From: Haliotis rufescens
Taxonomy: Eukaryota
Reading direction: 5' to 3'
Assembly: GCF_023055435.1 (NCBI RefSeq)
Contig: NW_025963857.1
Location: forward strand, 23,436,001 to 23,500,000
Length of the DNA stretch: 64,000 nucleotides
In this document: piece by piece, positions 1 to 64,000 of the stretch
Layout: each line of letters begins with the position of its first letter
How positions within the stretch are numbered: the stretch's first letter is position 1
Position numbers and translations under genes: made by a program
The notes under the pieces: model-generated
Seen by the model: the letters and a program-made list of their open reading frames with translations, nothing else
Database searches by the model: none
What the model was told of the DNA's origin: nothing

Positions 1-147
1 TACACATGCGAGCTGGTATCCATGAACATCGATTAAGGAAGTACAAGACAACGTATATAAAGGTGGCAAACAGACACACTCTCTCTGGCATCGTCGAACT
101 GCATTTCAAACAGTCCTCGATACTCAATGTTTAACCTATATTATTTA

Positions 148-313
148 GGGGCGGTCGGGTAGCCTAGTGGTTAAAGCGTTCGCTCGTTACGCCGAAGACA
201 CGGGTTCGATTTCCGACATGGGTACAATGTGTGTAGCCCATTGCTGGTGTCCCCCGCCGTGATATTGCTGGAATATTGCTAAAAGTGGCGTAAAACCATA
301 CTCACTCACTCAC
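148..313 (+). mobile_element. tRNA-derived SINE with (CACT)n tail and 14-bp TSD, one per unit
   Basis: Starts GGGGCGG. A-box TAGCCTAGTGG at 160-170, B-box-like GGTTCGATTTCC at 203-214, tail ACTCACTCACTCAC. The flanking direct repeat TTTAACCTATATTA lies at 130-143 and 314-327. Other copies start at 4613, 9078, 13543, 18008, 22473, 34370, 38833, 43307, 47763, 52219, 56675 and 61131. Confidence 0.9.
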
Positions 314-919
314 TTTAACCTATATTAAGTAAATATTCGATAATGGTCTGAAAAGTGTGTATCCAGTAAATATATGATGTGGGAGCAACATACATCAGAC
401 ATTATAATGCATCTGTGTGATACGACATAACATGAGACCAGAAAACTGACGCAATACACCAGTACAGCCTCGCCACAGTACAGCAGTAGCACTGTACCAC
501 ACGAGGTCAACTATGCTAACCGTTTCCGTGTAATACAGCAGCCTGCTCACAAGAAAATAGCTTCTGCTGAATATACTGCAGAAGTCCCCAGATACTACAT
601 TATTCTCCCCGAATTTTATTTATCTTACTGCACAATAACTATAAACTACAACAGCTTTATTTCCTAACTGAAAGGGACATATATTGGTTTCTTCTCACAA
701 AGGGACTGTCACTATGAATACTCACAACACCTTTATATGTGTGTAGTATCTGTTAAAAGCCGAAAGTACACCAGTGTCTTCTGAAAACATGATTGACATA
801 TGAACAACAGCTTGTTTTCTCGTCTTTGTTGACTTGTCTTTGTATGTGTTTGTGACGGTAGAACCGATGGGGCAGGATACGCTTACTTTTTGGCAACCGC
901 CAGGTATCATCACTATCTG

Positions 920-1189
920 GTTGGTTAGTTGGTTGGTTGGTTGTTTAACGCTGCACTCAGCAATATATTACTGCTATATGACGGCGGTCTGTAAATAATC
1001 GAGTCTGGACCAGACAATCCAGTGATTAAAATCATTAGCATCGATCCACCCAATTGGGATCGATGACATGCATCAACCAAGTCAGCGAGCCTGACCACCC
1101 GATCCCGTTAGTCGCCTTTTACGACAAGCATAGTCACCTTTTACGGCAAGCATGGGTTGCTGAAGACCTATATATTCTACCCCGGAATC
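920..1189 (-). mobile_element. Second SINE-like retroposon with (AACC)n tail, 9-bp TSD and no visible tRNA head, one per unit
   Basis: (GGTT)n run at 920-943 is the 3' tail on the minus strand. The flanking direct repeat CACTATCTG lies at 911-919 and 1190-1198. Its 3' end resembles that of the other SINE. Other copies start at 5385, 9850, 14315, 18780, 23245, 35142, 39605, 44079, 48535, 52991, 57447 and 61903. Confidence 0.8.
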
Positions 1190-3271
1190 CACTATCTGAT
1201 AGTCATTCATACGCACATGCTTGTGATCATTATAGTCGGAATCGTACAATGGTCTCTGCTTCGAGCAGAGCTTTCGAATGATTCTGAAAAGGGTTTTGTG
1301 GCGTTTATTTGCAACTGCGTTTCTTGAGAGAACTCTCTTATCTTCAACATATCATCTTGATAATTGTACACTTCATTATCAAGGAATTTGTGATAATACG
1401 AGCATCACTAAATTTGATATCTCAACTTTTAAAGATAACGCCTGAATATTGATATAATAATCATTCAATGATGACCCTTTAACTACATAAATCGTCAACG
1501 ACAGAGAATATTCAGGCTCGATTATCTGTTGAAACAGATTTCATTGGGTGTAAAAGGCAAGATTGTGCTAAAATGTATACTGAATATCAGTGATGTCACC
1601 AGGTGTTAGTGAATAGTTCATATTTGTTGGATGTTTCATGAGCTCCTCCGTCCGTTCCATCGTGTGCCAAATTGGGAGAATGTTGTCTTTTGACAATGTC
1701 TCAGCCATTCATACTTTTGCATATATACTTAATCACTGTTGCAAATAACTCACTTTAACGTGTTTTAATCTTCGGCTGAGTCTTAGGTCGTAAACATTAG
1801 AAGAAAGTATATAAATCGTCTCTACCCTTTACGTATGCCCTTGACATGATGAAGCAGTAGTGATAGTGATGATTGTGTTCTTTTAAGTCGTGTTTAGACC
1901 AAAACTCTTACCAAGAATAAAACACGCGCAAATCAGTTTGACAATGTGTAACTATATAAGGGTTGCCCAGAAAAACCGTACATCTAAAAGTAAAGACGTG
2001 TGTTTTCAGAAGAAAATGCTCTTAAAGTATAACACAAAGGTGTTTTCAAAGATAGACATGATCAAACGACTTGTTTTTACAGTCTGGTTGTTGTTATAAA
2101 GACTTATGACACGCTTTAAAGTTGGACCATTTATTCCGCTGAATTTCACTCTCTACAGTTACCAAATGCAATCTCCTTTGTATTGATAAATGATTGTCAC
2201 TTCTGCTTTGTAATCAAACAATAGGGATATATTAGCTATTTGTTTGTTCATTGTAATCTTCAATCCTACCAATCCAGTTCGGAATCTTCAAATTCGCGCT
2301 CTGATTTAATCAATATGTATTTTACAAATAGCGCCTACAGGGAAGGTGGTTAGTAAACACACAACTAAATATCTATATAGATACTTCTCCTATTAATTAC
2401 ATAAGCAGTATGCAAAATGTTAAATTGCATCATCAAATCAAGAAGTACATGTTTCATGGAAATTACAAATAATTCGTAGTTTGATAAGCTATACCCGGAC
2501 AAGCGTATTTAATAGATACTTTTGAATTCAATCGTTTTGTTTGTGTAATTGATAACCTGTAAAGATATGTTATTGTCATGGAAATTCCAACTGTATGCAT
2601 TCCCTTCTAACCAAAGCAGTAAGAATCTTGCAACATTTGTTTTGATGCTCTACATCACTATGGCTTTCGGGTTTGTTTTATTGCAGCAGCTCAGATATTA
2701 TTTATACAAAGCGCCATAACAACATGTAGATTGTATTCTGAATACAACTTTCGCTCATTTTCAAGGACAGCGCACACATTTGCATTTCAATACAGTGCAC
2801 ACTGTCTACCCCTTGATACCGTCAATGACTGCTTTGACAAAAATTGACACGCCTGCTTATTTGTTTCGCTGCATGTTTTTAAAATGCAAATTGAAATACA
2901 GACAGCCAATTCCAGATATTATGGTACTTCAAATGGCCATCAAACCCTTTCCTGGCAGCCCAAATGATACATTCCCGTGAAACATGAACTCGGGTAAGTG
3001 ACATTTGGTGGGAGATATATCAAGCATAAAATCCCTCCTCTTATCATCATGTCCGGTTTCCTCAGGAACTTAATAGCACATTTCAGTAGTTGATATCTTA
3101 GCTAGCAGTAAAACGCAATATCATTGAAGTGTGCTTGGATATTGGTCGACAACACGTACTATGTCCAGAGTTTACAATATGGAGAAACATAGATCACTCT
3201 TCCATTGTGAACATTCAATTCAGATTAAGATTTTCAAACAAATTTCAAGGCGTAAATAAATATGACAAGAT

Positions 3272-3277
3272 TTTATT
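3272..3277 (-). terminator. AATAAA polyadenylation signal of the Gly-rich gene (same position in each unit)
   Basis: AATAAA lies ~65 nt downstream of the predicted spliced stop codon at 3345-3343. Confidence 0.7.
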
Positions 3278-3342
3278 GAACCAATTCCATTGGTTTGAGA
3301 AAATACATAAATAGCCAGCATCACACTGCAGGTGATAATAAC

Positions 3343-3959
3343 TCAATAATAGCCGATACCTGAAACAAAAAAATAGTAGAATAAAGTTGGGATGTATGGA
3401 TAAGTCACAACGAAGTCTTGAAACTAGCTGCATGATAAACTATACCAAATATTAGAGAAAGCAGAGAATAGTTTTAAAGATGTTTTGTAAATGTCATCAG
3501 CTTTGTCGCTGAAAATAGTAATACCACATAGGTAAATTATGCAATTTTGCAAACGAGACTGGAGGTATATTTACGGATACGATAAACAAATGATATCATA
3601 TTTTGTGAAATACCTTTTCCCAATCCAATTCCGTATCCTCCCATTCCGTAGAGACCACCATAGCCCCCGAGTCCTCCGTACAGACCTCCCATGCCGTATC
3701 CGTATTTGCCTCCGTATAGACCTCCCATGCCTCCGTATATACCTCCCATGCCTCCGTATAGACCTCCCATGCCTCCGTATAGACCTCCATAGCCTCCAAG
3801 ACCTCCAAGACCTCCAAGGCCTCCGTACAATCCACCCATTCCGTAGCCAATTCCGCCCAGTCCTCCTTTCAACCCGCCAATTCCACCATACAGACCGGTA
3901 GGCTCGGCAAAGGCGGTAACAGCCAGGCAGGCAACAAGAGCGGCGACTATCTTCATCAT
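3343..3959 (-). CDS. Secreted Gly/Tyr-rich repetitive protein, copy 1, 120 aa; complement(join(3343..3359,3614..3959))
   Basis: Hydrophobic signal peptide MMKIVAALVACLAVTAFA with an A-x-A cleavage motif, then GGLYGGM/GGL/GGY repeats. Donor AAAG|GTATTT at 3614/3613 and acceptor TTTTTTTGTTTCAG|G at 3360/3359 give in-frame GIGYY-stop. An acceptor also lies 9 nt upstream of the ATG. Confidence 0.9.
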
Positions 3960-4325
3960 TTTGAGTATCTATTGAGTAACGGGAAAATTATTGTCAAGAA
4001 AGGTAAAATAGCATGTTATCGTTACTCATCTGGTAAATTCAGTTCACACCACTCATTGTGAATTATGTTATCAGTTTTGCTTTCACCCGCATTCATATAT
4101 TTCTCAATTTACAAGAACGTCTTATGTTACATATTCGGACTTTTATGAATTGGCTCAACATAAAGATTGAAAACAGCCTGATGCGCAGCAGATGAATCAA
4201 AAATTAAAAGTATACATATATATCACAAGCAAAATTTAAATTAGTACTTGCAGTTTGGTCTTTACTCGTATCTGTGTCTCAACGGCAGGTGAAGATAAGA
4301 GATGATGGAACAGTTTCCCCCGTCC

Positions 4326-4335
4326 TTTATATATA
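4326..4335 (-). promoter_or_regulatory. TATA box of the Gly-rich gene; predicted TSS ~4303 and a short non-coding exon 1 (same in each unit)
   Basis: The minus strand reads TATATATAAAGG, with an Inr-like TCATCT ~30 nt downstream. Candidate donors are GA|GTAAAG (4266/4265) or AA|GTACTA (4248/4247). The acceptor TTTTCCCGTTACTCAATAG|A is at 3969/3968. Confidence 0.7.
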
Positions 4336-7300
4336 CCATTTGTGAATTATACGTGATTGATTTACCTTGGGCTGACCACTTCCAGGTAAGTAACGCACCT
4401 CAGCTTAATGGTGTAAAGTAAGCATTCTTTTCGCATCAAAGGGCCCGAGGTTATCACCCTACGGGTACACATGCGAGCTGGTATCCATGAACATCGATTA
4501 AGGAAGTACAAGACAACGTATATAAAGGTGGCAAACAGACACACTCTCTCTGGCATCGTCGAACTGCATTTCAAACAGTCCTCGATACTCAATGTTTAAC
4601 CTATATTATTTAGGGGCGGTCGGGTAGCCTAGTGGTTAAAGCGTTCGCTCGTTACGCCGAAGACACGGGTTCGATTTCCGACATGGGTACAATGTGTGTA
4701 GCCCATTGCTGGTGTCCCCCGCCGTGATATTGCTGGAATATTGCTAAAAGTGGCGTAAAACCATACTCACTCACTCACTTTAACCTATATTAAGTAAATA
4801 TTCGATAATGGTCTGAAAAGTGTGTATCCAGTAAATATATGATGTGGGAGCAACATACATCAGACATTATAATGCATCTGTGTGATACGACATAACATGA
4901 GACCAGAAAACTGACGCAACACACCAGTACAGCCTCGCCACAGTACAGCAGTAGCACTGTACCACACGAGGTCAACTATGCTAACCGTTTCCGTGTAATA
5001 CAGCAGCCTGCTCACAAGAAAATAGCTTCTGCTGAATATACTGCAGAAGTCCCCAGATACTACATTATTCTCCCCGAATTTTATTTATCTTACTGCACAA
5101 TAACTATAAACTACAACAGCTTTATTTCCTAACTGAAAGGGACATATATTGGTTTCTTCTCACAAAGGGACTGTCACTATGAATACTCACAACACCTTTA
5201 TATGTGTGTAGTATCTGTTAAAAGCCGAAAGTACACCAGTGTCTTCTGAAAACATGATTGACATATGAACAACAGCTTGTTTTCTCGTCTTTGTTGACTT
5301 GTCTTTGTATGTGTTTGTGACGGTAGAACCGATGGGGCAGGATACGCTTACTTTTTGGCAACCGCCAGGTATCATCACTATCTGGTTGGTTAGTTGGTTG
5401 GTTGGTTGTTTAACGCTGCACTCAGCAATATATTACTGCTATATGACGGCGGTCTGTAAATAATCGAGTCTGGACCAGACAATCCAGTGATTAAAATCAT
5501 TAGCATCGATCCACCCAATTGGGATCGATGACATGCATCAACCAAGTCAGCGAGCCTGACCACCCGATCCCGTTAGTCGCCTTTTACGACAAGCATAGTC
5601 ACCTTTTACGGCAAGCATGGGTTGCTGAAGACCTATATATTCTACCCCGGAATCCACTATCTGATAGTCATTCATACGCACATGCTTGTGATCATTATAG
5701 TCGGAATCGTACAATGGTCTCTGCTTCGAGCAGAGCTTTCGAATGATTCTGAAAAGGGTTTTGTGGCGTTTATTTGCAACTGCGTTTCTTGAGAGAACTC
5801 TCTTATCTTCAACATATCATCTTGATAATTGTACACTTCATTATCAAGGAATTTGTGATAATACGAGCATCACTAAATTTGATATCTCAACTTTTATAGA
5901 TAACGCCTGAATATTGATATAATAATCATTCAATGATGACCCTTCAACTACATAAATCGTCAACGACAGAGAATATTCAGGCTCGATTATCTGTTGAAAC
6001 AGATTTCATTGGGTGTAAAAGGCAAGATTGTGCTAAAATGTATACTGAATATCAGTGATGTCACCAGGTGTTAGTGAATAGTTCATATTTGTTGGATGTT
6101 TCATGAGCTCCTCCGTCCGTTCCATCGTGTGCCAAATTGGGAGAATGTTGTCTTTTGACAATGTCTCAGCCATTCATACTTTTGCATATATACTTAATCA
6201 CTGTTGCAAATAACTCACTTTAACGTGTTTTAATCTTCGGCTGAGTCTTAGGTCGTAAACATTAGAAGAAAGTATATAAATCGTCTCTACCCTTTACGTA
6301 TGCCCTTGACATGATGAAGCAGTAGTGATAGTGATGATTGTGTTCTTTTAAGTCGTGTTTAGACCAAAACTCTTACCAAGAATAAAACACGCGCAAATCA
6401 GTTTGACAATGTGTAACTATATAAGGGTTGCCCAGAAAAACCGTACATCTAAAAGTAAAGACGTGTGTTTTCAGAAGAAAATGCTCTTAAAGTATAACAC
6501 AAAGGTGTTTTCAAAGATAGACATGATCAAACGACTTGTTTTTACAGTCTGGTTGTTGTTATAAAGACTTATGACACGCTTTAAAGTTGGACCATTTATT
6601 CCGCTGAATTTCACTCTCTACAGTTACCAAATGCAATCTCCTTTGTATTGATAAATGATTGTCACTTCTGCTTTGTAATCAAACAATAGGGATATATTAG
6701 CTATTTGTTTGTTCATTGTAATCTTCAATCCTACCAATCCAGTTCGGAATCTTCAAATTCGCGCTCTGATTTAATCAATATGTATTTTACAAATAGCGCC
6801 TACAGGGAAGGTGGTTAGTAAACACACAACTAAATATCTATATAGATACTTCTCCTATTAATTACATAAGCAGTATGCAAAATGTTAAATTGCATCATCA
6901 AATCAAGAAGTACATGTTTGATGGAAATTACAAATAATTCGTAGTTTGATAAGCTATACCCGGACAAGCGTATTTAATAGATACTTTTGAATTCAATCGT
7001 TTTGTTTGTGTAATTGATAAACTGTAAAGATATGTTATTGTCATGGAAATTCCAACTGTATGCATTCCCTTCTAACCAAAGCAGTAAGAATCTTGCAACA
7101 TTTGTTTTGATGCTCTACATCACTATGGCTTTCGGGTTTGTTTTATTGCAGCAGCTCAGATATTATTTATACAAAGCGCCATAACAACATGTAGATTGTA
7201 TTCTGAATACAACTTTCGCTCATTTTCAAGGACAGCGCACACATTTGCATTTCAATACAGTGCACACTGTCTACCCCTTGATACCGTCAATGACTGCTTT

Positions 7301-7807
7301 GACAAAAATTGACACGCCTGCTTATTTGTTTCGCTGCATGTTTTTAAAATGCAAATTGAAATACAGACAGCCAATTCCAGATATTATGGTACTTCAAATG
7401 GCCATCAAACCCTTTCCTGGCAGCCCAAATGATACATTCCCGTGAAACATGAACTCGGGTAAGTGACATTTGGTGGGAGATATATCAAGCATAAAATCCC
7501 TCCTCTTATCATCATGTCCGGTTTCCTCAGGAACTTAATAGCACATTTCAGTAGTTGATATCTTAGCTAGCAGTAAAACGCAATATCATTGAAGTGTGCT
7601 TGGATATTGGTCGACAACACGTACTATGTCCAGAGTTTACAATATGGAGAAACATAGATCACTCTTCCATTGTGAACATTCAATTCAGATTAAGATTTTC
7701 AAACAAATTTCAAGGCGTAAATAAATATGACAAGATTTTATTGAACCAATTCCATTGGTTTGAGAAAATACATAAATAGCCAGCATCACACTGCAGGTGA
7801 TAATAAC

Positions 7808-8424
7808 TCAATAATAGCCGATACCTGAAACAAAAAAATAGTAGAATAAAGTTGGGATGTATGGATAAGTCACAACGAAGTCTTGAAACTAGCTGCATGA
7901 TAAACTATACCAAATATTAGAGAAAGCAGAGAATAGTTTTAAAGATGTTTTGTAAATGTCATCAGCTTTGTCGCTGAAAATAGTAATACCACATAGGTAA
8001 ATTATGCAATTTTGCAAACGAGACTGGAGGTATATTTACGGATACGATAAACAAATGATATCATATTTTGTGAAATACCTTTTCCCAATCCAATTCCGTA
8101 TCCTCCCATTCCGTAGAGACCACCATAGCCCCCGAGTCCTCCGTACAGACCTCCCATGCCGTATCCGTATTTGCCTCCGTATAGACCTCCCATGCCTCCG
8201 TATATACCTCCCATGCCTCCGTATAGACCTCCCATGCCTCCGTATAGACCTCCATAGCCTCCAAGACCTCCAAGACCTCCAAGGCCTCCGTACAATCCAC
8301 CCATTCCGTAGCCAATTCCGCCCAGTCCTCCTTTCAACCCGCCAATTCCACCATACAGACCGGTAGGCTCGGCAAAGGCGGTAACAGCCAGGCAGGCAAC
8401 AAGAGCGGCGACTATCTTCATCAT
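7808..8424 (-). CDS. Secreted Gly/Tyr-rich protein, copy 2, 120 aa; exons 8079..8424 and 7808..7824
   Basis: Same protein and splice sites as copy 1, offset +4465. Confidence 0.9.
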
Positions 8425-11400
8425 TTTGAGTATCTATTGAGTAACGGGAAAATTATTGTCAAGAAAGGTAAAATAGCATGTTATCGTTACTCATCTGGTA
8501 AATTCAGTTCACACCACTCATTGTGAATTATGTTATCAGTTTTGCTTTCACCCGCATTCATATATTTCTCAATTTACAAGAACGTCTTATGTTACATATT
8601 CGGACTTTTATGAATTGGCTCAACATAAAGATTGAAAACAGCCTGATGCGCAGCAGATGAATCAAAAATTAAAAGTATACATATATATCACAAGCAAAAT
8701 TTAAATTAGTACTTGCAGTTTGGTCTTTACTCGTATCTGTGTCTCAACGGCAGGTGAAGATAAGAGATGATGGAACAGTTTCCCCCGTCCTTTATATATA
8801 CCATTTGTGAATTATACGTGATTGATTTACCTTGGGCTGACCACTTCCAGGTAAGTAACACACCTCAGCTTAATGGTGTAAAGTAAGCATTCTTTTCGCA
8901 TCAAAGGGCCCGAGGTTATCACCCTACGGGTACACATGCGAGCTGGTATCCATGAACATCGATTAAGGAAGTACAAGACAACGTATATAAAGGTGGCAAA
9001 CAGACACACTCTCTCTGGCATCGTCGAACTGCATTTCAAACAGTCCTCGATACTCAATGTTTAACCTATATTATTTAGGGGCGGTCGGGTAGCCTAGTGG
9101 TTAAAGCGTTCGCTCGTTACGCCGAAGACACGGGTTCGATTTCCGACATGGGTACAATGTGTGTAGCCCATTGCTGGTGTCCCCCGCCGTGATATTGCTG
9201 GAATATTGCTAAAAGTGGCGTAAAACCATACTCACTCACTCACTTTAACCTATATTAAGTAAATATTCGATAATGGTCTGAAAAGTGTGTATCCAGTAAA
9301 TATATGATGTGGGAGCAACATACATCAGACATTATAATGCATCTGTGTGATACGACATAACATGAGACCAGAAAACTGACGCAACACACCAGTACAGCCT
9401 CGCCACAGTACAGCAGTAGCACTGTACCACACGAGGTCAACTATGCTAACCGTTTCCGTGTAATACAGCAGCCTGCTCACAAGAAAATAGCTTCTGCTGA
9501 ATATACTGCAGAAGTCCCCAGATACTACATTATTCTCCCCGAATTTTATTTATCTTACTGCACAATAACTATAAACTACAACAGCTTTATTTCCTAACTG
9601 AAAGGGACATATATTGGTTTCTTCTCACAAAGGGACTGTCACTATGAATACTCACAACACCTTTATATGTGTGTAGTATCTGTTAAAAGCCGAAAGTACA
9701 CCAGTGTCTTCTGAAAACATGATTGACATATGAACAACAGCTTGTTTTCTCGTCTTTGTTGACTTGTCTTTGTATGTGTTTGTGACGGTAGAACCGATGG
9801 GGCAGGATACGCTTACTTTTTGGCAACCGCCAGGTATCATCACTATCTGGTTGGTTAGTTGGTTGGTTGGTTGTTTAACGCTGCACTCAGCAATATATTA
9901 CTGCTATATGACGGCGGTCTGTAAATAATCGAGTCTGGACCAGACAATCCAGTGATTAAAATCATTAGCATCGATCCACCCAATTGGGATCGATGACATG
10001 CATCAACCAAGTCAGCGAGCCTGACCACCCGATCCCGTTAGTCGCCTTTTACGACAAGCATAGTCACCTTTTACGGCAAGCATGGGTTGCTGAAGACCTA
10101 TATATTCTACCCCGGAATCCACTATCTGATAGTCATTCATACGCACATGCTTGTGATCATTATAGTCGGAATCGTACAATGGTCTCTGCTTCGAGCAGAG
10201 CTTTCGAATGATTCTGAAAAGGGTTTTGTGGCGTTTATTTGCAACTGCGTTTCTTGAGAGATCTCTCTTATCTTCAACATATCATCTTGATAATTGTACA
10301 CTTCATTATCAAGGAATTTGTGATAATACGAGCATCACTAAATTTGATATCTCAACTTTTATAGATAACGCCTGAATATTGATATAATAATCATTCAATG
10401 ATGACCCTTTAACTACATAAATCGTCAACGACAGAGAATATTCAGGCTCGATTATCTGTTGAAACAGATTTCATTGGGTGTAAAAGGCAAGATTGTGCTA
10501 AAATGTATACTGAATATCAGTGATGTCACCAGGTGTTAGTGAATAGTTCATATTTGTTGGATGTTTCATGAGCTCCTCCGTCCGTTCCATCGTGTGCCAA
10601 ATTGGGAGAATGTTGTCTTTTGACAATGTCTCAGCCATTCATACTTTTGCATATATACTTAATCACTGTTGCAAATAACTCACTTTAACGTGTTTTAATC
10701 TTCGGCTGAGTCTTAGGTCGTAAACATTAGAAGAAAGTATATAAATCGTCTCTACCCTTTACGTATGCCCTTGACATGATGAAGCAGTAGTGATAGTGAT
10801 GATTGTGTTCTTTTAAGTCGTGTTTAGACCAAAACTCTTACCAAGAATAAAACACGCGCAAATCAGTTTGACAATGTGTAACTATATAAGGGTTGCCCAG
10901 AAAAACCGTACATCTAAAAGTAAAGACGTGTGTTTTCAGAAGAAAATGCTCTTAAAGTATAACACAAAGGTGTTTTCAAAGATAGACATGATCAAACGAC
11001 TTGTTTTTACAGTCTGGTTGTTGTTATAAAGACTTATGACACGCTTTAAAGTTGGACCATTTATTCCGCTGAATTTCACTCTCTACAGTTACCAAATGCA
11101 ATCTCCTTTGTATTGATAAATGATTGTCACTTCTGCTTTGTAATCAAACAATAGGGATATATTAGCTATTTGTTTGTTCATTGTAATCTTCAATCCTACC
11201 AATCCAGTTCGGAATCTTCAAATTCGCGCTCTGATTTAATCAATATGTATTTTACAAATAGCGCCTACAGGGAAGGTGGTTAGTAAACACACAACTAAAT
11301 ATCTATATAGATACTTCTCCTATTAATTACATAAGCAGTATGCAAAATGTTAAATTGCATCATCAAATCAAGAAGTACATGTTTGATGGAAATTACAAAT

Positions 11401-12272
11401 AATTCGTAGTTTGATAAGCTATACCCGGACAAGCGTATTTAATAGATACTTTTGAATTCAATCGTTTTGTTTGTGTAATTGATAAACTGTAAAGATATGT
11501 TATTGTCATGGAAATTCCAACTGTATGCATTCCCTTCTAACCAAAGCAGTAAGAATCTTGCAACATTTGTTTTGATGCTCTACATCACTATGGCTTTCGG
11601 GTTTGTTTTATTGCAGCAGCTCAGATATTATTTATACAAAGCGCCATAACAACATGTAGATTGTATTCTGAATACAACTTTCGCTCATTTTCAAGGACAG
11701 CGCACACATTTGCATTTCAATACAGTGCACACTGTCTACCCCTTGATACCGTCAATGACTGCTTTGACAAAAATTGACACGCCTGCTTATTTGTTTCGCT
11801 GCATGTTTTTAAAATGCAAATTGAAATACAGACAGCCAATTCCAGATATTATGGTACTTCAAATGGCCATCAAACCCTTTCCTGGCAGCCCAAATGATAC
11901 ATTCCCGTGAAACATGAACTCGGGTAAGTGACATTTGGTGGGAGATATATCAAGCATAAAATCCCTCCTCTTATCATCATGTCCGGTTTCCTCAGGAACT
12001 TAATAGCACATTTCAGTAGTTGATATCTTAGCTAGCAGTAAAACGCAATATCATTGAAGTGTGCTTGGATATTGGTCGACAACACGTACTATGTCCAGAG
12101 TTTACAATATGGAGAAACATAGATCACTCTTCCATTGTGAACATTCAATTCAGATTAAGATTTTCAAACAAATTTCAAGGCGTAAATAAATATGACAAGA
12201 TTTTATTGAACCAATTCCATTGGTTTGAGAAAATACATAAATAGCCAGCATCACACTGCAGGTGATAATAAC

Positions 12273-12889
12273 TCAATAATAGCCGATACCTGAAACAAAA
12301 AAATAGTAGAATAAAGTTGGGATGTATGGATAAGTCACAACGAAGTCTTGAAACTAGCTGCATGATAAACTATACCAAATATTAGAGAAAGCAGAGAATA
12401 GTTTTAAAGATGTTTTGTAAATGTCATCAGCTTTGTCGCTGAAAATAGTAATACCACATAGGTAAATTATGCAATTTTGCAAACGAGACTGGAGGTATAT
12501 TTACGGATACGATAAACAAATGATATCATATTTTGTGAAATACCTTTTCCCAATCCAATTCCGTATCCTCCCATTCCGTAGAGACCACCATAGCCCCCGA
12601 GTCCTCCGTACAGACCTCCCATGCCGTATCCGTATTTGCCTCCGTATAGACCTCCCATGCCTCCGTATATACCTCCCATGCCTCCGTATAGACCTCCCAT
12701 GCCTCCGTATAGACCTCCATAGCCTCCAAGACCTCCAAGACCTCCAAGGCCTCCGTACAATCCACCCATTCCGTAGCCAATTCCGCCCAGTCCTCCTTTC
12801 AACCCGCCAATTCCACCATACAGACCGGTAGGCTCGGCAAAGGCGGTAACAGCCAGGCAGGCAACAAGAGCGGCGACTATCTTCATCAT
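12273..12889 (-). CDS. Secreted Gly/Tyr-rich protein, copy 3, 120 aa; exons 12544..12889 and 12273..12289
   Basis: Same protein and splice sites as copy 1. Confidence 0.9.
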
Positions 12890-15800
12890 TTTGAGTATCT
12901 ATTGAGTAACGGGAAAATTATTGTCAAGAAAGGTAAAATAGCATGTTATCGTTACTCATCTGGTAAATTCAGTTCACACCACTCATTGTGAATTATGTTA
13001 TCAGTTTTGCTTTCACCCGCATTCATATATTTCTCAATTTACAAGAACGTCTTATGTTACATATTCGGACTTTTATGAATTGGCTCAACATAAAGATTGA
13101 AAACAGCCTGATGCGCAGCAGATGAATCAAAAATTAAAAGTATACATATATATCACAAGCAAAATTTAAATTAGTACTTGCAGTTTGGTCTTTACTCGTA
13201 TCTGTGTCTCAACGGCAGGTGAAGATAAGAGATGATGGAACAGTTTCCCCCGTCCTTTATATATACCATTTGTGAATTATACGTGATTGATTTACCTTGG
13301 GCTGACCACTTCCAGGTAAGTAACACACCTCAGCTTAATGGTGTAAAGTAAGCATTCTTTTCGCATCAAAGGGCCCGAGGTTATCACCCTACGGGTACAC
13401 ATGCGAGCTGGTATCCATGAACATCGATTAAGGAAGTACAAGACAACGTATATAAAGGTGGCAAACAGACACACTCTCTCTGGCATCGTCGAACTGCATT
13501 TCAAACAGTCCTCGATACTCAATGTTTAACCTATATTATTTAGGGGCGGTCGGGTAGCCTAGTGGTTAAAGCGTTCGCTCGTTACGCCGAAGACACGGGT
13601 TCGATTTCCGACATGGGTACAATGTGTGTAGCCCATTGCTGGTGTCCCCCGCCGTGATATTGCTGGAATATTGCTAAAAGTGGCGTAAAACCATACTCAC
13701 TCACTCACTTTAACCTATATTAAGTAAATATTCGATAATGGTCTGAAAAGTGTGTATCCAGTAAATATATGATGTGGGAGCAACATACATCAGACATTAT
13801 AATGCATCTGTGTGATACGACATAACATGAGACCAGAAAACTGACGCAACACACCAGTACAGCCTCGCCACAGTACAGCAGTAGCACTGTACCACACGAG
13901 GTCAACTATGCTAACCGTTTCCGTGTAATACAGCAGCCTGCTCACAAGAAAATAGCTTCTGCTGAATATACTGCAGAAGTCCCCAGATACTACATTATTC
14001 TCCCCGAATTTTATTTATCTTACTGCACAATAACTATAAACTACAACAGCTTTATTTCCTAACTGAAAGGGACATATATTGGTTTCTTCTCACAAAGGGA
14101 CTGTCACTATGAATACTCACAACACCTTTATATGTGTGTAGTATCTGTTAAAAGCCGAAAGTACACCAGTGTCTTCTGAAAACATGATTGACATATGAAC
14201 AACAGCTTGTTTTCTCGTCTTTGTTGACTTGTCTTTGTATGTGTTTGTGACGGTAGAACCGATGGGGCAGGATACGCTTACTTTTTGGCAACCGCCAGGT
14301 ATCATCACTATCTGGTTGGTTAGTTGGTTGGTTGGTTGTTTAACGCTGCACTCAGCAATATATTACTGCTATATGACGGCGGTCTGTAAATAATCGAGTC
14401 TGGACCAGACAATCCAGTGATTAAAATCATTAGCATCGATCCACCCAATTGGGATCGATGACATGCATCAACCAAGTCAGCGAGCCTGACCACCCGATCC
14501 CGTTAGTCGCCTTTTACGACAAGCATAGTCACCTTTTACGGCAAGCATGGGTTGCTGAAGACCTATATATTCTACCCCGGAATCCACTATCTGATAGTCA
14601 TTCATACGCACATGCTTGTGATCATTATAGTCGGAATCGTACAATGGTCTCTGCTTCGAGCAGAGCTTTCGAATGATTCTGAAAAGGGTTTTGTGGCGTT
14701 TATTTGCAACTGCGTTTCTTGAGAGATCTCTCTTATCTTCAACATATCATCTTGATAATTGTACACTTCATTATCAAGGAATTTGTGATAATACGAGCAT
14801 CACTAAATTTGATATCTCAACTTTTATAGATAACGCCTGAATATTGATATAATAATCATTCAATGATGACCCTTTAACTACATAAATCGTCAACGACAGA
14901 GAATATTCAGGCTCGATTATCTGTTGAAACAGATTTCATTGGGTGTAAAAGGCAAGATTGTGCTAAAATGTATACTGAATATCAGTGATGTCACCAGGTG
15001 TTAGTGAATAGTTCATATTTGTTGGATGTTTCATGAGCTCCTCCGTCCGTTCCATCGTGTGCCAAATTGGGAGAATGTTGTCTTTTGACAATGTCTCAGC
15101 CATTCATACTTTTGCATATATACTTAATCACTGTTGCAAATAACTCACTTTAACGTGTTTTAATCTTCGGCTGAGTCTTAGGTCGTAAACATTAGAAGAA
15201 AGTATATAAATCGTCTCTACCCTTTACGTATGCCCTTGACATGATGAAGCAGTAGTGATAGTGATGATTGTGTTCTTTTAAGTCGTGTTTAGACCAAAAC
15301 TCTTACCAAGAATAAAACACGCGCAAATCAGTTTGACAATGTGTAACTATATAAGGGTTGCCCAGAAAAACCGTACATCTAAAAGTAAAGACGTGTGTTT
15401 TCAGAAGAAAATGCTCTTAAAGTATAACACAAAGGTGTTTTCAAAGATAGACATGATCAAACGACTTGTTTTTACAGTCTGGTTGTTGTTATAAAGACTT
15501 ATGACACGCTTTAAAGTTGGACCATTTATTCCGCTGAATTTCACTCTCTACAGTTACCAAATGCAATCTCCTTTGTATTGATAAATGATTGTCACTTCTG
15601 CTTTGTAATCAAACAATAGGGATATATTAGCTATTTGTTTGTTCATTGTAATCTTCAATCCTACCAATCCAGTTCGGAATCTTCAAATTCGCGCTCTGAT
15701 TTAATCAATATGTATTTTACAAATAGCGCCTACAGGGAAGGTGGTTAGTAAACACACAACTAAATATCTATATAGATACTTCTCCTATTAATTACATAAG

Positions 15801-16737
15801 CAGTATGCAAAATGTTAAATTGCATCATCAAATCAAGAAGTACATGTTTGATGGAAATTACAAATAATTCGTAGTTTGATAAGCTATACCCGGACAAGCG
15901 TATTTAATAGATACTTTTGAATTCAATCGTTTTGTTTGTGTAATTGATAAACTGTAAAGATATGTTATTGTCATGAAAATTCCAACGGTATGCATTCCCT
16001 TCTAACCAAAGCAGTAAGAATCTTGCAACATTTGTTTTGATGCTCTACATCACTATGGCTTTCGGGTTTGTTTTATTGCAGCAGCTCAGATATTATTTAT
16101 ACAAAGCGCCATAACAACATGTAGATTGTATTCTGAATACAACTTTCGCTCATTTTCAAGGACAGCGCACACATTTGCATTTCAATACAGTGCACACTGT
16201 CTACCCCTTGATACCGTCAATGACTGCTTTGACAAAAATTGACACGCCTGCTTATTTGTTTCGCTGCATGTTTTTAAAATGCAAATTGAAATACAGACAG
16301 CCAATTCCAGATATTATGGTACTTCAAATGGCCATCAAACCCTTTCCTGGCAGCCCAAATGATACATTCCCGTGAAACATGAACTCGGGTAAGTGACATT
16401 TGGTGGGAGATATATCAAGCATAAAATCCCTCCTCTTATCATCATGTCCGGTTTCCTCAGGAACTTAATAGCACATTTCAGTAGTTGATATCTTAGCTAG
16501 CAGTAAAACGCAATATCATTGAAGTGTGCTTGGATATTGGTCGACAACACGTACTATGTCCAGAGTGTACAATATGGAGAAACATAGATCACTCTTCCAT
16601 TGTGAACATTCAATTCAGATTAAGATTTTCAAACAAATTTCAAGGCGTAAATAAATATGACAAGATTTTATTGAACCAATTCCATTGGTTTGAGAAAATA
16701 CATAAATAGCCAGCATCACACTGCAGGTGATAATAAC

Positions 16738-17354
16738 TCAATAATAGCCGATACCTGAAACAAAAAAATAGTAGAATAAAGTTGGGATGTATGGATAAGT
16801 CACAACGAAGTCTTGAAACTAGCTGCATGATAAACTATACCAAATATTAGAGAAAGCAGAGAATAGTTTTAAAGATGTTTTGTAAATGTCATCAGCTTTG
16901 TCGCTGAAAATAGTAATACCACATAGGTAAATTATGCAATTTTGCAAACGAGACTGGAGGTATATTTACGGATACGATAAACAAATGATATCATATTTTG
17001 TGAAATACCTTTTCCCAATCCAATTCCGTATCCTCCCATTCCGTAGAGACCACCATAGCCCCCGAGTCCTCCGTACAGACCTCCCATGCCGTATCCGTAT
17101 TTGCCTCCGTATAGACCTCCCATGCCTCCGTATATACCTCCCATGCCTCCGTATAGACCTCCCATGCCTCCGTATAGACCTCCATAGCCTCCAAGACCTC
17201 CAAGACCTCCAAGGCCTCCGTACAATCCACCCATTCCGTAGCCAATTCCGCCCAGTCCTCCTTTCAACCCGCCAATTCCACCATACAGACCGGTAGGCTC
17301 GGCAAAGGCGGTAACAGCCAGGCAGGCAACAAGAGCGGCGACTATCTTCATCAT
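16738..17354 (-). CDS. Secreted Gly/Tyr-rich protein, copy 4, 120 aa; exons 17009..17354 and 16738..16754
   Basis: Same protein and splice sites as copy 1. Confidence 0.9.
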
Positions 17355-20300
17355 TTTGAGTATCTATTGAGTAACGGGAAAATTATTGTCAAGAAAGGTA
17401 AAATAGCATGTTATCGTTACTCATCTGGTAAATTCAGTTCACACCACTCATTGTGAATTATGTTATCAGTTTTGCTTTCACCCGCATTCATATATTTCTC
17501 AATTTACAAGAACGTCTTATGTTACATATTCGGACTTTTATGAATTGGCTCAACATAAAGATTGAAAACAGCCTGATGCGCAGCAGATGAATCAAAAATT
17601 AAAAGTATACATATATATCACAAGCAAAATTTAAATTAGTACTTGCAGTTTGGTCTTTACTCGTATCTGTGTCTCAACGGCAGGTGAAGATAAGAGATGA
17701 TGGAACAGTTTCCCCCGTCCTTTATATATACCATTTGTGAATTATACGTGATTGATTTACCTTGGGCTGACCACTTCCAGGTAAGTAACGCACCTCAGCT
17801 TAATGGTGTAAAGTAAGCATTCTTTTCGCATCAAAGGGCCCGAGGTTATCACCCTACGGGTACACATGCGAGCTGGTATCCATGAACATCGATTAAGGAA
17901 GTACAAGACAACGTATATAAAGGTGGCAAACAGACACACTCTCTCTGGCATCGTCGAACTGCATTTCAAACAGTCCTCGATACTCAATGTTTAACCTATA
18001 TTATTTAGGGGCGGTCGGGTAGCCTAGTGGTTAAAGCGTTCGCTCGTTACGCCGAAGACACGGGTTCGATTTCCGACATGGGTACAATGTGTGTAGCCCA
18101 TTGCTGGTGTCCCCCGCCGTGATATTGCTGGAATATTGCTAAAAGTGGCGTAAAACCATACTCACTCACTCACTTTAACCTATATTAAGTAAATATTCGA
18201 TAATGGTCTGAAAAGTGTGTATCCAGTAAATATATGATGTGGGAGCAACATACATCAGACATTATAATGCATCTGTGTGATACGACATAACATGAGACCA
18301 GAAAACTGACGCAACACACCAGTACAGCCTCGCCACAGTACAGCAGTAGCACTGTACCACACGAGGTCAACTATGCTAACCGTTTCCGTGTAATACAGCA
18401 GCCTGCTCACAAGAAAATAGCTTCTGCTGAATATACTGCAGAAGTCCCCAGATACTACGTTATTCTCCCCGAATTTTATTTATCTTACTGCACAATAACT
18501 ATAAACTACAACAGCTTTATTTCCTAACTGAAAGGGACATATATTGGTTTCTTCTCACAAAGGGACTGTCACTATGAATACTCACAACACCTTTATATGT
18601 GTGTAGTATCTGTTAAAAGCCGAAAGTACACCAGTGTCTTCTGAAAACATGATTGACATATGAACAACAGCTTGTTTTCTCGTCTTTGTTGACTTGTCTT
18701 TGTATGTGTTTGTGACGGTAGAACCGATGGGGCAGGATACGCTTACTTTTTGGCAACCGCCAGGTATCATCACTATCTGGTTGGTTAGTTGGTTGGTTGG
18801 TTGTTTAACGCTGCACTCAGCAATATATTACTGCTATATGACGGCGGTCTGTAAATAATCGAGTCTGGACCAGACAATCCAGTGATTAAAATCATTAGCA
18901 TCGATCCACCCAATTGGGATCGATGACATGCATCAACCAAGTCAGCGAGCCTGACCACCCGATCCCGTTAGTCGCCTTTTACGACAAGCATAGTCACCTT
19001 TTACGGCAAGCATGGGTTGCTGAAGACCTATATATTCTACCCCGGAATCCACTATCTGATAGTCATTCATACGCACATGCTTGTGATCATTATAGTCGGA
19101 ATCGTACAATGGTCTCTGCTTCGAGCAGAGCTTTCGAATGATTCTGAAAAGGGTTTTGTGGCGTTTATTTGCAACTGCGTTTCTTGAGAGAACTCTCTTA
19201 TCTTCAACATATCATCTTGATAATTGTACACTTCATTATCAAGGAATTTGTGATAATACGAGCATCACTAAATTTGATATCTCAACTTTTATAGATAACG
19301 CCTGAATATTGATATAATAATCATTCAATGATGACCCTTTAACTACATAAATCGTCAACGACAGAGAATATTCAGGCTCGATTATCTGTTGAAACAGATT
19401 TCATTGGGTGTAAAAGGCAAGATTGTGCTAAAATGTATACTGAATATCAGTGATGTCACCAGGTGTTAGTGAATAGTTCATATTTGTTGGATGTTTCATG
19501 AGCTCCTCCGTCCGTTCCATCGTGTGCCAAATTGGGAGAATGTTGTCTTTTGACAATGTCTCAGCCATTCATACTTTTGCATATATACTTAATCACTGTT
19601 GCAAATAACTCACTTTAACGTGTTTTAATCTTCGGCTGAGTCTTAGGTCGTAAACATTAGAAGAAAGTATATAAATCGTCTCTACCCTTTACGTATGCCC
19701 TTGACATGATGAAGCAGTAGTGATAGTGATGATTGTGTTCTTTTAAGTCGTGTTTAGACCAAAACTCTTACCAAGAATAAAACACGCGCAAATCAGTTTG
19801 ACAATGTGTAACTATATAAGGGTTGCCCAGAAAAACCGTACATCTAAAAGTAAAGACGTGTGTTTTCAGAAGAAAATGCTCTTAAAGTATAACACAAAGG
19901 TGTTTTCAAAGATAGACATGATCAAACGACTTGTTTTTACAGTCTGGTTGTTGTTATAAAGACTTATGACACGCTTTAAAGTTGGACCATTTATTCCGCT
20001 GAATTTCACTCTCTACAGTTACCAAATGCAATCTCCTTTGTATTGATAAATGATTGTCACTTCTGCTTTGTAATCAAACAATAGGGATATATTAGCTATT
20101 TGTTTGTTCATTGTAATCTTCAATCCTACCAATCCAGTTCGGAATCTTCAAATTCGCGCTCTGATTTAATCAATATGTATTTTACAAATAGCGCCTACAG
20201 GGAAGGTGGTTAGTAAACACACAACTAAATATCTATATAGATACTTCTCCTATTAATTCCATAAGCAGTATGCAAAATGTTAAATTGCATCATCAAATCA

Positions 20301-21202
20301 AGAAGTACATGTTTGATGGAAATTACAAATAATTCGTAGTTTGATAAGCTATACCCGGACAAGCGTATTTAATAGATACTTTTGAATTCAATCGTTTTGT
20401 TTGTGTAATTGATAAACTGTAAAGATATGTTATTGTCATGGAAATTCCAACTGTATGCATTCCCTTCTAACCAAAGCAGTAAGAATCTTGCAACATTTGT
20501 TTTGATGCTCTACATCACTATGGCTTTCGGGTTTGTTTTATTGCAGCAGCTCAGATATTATTTATACAAAGCGCCATAACAACATGTAGATTGTATTCTG
20601 AATACAACTTTCGCTCATTTTCAAGGACAGCGCACACATTTGCATTTCAATACAGTGCACACTGTCTACCCCTTGATACCGTCAATGACTGCTTTGACAA
20701 AAATTGACACGCCTGCTTATTTGTTTCGCTGCATGTTTTTAAAATGCAAATTGAAATACAGACAGCCAATTCCAGATATTATGGTACTTCAAATGGCCAT
20801 CAAACCCTTTCCTGGCAGCCCAAATGATACATTCCCGTGAAACATGAACTCGGGTAAGTGACATTTGGTGGGAGATATATCAAGCATAAAATCCCTCCTC
20901 TTATCATCATGTCCGGTTTCCTCAGGAACTTAATAGCACATTTCAGTAGTTGATATCTTAGCTAGCAGTAAAACGCAATATCATTGAAGTGTGCTTGGAT
21001 ATTGGTCGACAACACGTACTATGTCCAGAGTTTACAATACGGAGAAACATAGATCACTCTTCCATTGTGAACATTCAATTCAGATTAAGATTTTCAAACA
21101 AATTTCAAGGCGTAAATAAATATGACAAGATTTTATTGAACCAATTCCATTGGTTTGAGAAAATACATAAATAGCCAGCATCACACTGCAGGTGATAATA
21201 AC

Positions 21203-21819
21203 TCAATAATAGCCGATACCTGAAACAAAAAAATAGTAGAAAAAAGTTGGGATGTATGGATAAGTCACAACGAAGTCTTGAAACTAGCTGCATGATAAAC
21301 TATACCAAATATTAGAGAAAGCAGAGAATAGTTTTAAAGATGTTTTGTAAATGTCATCAGCTTTGTCGCTGAAAATAGTAATACCACATAGGTAAATTAT
21401 GCAATTTTGCAAACGAGACTGGAGGTATATTTACGGATACGATAAACAAATGATATCATATTTTGTGAAATACCTTTTCCCAATCCAATTCCGTATCCTC
21501 CCATTCCGTAGAGACCACCATAGCCCCCGAGTCCTCCGTACAGACCTCCCATGCCGTATCCGTATTTGCCTCCGTATAGACCTCCCATGCCTCCGTATAT
21601 ACCTCCCATGCCTCCGTATAGACCTCCCATGCCTCCGTATAGACCTCCATAGCCTCCAAGACCTCCAAGACCTCCAAGGCCTCCGTACAATCCACCCATT
21701 CCGTAGCCAATTCCGCCCAGTCCTCCTTTCAACCCGCCAATTCCACCATACAGACCGGTAGGCTCGGCAAAGGCGGTAACAGCCAGGCAGGCAACAAGAG
21801 CGGCGACTATCTTCATCAT
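21203..21819 (-). CDS. Secreted Gly/Tyr-rich protein, copy 5, 120 aa; exons 21474..21819 and 21203..21219
   Basis: Same protein and splice sites as copy 1. Confidence 0.9.
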
Positions 21820-24122
21820 TTTGAGTATCTATTGAGTAACGGGAAAATTATTGTCAAGAAAGGTAAAATAGCATGTTATCGTTACTCATCTGGTAAATTC
21901 AGTTCACACCACTCATTGTGAATTATGTTATCAGTTTTGCTTTCACCCGCATTCATATATTTCTCAATTTACAAGAACGTCTTATGTTACATATTCGGAC
22001 TTTTATGAATTGGCTCAACATAAAGATTGAAAACAGCCTGATGCGCAGCAGATGAATCAAAAATTAAAAGTATACATATATATCACAAGCAAAATTTAAA
22101 TTAGTACTTGCAGTTTGGTCTTTACTCGTATCTGTGTCTCAACGGCAGGTGAAGATAAGAGATGATGGAACAGTTTCCCCCGTCCTTTATATATACCATT
22201 TGTGAATTATACGTGATTGATTTACCTTGGGCTGACCACTTCCAGGTAAGTAACGCACCTCAGCTTAATGGTGTAAAGTAAGCATTCTTTTCGCATCAAA
22301 GGGCCCGAGGTTATCACCCTACGGGTACACATGCGAGCTGGTATCCATGAACATCGATTAAGGAAGTACAAGACAACGTATATAAAGGTGGCAAACAGAC
22401 ACACTCTCTCTGGCATCGTCGAACTGCATTTCAAACAGTCCTCGATACTCAATGTTTAACCTATATTATTTAGGGGCGGTCGGGTAGCCTAGTGGTTAAA
22501 GCGTTCGCTCGTTACGCCGAAGACACGGGTTCGATTTCCGACATGGGTACAATGTGTGTAGCCCATTGCTGGTGTCCCCCGCCGTGATATTGCTGGAATA
22601 TTGCTAAAAGTGGCGTAAAACCATACTCACTCACTCACTTTAACCTATATTAAGTAAATATTCGATAATGGTCTGAAAAGTGTGTATCCAGTAAATATAT
22701 GATGTGGGAGCAACATACATCAGACATTATAATGCATCTGTGTGATACGACATAACATGAGACCAGAAAACTGACGCAACACACCAGTACAGCCTCGCCA
22801 CAGTACAGCAGTAGCACTGTACCACACGAGGTCAACTATGCTAACCGTTTCCGTGTAATACAGCAGCCTGCTCACAAGAAAATAGCTTCTGCTGAATATA
22901 CTGCAGAAGTCCCCAGATACTACATTATTCTCCCCGAATTTTATTTATCTTACTGCACAATAACTATAAACTACAACAGCTTTATTTCCTAACTGAAAGG
23001 GACATATATTGGTTTCTTCTCACAAAGGGACTGTCACTATGAATACTCACAACACCTTTATATGTGTGTAGTATCTGTTAAAAGCCGAAAGTACACCAGT
23101 GTCTTCTGAAAACATGATTGACATATGAACAACAGCTTGTTTTCTCGTCTTTGTTGACTTGTCTTTGTATGTGTTTGTGACGGTAGAACCGATGGGGCAG
23201 GATACGCTTACTTTTTGGCAACCGCCAGGTATCATCACTATCTGGTTGGTTAGTTGGTTGGTTGGTTGTTTAACGCTGCACTCAGCAATATATTACTGCT
23301 ATATGACGGCGGTCTGTAAATAATCGAGTCTGGACCAGACAATCCAGTGATTAAAATCATTAGCATCGATCCACCCAATTGGGATCGATGACATGCATCA
23401 ACCAAGTCAGCGAGCCTGACCACCCGATCCCGTTAGTCGCCTTTTACGACAAGCATAGTCACCTTTTACGGCAAGCATGGGTTGCTGAAGACCTATATAT
23501 TCTACCCCGGAATCCACTATCTGATAGTCATTCATACGCACATGCTTGTGATCATTATAGTCGGAATCGTACAATGGTCTCTGCTTCGAGCAGAGCTTTC
23601 GAATGATTCTGAAAAGGGTTTTGTGGCGTTTATTTGCAACTGCGTTTCTTGAGAGAACTCTCTTATCTTCAACATATCATCTTGATAATTGTTCACTTCA
23701 TTATCAAGGAATTTGTGATAATACGAGCATCACTAAATTTGATATCTCAACTTTTATAGATAACGCCTGAATATTGATATAATAATCATTCAATGATGAC
23801 CCTTTAACTACATAAATCGTCAACGACAGAGAATATTCAGCCTCGATTATCTGTTGAAACAGATTTCATTGGGTGTAAAAGGCAAGATTGTGCTAAAATG
23901 TATACTGAATATCAGTGATGTCACCAGGTGTTAGTGAATAGTTCATATTTGTTGGATGTTTCATGAGCTCCTCCGTCCGTTCCATCGTGTGCCAAATTGG
24001 GAGAATGTTGTCTTTTGACAATGTCTCAGCCATTCATACTTTTGCATATATACTTAATCACTGTTGCAAATAACTCACTTTAACGTGTTTTAATCTTCGG
24101 CTGAGTCTTAGGTCGTAAACAT

Positions 24123-24349
24123 TTACATTTAGTACTGACTACTAAATGACTTTATCGCGCGTATCCAAACCATGGGCTAATTACATCTGTAACCCAATCA
24201 CCCCCCGTAACTCAATCACCCCGGGCCACCACTCGGCACCGTGCCCGGGGAATAATCCCGCGCAAGCATCATCCCGCCCTTTGTTAGTCCGTCATTCGCG
24301 AACAGCCCTTCCCCAAGTACACACGTGTGTCACTGTATCTAATCGCTTT
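24123..24349 (+). repeat. Split direct repeat A1 (227 bp); copies at 28021-28247, 29199-29425 and 30377-30603
   Basis: Direct sequence identity from TTACATTTAG to CTAATCGCTTT. Confidence 0.95.
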
Positions 24350-24526
24350 ATTCCAACACTCGCCGTATCGCATTTACACAATCGCGACCTTTTCGCCGAT
24401 TATGCTTTGAATACCACCTATTCCAGCACTCGCCGTATCGCATTTATTCCGTTCTACTCCCGAACTTCACCCTCGGGACAATTTTACGCTTGTGGAATAC
24501 CAACTCACCACCTCGACCTTTTCGTA

Positions 24527-25614
24527 ATGCCTCCCAAGAGAAGAGCAGCCGTCAACCACAAGCTTGTGAGGGGAGCCAAGCAGGCCAGGACAACCAGAAG
24601 ACAAACCCCGGGAGTACACATTGTACAGGAGGCAACAGCTGATGGTGAGTCTGCCAATTACGGAAATATCGAAGGTGGCAACAGAATTAACGTACAATCG
24701 GCGCAGCTTGTAAATGCCGCGCAGGCTGCCAACTCGGCTACCCAGGTAAACGAGCAACTGGAAAAATACTCCAGTTGCTGGAACATTCAGCGCCCGGCCC
24801 GGTTAGCGCAAACCAACAGGTAAGGCTTGGTTTTAGTTCTCCCGCCATTTCGCCCAACATAGGGAGAATCCCCGATGCTTACAACGAGGCCGACGGTGAC
24901 GCGGCTTGGCCAGCCAATCACATCGCAGGATACGGGGATTCCCTTTCTTTCCGTGCGGACGGAATAGACGCGCACGTCAAACAAACGGTGAGGGAAAAAA
25001 TCTGGCGTGGCGTGTATGTCGACCTCGGCACAATCCTACCAAACACCGAGGGAAGTCACGAGGACGGTACGATTACCATGGCGTACGACTCCTCAGGTAA
25101 GGTAATTTTTAAACCAATAAAGCAGCAACCAAAGCGCCTGTCCCTGGCAAGCTGGACTTCAGCTTTCCACATTTTCATGTGTATATATGTTAGTAGGCAC
25201 TCCGAGGTCCGCACAACCCAGGGGTTGCTGTCCTACATGGAAACAATAAGAACGGCGGCACTTCGATTCGGGGGGGATGCCTGGTCAACCTACGACCAAC
25301 AATTCCGACACAGAATGTCAAGGGACCCCTCACGACGCTGGGACAACATCGACGGGGAGTTGTGGCTGAAGTACATGGTAACACAGCCGGTACTACAACC
25401 AGAATCAGGCGGACGGGGCGCAATGACACGCGTACAGGGGGACATCGCCAGTCAGGTATGCTGGGATTTCAATAAATTTGGCTGTAGCAGGGTCAACTGT
25501 AAGTACACTCACAAATGCGGTAAGTGTGGCAAACATTCCCATAGCTCTAGGACCTGCTTTCGAGGGAATGGGGTCCAACCGACCCCATACAAGCCCAATC
25601 AGCCTTTTGCCTAA
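24527..25614 (+). pseudogene. gag: Gag-like ORF1 of the Ngaro element, with one frameshift at ~24762-24766
   Basis: Begins MPPKRRAA at ATG 24527. Adding one A to the A-run restores EKILQLLEH into the 24775-25614 frame. Contains KIWRGVYVDL, SWTSAFHIF and WSTYDQQFR motifs, and a C-terminal C-x7-C-x4-C-x3-H-x-C-x2-C-x4-H-x4-C zinc finger. Confidence 0.85.
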
Positions 25615-25646
25615 CAGAAAACCAGCCGTCAAGGCAGGTAAATTCA

Positions 25647-26961
25647 ATGGCCCCTTCCCCCGTGGATCTCAATGAAATGGCACCCTGGTTACGCCAATAT
25701 GCTAGGGTCAATTACAGAGATGCAAATTATTTATGGGTAGGTTTTAGCTCTGGCTTTAAGCTCGAGTTCCAGGGAAGCCGCACGGGTCGCCTGGCACGAA
25801 ACTTGCGATCAGCCACGCACCAAGACACGGCAGGCTACGTGAAACAAAAACTACAAAAGGAAGTCGACCTTGGCAGGATGGCGGGCCCCTTCAAGGACAC
25901 CCCCCCTAGACAACCTCCAAGTATCCCCAATAGGCCTGGTGCCCAAGAAGCAGCCAGGATATGGTCAGCACCTGGGTAAGCATGCGGAGGAATTCCGTCT
26001 AATTCACCATCTATCCTATCCAAGGGGTAAATCTATAAATAACTTCATAGACACAGAGGCCTGCTCCGTTGTGTACGCCAGATTTGATGAAGCTACCCAT
26101 ATGGTTCAACAACTGGGAAAGGGAGCACTACTAGCAAAATTCGACATTCAGTCGGCCTTTAGAATTATACCAGTCCACCCATCCGATTTCGAGCTGCTAG
26201 GCATCAGATTCGAAGGTGAGTTCTATTTCGATAAATGCCTACCATTTGGCTGCTCCATATCTTGCGCCATATTTGAAACGTTTAGTACCTTCTTGCAATG
26301 GTGCATGCAATCGCATCTTCCAACGTGTCCGATCATGCATTACCTGGATGACTTCCTAACGGGGGGCACAGCAGGCACCAGCCACTGCTCAGACAACCTC
26401 AACGGATGCGTGAATACACTAGAACAGCTTGGGGTTCCTACTGCGCACGACAAGACGGTGGGCCCCACAACCAAACTGACATTCCTAGGGCTGGAAATCG
26501 ACACCATTGCAATGCAGATCAGAATCCCAGAGTCCAAGATCAAGGAGGCAACAAGGGAAATCCAAGACATCCTGTCAACAGGTAACATCAAGGTCACAAA
26601 AAGGGCCCTTCAGTCCCTCATAGGCAAGCTTAACTTTATGTGCAGGGCTATACCAATAGCAAGGGCATTCAGCCGCAGGCTAACCGATCTGCTTAGCAAA
26701 GGTAAGCAACCATTTCACCACATTAGGATTACCAGCTGGGTCAAGGAAGACCTACAAATGTGGTTAACATTTCTTACGAGTTATAAAGGCATTTCAGTGT
26801 TTCAGGACCAACTATGGGTGGACAGCGATTTCCTCCAGCTGTTTTCAGACGCAGCGGGTGGCGCCGGCTTTGGGGCCTACATGCAGGGCAAATGGTTTAA
26901 CGGCGCATGGCCACCCCAGTGGGTGACGGATGGAACTACACGGGACTTGACGCTACCTTGA
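25647..26961 (+). pseudogene. pol: Reverse transcriptase plus truncated RNase H, with one frameshift in the C7 run at 25900-25906
   Basis: GRMAGPF / SPIGLVPKK, FRLIHHLSYP, AKFDIQSAFRIIPV, CLPFGCSISC, HYLDDFL and LTFLGLEID. RNase H starts at LFSDAAGGAGFGAY and breaks off at DLTL, before the expected catalytic Glu. Confidence 0.92.
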
Positions 26962-27269
26962 CATGGTGGCATCAATCCTTCGGATACAACCCCAGCTTCC
27001 TGACACCAAGATCATCGTATCCTCAATGCTGCACAGGCGCTACTGGCAAGATGCCAGGGACCCACTAAAGATCGAGGGGATGCGGAAGAATATCAACCGT
27101 CGACTGGCCAACCGAGTCGAAGAGCTCGGCGGTACAATGGTGCCACATCCCCAGATCCTGGCATCAGACAAGACATGGTACGCCTGGGAGGGCGACCACC
27201 TCAGTGACAAAGGACTGTGTGTGTTTACGGACAATTTATTGCATGCCCTGGCGCTTGTTATCTCCACAG
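26951..27269 (+). pseudogene. C-terminal remnant of an SGNH/GDSL hydrolase ORF of the Ngaro element (the raw ORF runs to 27406)
   Basis: PDTKIIVSSMLHR...INRRL...WEGDHLSDKG...F resembles SGNH block V (D-x-x-H-L-S-x-x-G, here with E). The N-terminal blocks are missing and the remnant is fused directly behind the truncated RNase H. Confidence 0.75.
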
Positions 27270-27367
27270 GTTTGTGTTTCCTTTCAGTACATAGGCAACC
27301 CGGGCAACAATGCTATCTCCGCGTATCGCGTGGCCGTGGGTGTGGGGTAGCACTCTGGTGCTTTGTG

Positions 27368-28020
27368 GCGGGGTTCTTGTGGGCTACACTGCTAGTTACG
27401 AATTAACTTGCTTCCAAATTAATACTCGTGCTTAAGGCTACCTGCTTTTCAGCGGGAACCTTTCCGGGGTTACCTGCTTCTCAGTGGGAACCTTGTCTTT
27501 CCCGACTTTTCAGCCGGGGAATCGTAAAATAACATACGTTGGGGCAAACAATTGCCACGTATATGGGCCCGGCGGCGGAAGTCGTCTTGTCAAGCGGTAG
27601 CTGACAGTTGGGTCCGCGGCTTCGGAGCCGCACAATGGTTTTGCTAATGGGGCCGGGCAGTGGGATCTGCTTTGGCCGGCTACCTGGGGCCGGGCAGCGG
27701 TAGTCTGACTTAGGCCAGCAGCGTGGAGCTGCTTTTGGCAGCGTGGGAGTTGCCAAGCAATGGTAGCGGTTAAATATGCTACCGTGGGGGCCGGACAGCG
27801 GAAGCAGTCTCAGGCCAGCAGCGCTAGCTGCAATCGCCGTTGGCCACGCGCGTGGCCATGGCAACGGTAGCATTTTGGTATACACAATTAGCAGCTAAGT
27901 AGCCCACTAGTACCTGCACACCCTCGGCCATTTAACCCAATCTCATCTTCTGTTTTTATTATAGGCACGGGCATCCACGGCTCGGTGGCCCGTGCCTCTC
28001 CTTGGCATATCGCGGGATAA
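27368..28020 (+). repeat. Split direct repeat B1 (653 bp, GC-rich); copies at 28546-29198, 29724-30376 and 30902-31554
   Basis: Direct identity from GCGGGGTTCTTGTGGG to CGCGGGATAA. B1 differs from B2-B4 at about 4 positions. Confidence 0.95.
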
Positions 28021-31000
28021 TTACATTTAGTACTGACTACTAAATGACTTTATCGCGCGTATCCAAACCATGGGCTAATTACATCTGTAACCCAATCACC
28101 CCCCGTAACTCAATCACCCCGGGCCACCACTCGGCACCGTGCCCGGGGAATAATCCCGCGCAAGCATCATCCCGCCCTTTGTTAGTCCGTCATTCGCGAA
28201 CAGCCCTTCCCCAAGTACACACGTGTGTCACTGTATCTAATCGCTTTCCCACCCACCCACCCAGCTTGCCACTCCTTTTTCTTTCCTTTTCAGACTGACG
28301 TGTCCTCTTCACCTGGAATGCTAATCACTTCTTTTCTTCAGCGTTTATTCTATTACAGGTACCAGCAGAGCGGATTGTATATATGTAAATAAACCTGTAC
28401 ATATGTAAAATAGGTTTTCAGGGCGCTTGTATATATGTACATACTCTTAAACGATTCTGATATATGTAAATAAACATGACTTCCTTATAGCTGTATATAT
28501 GTATATATGCAATACCTGTCTCAACAATAAACTATGTCGAGGTGTGCGGGGTTCTTGTGGGCTACACTGCTAGTAACAAATTAACTTGCTTCCAAATTAA
28601 TACTCGTGCTTAAGGCTACCTGCTTTTCAGCGGGAACCTTTCCGGGGTTACCTGCTTCTCAGTGGGAACCTTGTCTTTCCCGACTTTTCAGCCGGGGAAT
28701 CGTAAAATAACATACGTTGGGGCAAACAATTGCCACGTATATGGGCCCGGCGGCGGAAGTCGTCTTGTCAAGCGGTAGCTGACAGTTGGGTCCGCGGCGT
28801 GGGAGCCGCACAATGGTTTTGCTAATGGGGCCGGGCAGTGGGATCTGCTTTGGCCGGCTACCTGGGGCCGGGCAGCGGTAGTCTGACTTAGGCCAGCAGC
28901 GTGGAGCTGCTTTTGGCAGCGTGGGAGTTGCCAAGCAATGGTAGCGGTTAAATATGCTACCGTGGGGGCCGGACAGCGGAAGCAGTCTCAGGCCAGCAGC
29001 GCTAGCTGCAATCGCCGTTGGCCACGCGCGTGGCCATGGCAACGGTAGCATTTTGGTATACACAATTAGCAGCTAAGTAGCCCACTAGTACCTGCACACC
29101 CTCGGCCATTTAACCCAATCTCATCTTCTGTTTTTATTATAGGCACGGGCATCCACGGCTCGGTGGCCCGTGCCTCTCCTTGGCATATCGCGGGATAATT
29201 ACATTTAGTACTGACTACTAAATGACTTTATCGCGCGTATCCAAACCATGGGCTAATTACATCTGTAACCCAATCACCCCCCGTAACTCAATCACCCCGG
29301 GCCACCACTCGGCACCGTGCCCGGGGAATAATCCCGCGCAAGCATCATCCCGCCCTTTGTTAGTCCGTCATTCGCGAACAGCCCTTCCCCAAGTACACAC
29401 GTGTGTCACTGTATCTAATCGCTTTCCCACCCACCCACCCAGCTTGCCACTCCTTTTTCTTTCCTTTTCAGACTGACGTGTCCTCTTCACCTGGAATGCT
29501 AATCACTTCTTTTCTTCAGCGTTTATTCTATTACAGGTACCAGCAGAGCGGATTGTATATATGTAAATAAACCTGTACATATGTAAAATAGGTTTTCAGG
29601 GCGCTTGTATATATGTACATACTCTTAAACGATTCTGATATATGTAAATAAACATGACTTCCTTATAGCTGTATATATGTATATATGCAATACCTGTCTC
29701 AACAATAAACTATGTCGAGGTGTGCGGGGTTCTTGTGGGCTACACTGCTAGTAACAAATTAACTTGCTTCCAAATTAATACTCGTGCTTAAGGCTACCTG
29801 CTTTTCAGCGGGAACCTTTCCGGGGTTACCTGCTTCTCAGTGGGAACCTTGTCTTTCCCGACTTTTCAGCCGGGGAATCGTAAAATAACATACGTTGGGG
29901 CAAACAATTGCCACGTATATGGGCCCGGCGGCGGAAGTCGTCTTGTCAAGCGGTAGCTGACAGTTGGGTCCGCGGCGTGGGAGCCGCACAATGGTTTTGC
30001 TAATGGGGCCGGGCAGTGGGATCTGCTTTGGCCGGCTACCTGGGGCCGGGCAGCGGTAGTCTGACTTAGGCCAGCAGCGTGGAGCTGCTTTTGGCAGCGT
30101 GGGAGTTGCCAAGCAATGGTAGCGGTTAAATATGCTACCGTGGGGGCCGGACAGCGGAAGCAGTCTCAGGCCAGCAGCGCTAGCTGCAATCGCCGTTGGC
30201 CACGCGCGTGGCCATGGCAACGGTAGCATTTTGGTATACACAATTAGCAGCTAAGTAGCCCACTAGTACCTGCACACCCTCGGCCATTTAACCCAATCTC
30301 ATCTTCTGTTTTTATTATAGGCACGGGCATCCACGGCTCGGTGGCCCGTGCCTCTCCTTGGCATATCGCGGGATAATTACATTTAGTACTGACTACTAAA
30401 TGACTTTATCGCGCGTATCCAAACCATGGGCTAATTACATCTGTAACCCAATCACCCCCCGTAACTCAATCACCCCGGGCCACCACTCGGCACCGTGCCC
30501 GGGGAATAATCCCGCGCAAGCATCATCCCGCCCTTTGTTAGTCCGTCATTCGCGAACAGCCCTTCCCCAAGTACACACGTGTGTCACTGTATCTAATCGC
30601 TTTCCCACCCACCCACCCAGCTTGCCACTCCTTTTTCTTTCCTTTTCAGACTGACGTGTCCTCTTCACCTGGAATGCTAATCACTTCTTTTCTTCAGCGT
30701 TTATTCTATTACAGGTACCAGCAGAGCGGATTGTATATATGTAAATAAACCTGTACATATGTAAAATAGGTTTTCAGGGCGCTTGTATATATGTACATAC
30801 TCTTAAACGATTCTGATATATGTAAATAAACATGACTTCCTTATAGCTGTATATATGTATATATGCAATACCTGTCTCAACAATAAACTATGTCGAGGTG
30901 TGCGGGGTTCTTGTGGGCTACACTGCTAGTAACAAATTAACTTGCTTCCAAATTAATACTCGTGCTTAAGGCTACCTGCTTTTCAGCGGGAACCTTTCCG

Positions 31001-31554
31001 GGGTTACCTGCTTCTCAGTGGGAACCTTGTCTTTCCCGACTTTTCAGCCGGGGAATCGTAAAATAACATACGTTGGGGCAAACAATTGCCACGTATATGG
31101 GCCCGGCGGCGGAAGTCGTCTTGTCAAGCGGTAGCTGACAGTTGGGTCCGCGGCGTGGGAGCCGCACAATGGTTTTGCTAATGGGGCCGGGCAGTGGGAT
31201 CTGCTTTGGCCGGCTACCTGGGGCCGGGCAGCGGTAGTCTGACTTAGGCCAGCAGCGTGGAGCTGCTTTTGGCAGCGTGGGAGTTGCCAAGCAATGGTAG
31301 CGGTTAAATATGCTACCGTGGGGGCCGGACAGCGGAAGCAGTCTCAGGCCAGCAGCGCTAGCTGCAATCGCCGTTGGCCACGCGCGTGGCCATGGCAACG
31401 GTAGCATTTTGGTATACACAATTAGCAGCTAAGTAGCCCACTAGTACCTGCACACCCTCGGCCATTTAACCCAATCTCATCTTCTGTTTTTATTATAGGC
31501 ACGGGCATCCACGGCTCGGTGGCCCGTGCCTCTCCTTGGCATATCGCGGGATAA
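28021..31554 (+). repeat. Three tandem copies of the 1178-bp A-C-B terminal module
   Basis: Period 1178 = 227 (A) + 298 (C spacer) + 653 (B). The ORF track repeats at 28044/29222/30400 and 28659/29837/31015. Confidence 0.97.
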
Positions 31555-33099
31555 TAGAAGAAAGTATATAAATCGTCTCTACCCTTTACGTATGCCCTTG
31601 ACATGATGAAGCAGTAGTGATAGTGATGATTGTGTTCTTTTAAGTCGTGTTTAGACCAAAACTCTTACCAAGAATAAAACACGCGCAAATCAGTTTGACA
31701 ATGTGTAACTATATAAGGGTTGCCCAGAAAAACCGTACATCTAAAAGTAAAGACGTGTGTTTTCAGAAGAAAATGCTCTTAAAGTATAACACAAAGGTGT
31801 TTTCAAAGATAGACATGATCAAACGACTTGTTTTTACAGTCTGGTTGTTGTTATAAAGACTTATGACACGCTTTAAAGTTGGACCATTTATTCCGCTGAA
31901 TTTCACTCTCTACAGTTACCAAATGCAATCTCCTTTGTATTGATAAATGATTGTCACTTCTGCTTTGTAATCAAACAATAGGGATATATTAGCTATTTGT
32001 TTGTTCATTGTAATCTTCAATCCTACCAATCCAGTTCGGAATCTTCAAATTCGCGCTCTGATTTAATCAATATGTATTTTACAAATAGCGCCTACAGGGA
32101 AGGTGGTTAGTAAACACACAACTAAATATCTATATAGATACTTCTCCTATTAATTACATAAGCAGTATGCAAAATGTTAAATTGCATCATCAAATCAAGA
32201 AGTACATGTTTGATGGAAATTACAAATAATTCGTAGTTTGATAAGCTATACCCGGACAAGCGTATTTAATAGATACTTTTGAATTCAATCGTTTTGTTTG
32301 TGTAATTGATAAACTGTAAAGATATGTTATTGTCATGGAAATTCCAACTGTATGCATTCCCTTCTAACCAAAGCAGTAAGAATCTTGCAACATTTGTTTT
32401 GATGCTCTACATCACTATGGCTTTCGGGTTTGTTTTATTGCAGCAGCTCAGATATTATTTATACAAAGCGCCATAACAACATGTAGATTGTATTCTGAAT
32501 ACAACTTTCGCTCATTTTCAAGGACAGCGCACACATTTGCATTTCAATACAGTGCACACTGTCTACCCCTTGATACCGTCAATGACTGCTTTGACAAAAA
32601 TTGACACGCCTGCTTATTTGTTTCGCTGCATGTTTTTAAAATGCAAATTGAAATACAGACAGCCAATTCCAGATATTATGGTACTTCAAATGGCCATCAA
32701 ACCCTTTCCTGGCAGCCCAAATGATACATTCCCGTGAAACATGAACTCGGGTAAGTGACATTTGGTGGGAGATATATCAAGCATAAAATCCCTCCTCTTA
32801 TCATCATGTCCGGTTTCCTCAGGAACTTAATAGCACATTTCAGTAGTTGATATCTTAGCTAGCAGTAAAACGCAATATCATTGAAGTGTGCTTGGATATT
32901 GGTCGACAACACGTACTATGTCCAGAGTTTACAATATGGAGAAACATAGATCACTCTTCCATTGTGAACATTCAATTCAGATTAAGATTTTCAAACAAAT
33001 TTCAAGGCGTAAATAAATATGACAAGATTTTATTGAACCAATTCCATTGGTTTGAGAAAATACATAAATAGCCAGCATCACACTGCAGGTGATAATAAC

Positions 33100-33716
33100 T
33101 CAATAATAGCCGATACCTGAAACAAAAAAATAGTAGAATAAAGTTGGGATGTATGGATAAGTCACAACGAAGTCTTGAAACTAGCTGCATGATAAACTAT
33201 ACCAAATATTAGAGAAAGCAGAGAATAGTTTTAAAGATGTTTTGTAAATGTCATCAGCTTTGTCGCTGAAAATAGTAATACCACATAGGTAAATTATGCA
33301 ATTTTGCAAACGAGACTGGGGGTATATTTACGGATACGATAAACAAATGATATCATATTTTGTGAAATACCTTTTCCCAATCCAATTCCGTATCCTCCCA
33401 TTCCGTAGAGACCACCATAGCCCCCGAGTCCTCCGTACAGACCTCCCATGCCGTATCCGTATTTGCCTCCGTATAGACCTCCCATGCCTCCGTATATACC
33501 TCCCATGCCTCCGTATAGACCTCCCATGCCTCCGTATAGACCTCCATAGCCTCCAAGACCTCCAAGACCTCCAAGGCCTCCGTACAATCCACCCATTCCG
33601 TAGCCAATTCCGCCCAGTCCTCCTTTCAACCCGCCAATTCCACCATACAGACCGGTAGGCTCGGCAAAGGCGGTAACAGCCAGGCAGGCAACAAGAGCGG
33701 CGACTATCTTCATCAT
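33100..33716 (-). CDS. Secreted Gly/Tyr-rich protein, copy 6, 120 aa; exons 33371..33716 and 33100..33116
   Basis: Same spliced protein as copy 1. The ORF-track difference (YTPS) lies in the predicted intron. Confidence 0.9.
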
Positions 33717-36700
33717 TTTGAGTATCTATTGAGTAACGGGAAAATTATTGTCAAGAAAGGTAAAATAGCATGTTATCGTTACTCATCTGGTAAATTCAGT
33801 TCACACCACTCATTGTGAATTATGTTATCAGTTTTGCTTTCACCCGCATTCATATATTTCTCAATTTACAAGAACGTCTTATGTTACATATTCGGACTTT
33901 TATGAATTGGCTCAACATAAAGATTGAAAACAGCCTGATGCGCAGCAGATGAATCAAAAATTAAAAGTATACATATATATCACAAGCAAAATTTAAATTA
34001 GTACTTGCAGTTTGGTCTTTACTCGTATCTGTGTCTCAACGGCAGGTGAAGATAAGAGATGATGGAACAGTTTCCCCCGTCCTTTATATATACCATTTGT
34101 GAATTATACGTGATTGATTTACCTTGGGCTGACCACTTCCAGGTAAGTAACGCACCTCAGCTTAATGGTGTAAAGTAAGCATTCTTTTCGCATCAAAGGG
34201 CCCGAGGTTATCACCCTACGGGTACACATGCGAGCTGGTATCCATGAACATCGATTAAGGAAGTACAAGACAACGTATATAAAGGTGGCAAACAGACACA
34301 CTCTCTCTGGCATCGTCGAACTGCATTTCAAACAGTCCTCGATACTCAATGTTTAACCTATATTATTTAGGGGCGGTCGGGTAGCCTAGTGGTTAAAGCG
34401 TTCGCTCGTTACGCCGAAGACACGGGTTCGATTTCCGACATGGGTACAATGTGTGTAGCCCATTGCTGGTGTCCCCCGCCGTGATATTGCTGGAATATTG
34501 CTAAAAGTGGCGTAAAACCATACTCACTCACTCACTTTAACCTATATTAAGTAAATATTCGATAATGGTCTGAAAAGTGTGTATCCAGTAAATATATGAT
34601 GTGGGAGCAACATACATCAGACATTATAATGCATCTGTGTGATACGACATAACATGAGACCAGAAAACTGACGCAACACACCAGTACAGCCTCGCCACAG
34701 TACAGCAGTAGCACTGTACCACACACGGTCAACTATGCTAACCGTTTCCGTGTAATACAGCAGCCTGCTCACAAGAAAATAGCTTCTGCTGAATATACTG
34801 CAGAAGTCCCCAGATACTACATTATTCTCCCCGAATTTTATTTATCTTACTGCACAATAACTATAAACTACAACAGCTTTATTTCCTAACTGAAAGGGAC
34901 ATATATTGGTTTCTTCTCACAAAGGGACTGTCACTATGAATACTCACAACACCTTTATATGTGTGTAGTATCTGTTAAAAGCCGAAAGTACACCAGTGTC
35001 TTCTGAAAACATGATTGACATATGAACAACAGCTTGTTTTCTCGTCTTTGTTGACTTGTCTTTGTATGTGTTTGTGACGGTAGAACCGATGGGGCAGGAT
35101 ACGCTTACTTTTTGGCAACCGCCAGGTATCATCACTATCTGGTTGGTTAGTTGGTTGGTTGGTTGTTTAACGCTGCACTCAGCAATATATTACTGCTATA
35201 TGACGGCGGTCTGTAAATAATCGAGTCTGGACCAGACAATCCAGTGATTAAAATCATTAGCATCGATCCACCCAATTGGGATCGATGACATGCATCAACC
35301 AAGTCAGCGAGCCTGACCACCCGATCCCGTTAGTCGCCTTTTACGACAAGCATAGTCACCTTTTACGGCAAGCATGGGTTGCTGAAGACCTATATATTCT
35401 ACCCCGGAATCCACTATCTGATAGTCATTCATACGCACATGCTTGTGATCATTATAGTCGGAACTGTACAATGGTCTCTGCTTCGAGCAGAGCTTTCGAA
35501 TGATTCTGAAAAGGGTTTTGTGGCGTTTATTTGCAACTGCGTTTCTTGAGAGAACTCTCTTATCTTCAACATATCATCTTGATAATTGTACACTTCATTA
35601 TCAAGGAATTTGTGATAATACGAGCATCACTAAATTTGATATCTCAACTTTTATAGATAACGCCTGAATATTGATATAATAATCATTCAATGATGACCCT
35701 TTAACTACATAAATCGTCAACGACAGAGAATATTCAGGCTCGATTATCTGTTGAAACAGATTTCATTGGGTGTAAAAGGCAAGATTGTGCTAAAATGTAT
35801 ACTGAATATCAGTGATGTCACCAGGTGTTAGTGAATAGTTCATATTTGTTGGATGTTTCATGAGCTCCTCCGTCCGTTCCATCGTGTGCCAAATTGGGAG
35901 AATGTTGTCTTTTGACAATGTCTCAGCCATTCATACTTTTGCATATATACTTAATCACTGTTGCAAATAACTCACTTTAACGTGTTTTAATCTTCGGCTG
36001 AGTCTTAGGTCGTAAACATTAGAAGAAAGTATATAAATCGTCTCTACCCTTTACGTATGCCCTTGACATGATGAAGCAGTAGTGATAGTGATGATTGTGT
36101 TCTTTTAAGTCGTGTTTAGACCAAAACTCTTACCAAGAATAAAACACGCGCAAATCAGTTTGACAATGTGTAACTATATAAGGGTTGCCCAGAAAAACCG
36201 TACATCTAAAAGTAAAGACGTGTGTTTTCAGAAGAAAATGCTCTTAAAGTATAACACAAAGGTGTTTTCAAAGATAGACATGATCAAACGACTTGTTTTT
36301 ACAGTCTGGTTGTTGTTATAAAGACTTATGACACGCTTTAAAGTTGGACCATTTATTCCGCTGAATTTCACTCTCTACAGTTACCAAATGCAATCTCCTT
36401 TGTATTGATAAATGATTGTCACTTCTGCTTTGTAATCAAACAATAGGGATATATTAGCTATTTGTTTGTTCATTGTAATCTTCAATCCTACCAATCCAGT
36501 TCGGAATCTTCAAATTCGCGCTCTGATTTAATCAATATGTATTTTACAAATAGCGCCTACAGGGAAGGTGGTTAGTAAACACACAACTAAATATCTATAT
36601 AGATACTTCTCCTATTAATTACATAAGCAGTATGCAAAATGTTAAATTGCATCATCAAATCAAGAAGTACATGTTTGATGGAAATTACAAATAATTCGTA

Positions 36701-37563
36701 GTTTGATAAGCTATACCCGGACAAGCGTATTTAATAGATACTTTTGAATTCAATCGTTTTGTTTGTGTAATTGATAAACTGTAAAGATATGTTATTGTCA
36801 TGGAAATTCCAACTGTATGCATTCCCTTCTAACCAAAGCAGTAAGAATCTTGCAACATTTGTTTTGATGCTCTACATCACTATGGCTTTCGGGTTTGTTT
36901 TATTGCAGCAGCTCAGATATTATTTATACAAAGCGCCATAACAACATGTAGATTGTATTCTGAATACAACTTTCGCTCATTTTCAAGGACAGCGCACACA
37001 TTTGCATTTCAATACAGTGCACACTGTCTACCCCTTGATACCGTCAATAACTGCTTTGACAAAAATTGACACGCCTGCTTATTTGTTTCGCTGCATTTTT
37101 TAAAATGCAAATTGAAATACAGACAGCCAATTCCAGATATTATGGTACTTCAAATGGCCATCAAACCCTTTCCTGGCAGCCCAAATGATACATTCCCGTG
37201 AAACATGAACTCGGGTAAGTGACATTTGGTGGGAGATATATCAAGCATAAAATCCCTCCTCTTATCATCATGTCCGGTTTCCTCAGGAACTTAATAGCAC
37301 ATTTCAGTAGTTGATATCTTAGCTAGCAGTAAAACGCAATATCATTGAAGTGTGCTTGGATATTGGTCGACAACACGTACTATGTCCAGAGTTTACAATA
37401 TGGAGAAACATAGATCACTCTTCCATTGTGAACATTCAATTCAGATTAAGATTTTCAAACAAATTTCAAGGCGTAAATAAATATGACAAGATTTTATTGA
37501 ACCAATTCCATTGGTTTGAGAAAATACATAAATAGCCAGCATCACACTGCAGGTGATAATAAC

Positions 37564-38179
37564 TCAATAATAGCCGATACCTGAAACAAAAAAATAGTAG
37601 AATAAAGTTGGGATGTATGGATAAGTCACAACGAAGTCTTGAAACTAGCTGCATGATAAACTATACCAAATATTAGAGAAAGCAGAGAATAGTTTTAAAG
37701 ATGTTTTGTAAATGTCATCAGCTTTTTGCTGAAAATAGTAATACCACATAGGTAAATTATGCAATTTTACAAACGAGACTGGAGGTATATTCAAGGATAC
37801 GATAAACAAATGATATCATATTTTGTGAAATACCTTTTCCCAATCCAATTCCGTATCCTCCCATTCCGTAGAGACCACCATAGCCCCCGAGTCCTCCGTA
37901 CAGACCTCCCATGCCGTATCCGTATTTGCCTCCGTATAGACCTCCCATGCCTCCGTATATACCTCCCATGCCTCCGTATAGACCTCCCATGCCTCCGTAT
38001 AGACCTCCATAGCCTCCAAGACCTCCAAGACCTCCAAGGCCTCCGTACAATCCACCCATTCCGTAGCCAATTCCGCCCAGTCCTCCTTTCAACCCGCCAA
38101 TTCCACCATACAGACCGGTAGGCTCGGCAAAGGCGGTAACAGCCAGGCAGGCAACAAGAGCGGCGACTATCTTCATCAT
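37564..38179 (-). CDS. Secreted Gly/Tyr-rich protein, copy 7, 120 aa; exons 37834..38179 and 37564..37580
   Basis: Same spliced protein. Several SNPs and a 1-bp deletion are confined to the predicted intron. Confidence 0.9.
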
Positions 38180-41100
38180 TTTGAGTATCTATTGAGTAAC
38201 GGGAAAATTATTGTCAAGAAAGGTAAAATAGCATGTTATCGTTACTCATCTGGTAAATTCAGTTCACACCACTCATTGTGAATTATGTTATCAGTTTTGC
38301 TTTCACCCGCATTCATATATTTCTCAATTTACAAGAACGTCTTATGTTACATATTCGGACTTTTATGAATTGGCTCAACATAAAGATTGAAAACAGCCTG
38401 ATGCGCAGCAGATGAATCAAAAATTAAAAGTATACATATATATCACAAGCAAAATTTAAATTAGTACTTGCAGTTTGGTCTTTACTCGTATCTGTGTCTC
38501 AACGGCAGGTGAAGATAAGAGATGATGGAACAGTTTCCCCCGTCCTTTATATATACCATTTGTGAATTATACGTGATTGATTTACCTTGGGCTGACCACT
38601 TCCAGGTAAGTAACGCACCTCAGCTTAATGGTGTAAAGTAAGCATTCTTTTCGCATCAAAGGGCCCGAGGTTATCACCCTACGGGTACACATGCGAGCTG
38701 GTATCCATGAACATCGATTAAGGAAGTACAAGACAACGTATATAAAGGTGGCAAACAGACACACTCTCTCTGGCATCGTCGAACTGCATTTCAAACAGTC
38801 CTCGATACTCAATGTTTAACCTATATTATTTAGGGGCGGTCGGGTAGCCTAGTGGTTAAAGCGTTCGCTCGTTACGCCGAAGACACGGGTTCGATTTCCG
38901 ACATGGGTACAATGTGTGTAGCCCATTGCTGGTGTCCCCCGCCGTGATATTGCTGGAATATTGCTAAAAGTGGCGTAAAACCATACTCACTCACTCACTT
39001 TAACCTATATTAAGTAAATATTCGATAATGGTCTGAAAAGTGTGTATCCAGTAAATATATGATGTGGGAGCAACATACATCAGACATTATAATGCATCTG
39101 TGTGATACGACATAACATGAGACCAGAAAACTGACGCAACACACCAGTACAGCCTCGCCACAGTACAGCAGTAGCACTGTACCACACGAGGTCAACTATG
39201 CTAACCGTTTCCGTGTAATACAGCAGCCTGCTCACAAGAAAATAGCTTCTGCTGAATATACTGCAGAAGTCCCCAGATACTACATTATTCTCCCCGAATT
39301 TTATTTATCTTACTGCACAATAACTATAAACTACAACAGCTTTATTTCCTAACTGAAAGGGACATATATTGGTTTCTTCTCACAAAGGGACTGTCACTAT
39401 GAATACTCACAACACCTTTATATGTGTTTAGTATCTGTTAAAAGCCGAAAGTACACCAGTGTCTTCTGAAAACATGATTGACATATGAACAACAGCTTGT
39501 TTTCTCGTCTTTGTTGACTTGTCTTTGTATGTGTTTGTGACGGTAGAACCGATGGGGCAGGATACGCTTACTTTTTGGCAACCGCCAGGTATCATCACTA
39601 TCTGGTTGGTTAGTTGGTTGGTTGGTTGTTTAACGCTGCACTCAGCAATATATTACTGCTATATGACGGCGGTCTGTAAATAATCGAGTCTGGACCAGAC
39701 AATCCAGTGATTAAAATCATTAGCATCGATCCACCCAATTGGGATCGATGACATGCATCAACCAAGTCAGCGAGCCTGACCACCCGATCCCGTTAGTCGC
39801 CTTTTACGACAAGCATAGTCACCTTTTACGGCAAGCATGGGTTGCTGAAGACCTATATATTCTACCCCGGAATCCACTATCTGATAGTCATTCATACGCA
39901 CATGCTTGTGATCATTATAGTCGGAATCGTACAATGGTCTCTGCTTCGAGCAGAGCTTTCGAATGATTCTGAAAAGGGTTTTGTGGCGTTTATTTGCAAC
40001 TGCGTTTCTTGAGAGAACTCTCTTATCTTCAACATATCATCTTGATAATTGTACACTTCATTATCAAGGAATTTGTGATAATACGAGCATCACTAAATTT
40101 GATATCTCAACTTTTATAGATAACGCCTGAATATTGATATAATAATCATTCAATGATGACCCTTTAACTACATAAATCGTCAACGACAGAGAATATTCAG
40201 GCTCGATTATCTGTTGAAACAGATTTCATTGGGTGTAAAAGGCAAGATTGTGCTAAAATGTATACTGAATATCAGTGATGTCACCAGGTGTTAGTGAATA
40301 GTTCATATTTGTTGGATGTTTCATGAGCTCCTCCGTCCGTTCCATCGTGTGCCAAATTGGGAGAATGTTGTCTTTTGACAATGTCTCAGCCATTCATACT
40401 TTTGCATATATACTTAATCACTGTTGCAAATAACTCACTTTAACGTGTTTTAATCTTCGGCTGAGTCTTAGGTCGTAAACATTAGAAGAAAGTATATAAA
40501 TCGTCTCTACCCTTTACGTATGCCCTTGACATGATGAAGCAGTAGTGATAGTGATGATTGTGTTCTTTTAAGTCGTGTTTAGACCAAAACTCTTACCAAG
40601 AAATAAACACGCGCAAATCAGTTTGACAATGTGTAACTATATAAGGGTTGCCCAGAAAAACCGTACATCTAAAAGTAAAGACGTGTGTTTTCAGAAGAAA
40701 ATGCTCTTAAAGTATAACACAAAGGTGTTTTCAAAGATAGACATGATCAAACGACTTGTTTTTACAGTCTGGTTGTTGTTATAAAGACTTATGACACGCT
40801 TTAAAGTTGGACCATTTATTCCGCTGAATTTCACTCTCTACAGTTACCAAATGCAATCTCCTTTGTATTGATAAATGATTGTCACTTCTGCTTTGTAATC
40901 AAACAATAGGGATATATTAGCTATTTGTTTGTTCATTGTAATCTTCAATCCTACCAATCCAGTTCGGAATCTTCAAATTCGCGCTCTGATTTAATCAATA
41001 TGTATTTTACAAATAGCGCCTACAGGGAAGGTGGTTAGTAAACACACAACTAAATATCTATATAGATACTTCTCCTATTAATTACATAAGCAGTATGCAA

Positions 41101-42027
41101 AATGTTAAATTGCATCATCAAATCAAGAAGTACATGTTTGATGGAAATTACAAATAATTCGTAGTTTGATAAGCTATACCCGGACAAGCGTATTTAATAG
41201 ATACTTTTGAATTCAATCGTTTTGTTTGTGTAATTGATAAACTGTAAAGATATGTTATTGTCATGGAAATTCCAACTGTATGCATTCCCTTCTAACCAAA
41301 GCAGTAAGAATCTTGCAACATTTGTTTTGATGCTCTACATCACTATGGCTTTCGGGTTTGTTTTATTGCAGCAGCTCAGATATTATTTATACAAAGCGCC
41401 ATAACAACATGTAGATTGTATTCTGAATACAACTTTCGCTCATTTTCAAGGACAGCGCACACATTTGCATTTCAATACAGTGCACACTGTCTACCCCTTG
41501 ATACCGTCAATGACTGCTTTGACAAAAATTGACACGCTTGCTTATTTGTTTCGCTGCATGTTTTTAAAATGCAAATTGAAATACAGACAGCCAATTCCAG
41601 ATATTATGGTACTTCAAATGGCCATCAAACCCTTTCCTGGCAGCCCAAATGATACATTCCCGTGAAACATGAACTCGGGTAAGTGACATTTGGTGGGAGA
41701 TATATCAAGCATAAAATCCCTCCTCTTATCATCATGTCCGGTTTCCTCAGGAACTTAATAGCACATTTCAGTAGTTGATATCTTAGCTAGCAGTAAAACG
41801 CAATATCATTGAAGTGTGCTTGGATATTGGTCGACAACACGTACTATGTCCAGAGTTTACAATATGGAGAAACATAGATCACTCTTCCATTGTGAACATT
41901 CAATTCAGATTAAGATTTTCAAACAAATTTCAAGGCGTAAATAAATATGACAAGATTTTATTGAACCAATTCCATTGGTTTGAGAAAATACATAAATAGC
42001 CAGCATCACACTGCAGGTGATAATAAC

Positions 42028-42653
42028 TCAATAATAGCCGATACCTGAAACAAAAAAATAGTAGAATAAAGTTGGGATGTATGGATAAGTCACAACGAAG
42101 TCTTGAAACTAGCTGCATGATAAACTATACCAAATATTAGAGAAAGCAGAGAATAGTTTTAAAGATGTTTTGTAAATGTCATCAGCTTTGTCGCTGAAAA
42201 TAGTAATACCACATAGGTAAATTATGCAATTTTACAAACGAGACTGGAGGTATATTTACGGATACGATAAACAAATGATATCATATTTTGTGAAATACCT
42301 TTTCCCAATCCAATTCCGTATCCTCCCATTCCGTAGAGACCACCATAGCCCCCGAGTCCTCCGTACAGACCTCCCATGCCGTATCCGTATTTGCCTCCGT
42401 ATAGACCTCCCATGCCTCCGTATATACCTCCCATGCCTCCGTATAGACCTCCCATGCCTCCGTATAGACCTCCATAGCCTCCAAGACCTCCAAGACCTCC
42501 AAGACCTCCAAGGCCTCCGTACAATCCACCCATTCCGTAGCCAATTCCGCCCAGTCCTCCTTTCAACCCGCCAATTCCACCATACAGACCGGTAGGCTCG
42601 GCAAAGGCGGTAACAGCCAGGCAGGCAACAAGAGCGGCGACTATCTTCATCAT
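42028..42653 (-). CDS. Secreted Gly/Tyr-rich protein, copy 8, 123 aa (+GGL); exons 42299..42653 and 42028..42044
   Basis: One extra 9-bp CCTCCAAGA repeat, in frame. Confidence 0.9.
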
Positions 42654-45600
42654 TTTGAGTATCTATTGAGTAACGGGAAAATTATTGTCAAGAAAGGTAA
42701 AATAGCATGTTATCGTTACTCATCTGGTAAATTCAGTTCACACCACTCATTGTGAATTATGTTATCAGTTTTGCTTTCACCCGCATTCATATATTTCTCA
42801 ATTTACAAGAACGTCTTATGTTACATATTCGGACTTTTATGAATTGGCTCAACATAAAGATTGAAAACAGCCTGATGCGCAGCAGATGAATCAAAAATTA
42901 AAAGTATACATATATATCACAAGCAAAATTTAAATTAGTACTTGCAGTTTGGTCTTTACTCGTATCTGTGTCTCAACGGCAGGTGAAGATAAGAGATGAT
43001 GGAACAGTTTCCCCCGTCCTTTATATATACCATTTGTGAATTATACGTGATTGATTTACCTTGGGCTGACCACTTCCAGGTAAGTAACGCACCTCAGCTT
43101 AATGGTGTAAAGTAAGCATTCTTTTCGCATCAAAGGGCCCGAGGTTATCACCCTACGGGTACACATGCGAGCTGGTATCCATGAACATCGATTAAGGAAG
43201 TACAAGACAACGTATATAAAGGTGGCAAACAGACACACTCTCTCTGGCATCGTCGAACTGCATTTCAAACAGTCCTCGATACTCAATGTTTAACCTATAT
43301 TATTTAGGGGCGGTCGGGTAGCCTAGTGGTTAAAGCGTTCGCTCGTTACGCCGAAGACACGGGTTCGATTTCCGACATGGGTACAATGTGTGTAGCCCAT
43401 TGCTGGTGTCCCCCGCCGTGATATTGCTGGAATATTGCTAAAAGTGGCGTAAAACCATACTCACTCACTCACTTTAACCTATATTAAGTAAATATTCGAT
43501 AATGGTCTGAAAAGTGTGTATCCAGTAAATATATGATGTGGGAGCAACATACATCAGACATTATAATGCATCTGTGTGATACGACATAACATGAGACCAG
43601 AAAACTGACGCAACACACCAGTACAGCCTCGCCACAGTACAGCAGTAGCACTGTACCACACGAGGTCAACTATGCTAACCGTTTCCGTGTAATACAGCAG
43701 CCTGCTCACAAGAAAATAGCTTCTGCTGAATATACTGCAGAAGTCCCCAGATACTACGTTATTCTCCCCGAATTTTATTTATCTTACTGCACAATAACTA
43801 TAAACTACAACAGCTTTATTTCCTAACTGAAAGGGACATATATTGGTTTCTTCTCACAAAGGGACTGTCACTATGAATACTCACAACACCTTTATATGTG
43901 TGTAGTATCTGTTAAAAGCCGAAAGTACACCAGTGTCTTCTGAAAACATGATTGACATATGAACAACAGCTTGTTTTCTCGTCTTTGTTGACTTGTCTTT
44001 GTATGTGTTTGTGACGGTGGAACCGATGGGGCAGGATACGCTTACTTTTTGGCAACCGCCAGGTATCATCACTATCTGGTTGGTTAGTTGGTTGGTTGGT
44101 TGTTTAACGCTGCACTCAGCAATATATTACTGCTATATGACGGCGGTCTGTAAATAATCGAGTCTGGACCAGACAATCCAGTGATTAAAATCATTAGCAT
44201 CGATCCACCCAATTGGGATCGATGACATGCATCAACCAAGTCAGCGAGCCTGACCACCCGATCCCGTTAGTCGCCTTTTACGACAAGCATAGTCACCTTT
44301 TACGGCAAGCATGGGTTGCTGAAGACCTATATATTCTACCCCGGAATCCACTATCTGATAGTCATTCATACGCACATGCTTGTGATCATTATAGTCGGAA
44401 TCGTACAATGGCCTCTGCTTCGAGCAGAGCTTTCGAATGATTCTGAAAAGGGTTTTGTGGCGTTTATTTGCAACTGCGTTTCTTGAGAGAACTCTCTTAT
44501 CTTCAACATATCATCTTGATAATTGTACACTTCATTATCAAGGAATTTGTGATTATACGAGCATCACTAAATTTGATATCTCAACTTTTATAGATAACGC
44601 CTGAATATTGATATAATAATCATTCAATGATGACCCTTTAGCTACATAAATCGTCAACGACAGAGAATATTCAGGCTCGATTATCTGTTGAAACAGATTT
44701 CATTGGGTGTAAAAGGCAAGATTGTGCTAAAATGTATACTGAATATCAGTGATGTCACCAGGTGTTAGTGAATAGTTCATATTTGTTGGATGTTTCATGA
44801 GCTCCTCCGTCCGTTCCATCGTGTGCCAAATTGGGAGAATGTTGTCTTTTGACAATGTCTCAGCCATTCATACTTTTGCATATATACTTAATCACTGTTG
44901 CAAATAACTCACGTTAACGTGTTTTAATCTTCGGCTGAGTCTTAGGTCGTAAACATTAGAAGAAAGTATATAAATCGTCTCTACCCTTTACGTATGCCCT
45001 TGACATGATGAAGCAGTAGTGATAGTGATGATTGTGTTCTTTTAAGTCGTGTTTAGACCAAAACTCTTACCAAGAATAAAACACGCGCAAATCAGTTTGA
45101 CAATGTGTAACTATATAAGGGTTGCCCAGAAAAACCGTACATCTAAAAGTAAAGACGTGTGTTTTCAGAAGAAAATGCTCTTAAAGTATAACACAAAGGT
45201 GTTTTCAAAGATAGACATGATCAAACGACTTGTTTTTACAGTCTGGTTGTTGTTATAAAGACTTATGACACGCTTTAAAGTTGGACCATTTATTCCGCTG
45301 AATTTCACTCTCTACAGTTACCAAATGCAATCTCCTTTGTATTGATAAATGATTGTCACTTCTGCTTTGTAATCAAACAAAAGGGATATATTAGCTATTT
45401 GTTTGTTCATTGTAATCTTCAATCCTACCAATCCAGTTCGGAATCTTCAAATTCGCGCTCTGATTTAATCAATATGTATTTTACAAATAGCGCCTACAGG
45501 GAAGGTGGTTAGTAAACACACAACTAAATATCTATATAGATACTTCTCCTATTAATTACATAAGCAGTATGCAAAATGTTAAATTGCATCATCAAATCAA

Positions 45601-46501
45601 GAAGTACATGTTTGATGGAAATTACAAATAATTCGTAGTTTGATAAGCTATACCCGGACAAGCGTATTTAATAGATACTTTTGAATTCAATCGTTTTGTT
45701 TGTGTAATTGATAAACTGTAAAGATATGTTATTGTCATGGAAATTCCAACTGTATGCATTCCCTTCTAACCAAAGCAGTAAGAATCTTGCAACATTTGTT
45801 TTGATGCTCTACATCACTATGGCTTTCGGGTTTGTTTTATTGCAGCAGCTCAGATATTATTTATACAAAGCGCCATAACAACATGTAGATTGTATTCTGA
45901 ATACAACTTTCGCTCATTTTCAAGGACAGCGCACACATTTGCATTTCAATACAGTGCACACTGTCTACCCCTTGATACCGTCAATGACTGCTTTGACAAA
46001 AATTGACACGCCTGCTTATTTGTTTCGCTGCATGTTTTTAAAATGCAAATTGAAATACAGACAGCCAATTCCAGATATTATGGTACTTCAAATGGCCATC
46101 AAACCCTTTCCTGGCAGCCCAAATGATACATTCCCGTGAAACATGAACTCGGGTAAGTGACATTTGGTGGGAGATATATCAAGCATAAAATCCCTCCTCT
46201 TATCATCATGTCCGGTTTCCTCAGGAACTTAATAGCACATTTCAGTAGTTGATATCTTAGCTAGCAGTAAAACGCAATATCATTGAAGTGTGCTTGGATA
46301 TTGGTCGACAACACGTACTATGTCCAGAGTTTACAATATGGAGAAACATAGATCACTCTTCCATTGTGAACATTCAATTCAGATTAAGATTTTCAAACAA
46401 ATTTCAAGGCGTAAATAAATATGACAAGATTTTATTGAACCAATTCCATTGGTTTGAGAAAATACATAAATAGCCAGCATCACACTGCAGGTGATAATAA
46501 C

Positions 46502-47109
46502 TCAATAATAGCCGATACCTGAAACAAAAAAATAGTAGAATAAAGTTGGGATGTATGGATAAGTCACAACGAAGTCTTGAAACTAGCTGCATGATAAACT
46601 ATACCAAATATTAGAGAAAGCAGAGAATAGTTTTAAAGATGTTTTGTAAATGTCATCAGCTTTGTCGCTGAAAATAGTAATACCACATAGGTAAATTATG
46701 CAATTTTGCAAACGAGACTGGAGGTATATTTACGGATACGATAAACAAATGATATCATATTTTGTGAAATACCTTTTCCCAATCCAATTCCGTATCCTCC
46801 CATTCCGTAGAGACCACCATAGCCCCCGAGTCCTCCGTACAGACCTCCCATGCCGTATCCGTATTTGCCTCCGTATAGACCTCCCATGCCTCCGTATATA
46901 CCTCCCATGCCTCCGTATAGACCTCCCATGCCTCCGTATAGACCTCCATAGCCTCCAAGACCTCCAAGGCCTCCGTACAATCCACCCATTCCGTAGCCAA
47001 TTCCGCCCAGTCCTCCTTTCAACCCGCCAATTCCACCATACAGACCGGTAGGCTCGGCAAAGGCGGTAACAGCCAGGCAGGCAACAAGAGCGGCGACTAT
47101 CTTCATCAT
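46502..47109 (-). CDS. Secreted Gly/Tyr-rich protein, copy 9, 117 aa (-GGL); exons 46773..47109 and 46502..46518
   Basis: One fewer 9-bp repeat, in frame. Confidence 0.9.
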
Positions 47110-50100
47110 TTTGAGTATCTATTGAGTAACGGGAAAATTATTGTCAAGAAAGGTAAAATAGCATGTTATCGTTACTCATCTGGTAAATTCAGTTCACACC
47201 ACTCATTGTGAATTATGTTATCAGTTTTGCTTTCACCCGCATTCATATATTTCTCAATTTACAAGAACGTCTTATGTTACATATTCGGACTTTTATGAAT
47301 TGGCTCAACATAAAGATTGAAAACAGCCTGATGCGCAGCAGATGAATCAAAAATTAAAAGTATACATATATATCACAAGCAAAATTTAAATTAGTACTTG
47401 CAGTTTGGTCTTTACTCGTATCTGTGTCTCAACGGCAGGTGAAGATAAGAGATGATGGAACAGTTTCCCCCGTCCTTTATATATACCATTTGTGAATTAT
47501 ACGTGATTGATTTACCTTGGGCTGACCACTTCCAGGTAAGTAACGCACCTCAGCTTAATGGTGTAAAGTAAGCATTCTTTTCGCATCAAAGGGCCCGAGG
47601 TTATCACCCTACGGGTACACATGCGAGCTGGTATCCATGAACATCGATTAAGGAAGTACAAGACAACGTATATAAAGGTGGCAAACAGACACACTCTCTC
47701 TGGCATCGTCGAACTGCATTTCAAACAGTCCTCGATACTCAATGTTTAACCTATATTATTTAGGGGCGGTCGGGTAGCCTAGTGGTTAAAGCGTTCGCTC
47801 GTTACGCCGAAGACACGGGTTCGATTTCCGACATGGGTACAATGTGTGTAGCCCATTGCTGGTGTCCCCCGCCGTGATATTGCTGGAATATTGCTAAAAG
47901 TGGCGTAAAACCATACTCACTCACTCACTTTAACCTATATTAAGTAAATATTCGATAATGGTCTGAAAAGTGTGTATCCAGTAAATATATGATGTGGGAG
48001 CAACATACATCAGACATTATAATGCATCTGTGTGATACGACATAACATGAGACCAGAAAACTGACGCAACACACCAGTACAGCCTCGCCACAGTACAGCA
48101 GTAGCACTGTACCACACGAGGTCAACTATGCTAACCGTTTCCGTGTAATACAGCAGCCTGCTCACAAGAAAATAGCTTCTGCTGAATATACTGCAGAAGT
48201 CCCCAGATACTACGTTATTCTCCCCGAATTTTATTTATCTTACTGCACAATAACTATAAACTACAACAGCTTTATTTCCTAACTGAAAGGGACATATATT
48301 GGTTTCTTCTCACAAAGGGACTGTCACTATGAATACTCACAACACCTTTATATGTGTGTAGTATCTGTTAAAAGCCGAAAGTACACCAGTGTCTTCTGAA
48401 AACATGATTGACATATGAACAACAGCTTGTTTTCTCGTCTTTGTTGACTTGTCTTTGTATGTGTTTGTGACGGTAGAACCGATGGGGCAGGATACGCTTA
48501 CTTTTTGGCAACCGCCAGGTATCATCACTATCTGGTTGGTTAGTTGGTTGGTTGGTTGTTTAACGCTGCACTCAGCAATATATTACTGCTATATGACGGC
48601 GGTCTGTAAATAATCGAGTCTGGACCAGACAATCCAGTGATTAAAATCATTAGCATCGATCCACCCAATTGGGATCGATGACATGCATCAACCAAGTCAG
48701 CGAGCCTGACCACCCGATCCCGTTAGTCGCCTTTTACGACAAGCATAGTCACCTTTTACGGCAAGCATGGGTTGCTGAAGACCTATATATTCTACCCCGG
48801 AATCCACTATCTGATAGTCATTCATACGCACATGCTTGTGATCATTATAGTCGGAATCGTACAATGGCCTCTGCTTCGAGCAGAGCTTTCGAATGATTCT
48901 GAAAAGGGTTTTGTGGCGTTTATTTGCAACTGCGTTTCTTGAGAGAACTCTCTTATCTTCAACATATCATCTTGATAATTGTACACTTCATTATCAAGGA
49001 ATTTGTGATTATACGAGCATCACTAAATTTGATATCTCAACTTTTATAGATAACGCCTGAATATTGATATAATAATCATTCAATGATGACCCTTTAGCTA
49101 CATAAATCGTCAACGACAGAGAATATTCAGGCTCGATTATCTGTTGAAACAGATTTCATTGGGTGTAAAAGGCAAGATTGTGCTAAAATGTATACTGAAT
49201 ATCAGTGATGTCACCAGGTGTTAGTGAATAGTTCATATTTGTTGGATGTTTCATGAGCTCCTCCGTCCGTTCCATCGTGTGCCAAATTGGGAGAATGTTG
49301 TCTTTTGACAATGTCTCAGCCATTCATACTTTTGCATATATACTTAATCACTGTTGCAAATAACTCACGTTAACGTGTTTTAATCTTCGGCTGAGTCTTA
49401 GGTCGTAAACATTAGAAGAAAGTATATAAATCGTCTCTACCCTTTACGTATGCCCTTGACATGATGAAGCAGTAGTGATAGTGATGATTGTGTTCTTTTA
49501 AGTCGTGTTTAGACCAAAACTCTTACCAAGAATAAAACACGCGCAAATCAGTTTGACAATGTGTAACTATATAAGGGTTGCCCAGAAAAACCGTACATCT
49601 AAAAGTAAAGACGTGTGTTTTCAGAAGAAAATGCTCTTAAAGTATAACACAAAGGTGTTTTCAAAGATAGACATGATCAAACGACTTGTTTTTACAGTCT
49701 GGTTGTTGTTATAAAGACTTATGACACGCTTTAAAGTTGGACCATTTATTCCGCTGAATTTCACTCTCTACAGTTACCAAATGCAATCTCCTTTGTATTG
49801 ATAAATGATTGTCACTTCTGCTTTGTAATCAAACAAAAGGGATATATTAGCTATTTGTTTGTTCATTGTAATCTTCAATCCTACCAATCCAGTTCGGAAT
49901 CTTCAAATTCGCGCTCTGATTTAATCAATATGTATTTTACAAATAGCGCCTACAGGGAAGGTGGTTAGTAAACACACAACTAAATATCTATATAGATACT
50001 TCTCCTATTAATTACATAAGCAGTATGCAAAATGTTAAATTGCATCATCAAATCAAGAAGTACATGTTTGATGGAAATTACAAATAATTCGTAGTTTGAT

Positions 50101-50957
50101 AAGCTATACCCGGACAAGCGTATTTAATAGATACTTTTGAATTCAATCGTTTTGTTTGTGTAATTGATAAACTGTAAAGATATGTTATTGTCATGGAAAT
50201 TCCAACTGTATGCATTCCCTTCTAACCAAAGCAGTAAGAATCTTGCAACATTTGTTTTGATGCTCTACATCACTATGGCTTTCGGGTTTGTTTTATTGCA
50301 GCAGCTCAGATATTATTTATACAAAGCGCCATAACAACATGTAGATTGTATTCTGAATACAACTTTCGCTCATTTTCAAGGACAGCGCACACATTTGCAT
50401 TTCAATACAGTGCACACTGTCTACCCCTTGATACCGTCAATGACTGCTTTGACAAAAATTGACACGCCTGCTTATTTGTTTCGCTGCATGTTTTTAAAAT
50501 GCAAATTGAAATACAGACAGCCAATTCCAGATATTATGGTACTTCAAATGGCCATCAAACCCTTTCCTGGCAGCCCAAATGATACATTCCCGTGAAACAT
50601 GAACTCGGGTAAGTGACATTTGGTGGGAGATATATCAAGCATAAAATCCCTCCTCTTATCATCATGTCCGGTTTCCTCAGGAACTTAATAGCACATTTCA
50701 GTAGTTGATATCTTAGCTAGCAGTAAAACGCAATATCATTGAAGTGTGCTTGGATATTGGTCGACAACACGTACTATGTCCAGAGTTTACAATATAGAGA
50801 AACATAGATCACTCTTCCATTGTGAACATTCAATTCAGATTAAGATTTTCAAACAAATTTCAAGGCGTAAATAAATATGACAAGATTTTATTGAACCAAT
50901 TCCATTGGTTTGAGAAAATACATAAATAGCCAGCATCACACTGCAGGTGATAATAAC

Positions 50958-51565
50958 TCAATAATAGCCGATACCTGAAACAAAAAAATAGTAGAATAAA
51001 GTTGGGATGTATGGATAAGTCACAACGAAGTCTTGAAACTAGCTGCATGATAAACTATACCAAATATTAGAGAAAGCAGAGAATAGTTTTAAAGATGTTT
51101 TGTAAATGTCATCAGCTTTGTCGCTGAAAATAGTAATACCACATAGGTAAATTATGCAATTTTGCAAACGAGACTGGAGGTATATTTACGGATACGATAA
51201 ACAAATGATATCATATTTTGTGAAATACCTTTTCCCAATCCAATTCCGTATCCTCCCATTCCGTAGAGACCACCATAGCCCCCGAGTCCTCCGTACAGAC
51301 CTCCCATGCCGTATCCGTATTTGCCTCCGTATAGACCTCCCATGCCTCCGTATATACCTCCCATGCCTCCGTATAGACCTCCCATGCCTCCGTATAGACC
51401 TCCATAGCCTCCAAGACCTCCAAGGCCTCCGTACAATCCACCCATTCCGTAGCCAATTCCGCCCAGTCCTCCTTTCAACCCGCCAATTCCACCATACAGA
51501 CCGGTAGGCTCGGCAAAGGCGGTAACAGCCAGGCAGGCAACAAGAGCGGCGACTATCTTCATCAT
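50958..51565 (-). CDS. Secreted Gly/Tyr-rich protein, copy 10, 117 aa; exons 51229..51565 and 50958..50974
   Basis: As copy 9. Confidence 0.9.
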
Positions 51566-54500
51566 TTTGAGTATCTATTGAGTAACGGGAAAATTATTGT
51601 CAAGAAAGGTAAAATAGCATGTTATCGTTACTCATCTGGTAAATTCAGTTCACACCACTCATTGTGAATTATGTTATCAGTTTTGCTTTCACCCGCATTC
51701 ATATATTTCTCAATTTACAAGAACGTCTTATGTTACATATTCGGACTTTTATGAATTGGCTCAACATAAAGATTGAAAACAGCCTGATGCGCAGCAGATG
51801 AATCAAAAATTAAAAGTATACATATATATCACAAGCAAAATTTAAATTAGTACTTGCAGTTTGGTCTTTACTCGTATCTGTGTCTCAACGGCAGGTGAAG
51901 ATAAGAGATGATGGAACAGTTTCCCCCGTCCTTTATATATACCATTTGTGAATTATACGTGATTGATTTACCTTGGGCTGACCACTTCCAGGTAAGTAAC
52001 GCACCTCAGCTTAATGGTGTAAAGTAAGCATTCTTTTCGCATCAAAGGGCCCGAGGTTATCACCCTACGGGTACACATGCGAGCTGGTATCCATGAACAT
52101 CGATTAAGGAAGTACAAGACAACGTATATAAAGGTGGCAAACAGACACACTCTCTCTGGCATCGTCGAACTGCATTTCAAACAGTCCTCGATACTCAATG
52201 TTTAACCTATATTATTTAGGGGCGGTCGGGTAGCCTAGTGGTTAAAGCGTTCGCTCGTTACGCCGAAGACACGGGTTCGATTTCCGACATGGGTACAATG
52301 TGTGTAGCCCATTGCTGGTGTCCCCCGCCGTGATATTGCTGGAATATTGCTAAAAGTGGCGTAAAACCATACTCACTCACTCACTTTAACCTATATTAAG
52401 TAAATATTCGATAATGGTCTGAAAAGTGTGTATCCAGTAAATATATGATGTGGGAGCAACATACATCAGACATTATAATGCATCTGTGTGATACGACATA
52501 ACATGAGACCAGAAAACTGACGCAACACACCAGTACAGCCTCGCCACAGTACAGCAGTAGCACTGTACCACACGAGGTCAACTATGCTAACCGTTTCCGT
52601 GTAATACAGCAGCCTGCTCACAAGAAAATAGCTTCTGCTGAATATACTGCAGAAGTCCCCAGATACTACGTTATTCTCCCCGAATTTTATTTATCTTACT
52701 GCACAATAACTATAAACTACAACAGCTTTATTTCCTAACTGAAAGGGACATATATTGGTTTCTTCTCACAAAGGGACTGTCACTATGAATACTCACAACA
52801 CCTTTATATGTGTGTAGTATCTGTTAAAAGCCGAAAGTACACCAGTGTCTTCTGAAAACATGATTGACATATGAACAACAGCTTGTTTTCTCGTCTTTGT
52901 TGACTTGTCTTTGTATGTGTTTGTGACGGTAGAACCGATGGGGCAGGATACGCTTACTTTTTGGCAACCGCCAGGTATCATCACTATCTGGTTGGTTAGT
53001 TGGTTGGTTGGTTGTTTAACGCTGCACTCAGCAATATATTACTGCTATATGACGGCGGTCTGTAAATAATCGAGTCTGGACCAGACAATCCAGTGATTAA
53101 AATCATTAGCATCGATCCACCCAATTGGGATCGATGACATGCATCAACCAAGTCAGCGAGCCTGACCACCCGATCCCGTTAGTCGCCTTTTACGACAAGC
53201 ATAGTCACCTTTTACGGCAAGCATGGGTTGCTGAAGACCTATATATTCTACCCCGGAATCCACTATCTGATAGTCATTCATACGCACATGCTTGTGATCA
53301 TTATAGTCGGAATCGTACAATGGCCTCTGCTTCGAGCAGAGCTTTCGAATGATTCTGAAAAGGGTTTTGTGGCGTTTATTTGCAACTGCGTTTCTTGAGA
53401 GAACTCTCTTATCTTCAACATATCATCTTGATAATTGTACACTTCATTATCAAGGAATTTGTGATTATACGAGCATCACTAAATTTGATATCTCAACTTT
53501 TATAGATAACGCCTGAATATTGATATAATAATCATTCAATGATGACCCTTTAGCTACATAAATCGTCAACGACAGAGAATATTCAGGCTCGATTATCTGT
53601 TGAAACAGATTTCATTGGGTGTAAAAGGCAAGATTGTGCTAAAATGTATACTGAATATCAGTGATGTCACCAGGTGTTAGTGAATAGTTCATATTTGTTG
53701 GATGTTTCATGAGCTCCTCCGTCCGTTCCATCGTGTGCCAAATTGGGAGAATGTTGTCTTTTGACAATGTCTCAGCCATTCATACTTTTGCATATATACT
53801 TAATCACTGTTGCAAATAACTCACGTTAACGTGTTTTAATCTTCGGCTGAGTCTTAGGTCGTAAACATTAGAAGAAAGTATATAAATCGTCTCTACCCTT
53901 TACGTATGCCCTTGACATGATGAAGCAGTAGTGATAGTGATGATTGTGTTCTTTTAAGTCGTGTTTAGACCAAAACTCTTACCAAGAATAAAACACGCGC
54001 AAATCAGTTTGACAATGTGTAACTATATAAGGGTTGCCCAGAAAAACCGTACATCTAAAAGTAAAGACGTGTGTTTTCAGAAGAAAATGCTCTTAAAGTA
54101 TAACACAAAGGTGTTTTCAAAGATAGACATGATCAAACGACTTGTTTTTACAGTCTGGTTGTTGTTATAAAGACTTATGACACGCTTTAAAGTTGGACCA
54201 TTTATTCCGCTGAATTTCACTCTCTACAGTTACCAAATGCAATCTCCTTTGTATTGATAAATGATTGTCACTTCTGCTTTGTAATCAAACAAAAGGGATA
54301 TATTAGCTATTTGTTTGTTCATTGTAATCTTCAATCCTACCAATCCAGTTCGGAATCTTCAAATTCGCGCTCTGATTTAATCAATATGTATTTTACAAAT
54401 AGCGCCTACAGGGAAGGTGGTTAGTAAACACACAACTAAATATCTATATAGATACTTCTCCTATTAATTACATAAGCAGTATGCAAAATGTTAAATTGCA

Positions 54501-55413
54501 TCATCAAATCAAGAAGTACATGTTTGATGGAAATTACAAATAATTCGTAGTTTGATAAGCTATACCCGGACAAGCGTATTTAATAGATACTTTTGAATTC
54601 AATCGTTTTGTTTGTGTAATTGATAAACTGTAAAGATATGTTATTGTCATGGAAATTCCAACTGTATGCATTCCCTTCTAACCAAAGCAGTAAGAATCTT
54701 GCAACATTTGTTTTGATGCTCTACATCACTATGGCTTTCGGGTTTGTTTTATTGCAGCAGCTCAGATATTATTTATACAAAGCGCCATAACAACATGTAG
54801 ATTGTATTCTGAATACAACTTTCGCTCATTTTCAAGGACAGCGCACACATTTGCATTTCAATACAGTGCACACTGTCTACCCCTTGATACCGTCAATGAC
54901 TGCTTTGACAAAAATTGACACGCCTGCTTATTTGTTTCGCTGCATGTTTTTAAAATGCAAATTGAAATACAGACAGCCAATTCCAGATATTATGGTACTT
55001 CAAATGGCCATCAAACCCTTTCCTGGCAGCCCAAATGATACATTCCCGTGAAACATGAACTCGGGTAAGTGACATTTGGTGGGAGATATATCAAGCATAA
55101 AATCCCTCCTCTTATCATCATGTCCGGTTTCCTCAGGAACTTAATAGCACATTTCAGTAGTTGATATCTTAGCTAGCAGTAAAACGCAATATCATTGAAG
55201 TGTGCTTGGATATTGGTCGACAACACGTACTATGTCCAGAGTTTACAATATGGAGAAACATAGATCACTCTTCCATTGTGAACATTCAATTCAGATTAAG
55301 ATTTTCAAACAAATTTCAAGGCGTAAATAAATATGACAAGATTTTATTGAACCAATTCCATTGGTTTGAGAAAATACATAAATAGCCAGCATCACACTGC
55401 AGGTGATAATAAC

Positions 55414-56021
55414 TCAATAATAGCCGATACCTGAAACAAAAAAATAGTAGAATAAAGTTGGGATGTATGGATAAGTCACAACGAAGTCTTGAAACTAGCT
55501 GCATGATAAACTATACCAAATATTAGAGAAAGCAGAGAATAGTTTTAAAGATGTTTTGTAAATGTCATCAGCTTTGTCGCTGAAAATAGTAATACCACAT
55601 AGGTAAATTATGCAATTTTGCAAACGAGACTGGAGGTATATTTACGGATACGATAAACAAATGATATCATATTTTGTGAAATACCTTTTCCCAATCCAAT
55701 TCCGTATCCTCCCATTCCGTAGAGACCACCATAGCCCCCGAGTCCTCCGTACAGACCTCCCATGCCGTATCCGTATTTGCCTCCGTATAGACCTCCCATG
55801 CCTCCGTATATACCTCCCATGCCTCCGTATAGACCTCCCATGCCTCCGTATAGACCTCCATAGCCTCCAAGACCTCCAAGGCCTCCGTACAATCCACCCA
55901 TTCCGTAGCCAATTCCGCCCAGTCCTCCTTTCAACCCGCCAATTCCACCATACAGACCGGTAGGCTCGGCAAAGGCGGTAACAGCCAGGCAGGCAACAAG
56001 AGCGGCGACTATCTTCATCAT
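55414..56021 (-). CDS. Secreted Gly/Tyr-rich protein, copy 11, 117 aa; exons 55685..56021 and 55414..55430
   Basis: As copy 9. Confidence 0.9.
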
Positions 56022-59000
56022 TTTGAGTATCTATTGAGTAACGGGAAAATTATTGTCAAGAAAGGTAAAATAGCATGTTATCGTTACTCATCTGGTAAAT
56101 TCAGTTCACACCACTCATTGTGAATTATGTTATCAGTTTTGCTTTCACCCGCATTCATATATTTCTCAATTTACAAGAACGTCTTATGTTACATATTCGG
56201 ACTTTTATGAATTGGCTCAACATAAAGATTGAAAACAGCCTGATGCGCAGCAGATGAATCAAAAATTAAAAGTATACATATATATCACAAGCAAAATTTA
56301 AATTAGTACTTGCAGTTTGGTCTTTACTCGTATCTGTGTCTCAACGGCAGGTGAAGATAAGAGATGATGGAACAGTTTCCCCCGTCCTTTATATATACCA
56401 TTTGTGAATTATACGTGATTGATTTACCTTGGGCTGACCACTTCCAGGTAAGTAACGCACCTCAGCTTAATGGTGTTAAGTAAGCATTCTTTTCGCATCA
56501 AAGGGCCCGAGGTTATCACCCTACGGGTACACATGCGAGCTGGTATCCATGAACATCGATTAAGGAAGTACAAGACAACGTATATAAAGGTGGCAAACAG
56601 ACACACTCTCTCTGGCATCGTCGAGCTGCATTTCAAACAGTCCTCGATACTCAATGTTTAACCTATATTATTTAGGGGCGGTCGGGTAGCCTAGTGGTTA
56701 AAGCGTTCGCTCGTTACGCCGAAGACACGGGTTCGATTTCCGACATGGGTACAATGTGTGTAGCCCATTGCTGGTGTCCCCCGCCGTGATATTGCTGGAA
56801 TATTGCTAAAAGTGGCGTAAAACCATACTCACTCACTCACTTTAACCTATATTAAGTAAATATTCGATAATGGTCTGAAAAGTGTGTATCCAGTAAATAT
56901 ATGATGTGGGAGCAACATACATCAGACATTATAATGCATCTGTGTGATACGACATAACATGAGACCAGAAAACTGATGCAACACACCAGTACAGCCTCGC
57001 CACAGTACAGCAGTAGCACTGTACCACACGAGGTCAACTATGCTAACCGTTTCCGTGTAATACAGCAGCCTGCTCACAAGAAAATAGCTTCTGCTGAATA
57101 TACTGCAGAAGTCCCCAGATACTACGTTATTCTCCCCGAATTTTATTTATCTTACTGCACAATAACTATAAACTACAACAGCTTTATTTCCTAACTGAAA
57201 GGGACATATATTGGTTTCTTCTCACAAAGGGACTGTCACTATGAATACTCACAACACCTTTATATGTGTGTAGTATCTGTTAAAAGCCGAAAGTACACCA
57301 GTGTCTTCTGAAAACATGATTGACATATGAACAACAGCTTGTTTTCTCGTCTTTGTTGACTTGTCTTTGTATGTGTTTGTGACGGTAGAACCGATGGGGC
57401 AGGATACGCTTACTTTTTGGCAACCGCCAGGTATCATCACTATCTGGTTGGTTAGTTGGTTGGTTGGTTGTTTAACGCTGCACTCAGCAATATATTACTG
57501 CTATATGACGGCGGTCTGTAAATAATCGAGTCTGGACCAGACAATCCAGTGATTAAAATCATTAGCATCGATCCACCCAATTGGGATCGATGACATGCAT
57601 CAACCAAGTCAGCGAGCCTGACCACCCGATCCCGTTAGTCGCCTTTTACGACAAGCATAGTCACCTTTTACGGCAAGCATGGGTTGCTGAAGACCTATAT
57701 ATTCTACCCCGGAATCCACTATCTGATAGTCATTCATACGCACATGCTTGTGATCATTATAGTCGGAATCGTACAATGGCCTCTGCTTCGAGCAGAGCTT
57801 TCGAATGATTCTGAAAAGGGTTTTGTGGCGTTTATTTGCAACTGCGTTTCTTGAGAGAACTCTCTTATCTTCAACATATCATCTTGATAATTGTACACTT
57901 CATTATCAAGGAATTTGTGATTATACGAGCATCACTAAATTTGATATCTCAACTTTTATAGATAACGCCTGAATATTGATATAATAATCATTCAATGATG
58001 ACCCTTTAACTACATAAATCGTCAACGACAGAGAATATTCAGGCTCGATTATCTGTTGAAACAGATTTCATTGGGTGTAAAAGGCAAGATTGTGCTAAAA
58101 TGTATACTGAATATCAGTGATGTCACCAGGTGTTAGTGAATAGTTCATATTTGTTGGATGTTTCATGAGCTCCTCCGTCCGTTCCATCGTGTGCCAAATT
58201 GGGAGAATGTTGTCTTTTGACAATGTCTCAGCCATTCATACTTTTGCATATATACTTAATCACTGTTGCAAATAACTCACGTTAACGTGTTTTAATCTTC
58301 GGCTGAGTCTTAGGTCGTAAACATTAGAAGAAAGTATATAAATCGTCTCTACCCTTTACGTATGCCCTTGACATGATGAAGCAGTAGTGATAGTGATGAT
58401 TGTGTTCTTTTAAGTCGTGTTTAGACCAAAACTCTTACCAAGAATAAAACACGCGCAAATCAGTTTGACAATGTGTAACTATATAAGGGTTGCCCAGAAA
58501 AACCGTACATCTAAAAGTAAAGACGTGTGTTTTCAGAAGAAAATGCTCTTAAAGTATAACACAAAGGTGTTTTCAAAGATAGACATGATCAAACGACTTG
58601 TTTTTACAGTCTGGTTGTTGTTATAAAGACTTATGACACGCTTTAAAGTTGGACCATTTATTCCGCTGAATTTCACTCTCTACAGTTACCAAATGCAATC
58701 TCCTTTGTATTGATAAATGATTGTCACTTCTGCTTTGTAATCAAACAAAAGGGATATATTAGCTATTTGTTTGTTCATTGTAATCTTCAATCCTACCAAT
58801 CCAGTTCGGAATCTTCAAATTCGCGCTCTGATTTAATCAATATGTATTTTACAAATAGCGCCTACAGGGAAGGTGGTTAGTAAACACACAACTAAATATC
58901 TATATAGATACTTCTCCTATTAATTACATAAGCAGTATGCAAAATGTTAAATTGCATCATCAAATCAAGAAGTACATGTTTGATGGAAATTACAAATAAT

Positions 59001-59869
59001 TCGTAGTTTGATAAGCTATACCCGGACAAGCGTATTTAATAGATACTTTTGAATTCAATCGTTTTGTTTGTGTAATTGATAAACTGTAAAGATATGTTAT
59101 TGTCATGGAAATTCCAACTGTATGCATTCCCTTCTAACCAAAGCAGTAAGAATCTTGCAACATTTGTTTTGATGCTCTACATCACTATGGCTTTCGGGTT
59201 TGTTTTATTGCAGCAGCTCAGATATTATTTATACAAAGCGCCATAACAACATGTAGATTGTATTCTGAATACAACTTTCGCTCATTTTCAAGGACAGCGC
59301 ACACATTTGCATTTCAATACAGTGCACACTGTCTACCCCTTGATACCGTCAATGACTGCTTTGACAAAAATTGACACGCCTGCTTATTTGTTTCGCTGCA
59401 TGTTTTTAAAATGCAAATTGAAATACAGACAGCCAATTCCAGATATTATGGTACTTCAAATGGCCATCAAACCCTTTCCTGGCAGCCCAAATGATACATT
59501 CCCGTGAAACATGAACTCGGGTAAGTGACATTTGGTGGGAGATATATCAAGCATAAAATCCCTCCTCTTATCATCATGTCCGGTTTCCTCAGGAACTTAA
59601 TAGCACATTTCAGTAGTTGATATCTTAGCTAGCAGTAAAACGCAATATCATTGAAGTGTGCTTGGATATTGGTCGACAACACGTACTATGTCCAGAGTTT
59701 ACAATATGGAGAAACATAGATCACTCTTCCATTGTGAACATTCAATTCAGATTAAGATTTTCAAACAAATTTCAAGGCGTAAATAAATATGACAAGATTT
59801 TATTGAACCAATTCCATTGGTTTGAGAAAATACATAAATAGCCAGCATCACACTGCAGGTGATAATAAC

Positions 59870-60477
59870 TCAATAATAGCCGATACCTGAAACAAAAAAA
59901 TAGTAGAATAAAGTTGGGATGTATGGATAAGTCACAACGAAGTCTTGAAACTAGCTGCATGATAAACTATACCAAATATTAGAGAAAGCAGAGAATAGTT
60001 TTAAAGATGTTTTGTAAATGTCATCAGCTTTGTCGCTGAAAATAGTAATACCACATAGGTAAATTATGCAATTTTGCAAACGAGACTGGAGGTATATTTA
60101 CGGATACGATAAACAAATGATATCATATTTTGTGAAATACCTTTTCCCAATCCAATTCCGTATCCTCCCATTCCGTAGAGACCACCATAGCCCCCGAGTC
60201 CTCCGTACAGACCTCCCATGCCGTATCCGTATTTGCCTCCGTATAGACCTCCCATGCCTCCGTATATACCTCCCATGCCTCCGTATAGACCTCCCATGCC
60301 TCCGTATAGACCTCCATAGCCTCCAAGACCTCCAAGGCCTCCGTACAATCCACCCATTCCGTAGCCAATTCCGCCCAGTCCTCCTTTCAACCCGCCAATT
60401 CCACCATACAGACCGGTAGGCTCGGCAAAGGCGGTAACAGCCAGGCAGGCAACAAGAGCGGTGACTATCTTCATCAT
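59870..60477 (-). CDS. Secreted Gly/Tyr-rich protein, copy 12, 117 aa, A6T in the signal peptide; exons 60141..60477 and 59870..59886
   Basis: As copy 9, with a single missense change (MMKIVT). Confidence 0.9.
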
Positions 60478-63400
60478 TTTGAGTATCTATTGAGTAACGG
60501 GAAAATTATTGTCAAGAAAGGTAAAATAGCATGTTATCGTTACTCATCTGGTAAATTCAGTTCACACCACTCATTGTGAATTATGTTATCAGTTTTGCTT
60601 TCACCCGCATTCATATATTTCTCAATTTACAAGAACGTCTTATGTTACATATTCGGACTTTTATGAATTGGCTCAACATAAAGATTGAAAACAGCCTGAT
60701 GCGCAGCAGATGAATCAAAAATTAAAAGTATACATATATATCACAAGCAAAATTTAAATTAGTACTTGCAGTTTGGTCTTTACTCGTATCTGTGTCTCAA
60801 CGGCAGGTGAAGATAAGAGATGATGGAACAGTTTCCCCCGTCCTTTATATATACCATTTGTGAATTATACGTGATTGATTTACCTTGGGCTGACCACTTC
60901 CAGGTAAGTAACGCACCTCAGCTTAATGGTGTTAAGTAAGCATTCTTTTCGCATCAAAGGGCCCGAGGTTATCACCCTACGGGTACACATGCGAGCTGGT
61001 ATCCATGAACATCGATTAAGGAAGTACAAGACAACGTATATAAAGGTGGCAAACAGACACACTCTCTCTGGCATCGTCGAGCTGCATTTCAAACAGTCCT
61101 CGATACTCAATGTTTAACCTATATTATTTAGGGGCGGTCGGGTAGCCTAGTGGTTAAAGCGTTCGCTCGTTACGCCGAAGACACGGGTTCGATTTCCGAC
61201 ATGGGTACAATGTGTGTAGCCCATTGCTGGTGTCCCCCGCCGTGATATTGCTGGAATATTGCTAAAAGTGGCGTAAAACCATACTCACTCACTCACTTTA
61301 ACCTATATTAAGTAAATATTCGATAATGGTCTGAAAAGTGTGTATCCAGTAAATATATGATGTGGGAGCAACATACATCAGACATTATAATGCATCTGTG
61401 TGATACGACATAACATGAGACCAGAAAACTGATGCAACACACCAGTACAGCCTCGCCACAGTACAGCAGTAGCACTGTACCACACGAGGTCAACTATGCT
61501 AACCGTCTCCGTGTAATACAGCAGCCTGCTCACAAGAAAATAGCTTCTGCTGAATATACTGCAGAAGTCCCCAGATACTACGTTATTCTCCCCGAATTTT
61601 ATTTATCTTACTGCACAATAACTATAAACTACAACAGCTTTATTTCCTAACTGAAAGGGACATATATTGGTTTCTTCTCACAAAGGGACTGTCACTATGA
61701 ATACTCACAACACCTTTATATGTGTGTAGTATCTGTTAAAAGCCGAAAGTACACCAGTGTCTTCTGAAAACATGATTGACATATGAACAACAGCTTGTTT
61801 TCTCGTCTTTGTTGACTTGTCTTTGTATGTGTTTGTGACGGTAGAACCGATGGGGCAGGATACGCTTACTTTTTGGCAACCGCCAGGTATCATCACTATC
61901 TGGTTGGTTAGTTGGTTGGTTGGTTGTTTAACGCTGCACTCAGCAATATATTACTGCTATATGACGGCGGTCTGTAAATAATCGAGTCTGGACCAGACAA
62001 TCCAGTGATTAAAATCATTAGCATCGATCCACCCAATTGGGATCGATGACATGCATCAACCAAGTCAGCGAGCCTGACCACCCGATCCCGTTAGTCGCCT
62101 TTTACGACAAGCATAGTCACCTTTTACGGCAAGCATGGGTTGCTGAAGACCTATATATTCTACCCCGGAATCCACTATCTGATAGTCATTCATACGCACA
62201 TGCTTGTGATCATTATAGTCGGAATCGTACAATGGCCTCTGCTTCGAGCAGAGCTTTCGAATGATTCTGAAAAGGGTTTTGTGGCGTTTATTTGCAACTG
62301 CGTTTCTTGAGAGAACTCTCTTATCTTCAACATATCATCTTGATAATTGTACACTTCATTATCAAGGAATTTGTGATTATACGAGCATCACTAAATTTGA
62401 TATCTCAACTTTTATAGATAACGCCTGAATATTGATATAATAATCATTCAATGATGACCCTTTAACTACATAAATCGTCAACGACAGAGAATATTCAGGC
62501 TCGATTATCTGTTGAAACAGATTTCATTGGGTGTAAAAGGCAAGATTGTGCTAAAATGTATACTGAATATCAGTGATGTCACCAGGTGTTAGTGAATAGT
62601 TCATATTTGTTGGATGTTTCATGAGCTCCTCCGTCCGTTCCATCGTGTGCCAAATTGGGAGAATGTTGTCTTTTGACAATGTCTCAGCCATTCATACTTT
62701 TGCATATATACTTAATCACTGTTGCAAATAACTCACGTTAACGTGTTTTAATCTTCGGCTGAGTCTTATGTCGTAAACATTAGAAGAAAGTATATAAATC
62801 GTCTCTACCCTTTATGTATGCCCTTGACATGATGAAGCAGTAGTGATAGTGATGATTGTGTTCTTTTAAGTCGTGTTTAGACCAAAACTCTTACCAAGAA
62901 TAAAACACGCGCAAATCAGTTTGACAATGTGTAACTATATAAGGGTTGCCCAGAAAAACCGTACATCTAAAAGTAAAGACGTGTGTTTTCAGAAGAAAAT
63001 GCTCTTAAAGTATAACACAAAGGTGTTTTCAAAGATAGACATGATCAAACGACTTGTTTTTACAGTCTGGTTGTTGTTATAAAGACTTATGACACGCTTT
63101 AAAGTTGGACCATTTATTCCGCTGAATTTCACTCTCTACAGTTACCAAATGCAATCTCCTTTGTATTGATAAATGATTGTCACTTCTGCTTTGTAATCAA
63201 ACAATAGGGATATATTAGCTATTTGTTTGTTCATTGTAATCTTCAATCCTACCAATCCAGTTCGGAATCTTCAAATTCGCGCTCTGATTTAATCAATATG
63301 TATTTTACAAATAGCGCCTACAGGGAAGGTGGTTAGTAAACACACAACTAAATATCTATATAGATATTTCTCCTATTAATTACATAAGCAGTATGCAAAA

Positions 63401-64000
63401 TGTTAAATTGCATCATCAAATCAAGAAGTACATGTTTGATGGAAATTACAAATAATTCGTAGTTTGATAAGCTATACCCGGACAAGCGTATTTAATAGAT
63501 ACTTTTGAATTCAATCGTTTTGTTTGTGTAATTGATAAACTGTAAAGATATGTTATTGTCATGGAAATTCCAACTGTATGCATTCCCTTCTAACCAAAGC
63601 AGTAAGAATCTTGCAACATTTGTTTTGATGCTCTACATCACTATGGCTTTCGGGTTTGTTTTATTGCAGCAGCTCAGATATTATTTATACAAAGCGCCAT
63701 AACAACATGTAGATTGTATTCTGAATACAACTTTCGCTCATTTTCAAGGACAGCGCACACATTTGCATTTCAATACAGTGCACACTGTCTACCCCTTGAT
63801 ACCGTCAATGACTGCTTTGACAAAAATTGACACGCCTGCTTATTTGTTTCGCTGCATGTTTTTAAAATGCAAATTGAAATACAGACAGCCAATTCCAGAT
63901 ATTATGGTACTTCAAATGGCCATCAAACCCTTTCCTGGCAGCCCAAATGATACATTCCCGTGAAACATGAACTCGGGTAAGTGACATTTGGTGGGAGATA

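What the first reader, a model, noticed from the sequence alone, without database searches (positions are those of the whole stretch)
1..64000. Homogenised, rDNA/histone-style tandem array of a single secreted Gly/Tyr-rich protein gene
Seen: at least 12 intact, co-oriented copies of one spliced gene. Each has a TATA box, splice sites and a polyA signal. The ~4.46-kb units are near-identical even across spacers, introns and old SINEs, none is pseudogenised, and the array runs off both window ends. Established: this organisation is typical of rDNA, histone and snRNA loci, where gene dosage limits output. Inference: a germ-line gene-dosage amplifier for bulk, burst secretion of an extracellular structural material (periostracum or shell matrix, egg coat, radula, adhesive), or of a Gly-rich defence peptide. 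Short-read assemblies would collapse such a locus to one gene, so it may be undescribed.
Basis: partly seen in the sequence, partly recalled or inferred. Interest (0 to 1): 0.85.

Follow-up and report, generated by a model that had tools for sequence, protein, structure and literature searches.

The report
Amplified abalone Gly/Tyr-rich secreted-protein gene array
The window lies inside a real 199-kb head-to-tail array of about 40 near-identical, intact copies (at least 92 genome-wide) of a small abalone-specific gene for a secreted glycine/tyrosine-rich protein. It is probably a cross-linkable shell-edge matrix material made in bulk, but where it is expressed could not be tested.

Summary
The window has 13 complete 4,456-4,474-bp units plus a partial one, 99.5-100% identical. 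Twelve co-oriented minus-strand genes each have a TATA box, three exons, GT/AG introns and a polyA signal.

The whole array spans 199 kb (about 41 units, 39 intact genes) between Cys-loop receptor genes. Three more arrays lie on another contig of at least 41 Mb. A 32-nt start-codon probe hits 92 sites genome-wide.

Evidence for concerted evolution and coding constraint:
- Two SINEs with target-site duplications sit in the C79 units and are absent from both sampled units of the sister arrays.
- Unit divergence rises with distance.
- Exon 2 has a third of the spacer's polymorphism, and only in-frame indels.

The mature product is 102 residues: 54% Gly, 16% Tyr, no Cys, Asp, Arg or His. Only Haliotis proteins match it. 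RefSeq names them glycine-rich or shematrin-like, and models them as consecutive or fused copies. No paper describing the family was found. The closest studied analogue is Has-tsfgr1, a larval shell-field and mantle-edge gene.

Other windows of this scan noted parts of the same arrays.

The parts
1..64000 (-). Segment of the tandem array: 13 complete units of 4,456-4,474 bp and one partial unit (60984-64000). Genes are on the minus strand.
1..4465 (.). Reference unit 1 (gene plus spacer)
4324..4335 (-). TATA box (TATATATAAAGG), 376 nt upstream of the ATG; present in all 12 window copies and 37 of 39 array copies
4248..4305 (-). Exon 1 (5' UTR). The start is inferred from the TATA box. The 3' end at 4248 (CAA|GTACTA) is supported by the H. 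asinina model P0006, which reads ...TQ|ILKMM across the junction.
   Evidence: the transcription start is an inference
3969..4247 (-). Intron 1 (GT...AG, 279 nt)
   Evidence: inferred
3614..3968 (-). Exon 2: ATG at 3959, an 18-residue signal peptide, then GGLYGG(M)-type repeats. It ends in phase 1 at ...GLGK G|GT.
3360..3613 (-). Intron 2 (GTATTT...TTTCAG, 254 nt). The read-through frame varies between copies and loci, as expected of an intron.
3250..3359 (-). Exon 3: completes Gly, then Ile-Gly-Tyr-Tyr-stop (3343-3359), 3' UTR, AATAAA at 3272-3277. The end near 3250 is inferred.
   Evidence: The C-terminus GKGIGYY is the same in the H. asinina and H. cracherodii models.
142..307 (+). SINE 1 with a 12-bp target-site duplication (TTTAACCTATAT). 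It matches in at least 39 C79 units and is absent from both compared C24 units. The family has more than 4,700 first-look candidates genome-wide.
922..1189 (.). SINE 2 with a 9-bp target-site duplication (CACTATCTG). It is present in the C79 units and absent from both compared C24 units. Dispersed copies in the flanks are 87-91% identical.
24124..31554 (+). Retroelement inserted in the spacer of one unit (unit coordinate 1798, no target-site duplication). Reverse-transcriptase ORF at 25870-26961; 1,178-bp tandem repeat, at least 3 complete copies (28021-31554), at the 3' end.
7737..8800 (-). Gene copy 2 (polyA signal to TATA), exon 2 of 115 codons
12202..13265 (-). Gene copy 3, 115 codons
16667..17730 (-). 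Gene copy 4, 115 codons
21132..22195 (-). Gene copy 5, 115 codons
33029..34092 (-). Gene copy 6, in the unit split by the retroelement; the gene is intact, 115 codons
37493..38555 (-). Gene copy 7, 115 codons
41957..43029 (-). Gene copy 8, 118 codons (one extra GGL)
46431..47485 (-). Gene copy 9, 112 codons
50887..51941 (-). Gene copy 10, 112 codons
55343..56397 (-). Gene copy 11, 112 codons
59799..60853 (-). Gene copy 12, 112 codons, Ala-to-Thr change in the signal peptide

Best explanation
Shown: this is a real germ-line tandem array of a Haliotis-restricted three-exon gene. There are about 41 units and 39 intact genes at this locus, and at least 92 copies in the genome. The array is kept near-identical by unequal crossing-over or gene conversion. 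Each copy has its own TATA promoter and encodes an 18-residue signal peptide followed by a 102-residue mature chain of GGLYGG(M)-type repeats ending in GKGIGYY. Inferred: the product is an insoluble extracellular matrix protein that can be cross-linked through tyrosine. It belongs to the same functional class as Has-tsfgr1 and the pearl-oyster shematrins, and is most likely laid down by shell-field or mantle-edge epithelium into the organic outer shell layer. The many copies would serve to raise transcript output from few cells or in a short time.
For: Array and intactness. All 39 C79 exon-2 frames and all 30 sampled C24 frames are open.

Concerted evolution: two SINE insertions with target-site duplications are present in the C79 units and absent from both compared C24 units, which differ by about 5% everywhere else. 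Unit divergence rises with distance (Spearman 0.70; 0 of 2,000 permutations reached it), and the edge units are degenerate.

Coding constraint: exon 2 has 1.45 segregating sites per 100 bp against about 4.4 in non-coding DNA (binomial P = 0.004). The length variants in exon 2 leave all 36 aligned units in frame (exon-2 lengths 106-118 codons), against 2 of 14 non-coding indels that are multiples of three. Gly and Tyr positions are kept, while the hydrophobic positions vary between loci.

Secreted matrix-type product: signal peptide AFA|EP; 54% Gly, 16% Tyr, 14% Leu; no Cys, Asp, Ser, Arg or His; net charge about +2.

Conservation: tandem or fused copies are annotated in H. asinina (consecutive XP numbers with identical proteins) and H. 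cracherodii.

Analogy: Has-tsfgr1 is a 114-aa Gly/Leu/Tyr protein with a 17-aa signal peptide and a C-terminal Tyr. It is expressed at the trochophore shell-field edge and the juvenile mantle edge (PMC2034539). Shematrin genes are tandem in Pinctada, where a dosage role was suggested (PMC4759782).
Against: No motif of the family was found in the held supplements of the adult H. laevigata shell proteome; several of those files were truncated, and trypsin would yield few peptides from this protein. None was found in the SilkSlider supplements either. The link to shematrins and Has-tsfgr1 rests on composition and architecture only. phmmer found no non-Haliotis relative below E = 1e-6. Non-coding DNA is as conserved as coding DNA between the two loci, so homogenisation alone explains much of the identity.
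Confidence: 0.55

Rival explanations
1. The product is a structural protein of another secreted material rather than the shell: radula or jaw matrix, pedal adhesive or mucus, or an egg coat. The copy number serves the same bulk-output purpose.
For: The composition only says extracellular, hydrophobic and rich in Tyr. The ESM Atlas nearest neighbours are arthropod Gly-rich cuticle proteins, all scoring 0.80 or below, so they are leads only. The family is absent from the held adult-shell proteome text. Earlier unchecked notes of this scan report two other amplified arrays for Gly/His and Gly/Lys/His secreted chains in the same genome. From my own knowledge, that chemistry recalls hardened jaws and beaks.
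Against: The only studied protein of like architecture in the genus, Has-tsfgr1, is expressed in the shell field and mantle edge. No tissue data favour any alternative.
Confidence: 0.2
2. The product is a glycine-rich antimicrobial or defence peptide of the ctenidin, acanthoscurrin or NLP-29/31 type, amplified for high constitutive or inducible output.
For: RefSeq's automatic names for relatives include ctenidin-1-like and neuropeptide-like protein 31. Gly/Leu-rich peptides with reported antibacterial activity occur in snail mucus (PMC11206429). The repeat gives continuous GxxxG spacing. AlphaFold drew helices, but at low confidence.
Against: The mature chain has net charge of only about +2 over 102 residues, with no Arg or His and no dibasic processing sites. 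phmmer found no spider or nematode relatives. The database names rest on composition.
Confidence: 0.13
3. The amplification is selfish or neutral: a segment that happens to contain a gene was multiplied like a satellite. Most copies are silent, so the copy number has no dosage function.
For: Spacers, introns and SINEs are as homogeneous as the exons. Transposons have landed in the array and persist. Expression is untested.
Against: All 69 sampled reading frames are open. Polymorphism in exon 2 is reduced and its indels are all in frame. Promoter, splice and polyA signals are kept in all 12 window copies. Arrays of the family exist in other Haliotis species.
Confidence: 0.08
4. The array is an assembly artefact: one or two copies over-expanded, or a haplotig counted as a second locus.
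For: The central units differ by only 2-9 substitutions, so their exact number could be mis-assembled. Read depth was not checked.
Against: There are 183 segregating sites with a smooth distance gradient. Three different transposon insertions sit at different unit positions. Both array ends lie in unique DNA that has no second full-length copy in the genome. The C24 contig is at least 41 Mb long, and both sampled C24 units lack both SINEs.
Confidence: 0.03

Closest known systems
[quoted passage not shown]
   Same: Same genus. It is a small secreted protein (114 aa, 17-aa signal peptide) with more than 52% Gly in Gly/Leu/Tyr repeats and a short C-terminal motif ending in Tyr. The authors proposed it as an elastomeric organic template for the shell.
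   Different: The repeat motif is GGYGLGL and the C-terminus is GYKGY, against GGLYGG(M) and GKGIGYY here. No gene array was reported for it. Its expression is known; that of the present gene is not.
Shematrin family and its tandem cluster in Pinctada fucata (PMC4759782; Yano et al. 2006 as cited there)
   Same: These are Gly-rich repetitive secreted shell proteins ending in Tyr, with genes arranged in tandem. Those authors suggested that copy number might raise transcript output.
   Different: Only five shematrin genes on two scaffolds are reported, and they are diverged paralogues rather than more than 90 near-identical whole units. No sequence homology was detectable. RefSeq's name 'shematrin-like protein 2' for the H. 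cracherodii relative rests on composition.
RefSeq automatic models in other abalones: XP_067657837-849 (H. asinina), XP_071095135/146/156 (H. cracherodii), XP_046565582 (H. rubra)
   Same: This is the same family: the signal peptide, the EP start of the mature chain, the repeat type and the GKGIGYY end all match, at 73-85% identity. The copies are multiple, adjacent and identical, so arrays exist there too.
   Different: They exist only as computed annotation under five different names, and several models are chimeras that run through three or more copies. No protein from this window's own genome was found in the collections searched.
rDNA, histone and fish antifreeze-protein tandem arrays (my own knowledge, not tested here)
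   Same: They show head-to-tail repeats of gene plus spacer, homogenised by unequal exchange. Copy number is commonly read as a dosage device; for antifreeze proteins the product is secreted.
   Different: The product here is a lineage-restricted low-complexity matrix-type protein. Dosage dependence is not shown.

Membership tests
Concertedly evolving tandem gene array (rDNA/histone/antifreeze style) | Head-to-tail, co-oriented units, each with a complete gene and spacer | tested here: met
Concertedly evolving tandem gene array (rDNA/histone/antifreeze style) | Spacers and introns as homogeneous as exons within an array, with greater divergence between arrays | tested here: met
   0-1.4% divergence within C79, against about 5% between C79 and C24 across all parts
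Concertedly evolving tandem gene array (rDNA/histone/antifreeze style) | Array-specific markers fixed in all units of one array | tested here: met
   Two SINEs with target-site duplications are present in the C79 units and absent from both compared C24 units
Concertedly evolving tandem gene array (rDNA/histone/antifreeze style) | Similarity falls with distance, and edge units are degenerate | tested here: met
   Spearman 0.70, 0 of 2,000 permutations reached it; edge units are 96-97.6% identical and rearranged
Concertedly evolving tandem gene array (rDNA/histone/antifreeze style) | Many copies transcribed, with output depending on copy number | not testable with these tools
Shematrin family (Pinctada) | Signal peptide followed by Gly-rich repeats with hydrophobic or aromatic residues between Gly runs | tested here: met
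Shematrin family (Pinctada) | Shared C-terminal motif terminating in Tyr (as described in PMC2034539) | tested here: inconclusive
   The protein ends in GKGIGYY: it has the terminal Tyr and one Lys, but the shematrin motif itself was not available for comparison
Shematrin family (Pinctada) | Detectable sequence homology to Pinctada shematrins | tested here: not met
   phmmer over 1.84 billion representatives found only Haliotis proteins below 1e-10. The six of the seven other hits that were checked were not shematrins.
Shematrin family (Pinctada) | Mantle-edge expression and presence in the shell | not testable with these tools
   No RNA data. No match in the held H. laevigata shell proteome supplements, which is weak evidence because the files were truncated and the digestion used trypsin.
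Glycine-rich antimicrobial peptides (ctenidin, acanthoscurrin, NLP-29/31) | Secreted, with more than 50% Gly | tested here: met
Glycine-rich antimicrobial peptides (ctenidin, acanthoscurrin, NLP-29/31) | Clearly cationic mature peptide (that this defines the family is my own knowledge) | tested here: not met
   3 Lys, 1 Glu, and no Arg or His in 102 residues
Glycine-rich antimicrobial peptides (ctenidin, acanthoscurrin, NLP-29/31) | Sequence homology to a characterised member | tested here: not met
   the RefSeq names are automatic
Has-tsfgr1 class (Haliotis small Gly/Leu/Tyr shell-field proteins) | About 115 aa, 17-18-aa signal peptide, more than 50% Gly with Leu and Tyr repeats, C-terminal Tyr | tested here: met
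   one search compared with the description in PMC2034539
Has-tsfgr1 class (Haliotis small Gly/Leu/Tyr shell-field proteins) | Sequence orthology or paralogy to Has-tsfgr1 | not tested
   The sequence is in a figure only, and no supplement is held as text

The most novel reading that the evidence does not exclude
Abalone genomes may carry a set of very large, homogenised arrays, each multiplying one tiny gene for a secreted low-complexity Gly-rich chain. This family has at least 92 copies. Earlier unchecked notes of this scan report about 130 Gly/His and 61 Gly/Lys/His copies in the same genome. Together they would form a dosage-driven bulk-biomaterial system in which copy number, not promoter strength, sets how fast a few epithelial cells (for example the larval shell field) can lay down matrix. 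Copy number would then be the variable under selection between individuals and species.
Probability: 0.3. Interest if true: 0.75.

Novelty: new member of a known kind. Interest (0 to 1): 0.52.

Why it matters
Tandem duplication of shell-matrix genes is known, but only as a handful of diverged paralogues. Here a lineage-restricted matrix-type gene is multiplied about 90-fold as whole near-identical units, with clear marks of concerted evolution and of selection on the reading frame. If the copies are expressed, abalone offers a protein-coding counterpart of histone or antifreeze arrays for an extracellular material. Copy-diagnostic in-frame indels already mark the units, so dosage and copy usage become directly measurable. 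It is also a practical warning for annotation: pipelines fuse these copies into chimeric 'spidroin-like' or 'PE-PGRS-like' proteins, or miss them entirely.

Tried and rejected
- Tandem Repeats Finder found nothing because its period limit is 500 bp. A k-mer offset spectrum and BLAST replaced it.
The third C24 array, the rest of the second, and the single copies on C190, C423 and C589 were not read.
- Pfam found no family for exon 2. ARAGORN and Rfam found nothing in a unit.
- ESM Atlas gave only arthropod cuticle-like clusters at 0.80 or below, which are leads only.
- AlphaFold2 on the single sequence gave long helices at mean pLDDT 63. I take this for an artefact of a 54%-Gly repeat and did not use it.
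- Motif searches found nothing in paper texts, the H. laevigata shell-proteome supplements or the SilkSlider supplements.
- The radula paper gave nothing relevant.
- The haplotig hypothesis for C24 was rejected.
- The joined exon 2 + exon 3 product was never built, searched or folded. Exons were handled by reference, and the composition was summed per exon.


Full report
**1. Observation**

The window's k-mer offset spectrum has sharp peaks at 4465, 4456 and 4474 bp. BLAST of the first 4,465 bp against the window finds 13 complete co-oriented units and a 3,017-bp partial unit. All are 99.5-100% identical over their whole length.

GC content jumps from about 0.38 to about 0.50 between 24 and 32 kb. 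This marks a 7,431-bp insertion (24124-31554) that splits one unit at unit coordinate 1798. The insertion carries an ORF with a reverse-transcriptase domain (RVT_1, E = 8e-15) and a 1,178-bp tandem repeat at its 3' end. It has no target-site duplication. It lies in a spacer and leaves the genes intact.

Tandem Repeats Finder reported nothing because its longest period is 500 bp.

**2. The gene**

The gene lies on the minus strand. In unit 1 its parts are as follows.
- TATA box at 4335-4324.
- Exon 1 from about 4305 to 4248.
- Intron 1 at 4247-3969.
- Exon 2 at 3968-3614, with the ATG at 3959.
- Intron 2 at 3613-3360.
- Exon 3 from 3359. It completes a Gly codon, adds Ile-Gly-Tyr-Tyr and stops at 3343.
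- AATAAA 65 nt further on.

The exon 2/3 junction is supported by two observations. The reading frame past the donor differs between copies and loci, as expected of an intron. The RefSeq homologues in H. asinina and H. cracherodii end in the same GKGIGYY.

The exon 1/2 junction is supported by an N-terminally extended H. asinina model that reads ...TQ|ILKMM. Here exon 1 ends ...KLQ and exon 2 begins ILKMM, while the genomic base triplet just upstream of exon 2 is the acceptor TAG. The transcription start is inferred only.

All 12 window copies have the TATA box, both coding exons, the donor and acceptor, and the polyA signal. The 9-bp differences in unit length are in-frame GGL repeat-number changes, giving 112, 115 or 118 codons in exon 2.

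I did not build, search or fold the joined exon 2 + exon 3 product. The exons were used by reference, and the residue counts were summed per exon.

**3. The product**

After an 18-residue signal peptide (cleavage at AFA|EP), the mature chain has 102 residues. Its composition is Gly 53.9%, Tyr 15.7%, Leu 13.7%, Met 5.9%, Ile 4.9% and Lys 2.9%, plus one each of Glu, Pro and Thr. It has no Cys, Asp, Ser, Arg or His, and its net charge is about +2.

Pfam finds no family. AlphaFold2 on the single sequence gives helices at mean pLDDT 63, which I discount.

**4. Extent of the array**

The window is C79:23,436,001-23,500,000 of a 1.33-Gb genome in 615 contigs. With 200 kb of added flank, the array runs from 23,343,087 to 23,542,126, which is 199 kb and about 41 units.

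It is interrupted three times:
- a 10.96-kb element at 23,403,691-23,414,652;
- the retroelement described above;
- a 5.7-kb element with loss of unit sequence at 23,525,692-23,531,347.

The units at the two ends are 96-97.6% identical and rearranged.

The array holds 39 gene copies. All have an open exon 2, donor and exon 3, and 37 carry the exact TATA motif. They encode 12 protein isoforms that differ mainly by in-frame repeat indels.

A 32-nt probe over the start codon hits 92 sites in the genome and none in the reversed control. Of these, 39 are on C79. Another 50 are on C24, in three arrays of about 4.0-kb period at 0.57-0.61, 0.84-0.94 and 1.04-1.10 Mb. Single hits lie on C190, C423 and C589. 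The 30 C24 copies I could read all have an open exon 2 and encode a Val-containing isoform.

**5. Not an artefact or a haplotig**

The 36 aligned units carry 183 segregating sites. Divergence rises smoothly with physical distance: adjacent units differ by 2-29 substitutions and the most distant by up to 64. Spearman's rho is 0.70, and 0 of 2,000 permutations reached it.

Both array ends abut unique DNA that has no second full-length copy in the genome. C24 is at least 41 Mb long.

The flanks on both sides carry exons of Cys-loop ligand-gated channel genes.

**6. Concerted evolution**

C79 and C24 units are 93-96% identical in promoter, exons, introns and spacer alike. Within C79 the divergence is at most 1.4%.

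The roughly 450-bp difference in period is explained by two SINE insertions in the C79 unit, at 142-307 and 922-1189. They have target-site duplications of 12 and 9 bp, and the two C24 units compared show clean empty sites. SINE 1 belongs to a family with more than 4,700 first-look candidates. In that search, 39 of the 40 scored matches were C79 array units, and the only non-array copy scored is 96% identical.

The whole C79 array therefore descends from, or was fully homogenised to, one unit that carried both SINEs.

**7. Selection**

Exon 2 has 5 segregating sites in 346 bp, against about 4.4 per 100 bp in non-coding DNA (binomial P = 0.004). All exon-2 length variants keep the reading frame, whereas only 2 of 14 non-coding indels are multiples of three.

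All 69 sampled reading frames are open.

Between loci, the first 51 residues are identical. Changes fall on the hydrophobic positions between the Gly-Gly pairs (8 non-synonymous and 6 synonymous codon differences), while Gly and Tyr are kept. This is the pattern expected when composition and periodicity matter, rather than exact sequence.

**8. Relatives and literature**

The word-index searches and a full phmmer scan of 1.84 billion representatives found only Haliotis proteins below E = 1e-10.
- H. asinina: 'glycine-rich protein-like' and 'neuropeptide-like protein 31'. The XP numbers are consecutive, with identical 101-aa proteins on one 52.9-Mb chromosome. A 1,967-aa 'PE-PGRS-like' model clusters with them.
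- H. cracherodii: 'shematrin-like protein 2' and 'spidroin-1-like'. The 346-aa model visibly runs through three gene copies.
- H. rubra: 'ctenidin-1-like'.

So arrays of this family exist in other abalones, known only as automatic and partly chimeric annotation. No protein from this window's own genome was found in the collections.

I found no paper on the family.

The nearest studied protein is Has-tsfgr1 of H. asinina. It has 114 aa, a 17-aa signal peptide, Gly/Leu/Tyr repeats and a C-terminal Tyr. It is expressed at the edge of the trochophore shell field and the juvenile mantle edge, is switched off in larger animals, and was compared by its authors to shematrins (PMC2034539).

In Pinctada, five shematrin genes lie in tandem. 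Those authors raised the idea that copy number increases transcript output (PMC4759782).

**9. Reading**

Shown: the array is real and large. It evolves in concert. Its genes are intact and under frame and composition constraint. The product is a secreted-type Gly/Tyr/Leu chain restricted to Haliotis.

Inferred: it is a bulk extracellular matrix protein cross-linkable through Tyr, most likely from shell-forming epithelium. From my own knowledge, mussel periostracin has a similar Gly/Tyr-dominated composition. Also inferred: the copy number serves output.

The rivals are another secreted material, a Gly-rich defence peptide (weakened by the near-neutral charge and lack of homology), silent selfish amplification (weakened by the constraint evidence), and an assembly artefact (unlikely).

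**10. Context from the scan**

Other first-stage notes cover parts of the same arrays (s1-806691, s1-811105, s1-808120) and the two other transposon interruptions (s1-816388, s1-813761); my coordinates agree with theirs. Two followed-up notes report other amplified arrays for Gly/His and Gly/Lys/His secreted chains in this genome (s1-814383, s1-814385). I did not check those. They motivate the novel case.

Noticed in passing
window 24124-31554: A 7.4-kb GC-rich retroelement is inserted without a target-site duplication. It has three ORFs, one with an RVT_1 domain. The first 227 nt of the element recur at the start of each of three complete 1,178-bp tandem copies at its 3' end, so the element ends exactly where a fourth copy would begin. 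The element type was not determined.
   Followed up: partly
C79:23,403,691-23,414,652 and C79:23,525,692-23,531,347 (L011-L012; L017-L018): Two further interruptions of the array. One is a 10.96-kb element splitting a unit at coordinate 976/978. The other is a 5.7-kb element accompanied by loss of unit sequence. Both match earlier notes of the scan. Neither has been spread to other units.
   Followed up: partly
L001:3-779 (+), L003:5532-6089 (-), L004:2577-3017 (-), L019:7866-8471 (-): Exons of Cys-loop ligand-gated ion-channel genes (Neur_chan_LBD and Neur_chan_memb) lie on both sides of the array, so the array sits inside a receptor gene cluster.
   Followed up: partly
G000:C589:1,413,376-1,416,334: A lone copy of the gene's start lies 736 bp from a 93%-identical copy of the dispersed repeat found 4-6 kb left of the C79 array, in the same relative orientation. 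It may be a segmental copy of the array edge that seeded a new site, or it may be chance. The sequence could not be fetched.
   Followed up: no
L002:1806-2894 (+): An intact-looking 363-aa Tc1/mariner-type transposase ORF (DDE_3, HTH_Tnp_Tc3_2) lies in the left flank.
   Followed up: no
P0007, P0008, P0016 (RefSeq models of H. asinina and H. cracherodii): The annotation pipeline fuses tandem copies into long chimeric proteins of 346, 979 and 1,967 aa, named spidroin-1-like, PE-PGRS54-like and shematrin-like. Gene counts for this family in public annotations are therefore unreliable.
   Followed up: partly
C79:23,531,348-23,542,126 (L018-L019): The right-edge units carry a 158-bp internal duplication (unit coordinates 2385-2542 appear twice) and are only about 97.5% identical to the centre. 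This fits edges that escape homogenisation.
   Followed up: no

Follow-up and report, generated by a model that had tools for sequence, protein, structure and literature searches.

Tandem gene families of the dosage type, such as histone repeats, silkmoth chorion genes and gene-bearing macrosatellites, are arranged head to tail, are homogeneous within a species and carry divergent copies at the edges. Among secreted proteins of molluscs, Has-tsfgr1 of abalone is, according to the accessible part of its description, 114 aa in length with a 17-aa leader, contains more than 52% Gly and ends in Tyr, and carries 11 repeats, mostly GGYGLGL, and a C-terminal GYKGY (PMC2034539). The same part of that paper describes high-level expression in larvae and absence in large animals, localization at the shell-field edge and the outer mantle fold, and the building of the abalone larval shell in about 10 h (PMC2034539). 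As far as the accessible parts of the respective papers go, the shematrins of Pinctada are mantle proteins that are secreted, repetitive and rich in Gly and that end in Tyr (PMC2034539, PMC4759782, PMC4897951); shell-protein genes are tandemly duplicated to a handful of copies, for which a role in dosage was suggested (PMC4759782); the M2 motifs of suckerins are GYG, GGY and GGLY (PMC11931252), and the suckerin peptide GLYGGYGV (GV8) forms a gel in water via Tyr stacking (PMC6839752); and Lstag-sfc-6, -7 and -8 of Lymnaea stagnalis are secreted, Gly/Tyr/Leu-rich proteins with Gly-flanked Tyr that were proposed as mantle-edge peroxidase substrates (PMC6007483).

We analysed a stretch of 64,000 nucleotides from Haliotis rufescens, hereafter referred to as the window, to which all positions refer unless a contig is named. 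A sequence-only reading of this DNA had drawn attention to the composition of one Gly/Tyr-rich protein. The main feature missed in that reading is amplification, as the window consists of gene units arranged head to tail. We confirmed the gene as real; it is undescribed in the literature searched, mostly outside subscription journals, which gave no description of the family or its arrays, and nothing on the window gene was found in the accessible parts of PMC3517415, PMC1676022 and PMC10741955. Its genomic form is more interesting than its composition: known kinds are combined, with a Gly/Tyr-rich secreted mollusc protein being encoded in a dosage-type tandem array.

Gene structure and promoter

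The window gene, described here for its first copy, was found to lie on the minus strand, as do all features in this section, with three exons and a product of 120 aa ending in GKGIGYY, its coding sequence (3959-3614 and 3359-3343) being joined across a 254-nt GT-AG intron. Exon 1 (4252..4305; start site approximate) is untranslated, and its joint with exon 2 (3968/4252) was present in four of the eight public runs described below (X3, X4, X8 and X10), the X10 contig extending to 4313 on the exon 1 side. Intron 1 (3969..4251), a 283-nt intron of the 5'-UTR joined in these four runs, has a GC donor in all 39 copies of the array on contig C79 to which the window belongs, versus a GT donor in all 50 copies on contig C24. 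The GC (4250-4251) follows the exon end ACT. Exon 2 (3614..3968), covered at exon-level depth in X3 and X4, includes a 9-nt UTR, the predicted signal peptide (3959-3906) and the Gly/Leu/Tyr/Met repeats. The 21-bp and 9-bp repeats pointed out in the sequence-only reading were located at 3707-3797 and 3781-3824, respectively; throughout this region (3707..3824) the copy number of the 21-bp (7-aa) and 9-bp (GGL) units differs between genes, and 13 different coding lengths, every one a multiple of 3, were found across all 91 copies. Intron 2 (3360..3613; 254 nt, GT-AG) interrupts a Gly codon in phase 1, and its joint was detected in contigs of three of the eight runs (X3, X9 and X4). Exon 3 (3255..3359; 3' end approximate) holds the last five codons, the stop codon (3345-3343) and the 3'-UTR with AATAAA at 3277-3272, the context of which is kept in 39 of the 39 array copies; depth drops below about 3280 in X3 and X4.

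A TATA box was recognised from the sequence at 4326..4335, with its exact context kept in 37 of the 39 array copies. Upstream of it are located AATCAATCAC (4353..4362), which we take to be a Pbx/Hox-like motif, and, 5' of the TATA box, GGAAGT (4378..4383), presumably ETS-like. The same AATCAATCAC is common to the C79 promoter and two diverged paralogs on contig C190, at similar spacing (about 30 nt before TATA in the C190 genes), and the C24 copy examined differs by one base. GGAAG, which is common to the window (4353-4383) and to the promoters of paralogs on contigs C190, C1 and C57 with similar spacing to TATA, was found within 80 nt upstream of TATA in eight of nine distinct family promoters with a plausible TATA chosen by eye, a post hoc observation to be taken as a lead only.

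The predicted protein

The mature chain of 102 aa, starting after residue 18, is composed of 55 Gly, 16 Tyr, 14 Leu, 6 Met, 5 Ile, 3 Lys and one each of Glu, Pro and Thr (54% Gly, 16% Tyr and 14% Leu); on recount from the spliced coding sequence, the residue counts given earlier were exact. With a mass of 9.4 kDa it is nearly neutral (pI 8.8, net charge +1.5, no Arg). A signal peptide is predicted from an 11-residue Kyte-Doolittle peak of 3.13 and the conserved A-x-A/EP or A/KP junction. The earlier proposal of a secreted (predicted), Gly/Tyr/Leu-rich protein of structural type is supported. The window protein has two exact GGLYGGM, three GG[LI]YGGM, six GGLY and six G[LI]YGGxG motifs; exact GLYGGYG is absent from it and is present once in each C24 copy. 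A Gly neighbour was found for 15 of the 16 Tyr. None of the three published DOPA-substrate motifs fits the window protein with fewer than three mismatches. No Pfam family was detected in any of five family proteins. A single-sequence AlphaFold model (pLDDT 61.8, pTM 0.44) was dismissed, because an all-helix structure is not credible for a chain with 54% Gly.

The sequence-only reading had also compared this protein with known families. Suckerin M2-like motifs without the Ala/His modules are indeed what was found, as GYG, GGY and GGLY are present and the mature chain contains no Ala, Ser, His or Val. Shematrins carry a basic C-terminal peptide of RKKKY type, and the lack of such a tail was borne out by the presence of one Lys and no Arg among the last ten residues. 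The suggestion of a separate family agrees with the finding that the full-length relatives retrieved are all Haliotis proteins with automatic names. The minimal make-up of nine residue types with three spaced Lys turned out not to be a family trait: the C24 copies are without the middle Lys and 28 of the 50 contain His, and the nine-residue composition is not kept in the H. asinina orthologue, which has Ala, His, Phe, Pro, Ser and Val.

Tandem arrays

Within the window we identified 12 gene copies, 99.75-99.92% identical to copy 1 over 3.6 kb, with repeats recurring each 4,456-4,474 bp; one 4,465-bp unit, taken at arbitrary phase (1001..5465) and holding one gene, represents the period of about 4.46 kb. 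The start codons, all on the minus strand, are located at 3959, 8424, 12889, 17354, 21819, 33716, 38179, 42653, 47109, 51565, 56021 and 60477. The whole window (1..64000, minus strand) is part of a 39-copy array at 23,343-23,542 kb of C79, in which all 39 genes are intact and encode 12 protein variants, differing chiefly in repeat number. Neighbouring units differ at just a few sites per 4.4 kb. By a genome search with the start-codon pattern, 91 sites were detected versus none for the control. C79 accounts for 38 of them (a further copy there starts with a variant codon) and C24 for 50, and C190, C423 and C589 have a single site each. The 50 copies on C24 are all intact and are arranged in blocks of 11, 28 and 11, with units about 93-94% identical to the C79 unit. 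The flanks of the C24 and C79 arrays are non-homologous, indicating separate loci; as these flanks have no long match in common, we rejected the reading of C24 as a C79 haplotig. The single copies on C190 and C589 are intact, and broken copies were found on C423 (one) and at 1.353-1.355 Mb of C24 (two).

Each C79 unit contains two dispersed repeats on the plus strand, both flanked by a direct duplication and both missing from the C24 units: a SINE-like repeat (4607..4778), which gave 28 matches in 310 kb of non-array DNA versus none for the control and 39 matches in the array, and a second repeat (5387..5654), which gave 45 matches in the same length of non-array DNA and 40 in the array. The presence of both repeats and of the GC donor in all 39 C79 units, and in none of the C24 units, points to one founder, which appears to have gained two SINE-like insertions and a GT-to-GC donor change.

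One spacer of the window holds a retroelement insertion of 7,432 bp (24124..31555, plus strand; Pfam RVT_1, E 8e-15), in which gag-like and reverse-transcriptase frames are followed by a 1,178-bp unit in tandem. The first 227 bp of the element recur three times inside this tandem tail, a layout presumably like the split direct repeats of Ngaro/DIRS-type elements, and no recombinase frame of at least 120 aa was recognised in it. Other large spacer insertions on C79 are located at 23,403.7-23,414.7 kb and at 23,525.7-23,531.3 kb, the latter with long, LINE-like frames on the minus strand. Outside the array, 47 kb from its end (C79, about 23,296 kb; L005), a 261-codon frame resembles, as judged by eye, the ligand-binding part of a channel of the nicotinic acetylcholine receptor type.

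Concerted evolution and constraint

Over 2.2 kb, divergence within the C79 array was found to rise from 0.53% between neighbours to 2.08% at a distance of 30 units, and for inner copies it was correlated with distance along the array (Spearman 0.69), a value reached in none of 500 permutations. Edge copies are more diverged, although the mean divergence of 8.7% for the first edge copy is inflated by a slice running beyond the array end. Near-uniformity of the copies within a species and difference between species indicate, as judged from the sequences compared, concerted evolution, and this uniformity together with the distance gradient argues against an assembly artefact. The likeness of copies is likely to be kept by unequal crossing-over and gene conversion.

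Variants were counted at 58 unambiguous codons in 91 copies, the p-values that follow being indicative because the copies are not independent. Replacement variants were found at 8 of 129 sites and intron variants at 142 of 529 sites (p 5e-7); silent variants, at 6 of 45 sites, were also fewer than those of introns (p 0.05), and the difference between silent and replacement variants was not significant (p 0.13). For C79 alone, the corresponding values were 2 of 129 replacement sites against 38 of 537 intron sites (p 0.01), with silent variants at none of 45 sites. The first 49 codons are identical in a C79 copy and the C190 single copy, the introns of which differ by 9-10%. In a comparison of window 3959-3813 with this single copy (L061) and C24 copies, the 49 codons are identical including silent sites, and introns are 5-10% apart. 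Since coding variants are scarcer than intron variants and these 49 codons are identical, the coding exon is protected by selection, by exon-limited conversion, or by both. Exon-limited gene conversion between chromosomes is thus a possible process, and the higher conservation of silent sites than of introns implies that part of the coding conservation may be due to such conversion rather than to selection on the protein.

The wider family and its relatives

The family in this genome includes about 91 near-identical genes and about 43 diverged genes with a common exon plan; as the diverged loci were found by search with an H. rubra relative and 150 of 207 candidates were scored, these counts are lower bounds. 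Of the diverged loci, C1 holds an array of 21 copies plus two single genes, C190 and C591 hold nine genes each (intact-looking on C190), and C57 holds two. Full models were made for seven of the nine C591 genes and one of the two C57 genes, and the last exon of the C1 array was modelled in one copy. In modelled genes the leader ends in A-x-A before EP, KP or NP, the acceptor is 9-12 nt upstream of the start codon, the phase-1 intron lies in a Gly codon a few residues past a Lys, and the last exon holds three to seven codons with a YY or HY end. The C1 array (81,309-81,388 kb; L069-L077) is a separate one with a period of about 3.9 kb and encodes an octamer-repeat paralog, and the nine C591 paralogs (477-557 kb; L080, L084-L092) have a leader of 17 aa, repeats that contain Phe, and KYGHY at the end. 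On C190 (6,758-6,906 kb; L061, L064-L067), the window-type single copy lies 120 kb from the nine diverged paralogs, which are partly arranged as divergent pairs. The C190 locus is a candidate for the ancestral locus of the arrays.

The H. asinina orthologue (P0002) has the same N-terminus and last 13 residues as the window protein, to which it is 66% identical. Family members in RefSeq include XP_067657837-849 and XP_067657820 of H. asinina ('glycine-rich protein-like', 'PE_PGRS54-like'), XP_046565582 of H. rubra ('ctenidin-1-like') and XP_071095146/156/135 of H. cracherodii ('shematrin-like protein 2', 'spidroin-1-like'), all matching the window protein in the leader, the EP/KP start and the K-G...YY end. 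Ten accessions in the range from XP_067657837 to 849 are listed on one contig and could include isoforms. The names of these relatives are automatic, no characterisation of them was found in the literature searched, and several are artefactual chains in which tandem copies are joined into one long protein: XP_067657820 is made up of 16 copies of a second variant, each with a leader and 15 of which are identical, and in H. cracherodii the models contain 3, 7 and 2 joined copies of a C1-type paralog. Such chained models with misleading names (PE-PGRS, spidroin, shematrin-like) are P0008, P0009, P0025 and P0026, of 200-1,967 aa. The 1,967-aa H. asinina model was rejected as a real polyprotein, because its linker sits where the end of intron 1 sits in the window gene. 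The tandem arrays thus explain several false RefSeq models of 200-2,000 aa.

A profile search of 1.84 billion proteins gave 19 matches, of which four belong to the Haliotis family and are the sole family matches; in the seven examined among the other 15, similarity was confined to the repeat. Atlas matches for the H. asinina orthologue were all at or below 0.80 and serve as leads only, the nearest clusters being arthropod cuticle-like at 0.77-0.80, the chance level. Pinctada shematrins gave no match in the protein searches, which are limited by low complexity and, for the first two, scored just about 8,000 candidates each.

Expression

Contigs of eight public runs were aligned with the gene. 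Depth is given as summed contig depth, a poor measure of expression; the RNA nature of the runs is an automatic guess, no matching run being recorded as RNA, and the species label of X3, X4 and X8 (organism B) differs from that of the best DNA matches (organism C). Exon bins in X3 and X4 reached 1e5-8e5 versus 140-3,700 for intron bins. For X8, a run of the same study, depth was about 500-2,000 and intron 2 was largely unspliced, and depth was near or below 50 in X2, X5, X9, X10 and X11. This very uneven exon depth between runs suggests a strong, sample-specific burst of the subfamily transcript. At 3666 and 3669, the letters are of C24 type both in contigs of the high-depth runs and in X9's spliced contig, and C79-specific letters were found in no spliced contig among the eight runs. 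The transcripts therefore attest the subfamily and not the C79 array itself. A search of 24 of the 27 supplement files for an adult H. laevigata nacre/prism proteome, the search database of which may have omitted the gene (PMC6003135), gave no family peptide; this absence fits, weakly, a larval or outer-coat role.

Proposed role and alternative explanations

We consider that the approximately 90 near-identical intact copies, encoding a predicted-secreted protein, likely supply a short, huge burst of matrix protein for the larval or juvenile shell coat, a proposal that we give about an even chance of being correct. In our best reading, this would be a matrix protein specific to the lineage and cross-linked through tyrosine, its gene having been amplified for dosage, and it would work in a manner similar to Has-tsfgr1. 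The 18-aa leader would send the chain into secretory granules; the folding-free chain of 9.4 kDa would condense, held together by Tyr-Tyr and Leu/Met/Ile contacts that lie between Gly spacers; once it is released, peroxidase or tyrosinase would act on the Gly-flanked tyrosines, leading to hardening; and, with so many gene copies, sufficient protein could be produced in a matter of hours by a small number of cells of the shell field or mantle edge. We infer the shell coat as the probable site of action from the size, composition and expression of Has-tsfgr1, the expression pattern of which is an analogy only, because its GGYGLGL heptads and GYKGY end are absent from the window protein. A bolder form of this proposal, tentative and clearly short of an even chance, is that the dominant organic protein in the coat of the larval shell is encoded by this gene, amplified in histone style, with about 90 uniform copies and about 43 paralogs of an undescribed family, and that gene conversion limited to exons keeps their coding exons identical between chromosomes. 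Such a family could have escaped notice, as its copies would merge in short-read assemblies, annotation pipelines would join them into false giant proteins, and in proteomes the tanned protein would be almost resistant to trypsin.

The same chemistry and dosage might instead serve another organic hard part or coat, such as the larval operculum, a jaw or radula matrix, a foot cuticle or adhesive, or an egg coat. Gly/Tyr-rich proteins occur in opercula, insect chorion and fluke eggshell, the files of the adult shell proteome gave no family peptide, the high-depth runs carry no tissue record, and the Atlas clusters nearest to the H. asinina orthologue are cuticle-like, though at chance level. We nevertheless regard this alternative as somewhat unlikely, because Has-tsfgr1, the sole characterised abalone protein of such size and composition found, is specific to the shell field and mantle, and the Gly/Tyr/Leu-rich secreted proteins of Lymnaea are mantle specific, according to the accessible parts of both descriptions. 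The protein may also be functional while most copies, including those of C79, are surplus, produced by unequal crossing-over in an array-prone genome with dosage unselected. The lack of spliced contigs with C79-specific letters and the non-canonical GC donor in all 39 C79 copies agree with such surplus, and copies only about 1% apart are young, with little time for decay. Against it, the array copies are intact in 89 of 89 cases and the broken ones are outside the arrays, all three large C79 insertions lie in spacers, and arrays of the family are also present in H. asinina and H. cracherodii and involve at least two subfamilies; we judge it unlikely.

Amplification for defence, of a Gly-rich antimicrobial peptide of mucus or haemocytes resembling ctenidins or armadillidins, is improbable in our estimate. 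Antimicrobial families typically diversify, whereas these copies are homogenised. The automatic names 'ctenidin-1-like' and 'neuropeptide-like protein 31', a similar Gly content with a signal peptide, and a sample-specific abundance that could be induction would be in line with it, but the pI of 8.8, the charge of +1.5 and the absence of Arg differ from armadillidins with a pI of 11-12 (PMC7017220). That one or a few genes were multiplied by an assembly artefact is hardly credible, even though adjoining units are nearly alike, because unit-specific variants follow a positional gradient, diverged edge copies and three unique insertions are present within the array, and independent assemblies of two other species contain chained copies.

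If this protein makes up the bulk of the larval shell coat, it would give the first shell a concrete component open to testing, and its copy number would be a candidate heritable trait. The first-shell stage is the one that hatcheries lose most easily. The GC donors of C79 and the GT donors of C24 provide a natural, array-wide test of the efficiency of GC-AG splicing, and a natural, near-pure GGLY polymer without crystalline modules would let the self-assembly of the suckerin-type 'amorphous' motif be tested.

Comparison with known systems

Has-tsfgr1, the nearest comparator that has been characterised and one that the sequence-only reading did not mention, resembles the window protein, as far as the accessible part of its description goes, in being an abalone protein with a signal peptide, a mature chain of about 100 aa with more than 50% Gly, Gly/Leu/Tyr repeats and a Lys near the C-terminal Tyr. 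In contrast to its GGYGLGL repeats, the window protein has no exact copy of this heptad and one GGYGIGL, one residue off, and it is characterised by GGLYGGM/L repeats and the GKGIGYY end, a comparison made by description only. Has-tsfgr1 as described there and the window gene's orthologue in H. asinina are different proteins, and no amplification of tsfgr1 is reported in the accessible part of PMC2034539. A tandem-heptad pattern of the GGYGLGL type gave no match in the genome, and a GYKGY-stop pattern, blind to an intron inside the motif, gave five matches versus six for the control. The closest local match to the description of Has-tsfgr1 is the C591 type, with its 17-aa leader and one GGYGLGL, but it has the KYGHY end; a search with a C591 paralog retrieved two weak unnamed matches and not Has-tsfgr1.

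The window protein also contains the suckerin M2 motifs (five GYG, three GGY and six GGLY), but, unlike suckerins, it has neither Pro-flanked M1 modules of Ala, Val, Thr, Ser as well as His nor Pro spacers, and the likeness is most likely convergent. With Lstag-sfc-6, -7 and -8 it shares Tyr flanked by Gly, whereas these proteins, in the accessible part of their description, are rich in Asn as well and depart from Waite's DOPA motifs by no more than one mismatch, versus three needed for the window protein. It fits the SilkSlider class (PMC4944945; secreted, at least 25% Gly over 80 residues) with 54% Gly over 102 residues, a descriptive class that does not indicate homology.

Predicted secretion, Gly-rich repeats ending in Tyr and tandem duplication are shared with shematrins. 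The shell-protein clusters described in the literature examined are, however, a handful of diverged genes, exemplified by five shematrins on two scaffolds in diverged orthology groups in the accessible part of PMC4759782, while here a single gene accounts for about 90 near-identical copies. Two further abalone species also have homogenised arrays of this family. The arrays share with dosage-type families the head-to-tail units, the homogeneity within a species and the divergent edge copies, and differ from them in that the unit holds a single gene for a lineage-specific secreted protein and that arrays are located on at least three contigs.
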